A stretch of DNA of 64,000 bases from Isurus oxyrinchus (taxonomy: Eukaryota): assembly GCA_026770705.1 (NCBI GenBank), contig JANJGN010000121.1, positions 1,302,001 through 1,366,000 of the forward strand, in the 5' to 3' direction. Shown piece by piece: positions 1-64,000 of this stretch (the stretch's first letter is position 1; the number at the start of each line of letters is the position of its first letter). The notes beneath the pieces were generated by a model, which was not told the origin of the DNA, did not search any database, and saw only the letters and a program-made list of their open reading frames with translations. Both the position numbers and the translations under genes were made by a program.

Positions 1-566
1 AGAGAGAGTGTGTGTGAGAGAAAGAGAATGTCTGTGTGAGAGTGAGAGAGAGTTTATGTGTGAGAGAGAAAGGTAGAGAGAGAATGTGTGTGTGAGATAG
101 TGTGTGTGCGAAAGAGAGAGTGTGTCTGTGAGAGAGTTTGAGTATGTGAGAGTGTGTGTGTGTGAGATAGTGTGTGTGCGAAAGAGAGAGTGTGTATGTG
201 AGAGAGTTTGTGTATGTGAGAGAGTGTGTGTTTGAGAGTGTGTGTGTGTGTGTTTGAGATAGGGAGTGTGGGTGTGTTTAAGAGAGTGAACGAGTGAAAA
301 TGTGTGTATGTGTGTGTGTGAGAGAGAGAGGGTGTGTGTGTTTGAGAAAGGGAGTGTGCGAGAGAGAGGTGGTGTGCGTGTTTGAGAGAGAAGAAGATTG
401 TGCATTTGAGAGAGGGAGTGAGAGAGAACGTTTATGTGAGAGAGAGAGTTTGTATGTGTGTGTGTGCGTGTTTGGCTGTGTGTGTGTATGTGTGTATCTG
501 AGTGCGTGCGTGTATGTGTGCCTGTATGTGTGTGTGTGAGTGCGTTCGAGAGTGTGTGCGAGGGTA

Positions 567-597
<31 letters not shown>

Positions 598-602
598 GTG
601 TG
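1..602. repeat. Compound (GA)n/(GT)n microsatellite
   Basis: Directly visible dinucleotide runs. Confidence 0.95.
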
Positions 603-786
603 CATTCTGACTGAGTCGAGTTCACAGTTTCACACGTTGCTAGGGACCACTTTTCCGCCTCTCTGTCAGACTGTGTGTATCTGACAGCAGGTCAGGCAGA
701 AATATTCCAGAATGCGTTCTGGTTTTGTAGCATTGAAACAACGACATGAACTAAATGAGTGCTGCACCAAATAAAGACATGGAGTG

Positions 787-1035
787 ACCACACCAAAAAA
801 CCACGTGACTTCCCCAGTTTCACATCTCCCTCAAACACAGAAAAACTGGGTTAACACTGACCCTCCTCCCAGAGCCAGTTCACCTCGTGTCCGATGCAGT
901 CAGGAGAGGAAGATCATCTCTCCTCCGATCCTGGTAAACTGAACATTTCCAGAATTAGATCAGCTCCCTGAAGTGTCTCCAGTTAGACATTCATCTGACA
1001 GGATTGACTCTACAACCCTGGGGACTCATTCTCCT
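787..1035 (+). promoter_or_regulatory. Candidate promoter and non-coding first exon of Siglec-like locus A
   Basis: ACCACA (RUNX, 787-792), CACGTG (802-807) and ACTTCCCC (ETS/PU.1, 808-815) cluster, followed by a donor CT|GTAAGT at 1035/1036. The exon at 3859 has an acceptor, so an upstream exon is required. Confidence 0.4.
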
Positions 1036-1084
1036 GTAAGTAAAACACTTGCTGCTCCTGTCAAATCTCTTCTGTACAGCATGG

Positions 1085-1360
1085 TCTCTGGATGTCCCAG
1101 AACACTTTACAGTTGAGTTCACCCATTTTTCGAAGTGTGGTTACTGTTGTAATGTAGGAAATGCAGCAGCCAATTAGCGCACAGCAAGCTCCCACGAACA
1201 GCAATGTGAGCATCTGTTTTTGGTGATGTTGGTTGAGGGATAAATATTGGTGCCAGGACACCGGGGAGATCTCCCCCCTGCTCTTCCTCCAAATAGTGGC
1301 TGTGGGATCTTTCACACCCGCCCGAGAGGGCAGACGGGGGACTCGGTTTAGTGTCTGATA
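1085..1360 (-). mobile_element. Deu-domain SINE fragment (SacSINE1/AmnSINE1-like)
   Basis: Reverse complement of the element at 12090-12400; resembles the Deu-domain core as recalled. Confidence 0.7.
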
Positions 1361-2124
1361 TTGGACTAATCTCCAGGCGAGGTTGGCTGGATGGATTATT
1401 GACAAGGTCCATTCACCCTGTAAAGAGTTTCTCTGGTTTGAAATACCCGATCAAACATCGAGTTCTGTGTCTAAACCTTGTGTTGAAAAGACACCTTTCC
1501 AGCTCTTCACCTGCCATTAGCTTGTTGAGTCTTCACATGCTCTGTCTGTCCGTAACCAACCCCTCTTAGCTCATCCTTTCCTTGTCGTACATCGAGCTGC
1601 TCATCCTGACGGGTTCCATCCTTCCCAGTAACACTCCATCTCCGACATCAAACTAACTCCCAACACGTTGATGAATTGTATGGATTCCAGCGTCAGTTGG
1701 TTCTGTCTGAGGCTGTTTCTCTGATCGGGGACCGAGCTGTTCTGAACGGACATTGTGTTCAGCAGTTCTTATTGCAGATCAGGCTGTTCAACCAATGCTG
1801 CTGTTCACTGAGGTGACTCCGATTCTACATTCACACATTAATGATCTCATGTCCAGCAGCAAACATCTGAATGAAGCCAGGTTCAAGAAAAATCCCAGCT
1901 GCTTGATCCGACAGTTATCTGTTCAGGCATGGCCCCTTGTTCCAAATAACAAACATTATTTAAAAATAGTCATCACATGAGCCTGGTTAACAAGGAAATG
2001 AAACCATGAACAATTTGCAGTGAAGTGAAACGTACAGGACTAATCTATTTATATTGAGCTGATGATATAGAATGTTACACGAGGCATGTTGCTAATTTCA
2101 AACATCATCTGAATTACGGTAGTT

Positions 2125-2845
2125 CTGACAGTGCAGCACTCCCTCAGTACTGACCCTCTGACAGTGCAGCACTCCCTCAGTACTGACCCTCCGACAGTGC
2201 AGCACTCCCTCAGTACTGACCCTCTGACAGCGCAGCACTCCCTCAGTACTGAACCTTTGACAGTGCAGCACTCCCTCAGTACTGACCCTCTGACAGTGCA
2301 GCACTCCCTCAGTACTGACCCTCCGACAGTGCAGCACTCCCTCAGTACTGACCCATGACAGTGCAGCACTCCCTCAGTACTGACCCTCCGACAGTGCAGC
2401 ACTCCCTCAGTACTGACCCTCTGACAGTGCAGCACTCCCTCAGTACTGACCCTCTGACAGTGCAGCACTCACTCAGCACTGAGCCTCTGACAGTGCAGCA
2501 CTCCCTCAGTACTGACACTCTGACAGTGCAGCACTCCCTCAGTACTGACCCTCTGACAGTGCAGCACTCCCTCAGCACTGACCCTCTGACAGTGCAGCAC
2601 TCCCTCAGTACTGATCCTCTGACCGTGCAGTACTCCCTCAGTACTGACACTCTGACAGTGCAGCACTCCCTTAGTACTGACCCATTGACAGTACAGCACT
2701 CCCTCAGTACTGACCCTCTGACTGTACAGCACTCCCTCAGTACTGACCCTCTGACAGTGCAGCACTCCCTCAGCCCTGACCCTCTGACAGTGCAGCACTC
2801 CCTCAGCACTGACCCTCTGACAGTGCAGCACCCCCTGAGCACTCC
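2125..2845. repeat. 33-bp minisatellite (GTGCAGCACTCCCTCAGTACTGACCCTCTGACA), ~21 copies
   Basis: Unit directly visible; gives the repetitive TVQHSLSTDPL ORFs. Confidence 0.95.
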
Positions 2846-2911
2846 CTCACTGGGGAGAATCTGCCTGGGTTTTGAGCTGAAATCATGAGCAGGTCTTAAA
2901 TCCTTCCGTAT

Positions 2912-3600
2912 CAGAGAGAAGAGGGAGAGAGTGTGAGAGAGAGAGAGAAAGAGAGGGAGAGAGAGACAGTGTGAGAGAGAAAAAGAGATAGAGAGAGTGT
3001 GTGCATGTGTGAGGGAGAGTGTGTGTGTATGAGGGAGAGATTGTGCATGTGAGAGAGAGTGTGTTTGAGAGAGAGTGTGTGTGAGGGAGAGAATGCGTGT
3101 GTGAGAGAGTGTGTTTGAGAGAGAGTGTGTGTGTGAGAGAGTGTGTGTGAGGGAGAGAATGTGCGTGTGAGAGAGAGAATGCGTGTGTGAGAGAGAGAGG
3201 GTGCTTGTGTGTGAGAGAGAGTGTGTTTGAGAGAGAGAGGGTGCTTGTGTGTGAGAGAGAATGTGCGAGAGAGAGAGAGGGTACTTGTGTGTGAGAGAGA
3301 GAAAGAGGGAGACAGCAGAAGAGCGAGATAGAGAGAAATGGTGAAAGTTTGAGAGAGAGAGAATGTGTGTGTCAGAGAGAGAATGAGTGTGTTTGAGAGA
3401 GAGAGAGAATGTGTGTGTGTGAGAGAGAGAGATAGAGCAGAAGAGTGCGATAGAGAGATTGTGAGAGTTAGAGAGAGAATGTGTGTGTGTGAGAGAGAGA
3501 GAGAGCAGAAGAGTGTGATAGATAGAGATTGTGAGTGTTAGAGAGAGAATGTGTGTGTGTGAGAGAGAGATAGAGCAGAAGAGTGCGATAGAGACAGATT
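2912..3600. repeat. (GA)/(GT) compound microsatellite
   Basis: Visible. Confidence 0.9.
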
Positions 3601-3872
3601 GTGAGGACTAAATTCACTGAGAGAAAAAGCTGGACACCCAGCAGAGGGAGTGAGGGAACAATGAATTTTTGCCGTCTTTGGTGAATCAGTTTGCGATGTC
3701 CCTTCTCAATCTCTCCTTCCTTGTCTTGACGTTAGTTTATTCCCTGGGGCTGTTTAATTCCCTGAAAGGTGCCATTTAAACACAAGTTGTTGTTGTTTGA
3801 GGAAGAAACGCTGGGGACAATATATGAAAAAGTCTCTGTCTTTATCATTTCCATTTAGATGAGGAACTGAAG

Positions 3873-3918
3873 ATGGGAGAGGTCGGTCTGATATTGATCT
3901 TCATCAGCTTGCTGCAAG
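3873..3918 (+). CDS. Signal-peptide exon of Siglec-like locus A (MGEVGLILIFISLLQ, phase 1)
   Basis: Acceptor TTTAG ends at 3858; AAGATGG start context; hydrophobic leader; donor AG|GTAC; joins the V exon at 4739 in frame. Confidence 0.85.
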
Positions 3919-4254
3919 GTACAAATTCATTACTGATCAGAACTCAGGGAATTGGATTCTTTCCTGGAGTGAGGAAGTGAACATTTATTTTTAGAGAACA
4001 GGGTTAGTGATCACACAGAGAGTGAGTGATTAGCGAGTCAGAGAATATAGCAAAAGCAAAAGCCTCATACGGACTCAAAACACCAACTCTGTTTCTCTCT
4101 CCACAGATGCTGTCAGACCTGCTGAGTTTTTCCAGCATTTTCTGTTTGTGCATCAGAGAGCTTGTTTCAATAGGAATGACAGTGCATTTGTATAGCACCT
4201 TTAATGCAGTAAAACATCCTTATTGCTTCACAGGATTCCCCCACAAGGGGTAAC

Positions 4255-4705
4255 ATCCCCTCAGCATCCACCCTGTCAAACCCCCCACCACCTCAGAATC
4301 TTATATGTTTCAATAAGATCACCTCTCATTCTTCTAAACTCCAATGGATACAGGGCCCAACCTGCTCAACATTTCCTCATAAGACAAACCCCCTTCATCC
4401 CAGGAATCAGCCCAGTGATCCTCCTCTGAGCTGCCTCCAATGCAGAGTCTATCCCTCCCTAAGTAAGGAGACCAGAACTGTACACACTGCTCCTGATACA
4501 ATCTCACCAACGCCCTGTACAGTTGTAGCAAGACTTCCCTCCTTTTATACTCCATCCCTTTGCAATAAAGGCCAACATTCCACTTGCCTTCCTCATTCCG
4601 TGCTGTTCCTGAATGCTGACTTTCTGTGATTCATGTACAAGGACACCCAGATCCCTCTGTACCGCATTCTGTAGATTCTCTCCATTGAAGTAATATTCTG
4701 CTTTT
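4255..4705 (-). mobile_element. CR1 LINE ORF2 3' fragment
   Basis: MEYKRREVLLQLYRALVR..CVQFWSPYL is typical of the CR1 RT C-terminus. Confidence 0.85.
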
Positions 4706-4738
4706 TGATGTCCTGTCCCCTCCCTTGTTGCCTTTCAG

Positions 4739-5040
4739 GAGTGACGTCAGAGGGATGGTCTATGAAGGCGCTGCCTCAGAGGGCCATCAGCAGCTCTTGT
4801 GTGGTTATTCCGTGTAGCTTTGACTTTCCTTCCCACTCTTACACAGCACTGCATGGAGCTTGGTATAAATATTGGTATAGATGGAAATATACCATCACAT
4901 ACACCAAAGATCCCAATTATGCGATGGCCACATTCGTGGGACGTGCTAAAATAATCAGCGACTTGGAAGGGAAGAATTGTTCGGTGGGGATTGACAGTCT
5001 CAGAGCTGAAGACAGTGACGTGTATTACACCCAATTCTAA
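4739..5040 (+). pseudogene. Truncated Siglec V-set exon (locus A)
   Basis: Acceptor CTTTCAG; SCVVIPCSFDFP...W...FVGRAKIISD...NCSVGIDSLRAEDSDVYY, then TQF-stop contributed by retroelement sequence. The F-strand Arg, G strand and donor are missing. Confidence 0.85.
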
Positions 5041-6165
5041 ATCTTTTCACCAATTAGTCGTCCTCATGAAGATGTATTTTCAGCTGAAGCCGTGGGTAAT
5101 AATGCAGAGGTTTAAGTTTAACTCCAGAGTAAGGGCCCAGGGAGAGTCCATCGCAACCTATACAGTGAAGTGGAAGCAGGTGACTGAGCACTGGGACCTC
5201 GGAGACACACTCAATGACATGTTGCAGGGCCGATTGGTTTGTGTCGTTCACCCCAACGCCATTCAGAGCCGTTTACTCGCAGAAGCCGACATCGATTTGA
5301 AGCGCACCATGGAAATAGCGCCAGGCATGGAATGTGCTGGGAGAGACTGGCGGGATCTACAGGAATATGCAACATGGCGCCAGTCCTCAGCTGGGACAGG
5401 AACCAACCACCGGGCGTGAGGCTCAAACTGGAGAGAGAGAGAGAGAGGGAGAGAGAGAGAGAGACAGCCGCCAAGCGAGAGACAGTCTCTGCTGCTCCAG
5501 AAACTAAAAGCCTTCGTGGGAGTATTTCAGCAGCAACTCCGAAGTTGGCCTGTTCTCGATGTGGGGGGCATTGAGCACGTACCGGACACCTGCAGGTTCA
5601 AGGGGGCAGAATGCCATCACTGCCACAAGAAAGGGGCGGGTAATAAAGCAATGCAGGGTGAAATCGAGACAGCCCATCAGGCAGTGCACCAACATGATGG
5701 AAGTGAATAATATCACAGAGCCTGAAGCTGCTGATACCGATGTCTATTCCCTGTCCAATGTCACAGTGGTAAAAACTGAACCTATAACCATCACAACCCA
5801 AGTGAATGGGCAGCCACTAGTAATGGGGCAGATACGGGAGCCTCAGACACAGTGGTGGAAGAGCCCACATTTAAACAGCTAAATGAAGGAACCCAGACGC
5901 TGAATTTAGAGCAAACAATGGATCAGCTGAAGACACACACTGGAGAATCCATACAGGGAAAGGACCTCATCCCAGTACCTGTGTCCTACAGGCAGCAGAC
6001 AGCCCAGCTTCCAGTGATCATAGCGACAGGTGAGGGCCCTAGTCTTCTGGGCCGAGACTGGTTCCAGAAAACCAAGCTCAGCTGCTCTGAAATGTTTCAC
6101 TGGAGGAGTTGCTGAGTTGCTGGGGGAATATGAGAGTGTATCTCGGAATGAGTTTGAAGAATTGA
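5027..6165 (+). mobile_element. Degenerate Ty3/Gypsy gag-protease fragment
   Basis: Gag motifs (RFKFNSRVRAQGESI, LNDMLQGRLVC, IQSRLLAE); zinc knuckles (CSRCGGH, CHHCHKKG); protease DTGAS (~5830) and GPSLLGRDW; frameshifted. Confidence 0.85.
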
Positions 6166-6411
6166 AGCATCCTCACAGGCTGCAAGTGTCCCTCAGGTCA
6201 GAGTTGGTTCCACTGGAAAATCCTGAAGAGAAAGAAAGCGAATTCTGTGCCGCTCTGAGCAAACTGAAGAAACAGTTGGCAGGGAAGACCCAACCATGTC
6301 CAATGTTCCAGGAGGAAGGCAAGAGATACAAGGAAGAGACTGAAGAGCTGAAGATTCAGCTGAATGAAACCAAAGAGGCAGTTACAGTATCACAACAAGT
6401 TTACAGTGCAG

Positions 6412-6690
6412 AAGGAGGCCATTCAGCCCCTCGAGCCTGTTACACAGGAACAGGAGCAAGCCCATTCAGCCACTGATGTCTGTTACACAGGAACGGAAGG
6501 AGGCCCATTTAGCTCCTCAAGCCTGTTACACAGGAACTGGAGGAGGCCCATTCAGCCCCCTTGAGCCTGTTACACAAGAACAGGAGGAGGCCCATTCAGC
6601 CCCCTCAAGCCTGTTACACAGAAAAAGGACGAGGCCCATTCAGCCACTGATGCCCGTTACACAGGAACAGGAGGAGGCCATTCAGCCCCT
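6412..6690. repeat. ~41-43 bp minisatellite (GGAGGCCCATTCAGCCCCTCGAGCCTGTTACACAGGAAC), ~7 copies
   Basis: Visible; unit resembles an antisense CR1 3' tail. Confidence 0.85.
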
Positions 6691-7910
6691 TGTAGGGTGT
6701 GGTGGTGTGTGTCAGCTTCACCTGCGACTTCTGAGCCGTCTGAATCACTCCCACTCCCTGGGTTCTAGACCTTGGACTTATTCGGGGCTTGTCACAAAGT
6801 GCAGCAGACAACTGGTTTTGGTGCAAGACAAAAACTGAGTTTACTGAAGTCACAAATGAACTTCTAACATTAGGATGACACTGAGATTATACAGACTTAC
6901 AATGTACACTGAGTTAAGAATGGGGAACACACGGCATAACGAGGGAGAATCACGCTACTAATGCCCTTACCCTTGTCCCACCCCCCATCCCTAACTAAAT
7001 TGCACTAGGAGAGGTCAGGGGTCACGCTCACCAACCCAGGGTTCCTTGACAGGTGGAAATCCAGCCAGGTAAGCCGGTTGCAGTTTTGGGGGACGCTCTT
7101 AGTGTCCTCTGGGGCCTGTCATCCCCACGTGGTCCTGGTCTGTGGAATCTGTGAAGGGTCTTCAGTTGGGTGGAGGGCGCGGTTGTGGGTGGTCGATCTT
7201 CATGGAGGGCAGCGGTTGTGGCCTTGTTGTCTTCGGTTGAGCCTGCCACCCCGTGCCCCTCACCGTGATGTTGCCTGTGGGCCTGCAAACCTCCAGATCT
7301 CCTTGCTTAAACTCTGTTTCAACCGCTCCCAACTGCTCACTGCCCTGTGTCAGCTTTCAACACTGCAACCCTTCTGCTGGCTGGTTTCTCTCCCAACTGA
7401 CTGCCCAGTTATACTGCCTTTCGAGTTTCTTATCGCAATCCAAATCAAGGTTCGTTCTTTGTTTGTCTTTGGTGGGCTTCCCCAGGTGATTGATGTCTCG
7501 TTGTTGTTAATGGGCTCGCATGATGTTTATCATTGTCTTCCTGCCCAGTAACTAGTTTTGAACTGAAAGCCATTGTATGTGTGGAGTATTGATGGGTTCG
7601 CATAATTAAATTGCCGGCCTCAGAAGTTAGGAGCGATTATTGATGCAAGATTTAGATGGGCTTCAGTTGCGTGTGAAGTGAAGTCTTTCTCTGGGTTGAT
7701 TGTATTAAAGGGAAGAATGCGTATTCTGTCTCCTCTCGTTGTCTGGTTTCAGGCCAAACATTCCACACTGCTCTCAATAAGCCCGGACATGTGCAGCCCC
7801 AGGCCTTCATGGGCCCAGCCTCCTGTCTGCAGGGTTTTCCACTTAACTCAGCAGTTTAAAGGTGCAAAAGTGATATCCTTGTTGATGATATGGAAAATGT
7901 GGGAATTTTG
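6691..7910. mobile_element. Possible LTR-element remnant (unclassified)
   Basis: Starts abruptly with TGTAG; non-repetitive composition; no recognisable protein motif. Confidence 0.25.
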
Positions 7911-7924
7911 AGAACCCTTCAAGA

Positions 7925-8210
7925 GATAGGGAGGGTTACAGGGGCTGGAGGAGGTTACAGGTATAGGGAGGGGTGTAGGGGTTGAAGGTGGTTACAGAGA
8001 TGGGGAGGGTTGTGGGGGTTGAAGGTGGTTACAGAGATGGGGAGGGTTGTGGGGGTTGGAGGAGGTTACAGATATAGGGAGGGGTGTAGGGGTTGAAGGT
8101 GGTTACAGAGATGGGGAGGGTTGTAGAGGCAGGTGGAGGCTGCCTTAGGGAGGGTTGTAGGGGCTGGAGGAAAGGGACAGAGAGAGGAGGTTACAGATAT
8201 AGGGAGGGAG
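7925..8210. repeat. ~37-bp minisatellite (GGAGGTTACAGAGATAGGGAGGGTTGTAGGGGCTGGA)
   Basis: Visible; inverse orientation of 10860-11680. Confidence 0.9.
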
Positions 8211-8354
8211 ACAGTCAGAGAGAGAGCCTCCAGGAGATAGAGAGCGATAGAGAGATTGAGAGACAGACAGAGACTGAGAGAGGGAGAAGAGAGAAGGAGA
8301 GTGAGAGAGAGAGAGAACAAGTGTGAAAGATGGTGGAAGGGAAGAGTGGGGAGG

Positions 8355-8710
8355 TGTTGGCCTGATGGTATTTTCACTGGACCAGTAATCCAGAGACCCA
8401 GTGTAATGCTCCTGGGACCCTGGTTAGAATCTCACCACAGCAGTTGGTGGAATTTCAATTCAATAAAAACCTGGAATTAAAAGTCCGATGATGACCAGGA
8501 AACCATTGCTGATTCTTGTATTTGGGTCACAAATGCCCTTTAGGGAGGGAAATCTGCTGTCCTTACCTGGTCTGGCCTACATGTGACTCCAGACCCACAG
8601 CAATGTTGTTCACTTTTAAAAAGTGGCCTCTGAACAAGGGCAATTAGGGTTGGGCAATAAATGCTGGCCTAGGCAGTGATGTCCACATCACATGAAAGAA
8701 TGAAATAAAA
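8355..8710 (+). mobile_element. tRNA-derived SINE
   Basis: Same family as 58320-58580 and 57300-57550; 3' end GGGCAATAAATGCTGGCC shared with the LINE at 15610-16055. Confidence 0.75.
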
Positions 8711-9282
8711 GGACAGAGAGGGACAGACAGAGTCGAGAGACACCCAGAATGAAAAAAACACAGTAAAGACTGGAAAATAAACATTCTGGTCTGATCTGGT
8801 CTTGTATACCTTCAAATGGAACACCAGTAAAACAGGGAAATAAGAGTACTGGGCCAAACTGTTAGAGAGGGGCACATTTAGAGAGAGAGAGAGAGAGAGA
8901 AAGAGGGAGACACTGAAAGAGATAAGGACAAGGAAAGAAAGAGTGAGAGAGAGAGACAGACAGAGACACACAAAGAAGTAGAAAGAAAGTGATAGAGATG
9001 AAGCAGGAGAGAATGAGGAGAAAGATAGATAGATAGAGAGAGAGGATGGTAGAGAAAGAGAACGAGAGGAAAAGAGACAAAGGCAGAATGTGATGGAACA
9101 CTGAATCCTTGTCTATGCGTTTTGAAATCCAGCCCAGAACTATCATTGGAAGTTTCAGCGAGTGTCCAGTACAGAGGACCCAGCCCAACCTTCTCATCCT
9201 GACCTTCCCAGTGGGGCTGAAGAGGGCAGAGAGGAAACCTTCCTCTGTTATTCTGTTGTCGAATAAACACAACAATTCTGGA

Positions 9283-9910
9283 ACTCTGCCCTTTCTATCT
9301 CATGGATTAGAATATAAGGGGGCAGAGGTCATGCTTCAGTCTACATAAAGCCCTGGCTAGACCACACCTGGAGTCACTGTGAGACATTCTGGGCCCCACA
9401 CCTTAGGAAGGATATATTGACCTCGGAGGGAGAGCAGTGTCAGTTTACCAGAATGAGACCGGGACTCCAAGGGTTAAATCACAAGGAGAGATTAAACACA
9501 AACTCGGCTTGTATTCCCTGGAAGTTACAATGTTAAGCAGGAGATTTGATGAAAGTTCGCATGATATTAAGGGGAACAGATCGGGGGCGATAAAGAGAAA
9601 CCATTTCCCCTGGTTGGGGGGAGTCTGGGACTCGGGGTCAGAGCCTAAATAGGAGAGGCTGACCTTTCAGGAGTGAAATTAGGAAGCACAAAGTGTGGGA
9701 GAAATTTGGAACGGTCTTCCCCAAACAGGAACTGATGCACGATCAAGTTGTTCATTTTAAACCTGTGAGACTGATAGATTTTTGTTATCCAAAGGTATTA
9801 AAGGAGATGGGACAAAGGCATATGGGGCTAGTTTGCAGATCAGCCATGATCTCATTGAATGGTGGAGCAGGCTCGAGGGGCCAAATGGCCTCCTCCTACC
9901 CTCATGTAAT
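9283..9910 (+). mobile_element. CR1 LINE 3' fragment
   Basis: Degenerate GLEYKGAEVMLQ..YKALARPHLE..FWAPHLRKD, plus CR1 3' UTR. Confidence 0.8.
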
Positions 9911-10859
9911 AGAAACTTACCTGTCAGAAGCCAGTTTATGTTGATGTGAGTCTGAGTCGATGACTGAACCCAGTTGGTGAATTGTTCCATACAAAGCAAG
10001 AACGTTCATGCCCTTCAATGTTCCTGGATAAACCATGAACAAAGCTGGTGACAGACAGTCTCCACATGGTAAACACTGACCGATCAACACATGACATGGC
10101 TGTTAACCCTTAAACCTCAGCGTAAATCAGTTCCCCCTCGAGGCCCCTTGTCCAAAATAAAAGCAACGCACACAATTTGTAAAATAGTAAGTGTAGCAAT
10201 GAGAGGAGTAAGGGGTTAGGGGGCATGCGGTTCACCTGATTTGCCGACATAAGAACCAGCCCCTCTGTTTTTGCTATGTTGTGTTGCGTCAATATGAACA
10301 CATATTTGCACAAGGTGAAGGGCGTTGCGGAGGGACTGACAGTTCTCGGCGCCAGACAGTCAATGTCCCAGTGACCTTACTGCTGGTCCCAGGCCAGTGG
10401 GACAGGGAACATCGACACTGCAATATCCAGAAATGGGTGTGATACCACACAGCAACCCGCCCCCGGCTGTCCCCTTCAAGTGTTTCAGGTATAAGAGCAG
10501 GAAGCTCCTCTAGTTACAAACCAAAGCATCAAAGCAGAGCCAGAAGATCAGAAGAGACAGGCAGAGATGGGAAGCTCCCAGATGAAATGGCGACTTGTCT
10601 TGTTCACTCTGACTTTGCTGCTCTCCCTGCAGCTGAGTCACTTCTTCTCCTTGTCAAGGGTAAGCTAAGAGATGTCCCTCTGGGTGAGGTGTTTCTTGCA
10701 CATGACTCTACATCTACCACCCAGATAGACTGGTCACTTCCGCAGTTTGATATTATTATGTTCGTGCCTTTAATATTGTCGCCCTCTATGAATTTAACAT
10801 CATTTCCTTCTGTCATTTCCCCTGAAATTCTCATTCTTGTTTTCAATCCCTCCTCAGCG

Positions 10860-11680
10860 ACTCCCTATCTCTGTAACCTCCTCCGGCCCGTACAACGCTC
10901 CCTATCTCTGTAAACTCCTCCAGCCCCTACAACCCTCCCTATCTCTGTAACCTCCTCCAGCCGCTACAACCCTCCCTATATCTGTAACCTCCTCCAGCCC
11001 CTACAACAATCCCCATCTCTGTAACTTCCTCCAGCCCCTACAACTGTCCCTATCTCTGTTACCTCCTCCAGCCCCTACAACACTCCCTATCTCCGTAACC
11101 TCCTCCAGCCCCTACAACCCTCCCTATCTCTGTAACCTCCTCCAGCCCCTATAAACCTCCCTATCTCTGTAACCTCCCCCAGGCCCCACAACCCTCATGA
11201 TCACTGTAACCTCCTCTAGACTCTACAACCCTCCCTATCTCTGTAACCTCCTCCAGACCCTACAACCCTCCCTATCTCTGTAACCTCCTCCAGGCCCCAC
11301 GACCCTCAGAATCACTGTAACCTCCTCCAGCCCCTACAATGCTCATGAACTCTATAACGTCCTCTCCACACTATAACTCTCCCTATCTCTGTAACCTACT
11401 GTGGCCCCAACAGCAGTATCTATTTTGGTAACCTCCTCCAGCCTCTACAACCCTCCTTACCTCTGTAACCTCCTCCAGCCCCCACAACCCCCCCCATCTC
11501 TTTAACATCCTACAGCCCCTACTCACCTCCCTATCTCTGTAACCTCCTACAGCCCCTACAACCTTCCCTATCTCTGTCACCTCCTACAGCCTCTAGAACC
11601 CTCCCTATCTCTGTTACCTCCTACAGCCTCTACAACCCTCCCTATCTCTGTAACCTCCTCCAGCCGGAACAACCCTACCT
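10860..11680. repeat. 37-bp minisatellite (CTCCCTATCTCTGTAACCTCCTCCAGCCCCTACAACC), ~22 copies
   Basis: Visible. Confidence 0.95.
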
Positions 11681-11744
11681 AAATCTCTGGTCTGAGTCTC
11701 ACTCCAGGGAATTCAGTCCCATAACGTTGGTCAACACTCCGTGC

Positions 11745-12400
11745 TGAGGGAGTGCTGCACTGTCAGAGGGTCAGTTGTGTGGAAGTGTTGCACTATTGGA
11801 GGGACAGTACTGAGTGAGTGCTATACTGTCGGAGGTCAGTACTGAGGAAGTGCTGCTGTGTCGGAGGGTCAGTACTGAGGGAGCGCTGCACTGACGGAGG
11901 GACAATACTGTGGGAGTGCAGCACTATCGAAGGGTTAGTACTGAGGGAGTGCTGCTGTGTCGAAGGGTTAGTACTGAAATAGAGCTGCACTGACGGAGGG
12001 ACAGTACTGAGGGAGCGTAGCACTATCGAAGGGTTAATACTAAGGGAGTGCTGCAGTGTCAAAGGGTTAGTACTGAGGGAGCACAACAATGTTGAATGAG
12101 ACATTAAACTGAGTCCCCAGTCTGCCCTCTCGGGCGGGTGTGAAAGATCCCACAGCCACTATTTGGAGGAAGAGCAGGGGGGAGATCTCCCCGGTGTCCT
12201 GGGACCAGTATTTATCCCTCACCCAACATCACCAAAAACAGATGATCTAGGCCATGATCACATTGCTATTTGTGGGATCTTGCTGTGCACAAATCAGCTG
12301 CCACATTTCCTACAGTGTGAGTGCACTTCAAAAACATCCTTCAGTGGCTGTGAAATGCTTTGGGATGTGGTGAAAGGCGTTAGAGAAATGCAAGTCTGTC
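11745..12400 (+). mobile_element. Deu-domain SINE with internal 33-bp minisatellite expansion (11745-12090)
   Basis: Minisatellite runs directly into the SINE body and 3' tail (AAATGCAAGTC). Confidence 0.75.
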
Positions 12401-12496
12401 CTCCTCCCCCTCTCTCTCCTGTACCTCTCTCTCTCTCTCTCCCTCTCCCTCAATCCTCCTCTCACTTTCTCCCTGATAAATTCTTTCTTTTTGCAG

Positions 12497-12553
12497 GTTG
12501 ACACTGCTTTAGGTTCTTCGACGATTGAGAAATCTGTGGATTCCCCGGACACG
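12497..12553 (+). CDS. Candidate short cytoplasmic exon (VDTALGSSTIEKSVDSPDT, phase 0/0), locus A
   Basis: Strong pyrimidine tract TTTTTGCAG; donor CG|GTAGGT; 57 nt open; phase matches the terminal exon. Confidence 0.6.
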
Positions 12554-14089
12554 GTAGGTGGAAATTCATTCCTTATTTTAAGGTTTCTCCCTGCTCGTTT
12601 CTTCCACAGAAAGTTTTCTGATTTCAAGCTGATTTCAGTGGCAGTCTGTCTCGGTTATACTCAGGAGGCATGTTTGAAATCGAGCCCCCCCCCCCCCCAC
12701 TTTTTTTGCAAAGCTGGGAAGAGACAATTCCAAGGAAGTGAACATATCCCCACAGGAATTTTAAATGTAACCCACGCCGGGAATAGTGAGAGGGAGACTG
12801 ATCTAGCCTGGGAGTGGGTTAAAGAGAGGCTGGGAGTCGAGAGTCGGAGAGAGGGATGGAATGGGGGAGGGAGGGATTGGAAGAGAGAGACAGAGAGTGG
12901 GACGGGGAGGGGTGAAAGGGAAAGAACATAGGTGGGAGAGAGTGACAGAGGGAGAAATTAAAGAAGAGATGCAGAGTGAGGGAAAGTGAAAAGGGAAGAG
13001 AGATTGTCCAAGAGAGAGAAATTAACAGAAAAGGGAGAGTTACAGAGTGAGCGAAAGGTACAAAAATAGTGTGAGAGAGAGGGAGAGATACAGAGTGGGA
13101 GAAGGAGACAGGGGAGAAAGAGGGAGAGAGACAGGAAAAGGGAGAGAGGAGAGAAAGATTGGGAGAGAGGGCAATTGAGAGGAAGAGTAGGAGAGAGAGA
13201 GACAGGGAGAGGAGGAGTGGATGAGAGGAAGAGAGAGAGATATGGAGCAGGAGAACACCTCCTCCGGTCCCGATGTTCCTCCAAAATCTCTGACATTACT
13301 GCATCTCCCGGGTCCCCCTGATTCCCATCGCTCCACCATTGGTGGCCATGCCTTCAGCTGCCTGGGGCCCTGAGCTCCGGAATACCCTCCCTTAACCTCT
13401 CTGCCTCTCTCTCTCTCTCTCCTTTAAGACGCTCCTTAAAAACTGACATCTTTGACCAAGCTTTTGGTCACCTAACCCTAATATCTCCATATGTGACTCA
13501 GTGTTAGACTTCTCTCTGATTTACGCTCCGGTAATGTGGGCTGGGACATTTTGCAATATCAGAGGCGCTGTGTAAATGCAAGTTGTGAGTGTTATGTGGA
13601 AGGGAGACCCCAGGCGGCAGTCAGTGCCAGAGACTGGAGTCATTGTGTGCAGACCGTATCTAATCTCTCCGAATGCACAATCGGTTTGACTGTCAGCCAA
13701 AGCACTTTTGATATTTGATCCTTCTAACTGTTTATAACCAGGCCTACATCAAACACCGAGAGGCTGGTTAATCAACAGACACCTTAGAGGATCGAGTGAA
13801 AGACAAAGAGGACTTGCATTTCTCTAGCGCCTTCCAACACATCAGGACGTCCCAAAGTGTTTCGCAGACAATCAAGTGGTTTTTTTCTTTCATGTGAGGT
13901 CACTGATGTACTGTGGGAAAAGAATCAGCCATTGGCGCACAGTAAGATCCCACAGACAGCAGCATGATAATGACCAGCGCGCTCCCAGTACTTGCACTGC
14001 AAGTGTCAGTTCAGGATGTGTGCTCGATTCTCTGCAACTCTCAGCTCTGAGTTAAAAGGACCACCAGGCATAATTGAGAAATTACCGAG

Positions 14090-14640
14090 CTGTCGGAGGG
14101 TCAGTACCGGCGGGGGGGCAGGACAGTCGGAGGGTCAGTACTGAGGGGGTGCTGCATTGTCAGACGGTCAGTCTTGGAGTGCTGCACTGTCAGAGGGTCA
14201 GTACCGGCGGGGGACTGCACAGTCGGAGGGTCAGTACTGAGGGGGTGCTGCATTGTCAGACGGTCAGTACTGAGGGAGTGCTGCACTGTCAGAGGGTCAG
14301 GGCTAAGGGAGTGCTGCACTGATGGAGGGTCAGTACTGAGTGAGTGCTGCACTGTCAGAGGGTCAGTGCTAAGGGAGTGCTGCACTGTTGGAGGGTCAGT
14401 ACTGAGTGAGCGCTGCACTGATGGAGGGTCAGTTCCGAGGGAGTGCTGCACTGTCAGAGGGTCAGTGCTAAGGAAGTGCTGCACTGTCAGAGGGTCAGTG
14501 CTAAGGAAGTGCTGCACTGTACAGAGGGAGTGTGAGACTGACAGAGGGTCAGTAATGAGGGAGTGTGAGACTGACAGAGGGTCACTATTGAGGATGTGCT
14601 GCACAGTTGGGGGGGTCAGTACTGAGGGAGCACTGCACTG
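14090..14640. repeat. 33-bp minisatellite (same family, opposite orientation to 2125-2845)
   Basis: Visible. Confidence 0.9.
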
Positions 14641-14785
14641 CCATAGGTGGTTTCTTTCAGATGACATGAGAGAGAGGGTTAAACCCACTGAGACAAGACT
14701 GACACTAATGAGGCTGCTCAATAATTTAACCCTATCAGTGCCAGTAAATAATGTGAGGATGTCTTCTGTTTCCATTTCTCTGTAG

Positions 14786-15034
14786 GGTAAACAGAACGTG
14801 CTGATTACTGAGCCCCGGAACACAACCAGAGACACAACTAGTGAGGGGGAGACCCCAGCTCCCCGGGGTCTCTCTGAAGGTGCATTGGGAGGCGATGCTG
14901 GACATTGGCACATCGACAATCCCAACGGCCTTCTCTACGCCAATCCCCAAGAATTGAGGATGTCCAGTGATGATGGGTCTGTCCACAGGGAAGAGGAGAC
15001 GGAATACGCACAGATCAGGTTCGAGCATAACTGA
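14786..15034 (+). CDS. Siglec-type terminal cytoplasmic exon, copy 1 (degenerate ITIM LLYANP, ITSM TEYAQI)
   Basis: Acceptor CTCTGTAG; 82 codons open to TGA; two-Tyr layout typical of inhibitory Siglecs. Confidence 0.8.
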   Translation, partial: GKQNVLITEPRNTTRDTTSEGETPAPRGLSEGALGGDAGHWHIDNPNGLLYANPQELRMSSDDGSVHREEETEYAQIRFEHN

Positions 15035-15231
15035 ATGAGAAATGGGGAGTGAGAGTGAGGAGGTGTGGGGGTGGGGGTAGTGATTGAGATTCCTGGGAAC
15101 AGGAAACAACCCACTGGGGGAGAGGGGGAGAGAGGGAGGAAGGGATGCGATTGGGCTGCGGTTGGTGTGGTTTGGAATGAAATGCTTCTCCAGAGAGGAC
15201 TGGATGCTGAGCCACTGGGGATAGAGATTCA

Positions 15232-15270
<39 letters not shown>

Positions 15271-15565
15271 TCTTTGTCTTTCTTTCTGTGTCTGTCACTC
15301 ATTCTCTATCTCCAGCTCCTCCTTTAAGATGCCCGTTAATAACTGACTTTGTTGACTCAGCTGTTGGTCTCCTGTCCCTTATATCTCCTCATGTGCCTCA
15401 GAGTCAGGTGAAGATGTGACTAACAATTCCCGGATGAGCCTTGGGACATTTTGCTACATTAAAGGTGCTATATAAATGCAAGTAGTTGCAGTAAGTCTGA
15501 TCTGCTTCGATTAACAATGGAACCACAAAGGCTCCTTCGACAGGGCGTGTGTGCAGGAGGATCCC

Positions 15566-15571
15566 AATAAA
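15566..15571 (+). terminator. Candidate polyadenylation signal, terminal exon copy 1
   Basis: AATAAA conserved at the equivalent place in the paralogous copy (18576). Confidence 0.55.
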
Positions 15572-15609
15572 TACATTGAGCTGTGAGATTTTTAATTCTT
15601 ACATCGAAT

Positions 15610-16055
15610 GTGGCTGTCACTGGTGATGCCAGCATTAATGCCCATCCCTAATTGCCCTTGAGAAGGTGGTGGTGATCAGCCTTCTTGACCCGCTGCAGTC
15701 CATGTGGTGTAGGTACACCCACAGTGCTGTTAGGGAGGGAGTTCCAGGATTTTGACCCAGTGACAGTGAAGGAACGATGATATATTTCCAAGTCAGGGTG
15801 GTGAGTGGCTTGGAGGGGAACTTCCAGGTGGTGGTGTTCCCATGTGTCTGCTGCCCTTGTCCTTCTAGATGGTAGAGGTCGTGGGTTTGGAAGGTGCTGT
15901 TGAAGGAGCCTTGCTGAGTTGCTGCAGTGCATCTTGTAGATGGTACACACACTGCTTCCACTGTGTGTTCATGGTGGAGGGAGTGAATGTTTAATGTGGG
16001 GGATGGGGTGTAGATCAATCGGGCTGCTTTGTCCTGGATGGTGTCAAGCTTCTTG
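15610..16055 (-). mobile_element. CR1-like LINE 3' end
   Basis: CTIYKMHCSNSARLLQQHLPNPRPLPSRRTRAA...KSWNSLPNS; a + strand fragment of the same family lies at ~18840-19100. Confidence 0.75.
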
Positions 16056-16189
16056 ATTCTGTGCTTTGTGCAGAAGTGATTTAAAGAGACAGTCCCAGTC
16101 GTTGGTCTAAGATTACAGTGGGCTCTGTGTCTGTGCTACACTGACTCTCTGCTATATGATAACCACAGTGTGATATTTTGTTATTACAG

Positions 16190-16271
16190 GAGAAAGACAG
16201 CGATGGAGGAGAGAGTTTCAGGGACCAGTGACATTGTATTGACTCCCAGTCCACTCTCTGTGAAACACCAG
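16190..16271 (+). CDS. Candidate juxtamembrane cytoplasmic exon (RKTAMEERVSGTSDIVLTPSPLSVKHQ, phase 2/0)
   Basis: Acceptor TTACAG; donor AG|GTACAG; basic start and phase 2 as expected after a TM exon. Confidence 0.6.
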
Positions 16272-16406
16272 GTACAGGAGCTGTTTACACTCACTCCAAA
16301 GCTTCAATCTCAGTGTGTAGACAACACATGTCCCAGATTCCCAGCCCAGTTACCCACTGATTTGTACCTGTGGAGTCAGCAATGGTTCAGTATCATGCTG
16401 TCTCTC

Positions 16407-17164
16407 TGTTATGACACAGCAACTGGTAAAGGCTGTTGTTTAAAATCCCAGAGGGAAACTTTAAACAACTGTCATAACCTATATTTCCCAGTGGAATGTT
16501 TGAGATGCAGCTCTAAATTCAGGAATAAGACCATCAGTTCTTGAGATGGGTTTATATCAAACTACATGAGACATTTATTAATTTTCACAAGTTAATCATA
16601 TGCACATGGCTACAAGCTAGTACTATCATAACTTTTTAACAAATTCCCAAACTAACGTCCTCTAAGACAACCCATAGACTTTAAGCAGATTCCAAGCAAA
16701 GCATTTTCACCTCACAAATTCCAAATGAGGTTCCTTTCACTTTGGTTCCTTTGCAGACAGGTGTAGGCTTACAGCTGCTTTGATGTTACAAGCCTCTGCT
16801 CTGCACACACAAAACTGCTCAAGTTATACCCAGCTCTTCTCTTTGAATGTAAATTCTCATTGTATCATCAGGACCTTTGATCTCCATCTCTTCTAACTAT
16901 AAATCCCGTTTCATAGTATCAATTTTATTAGTAATATAAACATTGATTGGTTTAAGAATTCACTCCCAGGCTTTGAATCCTCCTTTTAAAAATGCAATAT
17001 GCCTCTTTACCTCTTTGTTTACATCTCAAAACTACTATACATAAAAGTACCCAGACCGGCTGGCTTTAATCCAATGAAAACACACACACACACACCCACA
17101 GACTAAACCTCTGTTTAAAAAGACAATTTCCAATTACAATACATACATTAATAGATTCATAACG
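16407..17164. mobile_element. Probable solo LTR
   Basis: Termini TGTTATGA...TCATAAC; homologous to 20785-21602. Confidence 0.6.
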
Positions 17165-17294
17165 CTCAGTCTCTGACCCTTCATCTCTCTCTCTCTCTCT
17201 CATCCTCTCTCTGATTACAAGATTCATGTTATTGAGCCTCACACCAGGCACCTGAGTGCAGAATCCAAGCCGACACTCGCCAGAGCCATTACCG

Positions 17295-17575
17295 AGGGAG
17301 TGCGAGACTGACAGAGGGTCAGTACTGAGGGAGTGCTGCACTATCAGAGGGTCAGTACTGAGGGAGTGTTGCACTGTCAGAGGGTCAGTACTGAGGAAGA
17401 CCTGTACTGTCGGAGGGTCAGTACTGAGGGAGCGCTGCACTGCTGGAGGGTCAGTACTGAGGGAGCGCTGCACTGTCGGAGGGTCAGTACTGAGGGAGTG
17501 CTGCACTGTTGGATGGTCAGCATTGAGGAAGTGCTGCACTATCGAAGGGTCAGTACTGAGGGAGCACTGCACTGC
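17295..17575. repeat. 33-bp minisatellite
   Basis: Visible; part of the duplicated terminal-exon block. Confidence 0.9.
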
Positions 17576-17719
17576 CATAGGTGTTTTCTTTCATAAGACA
17601 TGTGAGAGAGGGTTAAACCCACTGACCCACGACTGACACTAACGAGGCTGCAGAATATTTTAACCCTATCAGTGCCAGTAAATGATGTGAGGATGCCTTC
17701 TGTTTCCATTTCTCTGTAG

Positions 17720-17968
17720 GGTAAACAGAACGTGCTGATTACTGAGCCCCGGAACACAACCAGAGACACAACTAGCGAGGGGGAGACCCCAGCTCCCCGG
17801 GGTGTCTCTGAATGTGCAGTGGGAGGCGATGCTGGACATGGGAACCCTGACAATCCCGACGAGCTTCTCTACGCCAATCCCTAAGTCTTCAGGGTGCCCA
17901 GTGGTGATGGGTCTGTCCACAGGGAAGAGCAGACGGAATACGCACAGATCAGATTCAAGAGAAACTGA
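17720..17968 (+). pseudogene. Terminal cytoplasmic exon, copy 2, with premature TAA at 17882-17884
   Basis: 249-nt paralogue of 14786-15034; CAA is TAA immediately after LLYANP; TEYAQI persists downstream of the stop. Confidence 0.8.
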
Positions 17969-18167
17969 GCGTGAAAAAGGCAGAGGTGGTCAGGAGGTTT
18001 GTGGATGGTGGCAGGGATGAAGATTCTTGGGAACATGAGACAACCCACTGGGGGAGAGGGGGAGAGAGGGAGGAAGGGACTGAATGGGTCTGTGGTTGGT
18101 GTGGTTTGGAATGAAATGTTTCCCCAGTGACGACTTGATGCTGAGTCATTGGGGACAGAGATTCAGT

Positions 18168-18347
18168 NNNNNNNNNNNNNNNNNNNNNNNNNNNNNNNNN
18201 NNNNNNNNNNNNNNNNNNNNNNNNNNNNNNNNNNNNNNNNNNNNNNNNNNNNNNNNNNNNNNNNNNNNNNNNNNNNNNNNNNNNNNNNNNNNNNNNNNNN
18301 NNNNNNNNNNNNNNNNNNNNNNNNNNNNNNNNNNNNNNNNNNNNNNN
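18168..18347. other. N gap
   Basis: Run of N. Confidence 0.99.
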
Positions 18348-18575
18348 ATTAACTGGCTTTGTGAAATCAGCTTTTTGTCACCTGTCCCTAATACCTCATT
18401 ATGTGTCTCTGAGATGGATTTATATGTAGGTAACAATCCCCTGAAGAGATTTGGGACAGTTTGTTACATTAAGTGTGCCATATAAATGCAAGTTATTGCA
18501 GGAAAGTTGATTTGCCTCGATTCAGAATGGTAATTCGGAGGGTCCATCGACAGGGCGTGTGTGCAACAGCCTCGC

Positions 18576-18581
18576 AATAAA
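18576..18581 (+). terminator. Candidate polyadenylation signal, terminal exon copy 2
   Basis: AATAAA at the paralogous position. Confidence 0.5.
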
Positions 18582-19119
18582 TGCATTGCACGGCAACAAC
18601 TAAGCATGTCCTTTGATGCTGATGCATCCCAGTACTGCTGTGTGGACACATCACAACCGAGGGACTGCCTGACTGCGTGCAGCCAACATGGCCGAATAGT
18701 AATTAGCAGAAATGTGATGTCACTGAACTTTGTTGACATTTCAGAAAGTGCTTTCTGAATTCTGCAACTTGTTTATTCTGTGATAGATTACAAGAAGCCT
18801 TTGCATTTTCTATAATATTACATTTATTGTCACAAGGGATTGAAATGCCCAGACACCACCACCTGGAAGTTGGCCTCCAAGACACACATCATCCTGATTT
18901 TGAAATATATCGCCGTCCCTTCACTGCCACTAGGGTCAAAATCTTGGACTTCCTTCTCTAACAGCATTGTGGGTGTACCTACTCCACATGGACTGCAGAG
19001 GTTCAGGAAGGCAGCTCACCACCACCTTCTCAAGGTAATTAAGGATGGGCCATAAATGCTGGCCTAGCCAGTGATGCCCACTTCCCATGGAAGAATGAAT
19101 ATATAAAATATAAAGTTGG

Positions 19120-21960
19120 AACAAATGAATGAAGTTATAGCACAAATAGAGATTAATGGGTACGATAAGATGGACACTGCAGAGAGTTGGTTGCAAAGTG
19201 ACCAAGGTTGGAAATTGAAAATTGAAGGATATTTGGAATCTTTGAAAGGATAGGAAAAATGAAAAGGAGGTGGGGTAGCTCTCTTAATAAAAGATGAGAC
19301 CTGTAAAGTAGTGAGAAATGATTTTGGCTCAGATGTCAAGATGCACAGTCAGTTTGGGTGAACATAAGGAATTGCAAGGGAAAGAAATCACTGGTGGGTT
19401 GGTTTATACTCCCCCCTGAATGTAGTTACACTGCAGGGGTAGATTATAAATCAATACATGAGGAGGTTTATGAGAAAGGCACCACATTAATCATGGGAGT
19501 TTTCAATCGTCATATGGATTAGCCAAATCAGATTAGCAAATGTAGCTTTCAGCGAGGTTATACAGATTGTATTCAGGACAGTATTTTAGAACAATGCAAC
19601 ATGGAACCAACCAGGGTAGAGGCTGTTTTAGTCCTGGCAATGTTTAATGAGACAAGACTAATTAACATCTCATTGTAAAGGATCCTCAAGGGAAGAGTAA
19701 TCATACGGTGTTGAAATTTAAAATTCAGTTTAGAAACTTGGGTCTGAAACTAGTGTCATAAACTTAACTAAAGGCAAATACAAGGGTTAAAAGCAGAGTC
19801 AGCCCAAGTAGAGTGGGACAGCAGGTTAAAGGGGGCGGGGGGGTGGTAGATGAGGAGTAACAGGCATCTAAAGAAATCTTTCATAAATTCCAATGACAAT
19901 ATTTTCCAGTTAGAAAGAAAGAATCTATAAGAAGGATGGAGCATCGGTGGCTAACTCAGGAAGCTAAGGACGGTATCCAATTGTGAGATAAAGCCGGCAA
20001 TGTTGGGATGTTTAGTGATAGGCTGGAGATTGGGAATATTTGAGAAACCAGAAAAGTGAGGGGAGAAATATAAGGAGGCAGAAATGATGATATGAGAGTA
20101 AACTAGCAAGAACCATAAACAATGACAGTGAGATGTTGTACATTAAAATAAGAGAGAAGCTACAGTAATAATGGGACACATAGAAAATCAGACTGGGGAA
20201 TTAATAATGGGAAACAAGGAAATGACAGAGACTTTCAACAAGAATTTTGGGTCTGTCTTCACAGTAAAAATCTCTAAAACCATCCCAATAGCAGGAGAAA
20301 GTCACGGTGCAACAAGGAGGGAGGAACATAAAACAATCACTATCACCAGAGAAAAAGTATTAAGAAAACTAATGAGACAAATGCTGACAAGTCCCATGGA
20401 GCAGACGGCCTGAATGTGAGGGTCTGAAAGGAAATGGCTGCAGAGACGGTGGATGCATTGGTTGTAATCTTCCAGAATTCCTTAGATTATGGGAAGGTCC
20501 CAGTGGATTGGAAAAACATAAATAAAATATCTCTGTTCAATAAAGGGAGGAGGCAGAAAGCAAGAAACTACAGGTCAGTTAGTCTAATATCTGTCATTGG
20601 GAAAATACCAGAATTCATTATGAAGGAGGGAGCAGCAGGACATTTAGAAATCCATAATTCAATCAGACAGAGTCAACATGGGTTTGTGAAAGGGATATCA
20701 TGTTTGAAAAAATAATTAGATTTCCTCGAGGATGTAACAAGTGGATTGGATAAAGGGGAACCTGTAGATGTGGTGTATTAGGGACTATGACACAGCCAAG
20801 GGTAAAGGCTGAGTTGTTCAAATCCCAGAGGGAAAATTGAAACAACTGTCGTAACCCAATTTTGCAATTTGTAATTTCGAGATGAAGACTCTGAATTCAG
20901 TAGGAATAAGACCACGGAGTCTTGTGGGGGTTTTTCAAAATAAAAAAAAATTATTATTAAAACAAATTTAACACATATGCACAGCTATAAATTATGACTA
21001 CAATAACTTTTTAACAAATCCCCAAATGAAAAACTCTCAGATAAATCTCTACTATGGCAATAGTCACCCATAGGCATTATGGAGACACCAGGCAAAGCAC
21101 ATTTGACATAGGAATTCTGAATGAGGTTCCTTTGCAAGTTGGTTGGAGGCTACAGGCTGGTTCGGTCTGAAATGCTCCTGCCTCACACACACAAACTCCT
21201 TCCTTTATATAGCTAGCTTTCCCTTTGAATGTAAATTTTCCATTGTATCACTCGGTCTTCTGAACTCCACCTCTTCTAACAATAAAACCCCCTTTCATAG
21301 CACCAATTTCATTAATAAGTTCAAGAAAAAACACATCTTTTGGATCCTTCTAACTAGGTGCAAGATTTTACCCCCTGTCTGGAATGGTTTATTCAACAAT
21401 TGCAAATGAACACTTTACTGTTCTCCTCACAATTCACCCAATTAACATCTCAAAACTACTAAACATCAAAGCACACAGACCAGCTGGCTTTAATCCAATT
21501 AAGACACACACAGACACACACCTATACATGGACCACCACTAGAATTCTATTTTAAAATATAATTTCCAAGCACATTTTACACACAAATATCTCTTCATGA
21601 CATTGCATTTCCGAAAGGCATTCGATAAGGTGCCACATCAAAGGATACTGCACAGGGTGAAATTGGATGGTGTTGGGGGTGATATATTAATATGGATAGA
21701 GGACTGGCTAACTGACAGGAAACAGAGAGCCAGGATAAATGGGTGATTTTCAGCTTGGTAAACTGTAACTTGTGGATAGCCACAGGGATCAGTGCTGAGG
21801 CCTCAACTATTCACAATCTACATTAGTGACTTGGATGAAGGGACTGACAGTACTGTAGGAAGATTTTCTGACTGTGTGGTTAAGATAGGTAGGAAATATA
21901 TAAACTGAGCAGGAAAGCAAGTTGTGAGGAGGACACAAAGAGGCTGTAGAGCGAGATAAA
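19120..21960 (+). mobile_element. Degenerate CR1 LINE ORF2 (endonuclease-RT), interrupted by a solo LTR
   Basis: GGGVALLIK, IFQNSLDYGKVPVDWK, NYRSVSLISVIGK, SQHGFVKG, KAFDKVPH, PQGSVL.PQLFTIYI.DLD. Confidence 0.9.
20785..21602. mobile_element. Probable solo LTR nested in the CR1
   Basis: Splits the CR1 VDVVY/DF.KAFDKV motif; ends TCATGACA; homologous to 16407-17164. Confidence 0.65.
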
Positions 21961-22119
21961 TAGTTTCAGTGAGTGGATAAAAAAATGAGTGGATGGAATA
22001 TAAGGAATGAAAATGCCAGGGTGTCCAGCTGATCCTACTTGTTCTGTTCTTATATTCTTATACAGACACAGGGTTTACTGACAGTGCACAGCAAAGTGCT
22101 CTTCTCTCAGTTTGCTCCA

Positions 22120-22253
22120 ACTTCCTCATTTTGACTCACAGTGACACATCAGCTCTTTCTAATTAAATACACAGATAGATCAGCACAGGAAGAGGTCATT
22201 CAGCCCAAACCCAAAGCAGTTCCTCCCCAGGCGAGCAGTCGGACAGGTCCTGG
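22120..22253 (+). promoter_or_regulatory. Unit 1 promoter-like region / non-coding exon (representative of all 20 units)
   Basis: PU.1 box ACTTCCTCATTT (22120-22131), TGACTCA, AT-rich TAATTAAATA, second ETS core CAGGAAG, consensus donor TGG|GTAAGT. Confidence 0.6.
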
Positions 22254-22703
22254 GTAAGTAACGGAACGATTGGAATTCACTTCCACAATCAACACCGTCC
22301 TTTGTTGATGTTGTGACTTTATAAAGACAGATTCCAATGATTGATGCCTTTGAAAGATTTCTACTGATTATTGAGATCTGGGTGTGGGGCTCAAGTCTGT
22401 TGTACAGAACATCTTTCTAGCTCAAGGGATGAGACAAGTGCAGAGACATGAGATTTGGGATGTCCTGAGCAGGTGAAAGGTGCTATAGAAATGCAAGTCC
22501 TTCATTGTTTTTCTTTCTTAAAGCCTAGTAACTCTCTGCAGAGCACCTATCATCCCGCAGAGTATCAAATTAGTCTGTGATGACATTGTCTAAAAGAAGT
22601 TCAGATCTCTCGACAGCTGTCAGACAAGAGGTGAGGTCTTATTAACTCCTTTCTCTTTCACAGCTTGAGAGTGAGAAGCTAATGGAACATCTGCGAGTGG
22701 ACA

Positions 22704-22743
22704 ATGATCGGGAAATCTTACTTTCTCCTGTCATTTCTCCAAG
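22704..22743 (+). CDS. Leader exon, unit 1, MIGKSYFLLSFLQ (intact)
   Basis: ATG..CAAG|GT; acceptor shifted 2 nt (TTCACAG). Confidence 0.7.
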
Positions 22744-24430
22744 GTAATATCATCGTCAGCTCGGACAGATTTATGGTTAATTGTCTTTGTAAAAGATCAT
22801 TTTTATTGCGCTCTGATTGGGCAGTGATTCTGCAGTGAGACAGTGTACAAACTCACACCAAGTCCCATTCACCCATCACCCCTGTGCTCACTGATATACA
22901 CTGACTCCCTGTCTGACAGCAGAATTGGAGGATAGCAGAAGTCCTGGATGGTTGTAGGGGCTGGAGGAGGTTAGAGGGTTAGGCAGGATTGTAGCAGCTA
23001 GATCAGAATCTTAATCTTCAGGTGATGTCGGATGCTGGTCAGTGAGTCATGGGGAGTGATGAGTTGAGCAGTAAATTAGGAATAAACACTGGGAGATGAA
23101 GTCTATCCCGATGCTTGGACTCTGAAAGCAATAACCTGAAATGTGTGCCTTTTGCAGATTTTAGACAGAATTTCCCATGAAGACAACACAGCAGCTCCTA
23201 GAATAGACAGGCTGTTCAGTGTCACACTTCCTGTCCATTCTCACCTTGCTGGAAACTTCAATAAGGGAGCAAGATATCTGAAAGAGAGAAGGAAGGCAAA
23301 GCTGTCTGTGTGTAAAGGTGTCAAGTAGTCTGAGTTAACATCAGTGCCTCTGATCTGCTGCAGAGTTTAAATTTCACAGAATCTGAGCACTTTGCAGCTC
23401 AGAGAGAGACCATTGACTCACTGCCTGAAAGGGCGGTGGAAGCAGATTCAACAGGAACTTTCAGAAGGGGAACTGGATAAATACTTGAAGGGGAAATTTT
23501 GCAGGGCTTTGGAGGAGAGAGCAGAGGAGAGCGTGGGAATAATTAGACAGATATTTCAAAGCTTTCAACAATTCACAATCAATATTGGTGACTTGGATGA
23601 AGGGACTGACTGTACTGTAGGCAGATTTTCTGACTATGTCTGAAAGCAAGTTGTGAGGAGGACACAAAGAGGCTGCAGAGGGAGAATAATAGTTTCAGTG
23701 GGTGGACAAAAAAATGAATGGTTGGCATATAAGGACGGAAAATGTCAGGGTGTCCAGCTGATCCTACTTGTTATGTTCTTATACTCTTATACAGACACAA
23801 GGTTTACTGTCAGTGCACAGCAAAGTGCTGTTCTGTCACTTTGTTCCAACTTCCTCATTTTGTCTCACAGAGATACATCAGCTCTTTCTAATTAAATACA
23901 CAGAGGGAGCAGCACAGGAAGAGGTCATTCAACCCAAGCAGAGCGTGTGGGCAGTTCCTCCCCAGGCGAGCAGTCGGACAGGTCCTGGGTAAGTAACGGA
24001 ACGATTGGAATTCACTTCCACGACCAACACCGTCCTTTGTTGATGTTGTGACTTTATAAAGAGAGATTCCAATGATTGATGCCTTTGAAAGATTTCTACT
24101 GATTATTGAGATCTGTGTGTGAGACTCAAGTCTGTCATACAGAGTATCTTTCTGGCTCAAGAATTGAGGGAAGTGCAGAGACATAAGCTTTGGGATGCCC
24201 TGAGGTGGTGAAAGGCGCTATAGAAATACAAATCCTTCATTTTTTTAAAGCCTTGAAACTCCCTGCATAGCACCTATCATTCCACAGAGAGTCAAATTAG
24301 TCGGTGAAGACATTGTCTAAAAACAGTTCTGATCTCTCGAGAGCTGTCGGACAAGAGGTGAGGTCTCATTAACTCCTTTCTCTTTCAGAGCTTGAGAGTG
24401 AGAAGCTGATGGAATTTCTGGGAGTGGACG

Positions 24431-24470
24431 ATGGTCGGGAAATCGTACTTCCTCCTGTCACTTCTCCAAG
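24431..24470 (+). CDS. Leader exon, unit 2, MVGKSYFLLSLLQ (intact)
   Basis: Acceptor ends 24388; ATG; GT donor. Confidence 0.7.
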
Positions 24471-26171
24471 GTAATATCGTCAGCTCGGACAGGTTTAATG
24501 GTAATAGTCTTTGTAAAAGATCATTCTTATTGAGCTGTGATTGGGAACCGATTCAGGAGTGAGCCAGTGTACAAACTCACACCATGTCCCATTCACCCAC
24601 CATCCCTGTGCTCACTTATATACACTGACTCCCTGTCTCACAGCAGAATTGGAGGGGAGCAGAGATCTCAGAGTGTGGTAGGGGCCGGAGGAGGTTACAG
24701 ATTTGGGCAGGATTGTAGCGGCGAGAGCAGATGTCGGGTGTTGGTCAGTGAGCGAGGGGGATGATGGGTTGAGCAGGAAATCAGGGATGAAAACTGGGGG
24801 ATGAGGTCTATCCCGATGCTAGGACTATGAGAGCTATAACCTGAAATTAGTGTCTTTTGCTTATTTTGGCCAGAATTTCCCATGAAGACAACACAGCAGC
24901 TCCTAGAATAGACAGGATGTTCAGTGTCACACTTCCTGTCCATTCTCACCTTGCTAGAAAATTTAATAAGGGAGCAAGATAACTGAAAGACAGAAAGGAG
25001 GGAAAGCTGTCTATGTGTAAAACTGTCAAATATTCTGAGTTATCATGAGTGTCTCTGATCTGCTGCAGAGTTTAAATTTCAGAGAATCTTAGCATTTTGC
25101 AGCTCAGATAGACACCATTGACTCACTGCCTGAAAGGGCGGTGGAAGCAGAATCAACAGGAACTTTCAGAAGGGGAACTGGATAATTACTTGAAGGGGAC
25201 ATTTTGTAGGGCTGTGGAGGAGAGAGCAGAGGTGAGATGGGAATAAGTGGACAGATATTTCAAAGCCTCAACTATTCACAATCTACATTAGTGACTTGGA
25301 TGAAGAGACTGACTGTACTGTAGGCAGATTTTCTGACTGTATTGTGAAGATAGGTAGGAAATATATAAGCTGGGCAGGAAAGCAAGTTGTGAGGAGGACA
25401 CAAAGAGGCTGCAGAGGCAGATAAATAGTTTCAGTGAGTGGATAAAAAAATGAATGGTTGGCATATAAGGAGGAAAAATGTCAGGGTGTCCAGCTGATCC
25501 TATTTGTTCTGTTCTTTTATTCTTATACAGACACAGGGTTTACTGACAGTGCACAGCAAAGTGCTGTTCTCTCACTTTGTACCAACTTCCTCATTTTGTC
25601 TCACAGTGACACATCAGCTCTTTCTAATTAAATATACAGAGGGAGCAGCACAGGAAGAGGTCATTCAGCCCAAGCAGAGCGTGTGGGCAGTTCCTCCCCA
25701 GGCGAGCAGTCGGACAGGTCCTGAGTAAGTAACAGAACGATTGGAATTCACTTCCACGACCAACACCATCCTTTGTTGATGTTGTGACTTTATAAAGACA
25801 GATTCCAATGATTGATGTCTTTGAAAGATTTCTACTGATTATTGAGATCTGGGTGTGAGGCTCAAGTCTGTTGTACAGAACATCTTTCTAGCTCAAGGGA
25901 TGAGGGAAGTGCAGAGACATGAGCTTTGGGATGCCCTGAGGTGGTGAAAGGTGCTATAGAAATGTAAACCCTTCATTTTTTTTTCTTAAAGCCTTGTAAC
26001 TCCCTGCATAGCACATATCATTCCACAGAGAGTCAAATTAATCTGTCAAGACATTGTCTAAAAGCAGTTCTGATCTCTCGAGAGCTGTCGGACAAGAGGT
26101 GAGGTCTCAGTAACTCCTTTCTCTTTCAGAGCTTGAGAGTCAGAAGCTGATGGAATTTCTGGGAGTGGACA

Positions 26172-26211
26172 ATGATCGGGAAATCTTACTTCGTCCTGTC
26201 ACTTCTCCAAG
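26172..26211 (+). CDS. Leader exon, unit 3, MIGKSYFVLSLLQ (intact, weaker donor GTATT)
   Basis: Read from sequence. Confidence 0.65.
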
Positions 26212-27915
26212 GTATTATCACCGTCAGCTCGGACAATTTATGGTTAATAGTCTTTGTAAAAGATCATTCTTATTGATCTGTGATTGGGAACCGATTCAGG
26301 GGTGAGCCAGTGTACAAATTCACACCAAGTCCCATTCACCCACCATCACTGTGCTCACTTATATACACTGACTCCCTGTCTGTCAGCAGAATTGGAGGAG
26401 AGCAGAGATCTCAGAGTGAGGTAGGGGCTGGAGGAGGTTACAGAGTTGGGCAGGATTGTAGCAGCTAGACCAGATATCCGTCGTTGGTCAGTGAGCGAGG
26501 GCGATGATGGGTTGAGCAGGAAATCAAGGATAAAAACTGGGGTTGAAGTCTATCCTGATGCTAAGACTATGATAGCTATAACCTGAAATTAGTGTCTTTT
26601 GCTGATTTTAGTCAGAATTTCCCATGAAGACAACACAGCAGCTCCTAGAATAGACAGGCTGTTCAAACTGACACTTCCTGTCCATTCTCACCATGCTAGA
26701 AAAATCAATAAGGGCTCAAGATAACTGAAAGAGAGAAGGGAGGCAAAGCTGTCTGTGTGTAAAACAGTCAAATATTCTGAGTTCTCATGAGTGTCTCTGA
26801 TCTGCTGCAGAGTTTAAATTTCACAGAATCTGAGCACTTTGCAGCTCAGAGAGAGACCATTGACTCACTGCCTGAAAGGGCGGTGGAAGCAGATTCAACA
26901 GGAACTTTCAGAAGGGGAACTGGATAAATACTTGAAGGGGACATTTTGTAGGGCTGTGGAGGAGAGAGCAGAAGTGAAAGTGGGACTAATTGGACAGATC
27001 TTTCAAAGCCTCAACTATTCACAATCTATATTAGTAACTTGGATGAAGGGACAGACTGTACTGTAGTCAAATTTTCTGACTGTGTGGTGAAGATAGGTAC
27101 GAAATATTTAAGCTGGGCAGGAAAGTAAGTTGTGAGGAGGACACAAAGAGGCTGCAGAGGGAGATAAATAGTTTCAGTGAGTGGAAAAAAAAATGAGCGG
27201 ATGGAATATAAGGAATGAAAATATCAGGGTGTCCAGCTGATCCTATTTGTTCTGTTCTTATATTCTTATACAGACACAGGGTTTACTGACAGTGCACAGC
27301 AAAGTGCTGTTCTCTCACTTTGTTCCAACTTCCTCATTTTGTCTCACAGTGACACATCAACCCTTTCTAATTAAATACACAAAGGGAGCAGCACAGGAAG
27401 AGGTCATTCAGCTCAAGCAGAGCGTGTGGGCAGTTCCTCCCCAGGCGAGCAGTCGGATAGGTCCTGGGTAAGTAACGGAACGATTGGAATTCACTTCCAC
27501 GACCAACACCGTCCTTTGTTGATGTTGTGACTTTATAAACACAGATTCCAATGATTGATGCCTTTGAAAGATTTCTACTGATTATTGAGATCTGGGTGTG
27601 AGATTCAAGTCTATTGTACAGAACAGTTTTCTAGCTCAATAGATGAGGGAAGTGCAGAGACATGAAATTTGGGATTCCTAGATGGTGAAAGGCGCTATGG
27701 AAATGCAAGTCCTTCCTTGTTTTTCTTTCTTAAAGCCTTGTAACTCTCTGTAGAGCACCTATCATCCCACAGAGAACCAAATTAGTCTGTGAAGACATTG
27801 TCTAAAAGCAGTACTGATCTCTTGAGAGCTGTCGGACAAGAGGTGAGGTCTCATTAAATCCTTTTTCTTTCAGAGCTTGAGAGTGAGAAACTGATGAAAT
27901 ATCTGGGAGTGGACA

Positions 27916-27955
27916 ATAATCGGGAAATCTTACTTCGTCCTGTTGCTTCTCCAAG
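27916..27955 (+). pseudogene. Leader exon, unit 4, start lost (ATA)
   Basis: GGACAATAATC. Confidence 0.7.
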
Positions 27956-29677
27956 GTAATATCGTCAGCTCGAACAGATTTATGGTTAATAGTCTTTGTA
28001 AAAGATCATTCTCATTGAGCTGTGATTGGGAACTGATTCAGCAGTGAGCCAGTGTACAAACTCACACCAAGTCCCATTCACCCATCACCACTGTGCTCAC
28101 TGGTATACACTGACTCCCTGTCTGATAGCAGAATTGGAGGACAGCAGAAGTCTTGGATGCTTGTAGATGCTGGAGGAGGTTACAGAGTTAGGCAGGATTG
28201 TAGCAGCGAGAGCAGAACCTTAAAATTCAGGTGATGTCGGACGTTAGACAGTGACCAATGGGGATTGATGGGATGAGTAGAGAAGCAGGGAGAAATACTG
28301 GGGTATGAAGTCTATCCTGTTGCGAGGTCTCCGATAGCAATGGTCTGAAATTTGTTTCCTTTGCTGCCTTTATTCAAAATTTCCCATGTAGACAACACAG
28401 CAGCTCCTCGAATAGACAGGTTGTTCAGCATTGCACTTCCTGTCCATTCTCACCATGCTAGATACTTCAATAAGGGAGCAAGATAACTGAAAGAGAAAAG
28501 GAAGGCTAAGCTCTCTCTGTGTAAATGTCTCAAATATTCTGAGTTAACCTGAGTGTCTGATCCGCTGCAGAGTATAAATTTCACAGAATCTTAGCACTTT
28601 GCAGCTCAGAGAGAGACCATTGACTCACTGCCTGAAAGGGCGGTGGAAGCTGATTCAGCAAGAACTTTCAGAAGGGGAATTGGGTAAATACTTGAAGGGG
28701 ACATTTTGTAGGGCTGTGGAGAAGAGAGAGCAGAGGTGAGAGTGGGAATAATTGGACAGATCTTTCAAAGCCTCAACTATTCACAATCGACATTAGTGAC
28801 TTGGATGAAGAGACTGACTTCAATGTAGACAGATTTTCTGACTGTATGGTGCAGATAGCTAGGAAATATATAAGCTGAGCAGGAAAGCAAGTTGTGAGGA
28901 GGACACAAAGAGGCTGCAGAGGGAGATAAATAGTTTCAGTGAGTGGATAAAAAAATGAGCGGATGGAATATAAGGAGTGAAAATGTCAGGGTGTCCAGCT
29001 GATCCTACTTGTTCTGTTCTTATTTTCTTATACAGACACAGGGTTTACTGACAGTGCACAGCAAAGTGCTGTTCTCTCACTTTGTTCCAACTTCCTCATT
29101 TTGTCTCACAGAGACACATGAGCTCTTTCTAATTAAATACACAGAGGGAGCAGCACAGGAAGAGGTCATTCAGCCCAAGCAGAGCGTGTGGGCAGTTCCT
29201 CCCCAGGCGAGCAGTCGGACAGGTCCTGGGTAAGTAACAGAACGATTCGAATTCACTTCCACCACCAACACCGTCCTTTGTTGATGTTGTGACTTTATAA
29301 ACACAGATTCCAATGATTGATGCCTTTGAAAGATTTCTACTGATTATTGAGATCTGTGTGTGAGGTTCAGGTCTGTTGTACAGAATATCTTTCTAGCTCA
29401 AGGGATGAGGGAAGTGCAGAGACATGAGATTTGGGATGTCGTAGATGGTGAAAGGCGCTATGGAAATGCATACCTTCCTTGTTTTTCTTTCTTAAAGCCT
29501 TGTAACTCTCTGCAGAGCACCTATCATCCCACAGAGAACCAAATTAGTCTGTGAAGACATTGTCTAAAAGCAGTTCTGATCTCTCGTGAGCTGTCGGACA
29601 AGAGGTGAGGTCTCATTAAATCCTTTTTCTTTCAGAGCTTGAGAGTGAGAAACTGATGAAATATCTGGGAGTGGACA

Positions 29678-29717
29678 ATGATCGGGAAATCTTACTTCGT
29701 CCTGTTGCTTCTCCAAG
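29678..29717 (+). CDS. Leader exon, unit 5, MIGKSYFVLLLLQ (intact)
   Basis: Read from sequence. Confidence 0.7.
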
Positions 29718-31439
29718 GTAATATCGTCAGCTTGGACAGATTTATGGTTAATAGTCTTTGTAAAAGATCATTCTCATTGAGCTGTGATTGGGAACTGATT
29801 CAGCAGTGAGCCAGTGTACAAACTCACACCAAGTCCCATTCACCCATCACCACTGTGCTCACTGGTATACACTGACTCCCTGTCTGATAGCAGAATTGGA
29901 GGACAGCAGAAGTCTTGGATGCTTGTAGATGCTGGAGGAGGTTACAGAGTTAGGCAGGATTGTAGCAGCGAGAGCAGAACCTTAAAATTCAGGTGATGTC
30001 GGACGTTAGACAGTGACCAATGGGGATTGATGGGATGAGTAGAGAAGCAGGGAGAAATACTGGGGTATGAAGTCTATCCTGTTGCGAGGTCTCCGATAGC
30101 AATGGTCTGAAATTTGTTTCCTTTGCTGCCTTTATTCAAAATTTCCCATGTAGACAACACAGCAGCTCCTCGAATAGACAGGTTGTTCAGCATTGCACTT
30201 CCTGTCCATTCTCACCATGCTAGATACTTCAATAAGGGAGCAAGATAACTGAAAGAGAAAAGGAAGGCTAAGCTCTCTCTGTGTAAATGTCTCAAATATT
30301 CTGAGTTAACCTGAGTGTCTGATCCGCTGCAGAGTATAAATTTCACAGAATCTTAGCACTTTGCAGCTCAGAGAGAGACCATTGACTCACTGCCTGAAAG
30401 GGCGGTGGAAGCTGATTCAGCAAGAACTTTCAGAAGGGGAATTGGGTAAATACTTAAAGGGGACATTTTGTAGGGCTGTGGAGAAGAGAGAGCAGAGGTG
30501 AGAGTGGGAATAATTGGACAGATCTTTCAAAGCCTCAACTATTCACAATCGACATTAGTGACTTGGATGAAGAGACTGACTTCAATGTAGACAGATTTTC
30601 TGACTGTATGGTGCAGATAGCTAGGAAATATATAAGCTGAGCAGGAAAGCAAGTTGTGAGGTGGACACAAAGAGGCTGCAGAGGGAGATAAATAGTTTCA
30701 GTGAGTGGATAAAAAAATGAGTGGTTGGCATATAAGGAGGGAAAATGTTTTGGTGTCCAGCTGATCCTACTTGTTCTGTTCTTATATTCTTATACAGACA
30801 CAGGGTTTACTGACAGTGCACAGCAAAGTGCTGTTCACTCACTTTGTTCCAACTTCCTCATTTTGTCTCACAGTGACACATCAGCTCTTTCTAATTAAAT
30901 ACACAGAGGGAGCAGCACAGGAAGAGGTCATTCAGCCCAAGCAGAGCGTGTGGGCAGTTCCTCCCCAGGCGAGCAGTCGGACAGGTCCTGGGTAAGTAAC
31001 GGAACGATTGGAATTCACTTCCACCACCAACACCGTCCTTTGTTGATGTTGTGATTTTATAAAGACAGATTCCAATGATTGATGTCTTTGAAAGATTTCT
31101 ACTGATTATTGAGATCTGTGTGTGAGGTTCAGGTCTGTTGTACAGAATATCTTTCTAGCTCAAGGGATGAGGGAAGTGCAGAGACATGAGATTTGGGATG
31201 TCGTAGATGGTGAAAGGCGCTATGGAAATGCATACCTTCCTTGTTTTTCTTTCTTAAAGCCTTGTAACTCTCTGCAGAGCACCTATCATCCCACAGAGAA
31301 CCAAATTAGTCTGTGAAGACATTGTCTAAAAGCAGTACTGATCTCTTGAGAGCTGTCAGACAAGAGGTGAGGTCTCATTAAATCCTTTTTCTTTCAGAGC
31401 TTGAGAGTGAGAAACTGATGAAATATCTGGGAGTGGACA

Positions 31440-31479
31440 ATAATCGGGAAATTTTACTTCCTCCTGTCACTTCTCCAAG
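31440..31479 (+). pseudogene. Leader exon, unit 6, start lost (ATA)
   Basis: GGACAATAATC. Confidence 0.7.
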
Positions 31480-33199
31480 GTAATATCGTCAGCTCGAACA
31501 GATTTATGGTTAATAGTCTTTGTAAAAGATCATTCTCATTGAGCTGTGATTGGGAACTGATTCAGCAGTGAGCCAGTGTACAAACTCACACCAAGTCCCA
31601 TTCACCCATCACAACTGTGCTCACTGGTATACACTGACTCCCTGTCTGACAGCAGAATTGGAGGACAGCAGAAGTCTTGGATGCTTGTAGATGCTGGAGG
31701 AGGTTACAGAGTTAGGCAGGATTGTAGCAGCGAGAGCAGAACCTTAAAATTCAGGTGATGTCGGACATTAGACAGTGAGCAATGGGGATTGATGGGATGA
31801 GTAGAGAAGCATGGATAAATACTGGGGGATGAAGTCTATTCTGCTGCAAGGTCTCCGATAGCAATCGTCTGAAATTTGTTTCCTTTGCTGCCTTTATTCA
31901 AAACTTCCCATGAAGACAACACAGCAGCTCCTAGAATAGGCAGGCTGTTCAGTGTCACACTTCCTGTCCATTCTCACCATGCTAGATACTTCAATAAGGG
32001 ACAAGATAACTGAAAGAGAGAAGGAAGGTAAAGTTGTCTGTGTGTAAAACTGTCAAATATTTTGAGTTATCATGAGTGTATCTGATCTGCTGCAGAGTTT
32101 AAATTTCACAGAATCTTAGCACTTTGCAGCTCAGAGAGATACCATTGACTCACTGCCTGAAAGGGCGGTGGAAGCAGATTCAACAGGAACTTTCAGAAGT
32201 GGAACTGGATAAATACTTGAAGGGGACATTTTGTTGGGCTGTGGTGGAGAGAGCAGATGGGAGAGTGGGAATAATTGGACAGATCTTTCAAAGCCTCAAC
32301 TATTCACAAACTACAATGGCGACTTGGATGAAGAGACTGACTGTACTGTAGACAGATTTTCTGTCTGGTGCAGATAGGTACGAAATATATAAGCTGTGCA
32401 GGAAAGCAAGTTGTGAGGAGGGCACAAAGAGGCTGGAGAGGCAGATAAATAGTTTCAGTGAGTGGATAAAAAAATGAGTGGTTGGCATATAAGGAGGGAA
32501 AATGTCAGGGTGTCCAGCTGATCCTACTTGTTCTGCTCTTATATTCTTATACAGACACAAAGTTTACTGACAGTGTACAGCAAAGTGCTGTTCTCTCACT
32601 TTGTTCCAACTTCCTCATTTTGTCTCACAGTGACACATCAACCCTTTCTAATTAAATACACAGAGGGATCAGCACAGGAAGAGGTCATTCAGCCTTAGCA
32701 GAGCGTGTGGGCATGTTCCTCCCCAGGCGAGCAGTCGGACAGGTCCTGGGTAAGTAACGGAACAATTGGAATTCACTTCCACCACCAACACCGTCCTTTG
32801 TTGATGTTGTGACTTTATAAAGACAGATTCCAATGATTGATGCCTTTGAAAGATTTCTACTGATTATTGAGATCTGGGTGTGAGACTCAAGTCTGTTGTA
32901 CAGAACATCTTTCTAGCTCAAGGGATGAGGGAAGTGCACAGACATGAGCTTTGGGATGTCCTGAGGTGGTGAAAGGTGCTATAGAAATGAAAGTCCTTCC
33001 TTGTTTTTCTTTCTTAAAGCCTTGTTACTCTCTGCAGAGCACCTATCATCGCACATAGAATCAAATTAGTCGGTGAAGACATTATTTAAAAGCAGTTCTG
33101 ATCTCTCGACCGCTGTCGGACAAGACGTGAGGTCTCATTAAATCCTTTCTCTTTCAGACCTTGAGAGTGAGAAGCTGATGTAATATCTGGGAGTGGACA

Positions 33200-33239
33200 A
33201 TGATCGGGAAATCTTACTTCTTCCTGTCACTTCTCCAAG
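33200..33239 (+). CDS. Leader exon, unit 7, MIGKSYFFLSLLQ (intact)
   Basis: Read from sequence. Confidence 0.7.
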
Positions 33240-34948
33240 GTAATATCATCGTCAGCTCAGACAGTTTTATGGTTAATAGTCTTTGTAAAAGGTCATTCTT
33301 ATTGATTTGTGATAGGGAACTGATTCAGCAGTGAGCCAGTGTACAAACTCACACCATATCCCATTCACCCATCACCCCTGTGCTCACTGACGTACACTGA
33401 CTCCCTGTCTGACAGCAGAATTGGAGGAGAGCAGAGGTCTTGGAGGGTTGTAGGGGCTGGAGAAGGTTACAGAGTTGGGCAGGATTGTAGCGGCGAGATC
33501 AGATGTCGGGCGTTGGCCAGTGAGCGAGGCGGAGTGATAGTTTGAGCAGGAAATCAGGGATGAAAACTGGGGGATGAAGTCTATCCCGATGCTAAGACTA
33601 TGATAGCTATAAGCTGAAATTAGTGTCTGTTGCTGATTTTAGTCAGAATTTCCCATGAAGACAGCACAGCAGCTCCTAGAATAGACAGGCTGTTCAGTGT
33701 CACACTTCCTGTCCATTCTCACCTTGCTAGATACTTCAATAAGGGAGCAAGATAACTGAAAGAGAGAAGGAAGGTAAAGCTGTCTGTGTGTAAAACTGTC
33801 AAATATTCTGAGTTATCATGATTGTCTCTGACCTGCTGCAGAGTTTAAATTTCACAGAATCTGAGCACTTTGCAGCTCAGAGAGAGACCATTGACTCACT
33901 GCCTGAAAGGGCGGTGGAAGCAGATTCAACAGGAACTTTCAGAAGGGGAACTGGATAAATACTTGAAGGGGACATTTTGTAGGGCTGTGGAGGAGAGAGC
34001 AGAGGTGAGTGTGGGAATAAGTGGACAGATCTTTCAAAGCCTCAACTATTCACAATCTACATTAGTAACTTGGATGAAGGGACTGACTGTACTGTAGGCA
34101 GATTTTCTGACTGTATGGTGCAGATAGGTACGAAATATATAAGCTGGGCAGTAAAGGAAATTGTGAGGAGGACACAAAGAGGCTGCAGAGGGAGATAAAT
34201 AGTTTCAGTGGGTGAATAAAAAAATGAGTGGATGGAATATAAGGAATGAAAATGTCAGGGTGTCCAGCTGATCCTACTTGTTCTGTTCTTATATCCTTAT
34301 ACAGACACAGGGTTTACTGACAGTGCACAGCAAAGTGCTGTTCTCTCACTTTGTTCCAACTTCCTCATTTTGTCTCACAGTGACACATCAGCTCTTTCTA
34401 ATTAAATACACAGAGGGAGCAGCACAGGAAGAGGTCATTCAGCCCAAGCAGAGCGTGTGGGCAGTTCCTCCCCAGGCGAGCAGTCGGACAGGTCCTGGGT
34501 AAGTAACGGAACGATTGGAATTCACTTCCACGACCAATACCGTCCTTTGTTGATGTTGTGATTTTATAAGGACAGATTCCAATGATTGATGCCTTTGAAA
34601 GATTTCTACTGATTATTGAGATCTGGGTGTGAGGCTCAAGTCTGTTGTACAGAACATCTTTCTAGCTCAATAGATGAGGGAAGTGCAGAGACATGAGATT
34701 TGGGATGTCCTGAGGTGGTGAAAGGTGCTATAGGAATGCAAGTCCTTCCTTGTTTTTCTTTCTTTAAGCCATATAACTCTCTGTAGAGCACCTATCATCC
34801 CACAGAGAATCAAATTAGTCTGTGAAGACATTGTCTAAAAGCAGTTCTGATCTCTCGAGTGCTGTCAGACAAGAGGTGAGGTCTCAGTAACTCATTTCTC
34901 TTTCAGAGCTTGAGAGTGAGAACCTGATGAAATATCTGGGAGTGGACA

Positions 34949-34988
34949 ATGATTGGGAAATCTTTCTTCCTTCTGTCACTTCTCCAAG
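34949..34988 (+). CDS. Leader exon, unit 8, MIGKSFFLLSLLQ (intact)
   Basis: Read from sequence. Confidence 0.7.
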
Positions 34989-36708
34989 GTAATATCTTCA
35001 GCTCTGACAGATTTATGGGTAATAGTCTTTGTAAAAGAGCATTCTTATTGATCTGTGATTGGGAACCGATTCAGCAGTGACACGGTCTACAAACTCACAC
35101 CAAGTCCCAATCACCGAACAGCCCTGTGCTCACTTATATACACGGACTTCTTGTACGACAGCAGAATTGGAGGAGAGCAGAGGTCTTGGATGGTTGTAGA
35201 TTCTGGTGGAGGTTACAGAGTTAGACAGGTTTGTAGAAGCTAGAGCAGAATCTTAAAATTCAGTAGCTGTCGGACCTTTGTCAGTGAGCAATGGGGATTG
35301 AAGGGTCGAGTAGAGAAGCAGGGATAAATAATGGGGGATGAAGTCCGTCCTAATGTGAGATCTCCGATATCAATGGCCTGAAATATGTGCCCGTTGCTGC
35401 CTTTATTCGAAATTGCCCATGAAGACAACACAGTAGCTCCAAGAATAGACAGGCTGTTCAGTGTCACACTTCCTGTCCATTCTCACCTTGCTAGATACTT
35501 CAATAAGAGAGCAAGATAACTGAAAGAGAAAGGAAGGCAAAGCTGTCTGTGTGTAAAACTGTCAAATATTCTGAGTTCTCATGATTGTCTCTGATCTGCT
35601 GCAGAGTTTAAATTTCACAGAATCTTAGCACTTTGCAGCTCAGAGAGAGACCATTGACTCACTGCCTGAAAGGGCAGTGGAAGCAGATTCAACAGGAACT
35701 TTCAGAAGGGGAACTGGATAAATACTTGAAGGGGACATTTTGCAGGGCTATGGAGGAGAGAGTAGAGGTGAGAGTGGGAATAATTGGACAGATCTTTCAA
35801 AGCCTCAACTATTCACAATCTACATTAGTGACTTGGATGAAGAGACTGACTGTACTGTAGACAGATTTTCTGACTGTGTGGTGAAGATAGGTAGGAAATA
35901 TGTAAGCTGGACAGGAAAGCAAGTTGTGAGGAGGGCACAAAGAGGCGGTAGAGGGAGACAAATAGTTTTAGTGGGTGGACAAAAAAATGAATGGTTGGCA
36001 TATAAGGGGGGAAATGTCAGGGTGTCCAGCTGATCCTACTTGTTCTGTTCTTATATTCTTATACAGACACAGGGTTTACTGACAGTGCACAGCAAAGTGC
36101 TGTTCTCTCACTTTGTTCCAACTTCCTCATTTTGTCTCACAGTGACACATCCACCCTTTCTAATTAAATACACAGAGGGAGCAGCACAGGAAGAGGTCAT
36201 TCAGCCCAAGCAGAGCGTGTGGGCAGTTCCTCCCCAGGCGAGCAGTCGGACAGGTCCTGGGTAAGTAACGGAATGATTGGAATTCACTTCCACGACCAAC
36301 ACCGTCCTTTTTGATGTTGTGACTTTATAAAGACAGATTCCAATGATTGATGCCGTTGAAAGATTTCTACTGATTATTGAGATCTGGGTGTGAGGTTCAA
36401 GTCTGTTGTACAGAACATCTTTCTAGCTCAAGGGATGAGACAAGTGCAGAGACATGAGATTTGGGATGTCCTAGATGGTGAAGAGCACTATTGAAATGCA
36501 AGTCCTTCCTTGCTTTTCTTTCTTAAAGCCTTGTAGCTCACTGCAGAGCACCTATCATCCCACAGAGAACCAAATTAGTCTATGAAGACATTGTCTAAAA
36601 GCAGTTCTGATCTCTCGAGAGCTGTCGGACAAGAGGTGAGGTCTCATTAAATCCATTTTCTTTCAGAGCTTGAGAGTGAGAAACTGATGAAATATCTGGG
36701 AGTGGACA

Positions 36709-36748
36709 ATGATCGGGAAATCTTACTTCGTCCTGTCGCTTCTCCAAG
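36709..36748 (+). CDS. Leader exon, unit 9, MIGKSYFVLSLLQ (intact)
   Basis: Read from sequence. Confidence 0.7.
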
Positions 36749-39700
36749 GTAATATCATCAGCTTGAACAGATTTATGGTTAATAGTCTTTGTAAAAGATC
36801 ATTCTCATTGATCTGTGATTGGGAACTGATTCAGCAGTGAGCCATTGTACAAACTCAAACCAAGTCTCATTCACCCATCACAACTGTGCTCACTGGTATA
36901 CACTGACTCCCTGTCTGACTGCAGAATTGGAGGAGAGCAGAGATCCTGGATGGTTGTAGAGGCTGGAGGAGGTTACATACATAGGCAGGATATTAGCAGC
37001 GAGAGCAGAATCTTAAAATTCAGGTGATGTCGGACATTGGTCATTGAGCAATGGGGATTGATGGGTTGAGTAGAGAAGCAGGGATAAATACTGGGGGATG
37101 TAGTCTATTCTGCTGCAAGGTCTCCGATAGCAATGGTCTGAAATTTGTGTCCTTTGCTGCCTTTATTCAAAATAACCCATGAAGACAACACAGCAGCTCC
37201 TAGAATAGACAAGCTGTTCAGTATCACGCTTCCTGTCCAGTATCACCATGCTAGCAACTTCAATAAGGGAGCAAGATAACTGAAAGAGAAAAGGAAGGTT
37301 AAGCTCTCTCTGTGTAAATGTCTCAAATATTCTGAGTTCTCATGATTGTCTCTGATCTGCTACAGAGTTTAAATTTCACAGAATCTTAGCACTTTGGAGT
37401 TCAGAGAGAGACCATTGACTCACTGCCTGAAAGGGCGGTGGAAACAGATTCAACAGGAACTTTCAGAAGTGGAACTGGGTAAATAGTTGAAGGGGACATT
37501 TTGTTGGGCTGTGGTGGAGAGAGCAGATGTGAGAGTGGGAATAATTGGACAGATCTTTCAAAGCCTCAACTATTCACAATCTACAATGGCGACTTGGATG
37601 AAGAGACTGACTGTACTGTAGACAGATTTTCTGTCTGGTGCAGATAGGTACGAAATATATAAGCTGTGCAGGAAAGCAAGTTGTGAGGAGGGCACAAAGA
37701 GGCTGCAGAGGGAGATAAATAGTTTCAGTGAGTGGATAAAAAAATGAGTGGTTGGCATATAAGGAGGGAAAATGTCAGGGTGTCCAGCTGATCCTATTTG
37801 TTCTGCTCTTATATTCTTATACAGACACAGGGTTTACTGACAGTGCACAGCAAAGTGCTGTTCTCTCACTTTGTTCCAACTTCCTCATTTTGACTCACAG
37901 TGAAATATCAGCTCTTTCTAATTAAATACACAGATGGATCAGCACAGGAAGAGGTCATTCAGCCTTAGCAGAGCGTGTGGGCATGTTCCTCCCCAGGCAA
38001 GCAGTCGGACAGGTCCTGGGTAAGTAACGGAACAATTGGAATTCACTTCAATGACCAGCACCGGGCTTTAGTTGATGTTGGGACTTTATAAAGACAGATT
38101 CCAATGATTGATGCCTTTGAAAGATTTCTACTGATTATTGAGATCTGGGTGTGAGGCTCAAGTCTGTTGTACAGAACATCTTTCTAGCTCAAGGGATGAG
38201 GGAAGTGCAGAGACATGAGCTTTGGGATGTCCTGAGGTGGTGAAAGGTGCTATAGAAATGCAAGTCCTTCCTTGTTTTTCTTTCTTAAAGCCTTGTTACT
38301 CTCTGCAGAGCACCTATCATCGCACATAGAATCAAATTAGTCGGTGAAGCCATTATTTAAAAGCAGATCTGATCTCTCGCCCGCTGTCCCATTCACACCA
38401 AGTCCCATTCACCCATCACCACTGTGCTCACTGGTGTACACTGACTCCCTGTCTGATAGCAGAATTGGAGCAGAGCAGAGATCTTGGAGGGTTGTAGATG
38501 CTGGAGGAGGTTACAGAGTTAGGCAAGATTGTAGCAGCGAGAGCACAATCTTAAAATTCAGGAGCTGTCTGACATTGGTCAGTGAGCAATGGGGATTGAT
38601 GGGTTGAGTAGAGAAGCAGGGATGAATACTGGGGGATGAAGTCTATTCTGCTACAAGGTCTCCGATAGCAATGGTCTGAAATTTGTATCCTTTGCTGCCT
38701 TTATTCAAAATTTCCCATGAAGACAACACAGCAGCTCCTAGAATAGACAGGCTGTTCAGTGTCACACTTCCTGTCCAGTATCACCATGCTAGATACTTCA
38801 ATAAGGGAGCAAGATAACTGAAAGAGAGAAGGAAGGTAAAGCTGTCTGTGTGTAAAACTGTCAAATATTCTGAGTTATCATGAGTGTCTCTGATCTGCTG
38901 CAGAGTTTAAATTTCACAGAATCTGAGCACTTTGCAGCTCAGAGAGAGACCATTGACTCACTGCTTGAAAGGGCGGTGGAAGCAGATTCAACAGGAACTT
39001 TCAGAAGGGGAACTCGATAAATACTTGAAGGGGACATTTTGCAGGGCTTTGGAGGAGAGAGCAGAGGTGAGAGTGGGAATAATTGGACAGATCTTTCAAA
39101 GACTCAACTATTCACAATCTATATTAGTGACTTGGATGAAGGGACTGACTGTACTGTAGACAGATTTTCTGACTGTATGGTGCAGATAGGTACGAAATAT
39201 TTAAGCTGGGCAGGAAAGCAAGTTGTGAGGAGGGCACAAAGAGGCTGGAGAGGCAAATAAATAGTTTCAGTGAGTGGATAAAAAAATGAGTGGTTGGCAT
39301 ATAAAGAGAGAAAATGTCAGGGTGTCCAGCTGATCCTACTTTTTCTGTTCTTATATTCTTATACAGACACAGGGTTTGCTGACAGTGCACAGCTAAGTGC
39401 TGTTCTCTCACTTTGTTCCAACTTCCTCATTTTGACTCACAGTGAAATATCAGCTCTTTCTAATTAAATACACAGATGGATCAACACAGGAAGAGGTCAT
39501 TCAGCCTTAGCAGAGCGTGTGGGCATGTTCCTCCCCAGGCGAGCAGTCGGACAGGTCCTGGGTAAGTAACGGAATGATTGGAATTCACTTCCACCACCAA
39601 CACCGTCCTTTGTTGATGTTGTGACTTTATAAAGACACATTCCAATGATTGATGCCTTTGAAAGATTTCTACTGATTATTGACATCTGGGTGTGAGACTC

Positions 39701-40010
39701 AAGTCTGTTGTACAGAACATCTTTCTAGCTCAAGGGATGAGGGAAGTGCACAGACATGAGCTTTGGGATGTCCTGAGATGGTGAAAGGTGCTATAGAAAT
39801 GAAAGTCCTTCCTTGTTTTTTTTCTTAAAGCCTTGTTACTCTCTGCAGAGCACCTATCATCGCACATAGAATCAAATTAGTCGGTGAAGACATTATTTAA
39901 AAGCAGTTCTGAACTCTCGACTGCTGTCGGACAAGAGGTGAGGTCTCATTAACTCCTTTCTCTTTCAGACCTTGAGAGTGAGAAGCTGATGTAATAGCTG
40001 GGAGTGGACA

Positions 40011-40050
40011 ATGATCGGGAAATCTTACTTCTTCCTGTCACTTCTCCAAG
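40011..40050 (+). CDS. Leader exon, unit 11, MIGKSYFFLSLLQ (intact)
   Basis: Read from sequence. Confidence 0.7.
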
Positions 40051-41758
40051 GTAATATCATCGTCAGCTCAGACAGTTTTATGGTTAATAGTCTTTGTAAA
40101 AGGTCATTCTTATTGATTTGTGATAGGGAACTGATTCAGCAGTGAGCCAGTGTACAAACTCACACCATATCCCATTCACCCATCACCCCTGTGCTCACTG
40201 ATATACACTGACTCCCTGTCTGACAGCAGAATTGGAGGAGAACAGAGGTCTTGGAGGGTTGTAGGGGCTGGAGAAGGTTACAGAGTTGGGCAGGATTGTA
40301 GCGGCGAGATCAGAAGTCGGGCGTTGGCCAGTGAGCGAGGCGGAGTGATAGTTTGAGCAGGAAATCAGGGATGAAAACTGGGGGATGAAGTCTATCCCGA
40401 TGCTAAGACTATGATAGCTATAAGCTGAAATTAGCGTCTGTTGCTGATTTTAGACAGAATTTCCCATGAAGGCAACACAGCAGCTCCTAGAATAGACAGG
40501 CTGTTCAGTGTCACACTTCCTGTCCATTCTCACCTTGCTAGAAACTTCAATAAGGGAGCAAGATAACTGAAAGAGAGAGGGAAGGTAAAGCTGTCTGTGT
40601 GTAAAACTGTCAAATATTCTGAGTTATCATGATTGTTTCTGATCTGCTGCAGAGTTTAAATTTCACAGAATCTGAACACTTTGCAGCTCAGAGAGAGACC
40701 ATTGACTCACTGCCTGAAAGGGCGGTGGAAGCAGATTCAACAGGAACTTTCAGAAGGGGAACTGGATAAATACTTGAAGGGGACATTTTGTAGGGCTGTG
40801 GAAGAGAGAGCAGAGGTGAGATGGGAATAAGTGGACAGATATTTCAAAGCCTCAACTATTCACAATCTACATTAGTAACTTGGATGAAGGGACTGACTGT
40901 ACTGTAGGCAGATTTTCTGACTGTATGGTGCAGATAGGTACGAAATATATAAGCTGGGCAGGAAAGTAAATTGTGAGGAGGACACAAAGAGGCTGCAGAG
41001 GGAGATAAATAGTTTCAGTGGGTGAATAAAAAAATGAGCGGATGGAATATAAGGAATGAAAATGTCAGGGTGTCCAGCTGATCCTATTTGTTCTGTTCTT
41101 ATATTCTTATACAGACACAGGGTTTACTGACAGTGCACAGCAAAGTGCTGTTCTCTCACTTTGTTCCAGCTTCCTCATTTTGTCTCACAGTGACACATTC
41201 ACCCTTTCTAATTAAATACACAGAGGGAGCAGCACAGGAAGAGGTCATTCAGCCCAAGCAGAGCGTGTGGGCAGTTCCTCCCCAGGCGAGCAGTCGGACA
41301 GGTCCTGGGTAAGTAACGGAACGATTGGAATTCACTTCCACCACCAATACCATCCTTTGTTGATGTTGTGACTTTATAAGGACAGATTCCAATGATTGAT
41401 GCCTTTGAAAGATTTCTACTGATTATTGAGATCTGGGTGTGAGGCTCAATTCTGTTGTGCAGAACATCTTTCTAGCTCAATAGATGAGGGAAGTGCAGAG
41501 ACATGAGATTTGGGATGTCCTGAGGTGGTGAAAGGTGCTATAGGAATGCAAGTCCTTCCTTGTTTTTCTTTCTTTAAGCCATATAACTCTCTGTAGAGCA
41601 CCTATCATCCCACAGAGAATCAAATTAGTCTGTGAAGACATTGTCTAAAAGCAGTTCTGATCTCTCGAGTGCTGTCGGACAAGAGGTGAGGTCTCATTAA
41701 CTCATTTCTCTTTCAGAGCTTGAGAGTGAGAAGCTTATGAAATATCTGGGAGTGGACA

Positions 41759-41798
41759 ATGATTGGGAAATCTTACTTCCTCCTGTCACTTCTCCAAG
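41759..41798 (+). CDS. Leader exon, unit 12, MIGKSYFLLSLLQ (intact)
   Basis: Read from sequence. Confidence 0.7.
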
Positions 41799-43518
41799 GT
41801 AATATCTTCAGCTCTGACAGATTTATGGGTAATAGTCTTTGTAAAAGAGCATTCTTATTGATCTGTGATTGGGAACCGATTCAGCAGTGACACGGTCTAC
41901 AAACTCACACCAAGTCCCAATCACCGAACAGCCCTGTGCTCACTTATATACACTGACTTCTTGTACGACAGCAGAATTGGAGGAGAGCAGAGGTCTTGGG
42001 TGGTTGTAGAGTCTGGTGGAGGTTACAGAGTTAGACAGGTTTGTAGAAGCTAGAGCAGAATCTTAAAATTCAGTAGCTGTCGGACCTTTGTCAGTGAGCA
42101 ATGGGGATTGAAGGGTCGAGTAGAGAAGCAGGGATAAATAATGGGGGATGAAGTCCATCCTAATGTGAGGTCTCCGATATCAATGGCCTGAAATATGTGC
42201 CCGTTGCTGCCTTTATTCGAAATTGCCCATTAAGACAACACAGCAGCTCCTAGAATAGACAGGCTGTTCAGTGTCACACTTCCTGTCCATTCTCACCATG
42301 CTAGATACTTCAATAAGGGAGCAAGATAACTGAAAGAGACAGGAAGGCAAAGCTGTCTGTGTGTAAAACTGTCAAATATTCTGAGTTCTCATGAGCGTCT
42401 CTGATCTGCTGCAGAGTTTAAATTTCACAGAATCTTAGCACTTTGCAGCTCAGAGAGAGACCTTTGACTCACTGCCTGAAAGGGCGGTGGAAGCAGATTC
42501 AACAGGAACTTTCAGAAGGGGAACTGGATAAATACTTGAAGGGGACATTTTGCAGGGCTGTGGGGGAGAGAGCAGAGGTGAGAGTGGGAATAATTGGACA
42601 GATCTTTCAAAGCCTCAACTATTCACAATCTACATTAGTGACTTGGATGAAGAGACTGATTGTACTGTAGGCAGATTTTCTGACTGTGTGGTGAAGATAG
42701 GTAGGAAATATGTAAGCTGGGCAGGAAAGCAAGTTGTGAGGAGGGCACAAAGAGGCGGTAGAGGGAGACAAATAGTTTTAGTGGGTGGACAAAAAAATGA
42801 ATGGTTGGCATATAAGGGGGGAAATGTCAGGGTGTCCAGCTGATCCTACTTGTTCTGCTCTTATATTCTCATACAGACACAGGGTTTACTGACAGTGCAC
42901 AGCAAAGTGCTGTTCTCTCACTTTGTTCCAACTTCCTCATTTTGTCTCACATTGATACATCAGCTCTTTCTAATTAAATACACAGAGGGAGCAGCACAGG
43001 AAGAGGTCATTCAGCCCAAGCAGAGCGTGTGGGCAGTTCCTCCCCAGGCGAGCAGTCGGACAGGTCCTGGGTAAGTAACGGAATGATTGGAATTCACTTC
43101 CACGACCAACACCGTCCTTTTTGATGTTGTGACTTTATAAAGACAGATTCCAATGATTGATGCCGTTGAAAGATTTCTACTGATTATTGAGATCTGGGTG
43201 TGAGACTCAAGTCTGTTGTACAGAACATCTTTCTAGCTCAAGGGATGAGACAAGTGCAGAGACATGAGATTTGGGATGTCCTAGATGGTGAAGAGCACTA
43301 TTGAAATGCAAGTCCTTCCTTGCTTTTCTTTCTTAAAGCCTTGTAGCTCACTGCAGAGCACCTATCATCCCGCAGAGAACCAAATTAGTCTATGAAGACA
43401 TTGTCTAAAAGCAGTTCTGATCTCTCGAGAGCTGTCGGACAAGAGGTGAGGTCTCATTAAATCCATTTTCTTTCAGAGCTTGAGAGTGAGAAACTGATGA
43501 AATATCTGGGAGTGGACA

Positions 43519-43558
43519 ATGATCGGGAAATCTTACTTCGTCCTGTCGCTTCTCCAAG
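43519..43558 (+). CDS. Leader exon, unit 13, MIGKSYFVLSLLQ (intact)
   Basis: Read from sequence. Confidence 0.7.
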
Positions 43559-45279
43559 GTAATATCATCAGCTTGAACAGATTTATGGTTAATAGTCTTT
43601 GTAAAAGATCATTCTCATTGATCTGTGATTGGGAACTGATTCAGCAGTGAGCCATTGTACAAACTCAAACCAAGTCTCATTCACCCATCAGCCCTGTGCT
43701 CACTGGTATACACTGACTCCCTGTCTGACTGCAGAATTGGAGGAGAGCAGAGATCCAGGATGGTTGTAGAGGCTGGAGGAGGTTACATACATAGGCAGGA
43801 TAGTAGCAGCGAGAGCAAAATCTCCAAATTAAGGTGATGTCGGACATTGGTCATTGAGCAATGGGGATTGATGGGTTGAGTAGAGAAGCAGGGATAAATA
43901 CTGGGGGATGTAGTCTATTCTGCTGCAAGGTCTCCGATAGCAATGGTCTGAAATTTGTGTCCTTTGCTGCCTTTATTCAAAATATCCCATGAAGACAACA
44001 CAGCAGCTCCTAGAATAGACAGGCTGTTCAGTATCACGCTTCCTGTCCAGTATCACCATGCTAGATACTTCAATAAGGGAGAAGATAACTGAAAGAGAGA
44101 AGGAAGGTTAAGCTCTCTCTGTGTAAATGTCTCAAATATTCTGAGTTCTCATGATTGTCTCTGATCTGCTACAGAGTTTAAATTTCACAGAATCTTAGCA
44201 CTTTGGAGTTCAGAGAGAGACCATTGACTCACTGCCTGAAAGGGTGGTGGAAACAGATTCAACAGGAACTTTCAGAAGGGGAACTGGGTAAATAGTTGAA
44301 GGGGACATTTTGTTGGGCTGTGGTGGAGAGAGCAGATGTGAGAGTGGGAATAATTGGACAGATCTTTCAAAGCCTCAACTATTCACAAACTACAATGGCG
44401 ACTTGGATGAAGAGACTGACTGTACTGTAGACAGATTTTCTGTCTGGTGCAGATAGGTACGAAATATATAAGCTGTGCAGGAAAGCAAGTTGTGAGGAGG
44501 GCACAAAGAGGCTGGAGAGGCAGATAAATAGTTTCAGTGAGTGGATAAAAAAATGAGTGGTTGGCATATAAGGAGGGAAAATGTCAGGGTGTCCAGCTGA
44601 TCCTACTTGTTCTGCTCTTATATTCTTATACAGACACAAGGTTTACTGACAGTGCACAGCAAAGTGCTGTTCTCTCACTTTGTTCCAACTTCCTCATTTT
44701 GTCTCACAGTGAAATATCAGCTCTTTCTAATTAAATACACAGAGGGAGCAGCACAGGAAGAGGTCATTCAGCCTTAGCAGAGCGTGTGGGCATGTTCCTC
44801 CCCAGGCGAGCAGTCGGACAGGTCCTGGGTAAGTAACAGAACAATTGGAATTCACTTCAATGACCAGCACCGGGCTTTAGTTGATGTTGTGACTTTATAA
44901 AGACAGATTCCAATGATTGATGCCTTTGAAAGATTTCTACTGATTATTGAGATCTGGGTGTGAGACTCAAGTCTGTTGTACAGAACATCTTTCTAGCTCA
45001 AGGGATGAGGGAAGTGCAGAGACATGAGCTTTGGGACGTCTTGAGGTGGTGAAAGGTGCCATAGAAATGAAAGTCCTTCCTTGTTTTTCTTTCTTAAAGC
45101 CTTGTTACTCTCTGCAGAGCACCTATCATCGCACATAGAATCAAATTAGTCGGTGAAGACATTATTTAAAAGCAGTTCTGATCTCTCGACCGCTGTCGGA
45201 CAAGACGTGAGGTCTCATTAACTCCTTTCTCTTTCAGACCTTGAGAGTGAGAAGCTGATGTAATATCTGGGAGTGGACA

Positions 45280-45319
45280 ATGATCGGGAAATCTTACTTC
45301 TTCCTGTGACTTCTTCAAG
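45280..45319 (+). pseudogene. Leader exon, unit 14, nonsense TCA>TGA at 45307-45309
   Basis: TTC CTG TGA. Confidence 0.7.
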
Positions 45320-47023
45320 GTAATATCATCGTCAGCTCAGACAGTTTTATGGTGAATAGTCTTTGTAAAAGGTCATTCTTATTGATTTGTGATAGGGAAC
45401 TGATTCAGCAGTGAGCCAGTGTACAAACTCACACCATATCCCATTCACCCATCACCCCTGTGCTCACTGACGTACACTGACTCCCTGTCTGACAGCAGAA
45501 TTGGAGGAGAGCAGAGGTCTTGGAGGGTTGTAGGTGCTGGAGAAGGTTACAGAGTTGGGCAGGATTGTAGCGGCGAGATCAGATGTCGGCGTTGGCCAGT
45601 GAGCGAGGCGGAGTGATGTTTTGAGCAGGAAATCAGGGATGAAAACTGGGGGATGAAGTCTATCCCGATGCTAGGACTATGATAGCTATAACCTGAAATT
45701 TGTATCCTTTGCTGATTTTAGTTAGAATTTCCCATGAAGACAACACAGCAGTTCCTAGAATAGACAGGCTGTTCAGTGTCACACTTCCTGTCCATTCTCA
45801 CCATGCTAGAAACTTTGATAAGGGGCAAGATAACTGAAAGAGAGAAGGGAGGCAAAGCTGTCTGTGTGTACAACTGTCAAATATTCTGAGTTCTCATGAG
45901 CGTCTCTGATCTGCTGCAGAGTTTAAATTTCACAGAATCTGAGCTCTTTGCAGCTCAGAGAGAGACCATTGACTCACTGCCTGAAAGGGCGGTGGAAGCA
46001 GATTCAACAGGAACTTTCAGAAGGGGAACTGGATAAATACTTGAAGGGGACATTTTGTAGGGCTGTGGAGGAGAGAGCAGAGGTGAGATGGGAATAAGTG
46101 GACAGATATTTCATAGCCTCAACTATTCACAATCTATATTAGTAACTTGGATGAAGGGACTGACTGGACTGTAGGCAGATTTTCTGACTGTATGGTGCAG
46201 ATAGGTACGAAATATATAAGCTGGGCAGGAAAGCAAGTTGTGAGGAGGGCACAAAGAGGCTGCAGAGGGAGATAAATAGTTTCAGTGGGTGAATAAAAAA
46301 ATGAGTGGATGGAATATATGGAATGCAAATATCAGGGTGTCCAGCTGATTCTACTTGTTCTGTTCTTATATTCTTATACAGACACAGGGTTTACTGACAG
46401 TGCACAGCAAAGTGCTGTTCACTCACTTTGTTCCAACTTCCTCATTTTGTCTCACAGTGACGCATCAGCTCTTTCTAATTAAATACACAGAGGGAGCAGC
46501 ACAGGAAGAGGTCATTCAGCCCAAGCAGAGCGTGTGGGCAGTTCCTCCCCAGGCGAGCAGTCGGACAGGTCCTGGGTAAGTAACAGAACGATTCGAATTC
46601 ACTTCCACGACCAACACCGTCCTTTGTTGATGTTGTGACTTTATAAACACAGATTCCAATGATTGATGCCTTTGAAAGATTTCTACTGATTATTGAGATC
46701 TGTGTGTGAGGTTCAGGTCTGTTGTACAGAATATCTTTCTAGCTCAAGGGATGAGGGAAGTGCAGAGACATGAAATTTGGGATGTCGTAGATGGTGAAAG
46801 GCGCTATGGAAATGCATACCTTCCTTGTTTTTCTTTCTTAAAGCCTTGTAACTCTCTGCAGAGCACCTATCATCCCACAGGGAACCAAATTAGTCTGTGA
46901 AGACATTGTCTAAAAGCAGTACTGATCTCTTGAGAGCTGTCAGACAAGAGGTGAGGTCTCATTAAATCCTTTTTCTTTCAGAGCTTGAGAGTGAGAAACT
47001 GATGAAATATCTGGGAGTGGACA

Positions 47024-47063
47024 ATGATCGGGAAATCTTACTTCCTCCTGTCACTTCTCCAAG
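47024..47063 (+). CDS. Leader exon, unit 15, MIGKSYFLLSLLQ (intact)
   Basis: Read from sequence. Confidence 0.7.
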
Positions 47064-48782
47064 GTAATATCGTCAGCTCGAACAGATTTATGGTTAATAG
47101 TCTTTGTAAAAGATCATTCTCATTGAGCTGTGATTGGGAACTGATTCAGCAGTGAGCCAGTGTACAAACTCACACCAAGTCCCATTCACCCATCACCACT
47201 GTGCTCACTGGTATACACTGACTCCCTGTCTGATAGCAGAATTGGAGGACAGCAGAAGTCTTGGATGCTTGTAGATGCTGGAGGAGGTTACAGAGTTAGG
47301 CAGGATTGTAGCAGCGAGAGCAGAACCTTAAAATTCAGGTGATGTCGGACGTTAGACAGTGACCAATGGGGATTGATGGGATGAGTAGAGAAGCAGGGAG
47401 AAATACTGGGGTATGAAGTCTATCCTGTTGCGAGGTCTCCGATAGCAATGGTCTGAAATTTGTTTCCTTTGCTGCCTTTATTCAAAATTTCCCATGTAGA
47501 CAACACAGCAGCTCCTCGAATAGACAGGTTGTTCAGCATTGCACTTCCTGTCCATTCTCACCATGCTAGATACTTCAATAAGGGAGCAAGATAACTGAAA
47601 GAGAAAAGGAAGGCTAAGCTCTCTCTGTGTAAATGTCTCAAATATTCTGAGTTAACCTGAGTGTCTGATCCGCTGCAGAGTATAAATTTCACAGAATCTT
47701 AGCACTTTGCAGCTCAGAGAGAGACCATTGACTCACTGCCTGAAAGGGCGGTGGAAGCTGATTCAGCAGGAACTTTCAGAAGGGGAATTGGGTAAATACT
47801 TGAAGGGGACATTTTGTAGGGCTGTGGAGGAGAGAGAAGAGGTGAGATGGGAATAAGTGGACAGATATTTCATAGCCTCAACTATTCACAATCTATATTA
47901 GTAACTTGGATGAAGGGACTGACTGGACTGTAGGCAGATTTTCTGACTGTATGGTGCAGATAGGTACGAAATATATAAGCTGGGCAGGAAAGCAAGTTGT
48001 AAGGAGGACACAAAGAGGCTGCAGAGGGAGATAAATAGTTTCAGTGAGTGAATAAAAAAATGAGTGGATGGAATATATGGAATGCAAATATCAGGGTGTC
48101 CAGCTGATCCTATTTGCTCTGTTCTTATATTCCTATACAGACACAGGGTTTACTGACAGTGCACAGCAAAGTGCTGTTCTCTCACTTTGTTCCAACTTCC
48201 TCATTTTGTCTCACAGTGACACATCAACCCTTTCTAATTAAACACACAGAGGGAGCAGCACAGGAAGAGGTCATTCAGCCCAAGCAGAGCGTGTGGGCAG
48301 TTCCTCCCCAGGCGAGCAGTCGGACAGGTCCTGGGTAAGTAACAGAATGATTCGAATTCACTTCCACGACCAACACCGTCCTTTGTTGATGTTGTGACTT
48401 TATAAAGAGAGATTCCAATGATTGATGCCTTTGAAAGATTTCTACTGATTATTGAGATCTGTGTGTGAGGTTCAGGTCTGTTGTACAGAACATCTTTCTA
48501 GCTCAAGGGATGAGGGAAGTGCAGAGACATGAGATTTGGGATGTCGTAGATGGTGAAAGGCGCTATGGAAATGCATACCTTCCTTGTTTTTCTTTCTTAA
48601 AGCCTTGTAACTCTCTGCAGAGCACCTATCATCCCACAGAGAACCAAATTAGTCTGTGAAGACATTGTCTAAAAGCAGTACTGATCTCTTGAGAGCTGTC
48701 AGACAAGAGGTGAGGTCTCATTAAATCCTTTTTCTTTCAGAGCTTGAGAGTGAGAAACTGATGAAATATCTGGGAGTGGACA

Positions 48783-48822
48783 ATGATCGGGAAATCTTAC
48801 TTCCTCCTGTCACTTCTCCAAG
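48783..48822 (+). CDS. Leader exon, unit 16, MIGKSYFLLSLLQ (intact)
   Basis: Read from sequence. Confidence 0.7.
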
Positions 48823-50545
48823 GTAATATCGTCAGCTCGAACAGATTTATGGTTAATAGTCTTTGTAAAAGATCATTCCCATTGAGCTGTGATTGGGAAC
48901 TGATTCAGCAGTGAGCCAGTGTACAAACTCACACCAAGTCCCATTCACCCATCACAACTGTGCTCACTGGTATACACTGACTCCCTGTCTGATAGCAGAA
49001 TTGGAGGACAGCAGGAGTCTTGGATGCTTGTAGATGCTGGAGGAGGTTACAGAGTTAGGCAGGATTGTAGCAGCGAGAGCAGAACCTTAAAATTCAGGTG
49101 ATGTCGGACGTTAGACAGTGAGCAATGGGGATTGATGGGGTGAGTAGAGAAGCATGGATAAATAGTGGGGGATGAAGTCTATTCTGCTGCAAGGTCTCCG
49201 ATAGCAATGGTCTGAAATTTGTGTCCTTTGCTGCCTTTATTCAAAATTTCCCATGTAGACAACACAGCAGCTCCTCGAATAGACAGGCTGTTCAGTGTCA
49301 CACTTCCTGTCCATTCTCACCTTGCTAGATACTTCAATAAGGGAGCAAGATAACTGAAGAGAGAAGGGAGGCAAAGCTGTCTGTGTGTACAACTGTCAAA
49401 TATTCTGAGTTATCATGAGTGTATCTGATCTGCTGCAGAGTTTAAATTTCACAGAATCTTAGCACTTTGCAGCTCAGAGAGAGACCATTGACTCACTGCC
49501 TGAAAGGGCGGTGGAAGCAGATTCAACAGGAACTTTCAGAAGGGGAACTGGATAAATACGTGAAGGGGACATTTTGTAGGGCTGTGGAGGAGAGAGCAGA
49601 GGTGAGAGTGGGACTAATTAGACAGAAATTTCAAAGACTCAACTATTCACAATCAACATTCGTGACTTGGATGAAGGGACTGACTGTACTGTAGGCAGAT
49701 TTTCTGACTGTATGGTGCAGATAGGTACGAAATATATAAGCTGGGCAGTAAAGTAAATTGTGAGGAGGACACAAAGAGGCTGCAGAGGGAGATAAATAGT
49801 TTCCGTGAGTGGATAAAAAAATGAGTGGATGGAATATAAGGAATGAAAATGTCAGGGTGTCCAGCTGATCCTACTTGTTCTGTTCTTATATTCTTATACA
49901 GACACAGGGTTTACTGACAGTGCACAGCAAAGTGCTGTTCTCCCACTTTGTTCCAACTTCCTCATTTTGACTCAGAGTGGCACATCAGCTCTTTCTAAAT
50001 AAACACACAGAGGGAGCAGCACAGGAAGAGGTCATTCAGCCCAAGCAGAGCGTGTGGGCAGTTCCTCCCCAGGCGAGCAGTCGGACAGGTCCTGGGTAAG
50101 TAACGGAACGATTGGAATTCACTTCCACAACCAATACCGTCCTTTGTTGATGTTGTGACTTTATAAGGACAGATTCCAATGATTGATGCCTTTGAAAGAT
50201 TTCTACTGATTATTGAGATCTGGGTGTGAGGCTCAAGTCTGTTGTACAGAACATCTTTCTAGCTCAATAGATGAGGGAAGTGCAGAGACATGAGATTTGG
50301 GATGTCCTGAGGTGGTGAAAGGTGCTATAGGAATGCAAGTCCTTCCTTGTTTTTCTTTCTTTAAGCCATATAACTCTCTATAGAGCACCTATCATCCCAC
50401 AGAGAATCAAATTAGTCTGTGAAGACATTGTCTAAAAGCAGTTCTGATCTCTCGAGTGCTGTCGGACAAGAGGTGAGGTCTCATTAACTCATTTCTCTTT
50501 CACAGCTTGAGAGTGAAAACCTGATGGAATATCTGGGAGTGGACA

Positions 50546-50585
50546 ATGATTGGGAAATCTTACTTCCTCCTGTCACTTCTCCAAG
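50546..50585 (+). pseudogene. Leader exon, unit 17, donor lost (GT>AT)
   Basis: CCAAG|ATAAT. Confidence 0.7.
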
Positions 50586-52304
50586 ATAATATCTTCAGCT
50601 CTGACAGATTTATGGGTAATAGTCTTTGTAAAAGAGCATTCTTAATGATCTGTGATTGGGAACCGATTCAGCAGTGACACGGTCTACAAACTCACACCAA
50701 GTCCCAATCACCAAACAGCCCTGTGCTCACTTATATACACTGACTTCTTGTACGACAGCAGAATTGGAGGAGAGCAGAGGTCTTGGATGGTTGTAGAGTC
50801 TGGTGGAGGTTACAGAGTTAGACAGGTTTGTAGAAGCTAGAGCAGAATCTTAAAATTCAGTAGCTGTTGGACCTTTGTCAGTGAGCAATGGGGATTGAAG
50901 GGTCGAGTAGAGAAGCAGGGATAAATAATGGGGGATGAAGTCCGTCCTAATGTGAGGTCTCCGATAGCAATGGCCTGTAAAGGTGCCCGTTGCTGCCTTT
51001 ATTCGAAATTGCCCATGAAGACAACACAGTAGCTCCTAGAATAGACAGGCTGTTCAGTGTCACACTTCCTGTCCATTCTCACCATGCTAGATACTTCAAT
51101 AAGGGAGCAAGATAACTGAAAGAGAGAAGGAAGGCAAAGCTGTCTGTGTGTAAAACTGTCAAATATTCTGAGTTCTCATGAGCGTCTCTGATCTGCTGCA
51201 GAGTTTAAATTTCACAGAATCTGAGCACTTTGCAGCTCAGAGAGAGACCATTGACTCACTGCCTGAAAGGGCAGTGGAAGCAGATTCAACAGGAACTTTC
51301 AGAAGGGGAACTGGATAAATACTTGAAGGGGACATTTTGCAGGGCTATGGAGGAGAGAGAAGAGGTGAGAGTGGGAATAATTGGACAGATCTTTCAAAGC
51401 CTCAACTATTCACAATCTACATTAGTGACTTGGATGAAGAGACTGACTGTACTGTAGGCAGATTTTCTGACTGTGTGGTGAAGATAGGTAGGAAATATGT
51501 AAGCTGGGCAGGAAAGCAAGTTGTGAGGAGGGCACAAAGAGGCTGCAGAGGGAGACAAATAGTTTTAGTGGGTGGACAAAAAAATGAATGGTTGGCATAT
51601 AAGGGGGGAAATGTCAGGGTGTCCAGCTGATCCTATTTGTTCTGCTCTTATATTCTTATACAGACACAGGGTTTACTGACAGTGCACAGCAAAGTGCTGT
51701 TCTCTCACTTTGTTCCAACTTCCTCATTTTGTCTCACATTGATACATCAGCTCTTTCTAATTAAATACACAGAGGAGCAGCACAGGAAGAGGTCATTCAG
51801 CCCAAGCAAAGCGTGTGGGCAGTTCCTCCCCAGACGAGCAGTCGGACAGGTCCTGGGTAAGTAACGGAATGATTGGAATTCACTTCCACGACCAACACCG
51901 TCCTTTTTGATGTTGTGACTTTATAAAGACAGATTCCAATGATTGATGCCTTTGAAAGATTTCTACTGATTATTGAGATCTGGGTGTGAGGTTCAAGTCT
52001 GTTGTACAGAACATCTTTCTAGCTCAAGGGATGAGACAAGTGCAGAGACATGAGATTTGGGATGTCCTAGATGGTGAAAAGCACTATTGAAATGCAAGTC
52101 CTTCCTTGCTTTTCTTTCTTAAAGCCTTGTAGCTCACTGCAGAGCACCTATCATCCCGCAGAGAACCAAATTAGTCTATGAAGACATTGTCTAAAAGCAG
52201 TTCTGATCTCTCGAGAGCTGTCGGACAAGAGGTGAGGTCTCATTAAATCCATTTTCTTTCAGAGCTTGAGAGTGAGAAACTGATGAAATATCTGGGAGTG
52301 GACA

Positions 52305-52344
52305 ATGATCGGGAAATCTTACTTCGTCCTGTCGCTTCTCCAAG
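52305..52344 (+). CDS. Leader exon, unit 18, MIGKSYFVLSLLQ (intact)
   Basis: Read from sequence. Confidence 0.7.
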
Positions 52345-54066
52345 GTAATATCATCAGCTTGAACAGATTTATGGTTAATAGTCTTTGTAAAAGATCATTC
52401 TCATTGAGCTGTGATTGGGAACTGATTCAGCAGTGAGCCAATGTACAAACTCAAACCAAGTCTCATTCACCCATCACAACTGTGCTCACTGGTATACACT
52501 GACTCCCTGTCTGACTGCAGAATTGGAGGAGAGCAGAGATCCTGGATGGTTGTAGAGGCTGGAGGAGGTTACATACTTAGGCAGGATAGTAGCAGCGAGA
52601 GCAGAATCTTAAAATTCAGGTGATGTCGGACATTGGACATTGAGCAATGGGGATTGATGGGTTGAGTAGAGAAGCAGGGATAAATACTGGGGAATGTAGT
52701 CTATTCTGCTGCAAGGTCTCCGATAGCAATGGTCTGAAATTTGTGTCCTTTGCTGCCTTTATTCAAAATATCCCATGAAGACAACACAGCAGCTCCTAGA
52801 ATAGACAGGCTGTTCAGTATCACGCTTCCTGTCCAGTATCACCATGCTAGATACTTCAATAAGGGAGCAAGATAACTGAAAGAGAAAAGGAAGGCTAAGC
52901 TCTCTCTGTGTAAATGTCTCAAATATTCTGAGTTCTCATGATTGTCTCTGATCTGCTACAGAGTTTAAATTTCACAGAATCTGAGCACTTTGCAGCTCAG
53001 AGAGAGACCATTGACTCACTGCCTGAAAGGGCGGTGGAAACAGATTCAACAGGAACTTTCAGAAGGGGAACTGGGTAAATAGTTGAAGGGGACATTTTGT
53101 TGGGCTGTGGTGGAGAGAGCAGATCTGAGAGTGGGAATAATTGGACAGATCTTTCAAAGCCTCAACTATTCACAATCTACAGTGGCGACTTGGATGAAGA
53201 GACTGACTGTACTGTAGACAGATTTTCTGTCTGGTGCAGATAGGTACGAAATATATAAGCTGTGCAGGAAAGCAAGTTGTGAGGAGGGCACAAAGAAGCT
53301 GGAGAGGCAGATAAATAGTTTCAGTGAGTGGATAAAAAAATGAGTGGTTGGCATATAAGGAGGGAAAATGTCAAGGTGTCCAGCTGATCCTACTTGTTCT
53401 GCTCTTATATTCTTATACAGACACAGGGTTTGCTGACAGTGCACAGCAAAGTGCTGTTCTCTCACTTTGTTCCAACTTCCTCATTTTGACTCACAGTGAA
53501 ATATCAGCTCTTTCTAATTAAATACACAGATGGATCAGCACAGGAAGAGGTCATTCAGCCTTAGCAGAGCGTGTGGGCATGTTCCTCCCCAGGCGAGCAG
53601 TCGGACAGGTCCTGGGTAAGTAACGGAACAATTGGAATTCACTTCAATGACCAGCACCGGGCTTTAGTTGATGTTGTGACTTTATAAAGACAGATTCCAA
53701 TGATTGATGCCTTTGAAAGATTTCTACTGATTATTGAGATCTGGGTGTGAGGCTCAAGTCTGTTGTACAGAACATCTTTCTAGCTCAAGGGATGAGGGAC
53801 GTGCACAGACATGAGCTTTGGGATGTCCTGAGGTGGTGAAAGGTGCTATAGAAATGCAAGTCCTTCCTTGTTTTGTTTTCTTAAAGCCTTGTAACTCTAT
53901 GTAGAGCACCTATCATCGCACAGAGAATCAAATTAGTCAGTGAAGACATTGTTTAAAAGCAGTTCTGATCTCTCGACCGCTGTCGGACAAGACGTGAGGT
54001 CTCATTAAGACCTTTCCCTTTCAGACCTTGAGAGTAAGAAGCTGATGGAATATCTGGGAGTGGACA

Positions 54067-54106
54067 ATGATCGGGAAATCTTACATCTTGCTGTCACTTC
54101 TCCAAG
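54067..54106 (+). CDS. Leader exon, unit 19, MIGKSYILLSLLQ (intact)
   Basis: Read from sequence. Confidence 0.7.
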
Positions 54107-55814
54107 GTAATATCATCGTCAGCTCAGACAGTTTTATGGTTAATAGTCTTTGTAAAAGATCATTCTTATTGATCTGTGATTGGGAACTGATTCAGCAGTG
54201 AGCCAGTGTACAAACTCATACCAAGTCCCATTCACCCATCACCCCTTTGCTCACTGATGTACACTGACTCCCTGTCTGACAGCAGAATTGGAGGAGAGCA
54301 GAGGTCTTGGAGGGTTGTAGGGGCTGGAGGAGGTTACAGAGTTGGGCAGGATTGTAGTGGCGAGATCAGATGTCGGGCGTTGGCCAGTGAGCGAGAGGGA
54401 TGATGGGTTGGGCAGGAAATCAGGGATGTAAACTAGGGGATGAAGTCTATCCCGATGCTAGGACTATGACAGCTATAAGCTGAAATTAGTGTCTGTTGCT
54501 GATTTTAGTCAGAATTTCCCATGAAGGCAACACAGCAGCTCCTAGAATAGACAGGCTGTTCAGCATAACACTTCCTGTCCATTCTCACCATGCTAGAAAC
54601 TTTGATAAGGGCGCAAGATAACTGAAAGAGAGAAGGGAGGCAAAGCTGTCTGTGTGTACAACTGTCAAATATTCTGAGTTCTCATGAGTGTCTCTGATCT
54701 GCTGCAGAGTTTAAATTTCACAGAATCTGAGCACTTTGCAGCTCAGAGAGAGACCATTGACTCACTGCCTGAAAGGGCGGTGGAAGCAGATTCAATAGGA
54801 ACTTTCAGAAGGGGAACTGGATAACTACTTGAATGGGACATTTTGTAGGGCTGTGGAGAAGAGAGCAGAGGTGAGTGTGGGAATAATTGGACAGATATTT
54901 CAAAGCCTCAACTATTCACAATCCACATTAGTAACTTGGATGAAGGGACTGACTGTACTGTAGACAGATTTTCTGACTGTATGGTGCAGATAGGTACTAA
55001 ATATTTAAGCTGGGCAGTAAAGCAAGTTGTGAGGAGGACACAAAGAGGCTGCAGAGGGAGATAAATAGTTTCAGTGAGTGGATAAAAAAATGAGTGGATG
55101 GAATATAAGGAATGAAAATGTCAGGGTGTCCAGCTGATCCTATTTGTTCTGTTCTTATATTCTTATACATACACAGGGTTTACTGACAGTGCACAGCTAA
55201 GTGCTGTTCTCTCACTTTGTTCCAGCTTCCTCATTTTGACTCACAGTGACACATCAACCCTTTCTAATTAAATACACAGAGGGAGCAGCACAGGATGAGG
55301 TCATTCAGCCCAAGCAGAGCGTGTGGGCAGTTCCTCCCCAGACGAGCAGTCGGACAGGTCCTGGGTAAGTAACGGAACGATTGGAATTCACTTCCACGAC
55401 CAACACTGTCCTTTGTTGATGTTGTGACTTTCTAAAGACAGATTCCAATGATTGATGCCTTTGAAAGATTTCTACTGATTATTGAGATCTGGGTGTGAGG
55501 TTCAAGTCTGTTGTACAGAACATCTTTCTAGCTCAAGGGATGAGGGAAGTGGAGTGACATGAGCTTTGGGATGTCCTGAGGTGGTGAAAGGTGCTATAGG
55601 AATGCAAGTCCTTCCTTGTTTTTCTTTCTTTAAGCCATGTAACTCTCTGTAGAGAACCTATCATCCCACAGAGAATCAAATTAGTCTGTGAAGACATTTT
55701 CTACGAGCAGTTCTGATCTCTTGAGAGCTGTCGGACAAGAGGTGAGGTCTCATTAACTCCTTTCTCTTTCAGAGCTTGAAAGTGAGAAACTGATGAAATA
55801 TCTGGGAGTGGACA

Positions 55815-55854
55815 ATGATCGGGAAATCTTACTTCGTCTTGTCGCTTCTCCAAG
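55815..55854 (+). CDS. Leader exon, unit 20 (V-proximal), MIGKSYFVLSLLQ; whole exon 55773-55854
   Basis: Phase-1 donor joins V exon 58820 to give MIGKSYFVLSLLQ-VGLSQ-EWK; no other leader seen between 55854 and 58820. Confidence 0.85.
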
Positions 55855-57032
55855 GTAATATCGTCAGCTTGGACATATTTATGGTTAATAGTCTTTGTAA
55901 AAGAGCATTATTATTGATCTGTGATTGGGAACCGATTCAGCAGTGACTCAGTGTACAAATTCACACCAAGTCCCAATCACCGAACAGCCCTGTGCTCACT
56001 TATATACACTGACTCCTTGTAAGACAGCAGAATTGGAGGAGAGCAGAGGTCTTGGATGGTTGTAGAGTCTGGAGGTGGTTACAGAGTTAGACAGCTTTGT
56101 AGCAGCTGGAGCAGAATCCAGGTGCTGTCGGACTTCGGTCAGTGAGCGATGGGGATTGACGGGTTGAGTAGAGAGGCAGGGATAAAAACTGGGGTATGAA
56201 GCCTATCCTAATCTGAGGTCTCCGATATCAATGGCCTGAAATTTGTGTCCTTTGCAGCCTTTATTCAAAATTGTCCATGAAGACAACACAGCAGCTCCTA
56301 GAATAGACAGGCTGTTCAGTGTCACACTTCCTGTCCATTCTCACCATGCTAGATACTTCAATAAGGGAGCAAGATAACTGAAAGAGAGAAGGAAGGCAAA
56401 GCTGTCCGTGTGTAAAACTGTCAAATATTCTGAGTTATCATGATTGTCTCTGACCTGCTGCAGAGTTTAAATTTCACAGAATCTGAGCACTTTGCAGCTC
56501 AGAGAGAGACCATTGACTCACTGACTGAAAGGCCGGTGGAAGCAGATTCAACAGGAACTTTCAGAAGGGGAACTGGATAAATACTTGAAGGGAAATTTGC
56601 AGGGCTGTGTGAAAGTTGCTGGTGAGGAATTGGGAAAGAGTCAGCACAAGCACGATGAGTCAAATGAGCTCCTCCTGTGTTGTATCATTCAACAATCAGA
56701 CAATTTAAGACCCTTATCAGCAAATCTTCAGAATCCTGCTGAATCATAGATGTTTCAGAAGGACAGGGAACAAGAGGTTTCTGGTATCAGCGTTTCATGT
56801 GGGGCCCAGTTCAGTTTGAACAAATAAACAACACCATCTTTGAAAGTCATGAGCCCACCACAGCGGCACCTCCGACACATGCAGAGCTCAGGCTAGAGGC
56901 ACTTTGTTAGTGTGTTTCACAGTCTCTGCTGGAGTAGGGTCAGTGCTGAGCTTGGGGACAAGTCAGTCTACAATGCTGCATCGGAATCAACAATACAACA
57001 ATATGGGGTTTGGATCAGAAATAATCCCTTAG

Positions 57033-57140
57033 ACAATGAGGATCCAAAGAGATTCCTTTGGCAGTGAGGATCCAAAGAGATTCCTCAGACAATGAGGATC
57101 TAAAGAGATTCCTTTGGCAGTGAGAATCCAAAGAGATTTC
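57033..57140. repeat. ~27-29 bp tandem repeat (CAATGAGGATCCAAAGAGATTCC...), 4 copies
   Basis: Visible. Confidence 0.8.
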
Positions 57141-57299
57141 TTATTCCATTGGTTGTCTAACTGGGGTCCATGATTTTCCAAGGGGTCCTTGGCAGAATGA
57201 AATTATCGAGCAATAGTGTGTAAAATACCGGAGAGAACGGGAAAGGTGGGATAAATGGAAAACTGTTCACTCTGTTTACACTAATGGGAGTCAGTCTCA

Positions 57300-57550
57300 G
57301 TAATGGAGACCATGAAACTATCATTGATTGTCATACACACCCATCTGGTTCACTAATGGCCTTTAGGGAAAGAAATCTGCCGTCTATATCTGGTCTGGCC
57401 TACATGTGACTCCAGACTGATGGGAACTTGTCTGACTCTTCAACAGTCCTCTGAAATGTCCGAGCAATCCCCTCCATTCGAGGGACATTAGGGATGAGCA
57501 GCAAATGCTGGCCTTGGCAGCGACGCCCACATCCCATGAATGAATACATT
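57300..57550 (+). mobile_element. SINE 3' portion
   Basis: Homologous to 8355-8710. Confidence 0.7.
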
Positions 57551-58319
57551 TACAAAATCTTATTACTTGGAAGGTGCAAGTGCAGGTTGTTATGATCCTT
57601 GAGCAGACCCTCTCAGCACTGACCCTACTCCAGCAGACCCTGCGAAACACACTAACAAAGCGCCTCTCGCCTGAGCTCTGCATGTGTCGGAGGTGCCGCT
57701 GCGGTGGGTTCATGACTTTCAAAGATGGTGTTGTTTATTTGTTCAAACTGAACTGGGCCCCACACAAAACGCTGATACCAGAAACCTCTTGTTCCCTGTC
57801 CTTCTGAAATATCCGTGACTTCAGCAGGATTCTGAAGAGTTGCTGATGGAGGAACAGGCACCCAATTTTTTGGGATAATTTACAGTTAGGAACCAATAAT
57901 ATTTTGTTTCAAGTAGATGAGGTTTGAGATTTAAGATGCTTGCGAAGAGAATAAAGCTACAAGATTCCATGGCTTTTAAACAAACAAAAATAAACTTTAC
58001 TGCACCAGTTCAGAAAGATAAAATAATTCACAATATCCACCTTATAGCCTAATATTCTGTGAAGAGAATAACTAGAGGCCGAGTGATTGGTGATTCCTTA
58101 AACATTGAAGAGGGAATGAACACCAATCAGATTGAATCAGATTAGCCAATCAGCTGTATTGAAGAGCAGACAGGAATGTTAGGCTAATTAGTGATTCATG
58201 ACGGTGATAATGGGGGGAGTTCTGAGGGCTCCTAATCCATTGTCCTGTCTTGTAAATCAGCACTGAATGGATCTCAATGGTGCGTCTTGTGTTGGGTGGA
58301 AGACTGGCTTCACTAAGGG

Positions 58320-58580
58320 GAAGCGGTAGCAGAGAGGTATTGTCACTGGGCTAGTATTCCAGAGGCCCAGGGTGATGCTCTGGGGCCCTGGGTGTGAATC
58401 CCATCACGGCAGATGAATGAAATTAAAAAGCCTGGTTCACTGATCACCTATAGGGAAGGAAATCTGCCACCCTTACCCAGTCTGGCCTACATGTCACTCC
58501 AAACCCACAGCAATGTGGTTGACTCTTAAATGCCTCTGATGGGTATGGGATGGGTAATAAATGCTGGGCACATGCCATTA
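58320..58580 (+). mobile_element. tRNA-derived SINE
   Basis: Homologous to 8355-8710. Confidence 0.7.
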
Positions 58581-58819
58581 ACGAATAATTTGAAAAAAGC
58601 TAAACAGGGTCCTGAGGACCATGAGCCAATGTAGAATGAACTTGTCCACTCCTGTGTCCAGGATTCTCTTCCATCCAATGTGAAACCTTGGGGAGATCCC
58701 TGTGTGTCCTGTAGATGGTCCACACTGCAGCAGTGTGCCCCAGTGATGGAGGGAGTGGATATCGAATCCAGTGGATCTACAAACCATCCAGAGTTAAATA
58801 TTGATATTTCTCTCCCCAG

Positions 58820-59188
58820 TTGGACTGTCACAAGAGTGGAAAGGTGACACTCCACGAGAGGTGACAGCGCAGGAAGGTTCGTGTGTACAGATTCCATGTC
58901 ATTACAGTTATCCATCACATTTGGAAAACCAGCCACGAGTCGGAGTCTGGTTTAATAACGAGAATCAGATTCCTGGATCTCCCATAGCCTTTCACTCCAA
59001 GGATCACAGTCACGAGTTACCACGGTTCCGCCAACGGACCCGGCTGTCTGGAGACCTGAAAGATGGCGACTGTTCCCTGATTATAAACAACATCAGACGG
59101 GAAGATGCAGGACCTTATTTTTTCAGAATAGAATTTGACCGAAGTAATAGATACAACTACTATCCTGTAACCCGGCTTCACATTTCTG
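58820..59188 (+). CDS. Siglec V-set exon, locus B (intact, essential Arg present)
   Basis: AG/GT, phase 1/1, 369 nt; GSCVQIPC, GVW, RTRLSGD..GDCSLIINNIRREDAGPYFFRIE; B-E strand Cys pair characteristic of Siglecs. Confidence 0.92.
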
Positions 59189-59588
59189 GTAAGTGCTGTG
59201 TTATAATTACTCAACAATTCACATTCAACACTCAATGGGAAATAACACAAACTGTGACGTTTACGTATTAACACAAAACACAGCTTATTATAACAGACTG
59301 TCTGATTCTCAATAACTGGGTGATAGCTTCCAGTTCAGTCCTAAAGCAACCTCTAATACTCACTTTAATATCAATAATTAAATGTATTGACTGTGTCCAT
59401 CAATGTTATCAGGATATCCACTCCCATCGATCTCTCTAATCCTGTTTAAAAATATTTCCTGATCATTGTAACCTCTCAGATCTGATATCATCCTTGTAAA
59501 AGTGCTTTCTCTTGTGGGACTGTGACTTCTATTTGAACTGATGCTTCATGTTATATTTCTCTAAAAGGATCCATTCTCTGTCTGTTAG

Positions 59589-59885
59589 ATTTCACAGATA
59601 AACCCACGATATTTCCTGCTGAAATTATTGCAGGAAAGCGTGTGGATGTAAGATGCACCTTCAACACAACGTGCAATGGAACAGCAGCACCTGTCTTAAC
59701 CTGGGACACTCCCACTGACATACCTGGATCAGTCTCAAACACTGTAACTCAGCATGGTGTCACTCTGACCTATACTTCTGTTCTGACCCTGATCCCATCA
59801 CTCAAACACCACGGACACACTCTCAGCTGCAGAGTGAGATATCCATCTGTTTCATCGGAGCGGACCCTCGTACTAACGGTGCAAT
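59589..59885 (+). CDS. Siglec domain-2 C2-set exon, locus B
   Basis: 297 nt, phase 1/1; DFTDKPTI..VRCTFNTTC....PVLTW..SVLTLIP...HHG..LSCRV; extra Cys available for the D1-D2 disulfide; alternative in-frame acceptor 9 nt downstream. Confidence 0.9.
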
Positions 59886-60029
59886 GTAAGTATGGACATC
59901 CTTCATTCTACATTATCTTGAAAGGCCTACATCGTACACAGCAACTGCATTGTGCTTGATAACAAGTCAGTAGTCTTTAACTGATAGAAATTCAACTCTG
60001 ACACTGCAGCATAACCTCAGTAATGACCC

Positions 60030-60390
60030 CATGACAATGCAGCACTCTCATAGAACTGACGCTCCGACAGTGCAGTACTCCCTCAGTACTGACCCTCCAA
60101 CAGTGCAGCACTCCCACATTACTGACCCTCTGACAGTGCAGCACTCCCTCAGTACTGACCCTCTGACAGTGCAGCACTCCCTCAGTACTGACCCTCTGAC
60201 AGTGCAGCACTCTCTCAGTACTGACCCTCGGACAGTGCAGTACTCCCTCAGTACTGACCCTCGGACAGTGCAGTACTCCCTCAGTACTGACCCTCTGACA
60301 GTGCAGCACTCCCTCATTACTGATCTTCGGACAGTGCAGTACTCCCTCAGTACTGACCCTCCAAATGTTCAGCACTCCCTTAGTACAGGA
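60030..60390. repeat. 33-bp minisatellite
   Basis: Visible. Confidence 0.9.
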
Positions 60391-60520
60391 CTGTAGTGAC
60401 TGCCTCGATAATGTGCTTTGTGGTAATGGAATCGCCATTGATATCACACCTTTCACATTCTCAGGGTCTCTCAAATGTTTAACAGTCAATGTAAGTTAAC
60501 TGATCTATATTTGTTTTTAG

Positions 60521-60802
60521 ATGCACCACAGAATCTCTCAATTAATTCTCTTGATATGATTAACGCTTCATTAATCAATATAATTGAGGGGAATTCTGCA
60601 GTGATAATCTGCTCTGTCGAGAGCTTCCCAGCTTCTAACCTGACGTGGCGACATCTTAATGTCCCAATGAACAGAACAAGTTCCAACAATGAGCTGTGGT
60701 TGGTGTTTCCTCACGTTACATCCAGGGACACTGGAGACTATCAGTGTGTGGCAGAGAATGAACATGGAGCAGTGGAGGGATTCATAGCCATCACTGTGGA
60801 AC
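60521..60802 (+). CDS. C2-set Ig exon (domain 3), locus B
   Basis: 282 nt, phase 1/1; IEGNSAVIICSVESFPASNLTW...DTGDYQCVAENEHG. Confidence 0.9.
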
Positions 60803-60829
60803 GTGAGTTAACACAAACTGCAATAACAC

Positions 60830-60970
60830 NNNNNNNNNNNNNNNNNNNNNNNNNNNNNNNNNNNNNNNNNNNNNNNNNNNNNNNNNNNNNNNNNNNNNNN
60901 NNNNNNNNNNNNNNNNNNNNNNNNNNNNNNNNNNNNNNNNNNNNNNNNNNNNNNNNNNNNNNNNNNNNNN
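60830..60970. other. N gap
   Basis: Run of N. Confidence 0.99.
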
Positions 60971-61353
60971 TGCAATCCCACATGTGCACAGGTGTGTACA
61001 CCTGCATGCTCACACACAGAAGCATACATACAGAATCACACGTGTGCTTGCTCACACACACACAGACATGTGTGAGTTGTCTGTTCTCCCTGTGCTGCAC
61101 TGGAGTGTTGCTCCAGATTCTGCTCTGAAACACTGACGACATCAGCTGAACAAGACCCTGTATTGGACGAGCAGCCCCCTGCACAGAGAATTGTAGGTTT
61201 ATCACTCAATACCCCATTATTCTAAAGCAATTCCTCCACTGTCAAATCCCCGTGAACATCCTGATGATGTGAAAGACATTTTCTTTTCTTCTAGCCCGAC
61301 AGTGTCTCCTCTGGTGGAAGGCTGTAATTACAGCGTGACAGTTTACATTTCCA

Positions 61354-62152
61354 CATAAGACCATAAGACAAAGGAGTAGAAATTAGGCCATTCGGCCCAT
61401 TGAGTCTGCTCTGCCATTCAATCATGGCTGATAAGTTTCTCAACCCCATTCTCCCACCTTCTCCCCGTAACCTTTGATCCCCTACCAATCAAGAACCTAT
61501 CTATCTCGGTCTTAAATACACTCAATGACCTGGCCTCCACAGCCTTCTGTGGCAATGAATTCCACAGATTCACCACGCTCTGGCTAAAAAAGTTTCTCCT
61601 CATCTCTGTTCTAAAAGGTCTTCCCTTTACTCTGAGGCTGTGCCCTCGGGTCCTAGTCTCTCCTACTAATGAAAACATCTTCCCCATGTCCACTCTATCC
61701 AGGCCTTTCTGTATTCTGTAAGTTTCAATCAGATCTTCCCTCATCCTTCTAAACTCCATCGAGTATAGACCCAGAGTCCTCAAACACTCCTCATATGTTA
61801 AGCCTTTCATTCCTGGGATCGTTCCCGTGAACCTCCTCTGGACCCTCTCCAGGGCAAGCACATCCTTCCTGAGATACGGGGCCCAAAATTGCTCACAATA
61901 TTCTAAATGTGGTCTGACTAGAGCCTTATAAAGCCTCAGCAGCAGATCCCTGCTTTTATATTCTAGTCCTCTCGAAATAAATGCCAACATTGCATTTGCC
62001 TTCCTAACTACCGACTCAACCTGCAAGTTAACCTTAAGAGAATCCTGGACTAGGACTCCCAAGTCCCTTTGCACTCCAGATTTCTGAATTCTCTCCCCAT
62101 TTAGAATATAGTCTAAACCTCTATTCTTCCTACCAAAGTGCATGACCTCACA
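61354..62152 (-). mobile_element. Young 5'-truncated CR1 LINE
   Basis: Uninterrupted RT C-terminal frame (CEVMHFGRKN...LYKALVRPHLEYC...WNSLP) and short-repeat tail; absent from the paralogous intron copy. Confidence 0.92.
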
Positions 62153-62639
62153 TGTAGCAAGAGCTAAACAACACTCAGCTTGGGCTGAGAAATGACAGGT
62201 AAAATTCATGCCACACAAGTACCAGGCAGTGATCATCTCCAACAAGAGAGAACCTATCCATCTCCCCTTGATATTCGATGAATTTACCATCGCTGAATCC
62301 CCCACGATCAACATCCTGGGGGATGTTAACCAAACCCCGAACTGGTCCGGCCATAAATACTGTGGCTACAGGAGCAGGTCAGAGGCTGGGAATTCTGTGG
62401 GGGTGAATAACTCACCACCACCTTCTCAAGGGCAATTAGGGATGGGTAAAAAATGCTGGTCTAACCAGTGACACTCACTTCCCATGAATGTCCAAATAGA
62501 AAAGCACATTCAGTGACCATTACAAATGTTGAATTAGGCACTTATAATGGGGAACGTGCTTTGAAATGCACATAGACACCAAATAGAGAGAGACGAAGCA
62601 TTGAGTTTTGTTCACAATGAAATCTTTATTTGTTTTTAG

Positions 62640-62921
62640 ATACACCACGGAATCTCTCAATTACTTCTCTTGATATGATTAATGCTTCATCGATCAATAT
62701 AATTAAGGGGAATTCTGCAGTGATAATCTGCTCTGTCGAGAGCTTCCCAGCTTCTAACCTGACGTGGCGACATCTTAAAGTCCCAATCAACAGAACAAGT
62801 TCCAACAATGAGCTGTGGTTGGTGATTCCTCACGTTACATCCAGGGACACTGGAGACTATCAGTGTGTGGCAGAGAATGAACATGGAGCAGTGGAGGGGT
62901 TCATAACCATCACTGTGGAAC
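62640..62921 (+). CDS. C2-set Ig exon (domain 4), recent duplicate of domain 3
   Basis: 282 nt, intact splice sites, near-identical to 60521-60802. Confidence 0.9.
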
Positions 62922-63700
62922 GTGAGTTAACACAAACTGCAATAACACTCTCACATACAGTCTCACAGATACACACACACACACACACATACACACACAC
63001 ACACAGACACACAGGTGCACACAAACAAGCATTCATGTGCAATCCCACATGTGCACAGGTGTGTACACCTGCATGCTCTCACACACAGAAGGAAACATAC
63101 ACAGAATCACACGTGTGCTTGCTCACACACACACAGACATGTGTGAGTTGTCTGTTCTCCCTGTGCTGCACTGGAGTGTTGCTCCAGATTCTGCTCTGAA
63201 ACACTGACGACATCAGCTGAACAAGGCCCTGTATTGGACGAGCAGCCCCCTGCACAGAGAATTGTAGGTTTATCACTCAATACCCCATTATTCTAAAGCA
63301 ATTCCTCCACTGTCAAATCCCTGTGAACATCCTGATGATGAGAAAGACACTTTCTTTTCTTCTAGCCTGACAGTGTCTCCTCTGGTGGAAGGCTGTAATT
63401 ACAGCGTGACAGTTTACATATCCACACGCAGCAAGAGCTGAATAACACTCAGCTTGGGCTGAGAAATGACAAGTAATGTTCATGCCACACAAGTACCAGG
63501 CAGTGATCATCTCCAAAAAGAGAGAATCTAACCATCTCCCCTAGATGTTCAGTGACTTTCCCATCGCTGAATCTCCCACGATCAACATCCTGGGGGACGA
63601 TAACCAAACAACTAACTGGACCGGCCATAAATACTGTGGCACCAGGAGCACGTTAGAGGCTGGGGAGTCTGTGGGGGGGAAATAACTCACCACCACCTTC

Positions 63701-63873
63701 TATAAGACTATAAGACCTTAAGACATAGGAGAAATTAGGCCTTTCGGCATATCGAGTCTGCTCCACCATTCAATCATGGTTGATAAGTTTTTCAACCCCA
63801 TTCTCCAGCCTTCTCCCCATAAACTTTGATCCCCTTACCTATCAAGAACCTATCTCCATCTTCAATACACTTC
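63701..63873 (-). mobile_element. Short CR1 3' end insertion
   Basis: Matches the tail of 61354-62152; absent at the paralogous site ~62425. Confidence 0.8.
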
Positions 63874-64000
63874 ACAAGGGCAATTAGGTGCGGGTAATAA
63901 ATGCTGGCCTAACCAGCGACACCCACTTCCCTTGAATGTACAAATAGAAAATTACATGCAGTGACCATCATTAATGTTGACATCGGAACTTATAATGGGG

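Follow-up and report, generated by a model that had tools for sequence, protein, structure and literature searches.

Upstream of a single immune-receptor body in the genome of Isurus oxyrinchus, the upstream region, first exon and signal-peptide exon occur some twenty times in tandem, which raises the question of whether these copies are alternative starts of one gene or the residue of a duplication in which one copy does the work. All positions below are those of the window, i.e. the whole 64,000-nucleotide stretch of DNA that was analysed.

Architecture of the array

A blastn comparison of one unit against the window delineated a head-to-tail array (21803-56606, forward strand) of 19 full and two partial units, with a unit period of about 1.74-1.76 kb, a total length of ~35 kb (about 19.7 units), 88-98% identity to the reference unit and 89-99% pairwise identity between units. 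The sequence-only reading of this DNA had proposed tandem 1.76-kb cassettes in front of one V exon, and this self-comparison confirms it. The array within its span of 21800-59188 stands as well, but the edges required correction: boundary alignments place the left homology edge at ~21803, within a LINE fragment, and the right breakpoint in intron 2 (the leader-V intron), where the array stops at 56606 and 2.2 kb of unique intron precedes the V exon at 58820. In the LINE fragment, RVT_1 is matched weakly and colinearly at profile positions 65-107 and 120-154, in both cases under the Pfam cut-off; the fragment extends upstream of the array, the units holding only its 3' part. From 5' to 3', the repeated segment consists of this LINE tail, upstream DNA rich in ETS motifs (~110 bp), the non-coding exon 1, intron 1 (412 nt), an 82-nt signal-peptide (leader) exon and ~750 nt of the next intron. 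Units U1-U19 are complete, while U20 is truncated at unit position about 1346. All features listed are on the forward strand (+).

21543-21905, +: decayed LINE reverse-transcriptase fragment crossing the left array edge (frame-0 translation AFDKVPH...LFTIYISDLDEG)
21803-22164, +: left partial unit (blastn self-comparison, boundary alignments)
22165-23893, +: U1; exon-1 block 22170-22253 with a 6-nt deletion; leader 22662-22743, MIGKSYFLLSFLQ, intact, acceptor AG moved 2 nt
23894-25629, +: U2; exon-1 block 23905-23988; leader 24389-24470, MVGKSYFLLSLLQ, intact
25630-27372, +: U3; exon-1 block 25641-25724, last exon base G>A; leader 26130-26211, MIGKSYFVLSLLQ, donor GTATTA, intact
27373-29134, +: U4; exon-1 block 27384-27467; leader 27874-27955, broken (start codon ATA)
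29135-30896, +: U5; exon-1 block 29146-29229; leader 29636-29717, MIGKSYFVLLLLQ, intact
30897-32653, +: U6; exon-1 block 30908-30991; leader 31398-31479, broken (start codon ATA)
32654-34403, +: U7; exon-1 block 32666-32749 (+1 nt); leader 33158-33239, MIGKSYFFLSLLQ, intact
34404-36165, +: U8; exon-1 block 34415-34498; leader 34907-34988, MIGKSFFLLSLLQ, intact
36166-37923, +: U9; exon-1 block 36177-36260; leader 36667-36748, MIGKSYFVLSLLQ, intact
37924-39465, +: U10; exon-1 block 37936-38019; leader gone through a ~240 bp deletion (unit positions about 455-691)
39466-41213, +: U11; exon-1 block 39478-39561; leader 39969-40050, MIGKSYFFLSLLQ, intact
41214-42975, +: U12; exon-1 block 41225-41308; leader 41717-41798, MIGKSYFLLSLLQ (the family consensus), intact
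42976-44732, +: U13; exon-1 block 42987-43070; leader 43477-43558, MIGKSYFVLSLLQ, intact
44733-46480, +: U14; exon-1 block 44745-44828; leader 45238-45319, broken (TGA at codon 10)
46481-48239, +: U15; exon-1 block 46492-46575; leader 46982-47063, MIGKSYFLLSLLQ, intact
48240-50000, +: U16; exon-1 block 48251-48334; leader 48741-48822, MIGKSYFLLSLLQ, intact
50001-51762, +: U17; exon-1 block 50012-50095; leader 50504-50585, ORF intact, broken by donor GT to AT, acceptor moved 2 nt
51763-53519, +: U18; exon-1 block 51773-51856; leader 52263-52344, MIGKSYFVLSLLQ, intact
53520-55269, +: U19; exon-1 block 53532-53615; leader 54025-54106, MIGKSYILLSLLQ, intact
55270-56606, +: U20, V-proximal and truncated; exon-1 block 55281-55364, AGGAAG to AGGATG; leader 55773-55854, ATG at 55815, MIGKSYFVLSLLQ, intact

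With many head-to-tail units of at least 1 kb and a higher-order structure, the array is a genuine macrosatellite made of the Siglec gene's own 5' module, and its breakpoints in a LINE reverse transcriptase and in intron 2 mark it as a segmental duplication and not a dedicated element. That the assembly had over-expanded or mis-joined a repeat is extremely improbable. N gaps do occur nearby (18168-18347 and 60830-60970), though not within the array. The units carry their own lesions, follow a structured genealogy and differ by 1-11%, which artefactual copies would not do and which makes it unlikely that identical copies were collapsed or inflated in assembly; moreover, two DNA-like runs from a related organism contain up to 5-7 distinct contigs per unit site, so that the sequence has several copies there as well, although paralogues may contribute.

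The gene downstream of the array

56607-58819, +: unique 3' part of the leader-V intron, with an inverted repeat (56744-56950 / 57612-57818) and SINE-like repeats
58820-59188, +: single Siglec V-set exon, 369 nt, phase 1 at both ends
59589-59887 (3' end approximate), +: C2-set exon (DFTDKPTIF...LTVQ; tblastn 94% identity, Pfam C2-set_2)
60523-60801, +: first repeated stalk Ig exon of the same gene, with a second copy at 62645-62920

The V exon matches the Pfam families V-set (4.1e-14) and Ig_CD22 (4.4e-10), in agreement with its earlier identification as the only Siglec V exon, and its best solved relatives in phmmer are Siglec-5, Siglec-10, CD33, MAG, sialoadhesin, Siglec-8 and Siglec-7 (5e-17 to 6e-14). 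The conserved Siglec arginine, the residue that binds the sialic-acid carboxylate, is present: YFFRIEF of the V exon is aligned by phmmer with YFFRVE of Siglec-5 (2zg2). The V-set domain is followed by a C2-set domain and the signal peptide lies on a separate phase-1 exon, as in the Siglec layout. By V-set type, arginine and domain order, the gene is predicted to be a Siglec; its 3' end, where cytoplasmic ITIM-type motifs or a charged transmembrane residue would be encoded, falls outside the window. The V exon being single, any productive transcript would encode the same mature receptor, which bears out the earlier proposal that only the 5' module is amplified and the mature receptor stays the same. 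Within the leader-V intron, contig depth is very high at 57263-57656 and 58248-58641.

With elasmobranch Siglec models in RefSeq, for example Carcharodon XP_041037188.1 and XP_041037216.1 and Cetorhinus XP_078390089.1, the gene has in common its leader peptide, its V, C2 and repeated Ig exons and the exon 1-leader splice, and identity to XP_041037188.1 reaches 94% in both the V and C2 domains. More than 60 shark and ray RefSeq Siglec models begin with MIGKSYFLLSLLQ or close variants, those of white, basking, whale and other sharks starting MIGKSYFLLSLLQ-VGLSQEWK. The array unit is the 5' module that Siglec genes of elasmobranchs ordinarily carry; these protein models imply one leader per transcript, whereas the gene in the window has 19 leader exons.

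Splicing and reading frame of the leader exons

The first-exon donor CCTG(G/A)^GTAAGT (^ marks an exon boundary) is kept in 20/20 units. In 19/20 units it is followed by a leader exon of exactly 82 nt, bounded by AG and GT and ending in phase 1, which encodes MIGKSYF.LSLLQ, that is, 13 residues of signal peptide (predicted cleaved leader). Fifteen of these 19 leaders are intact and four are broken (U4, U6, U14 and U17); together with U10, 5/20 units are disabled. The donor TGG^GTAAGT, the 82-nt phase-1 exon and the counts of 19 and 15 were all recovered as they had been read from the letters. At the junction, the leader end ...CAA G and the V start TT GGA form the codon GTT (Val), in agreement with RefSeq proteins beginning MIGKSYFLLSLLQVGLSQEWKGDTPRE and with the predicted join ...SLLQ-VGLSQ-EWK.

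The leader is an internal exon: CTCCTTTCTCTTTCAG^AG...CAAG^GTAATA is found in 18/19 copies, the exception being U17 with its lost donor, and the acceptor comprises a 14-pyrimidine tract and CAG. Given this strong acceptor, transcripts started upstream should chain the downstream 82-nt leaders, out of frame. Since the leader length is not a multiple of three (82 mod 3 = 1), only the last ATG reads in frame into V; a leader entered in phase 1 stays open and exits in phase 2, and one entered in phase 2 meets a stop at its second codon.

Direct splicing is seen in two sequences. Carcharodon XP_041037216.1 reads ...SPGEHSDRSW^SLRVRSEW..TMIRKSYFLLSLLQ^VGLS, i.e. exon 1, leader and V spliced together, and an RNA-like contig (run X9) has the joints 53615>54028 and 54106>58820 and is placed on U19. 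All contigs of the organism of this run carry indels relative to the window V exon at 58962-58978, and the contig, like the others in the runs analysed, originates from another species or a paralogue, so that it points to no particular unit. The family-consensus leader is about equally far from U19 and U20, so the placement on U19 says little. From this RefSeq model and this RNA-like contig, splicing of exon 1 to leader to V can be taken as real at the family level.

These data bear on the reading in which many units start transcription, each leader being spliced directly to V with the downstream leaders skipped, and in which dosage follows from copy number or each cell chooses a single unit. 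The intact leaders and the fully kept first-exon donors speak for such wider use, as does the contig, the only spliced one seen, which joins a leader to V across 4.7 kb and, as placed, skips the U20 leader; this also counts against U20 as the default, although its origin is ambiguous. Against it, five units are dead, and it is not evident how splicing would bypass as many as 19 strong internal exons. We consider this reading rather unlikely.

Drift and possible constraint among the units

In the identity matrix and tree, subfamily blocks recur, with the order A-B-C at U7-9 and U11-13 and B-C-A at U17-19. Terminal branches are long (0.033-0.068) in the edge units U1-3, U19 and U20 and short (0.005-0.018) in the interior units U4, U5, U7-9, U11-13, U15, U17 and U18; U10, which carries the 240-bp deletion, is an interior exception (0.042). 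Diverged edges and repeated blocks together carry the apparent signature of unequal exchange.

The leader exon accumulates 0.51 parsimony steps per site and its coding 40 nt 0.60, compared with 0.58 overall and 0.54 in intron 1, so that the leader coding sequence changes at the intron rate, without constraint, which argues against use of many units as alternative starts. No leader indels were seen where 2.1 unique events were expected, a difference that is not significant, and by a rough estimate the five disabled units are about what neutral decay would give at the divergence of the units.

Exon 1 differs in this respect. Substitution density is lowest there, at 0.29 steps per site, which is the 9th percentile among windows of equal size, and its three CpGs are retained in 58/59 copies versus 64% at 16 other CpG sites; 25-45% of units have lost the CpGs that lie 9 and 14 nt inside the intron. 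Three ETS-like motifs are all kept in 19 units, U20 having lost one. The kept CpGs and low substitution hint that the core promoter and exon 1 are constrained in many units, and the retention of donors, motifs and exon-1 CpGs in nearly all units counts in favour of a multi-promoter array.

That motifs and CpGs are conserved while leader ORFs decay also fits a role at the level of DNA or chromatin, in which ~60 ETS-type sites serve the proximal promoter as an enhancer or as a sink for factors, or array length sets a repeat-induced chromatin state. The enhancer version resembles ribosomal DNA spacer promoters and the chromatin version D4Z4. However, ETS cores are short and common, and one of the three motifs lies in a block that came from a coding exon, which accounts for it without any regulatory role. 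This is the AGGAAG that had been read as a PU.1 box: the motif is present, but its regulatory reading is weakened, as it lies in a block with 89% protein identity to the cytoplasmic-tail exon of a basking-shark Siglec and is mutated in U20. We regard such a role as decidedly improbable.

Comparison with known multi-start and tandem systems

Clustered protocadherins and UGT1A, to which the array had been likened, share with it tandem homologous 5' exons with their own upstream regions and shared downstream exons. Their variable exon stands first in the transcript, has no acceptor and encodes a diversified ectodomain or substrate domain. In the window, by contrast, each unit has two exons, and the coding one is internal, has an acceptor as well as a donor and encodes only a leader peptide in place of a diversified functional domain; the units share 88-99% identity, and several of them are dead. 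The parallel breaks down on mechanism: the amplified coding exon has a strong acceptor and chained leaders are out of frame.

Mouse Snrpn has nine upstream U exons (U1-U9), non-coding and with alternative promoters, which are mostly spliced to a common downstream exon (PMC3248558), a precedent of duplicated alternative first exons for the multi-promoter reading. As with the window units, whose promoter role is putative, there are multiple upstream starts and the protein is unchanged. The U exons are nevertheless spread over ~580 kb instead of forming a tight 1.76-kb head-to-tail array, serve transcription through the imprinting centre, and lack the start codon and signal peptide that the window units carry.

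D4Z4/DUX4 likewise consists of kilobase-scale tandem units, each with a promoter region and part of a gene, and stable productive mRNA comes only from the terminal unit; the gene is in every unit, but only the distal one has a polyadenylation site after it (PMC5368697), a parallel that favours the chromatin-level role. The D4Z4 unit holds a whole retrogene ORF, whereas the window unit is a 5' module with a single-copy gene body downstream.

Interpretation

The best explanation, to which we assign a probability of about one half, is a macrosatellite derived from a duplicated 5' module through unequal crossing-over, with near-neutral upstream copies and U20 as default productive unit. A 1.76-kb segment with the whole 5' module of the gene would have been duplicated in tandem, then expanded and partially homogenised by unequal crossing-over, the receptor body being encoded once, downstream of the array. 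Productive mRNA would most likely come from the unit whose leader joins V directly, by default the proximal U20, while upstream copies would drift nearly neutrally; their transcripts, if made, would string together downstream 82-nt leaders, giving 5' regions full of out-of-frame AUGs and hence poor translation. The sequences establish the structure, the identity of the exons, splicing at the family level, the unconstrained leader coding part and the frame arithmetic; which units fire and how their transcripts splice are points that we infer.

The array is a real and unusual structure whose copies largely resemble a big repeat under neutral evolution, although more than one of them may be in use. 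It is unlikely that the majority of the twenty units work as promoters, producing either (a) the same receptor from ~15 interchangeable start modules or (b) mRNAs with a variable number of 82-nt leaders. If so, a macrosatellite built from its own 5' end would regulate a vertebrate immune receptor, an arrangement of which we found no description. In case (a), output would scale with a copy number that evolves fast, or each cell would pick one unit; in case (b), the out-of-frame AUGs of the chained leaders would act as a graded translational brake.

Structure of the array and its units

A blastn comparison of one unit (50001-51760) with the window shows head-to-tail copies without a break from 21800 to 56606, which bears out the tandem array proposed in the sequence-only reading. 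The array opens with a 363-bp partial copy, continues with 19 full copies and closes with one that is cut at unit position 1346. It is invisible to TRF, whose longest period is 500, and blastn and MAFFT were used instead. The units, numbered U1 to U20 towards the V exon, share 89-99% pairwise identity; about 240 bp are deleted from U10, which lacks the leader exon.

Array, receptor exons and assembly gaps in the window
21803-56606: array of ~1.76-kb units
58820-59188 (+): Siglec V-set exon, phase 1 at both ends, sialic-acid arginine present
60523-60801 and 62645-62920: two nearly identical Ig exons of the stalk, with 83-95% identity to the five repeated domains of XP_041037188.1
18168-18347 and 60830-60970: runs of N

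Every unit keeps the exon-1 donor, CCTG(G/A)-GTAAGT. About 410 nt past this donor, 19 units contain a leader exon of exactly 82 nt, which starts with AGCTTGAG, ends with CTCCAAG and is flanked by a pyrimidine-rich CAG acceptor and an AAG-GTAATA donor. Its ATG lies 40 nt from the exon end, so that the exon finishes in phase 1, and its product is MIGKSYF(L/V/F)LSLLQ. Four leaders are broken, namely those of U4 and U6 (ATG to ATA), U14 (TGA) and U17 (donor GT to AT); together with the missing exon of U10, this agrees with the 15 intact leaders counted earlier. Codon 8 is CTC in U2, U6, U12, U15-17 and also U1 (where codon 7 is TTT), and TTC in U7, U11 and U14, with ACATCTTG in U19; codon 8 and its flank read GTC...TCG in U9, U13 and U18 and GTC TTG in U20. 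The leader-V junction codon is split as G-TT, a reading made by eye and checked against the N-termini of RefSeq models. A C2-set exon and then repeated Ig exons follow 3' of the V exon.

Each leader also has a second, more 5' ATG in another frame (MKYLGVDNDREILL...), for example at 55793-55795 (the ATG of CTGATGAAATATC). White shark XP_041037179.1 is among the RefSeq models that start at this second ATG, spliced to a cryptic acceptor inside the V exon, and in catsharks and the whale shark it is in frame (MKYLEGTMIGKSYF, MKYLGATMIGKSYF).

In a maximum-likelihood (ML) tree, the units fall into the subfamilies U7/U11/U14/U19 (with U2, U3 and U1), U8/U12/U17 (with U20), U9/U13/U18 and U4/U5/U15/U16/U6. 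Subfamily blocks recur along the array, as A-B-C at U7-9 and U11-13 and as B-C-A at U17-19, and the longest terminal branches belong to the edge units. Such a pattern is typical of macrosatellites that unequal crossing-over has shaped. An assembly artefact is very improbable, given this genealogy with its recurring blocks and the unit-specific lesions.

The unit as 5' module of the Siglec family

When the V exon, or the V region of a white-shark relative, served as protein query, about 90 RefSeq Siglec models of sharks, rays and skates were matched. Most of these have MIGKSYFLLSLLQ or a close variant as N-terminus, followed by VGLSQEWK or AGLAQ.W., and the unit is the normal 5' module of the elasmobranch Siglec family. 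The closest relative, Carcharodon XP_041037188.1, is 94% identical in V and 94% in C2 and has the same repeated stalk domains, which points to a related and probably lamniform shark as the source of the window. A second Carcharodon model, XP_041037216.1, begins with MGNSSPGEHSDRSW, SLRVRSEWHIWEWTMIRKSYFLLSLLQ and VGLS in succession, which corresponds to exon 1 of the unit spliced from its GTAAGT donor onto the leader exon, with V next. A contig of sequencing run X9 (depth 178) has, among the joints listed, 53615 to 54028 and 54106 to 58820 (2-nt ambiguity resolved). This model and these joints together indicate that the three-exon gene start is real.

The runs compared with the window all consist of contigs. 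Two of them (X19 and X22) are DNA-like, with even, low depth across introns, and two (X1 and X9) are RNA-like, with V-exon contigs that differ from the window. Nearly all depth carries 59030 G>A and 59034 A>T, and the V-exon contigs of the source labelled organism B also have indels at 58962-58978. The X1 and X9 contigs therefore derive from other species or paralogues. Since, in addition, the consensus leader is about equally distant from U19 and U20, what the X9 contig documents is how the family splices, not which unit is active in this array.

Origin of the array and its surroundings

The left edge of the array (~21803) lies inside a decayed LINE reverse transcriptase, whose reading frame AFDKVPH...LFTIYISDLDEG... 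passes from unique sequence into the partial unit at the start of the array; the RVT_1 matches to this fragment are weak and colinear. The right edge lies within the leader-V intron. By these edges, the repeat is a tandem segmental duplication of DNA in which the gene start happened to lie, and neither a mobile element nor a purpose-built cassette. The unit was also considered as a transposon and rejected, as it has no intact ORF and its edges are ordinary breakpoints in older TE debris. No RNA family was matched by Rfam in 19000-60000, which argues against a snRNA or SL-RNA-type gene hidden in the unit.

Siglec exons and repeats around the array
4783-5028, 14762-15019, 16125-16295 and 17699-17959 (+): tail-like and V-like Siglec exons, 5' of the array
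56744-56950 and 57612-57818: inverted repeat of 207 nt in the array-V intron, 94% complementary, arms 661 nt apart
2124-2843, 11744-12082, 14090-14528, 17290-17574 and 59996-60386; also 7922-8171, 10861-11681 and unit positions ~841-1000: short satellites

The tail-like exons, at 14.7-18 kb, are 62-77% identical to the ITIM-bearing cytoplasmic tail of the white-shark MAG-like Siglec XP_041037066.1 and are accompanied by a distant V-like exon (32%), so that another Siglec gene, whose tail exons appear duplicated, ends directly ahead of the array. Between the arms of the inverted repeat, a possible foldback or TIR element, lie a 56-bp tandem repeat (57027-57138) and SINE-like sequence of very high representation. 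The short satellites belong to two families, one of 33-bp and one of 37-bp units, and occur on both strands throughout the window. A 298-aa open frame at 61418-62314 (-) looks by eye like the C-terminal portion of a LINE reverse transcriptase; Pfam gave no match for it, and its position in the intron between two repeated Ig exons makes it an apparently young insertion.

Selection on the copies and the function of the array

Evolutionary rates of unit segments (Fitch steps per site on the unit tree)
Whole unit: 0.58
Intron 1: 0.54
Leader exon: 0.51
Leader coding 40 nt: 0.60

The leader is under no constraint: steps per site, indels and a rough dN/dS gave no significant sign of purifying selection, and the absence of indels in the leaders is not significant (2.1 events expected). 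A rough estimate from divergence suggests that five dead units in 20 are about what neutral decay would leave. The fastest-changing segment is a piece of the 37-bp satellite family within every unit (~positions 841-1000; 0.97 steps per site). The reading that we favour, at a probability of roughly 0.5, is that the 5' module forms a macrosatellite that is for the most part neutral and in which one unit, probably the proximal one, is productive.

The sequence-only reading had proposed that twenty promoter and leader cassettes feed the single V exon. Exon 1 is the slowest segment (0.29 steps per site, 9th percentile of same-size windows), and its three CpG sites are kept in 58/59 copies, versus 64% at 16 other CpG sites; intron CpGs only 9 and 14 nt past the donor are missing from 25-45% of units. 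Three ETS-like cores persist in almost every unit; one of them is lost, and only in U20. These observations hint, without proving it, that the core promoter and exon 1 matter in many units. Against a truly multi-promoter array speaks the leader, an internal exon with strong splice sites: a transcript starting in unit k should include the leaders of units k+1 to 20. The leader length of 82 nt is not divisible by three, so that an ORF begun at an upstream ATG would enter the next leader in another frame; by frame reading of the chained leaders it ends either at codon 2 of the third leader or shortly after entering V, and only the last ATG is in frame with V. Transcripts with upstream starts would thus have many upstream AUGs in their 5' regions, unless some rule skips the downstream leaders. 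We regard use of many promoters as rather unlikely, and a role of the array at the level of DNA or chromatin as less likely still.

Kinship of exon 1 and the cytoplasmic-tail exon

The 84 nt preceding the exon-1 donor (55281-55364; the same block in every unit, e.g. 46492-46575) translate as GSSTGRGHSAQAERVGSSSPGEQSDRSW, in a frame that is intact and identical in 11/20 units. This peptide is identical at 24/27 positions (89%; E 5e-14) to a segment of basking-shark XP_078390089.1 just past the transmembrane region, and is also similar to Heptranchias XP_067831312.1. Based on the 24/27 match, the non-coding first exon and a cytoplasmic-tail exon of the family are paralogous copies, in either direction, and form a small case of exon re-use. 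The AGGAAG that had been read as a PU.1 box belongs to the T-G-R-G codons of this tail-like block, so that its presence can be explained without regulation. The Heptranchias model extends about 57 nt further upstream, and transcription therefore likely starts upstream of the block, near the CTTCCTCATTTTGACTCA motif.

Comparison with known systems and implications

The structure is real and unusual, and we found no account of the layout in the searchable literature on shark Siglec gene structure and on tandem promoter or first-exon arrays. The variable exon of the protocadherin and UGT1A clusters is not known to carry an acceptor. The analogy drawn earlier with these clusters holds for the tandem 5' units before a shared exon and fails for the repeated coding exon, which here has an acceptor; the systems are set apart by the kind of exon and by the part that is diversified. 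Besides these clusters, the nearest analogues are the mouse Snrpn U exons, duplicated non-coding first exons that feed one exon (PMC3248558), and gene-bearing macrosatellites such as D4Z4, in which the last unit alone is productive (PMC5368697).

If the upstream units are used, the promoter and signal-peptide exon of an immune receptor would form a repeat whose copy number sets the receptor's expression, a layout unlike the protocadherin/UGT1A logic and one in which fast evolution by unequal crossing-over would be possible. If they are unused, the locus would be a clean natural case of a gene that copes with twenty decoy starts and splice sites immediately 5' of it, with a bearing on splice-site choice and promoter interference.
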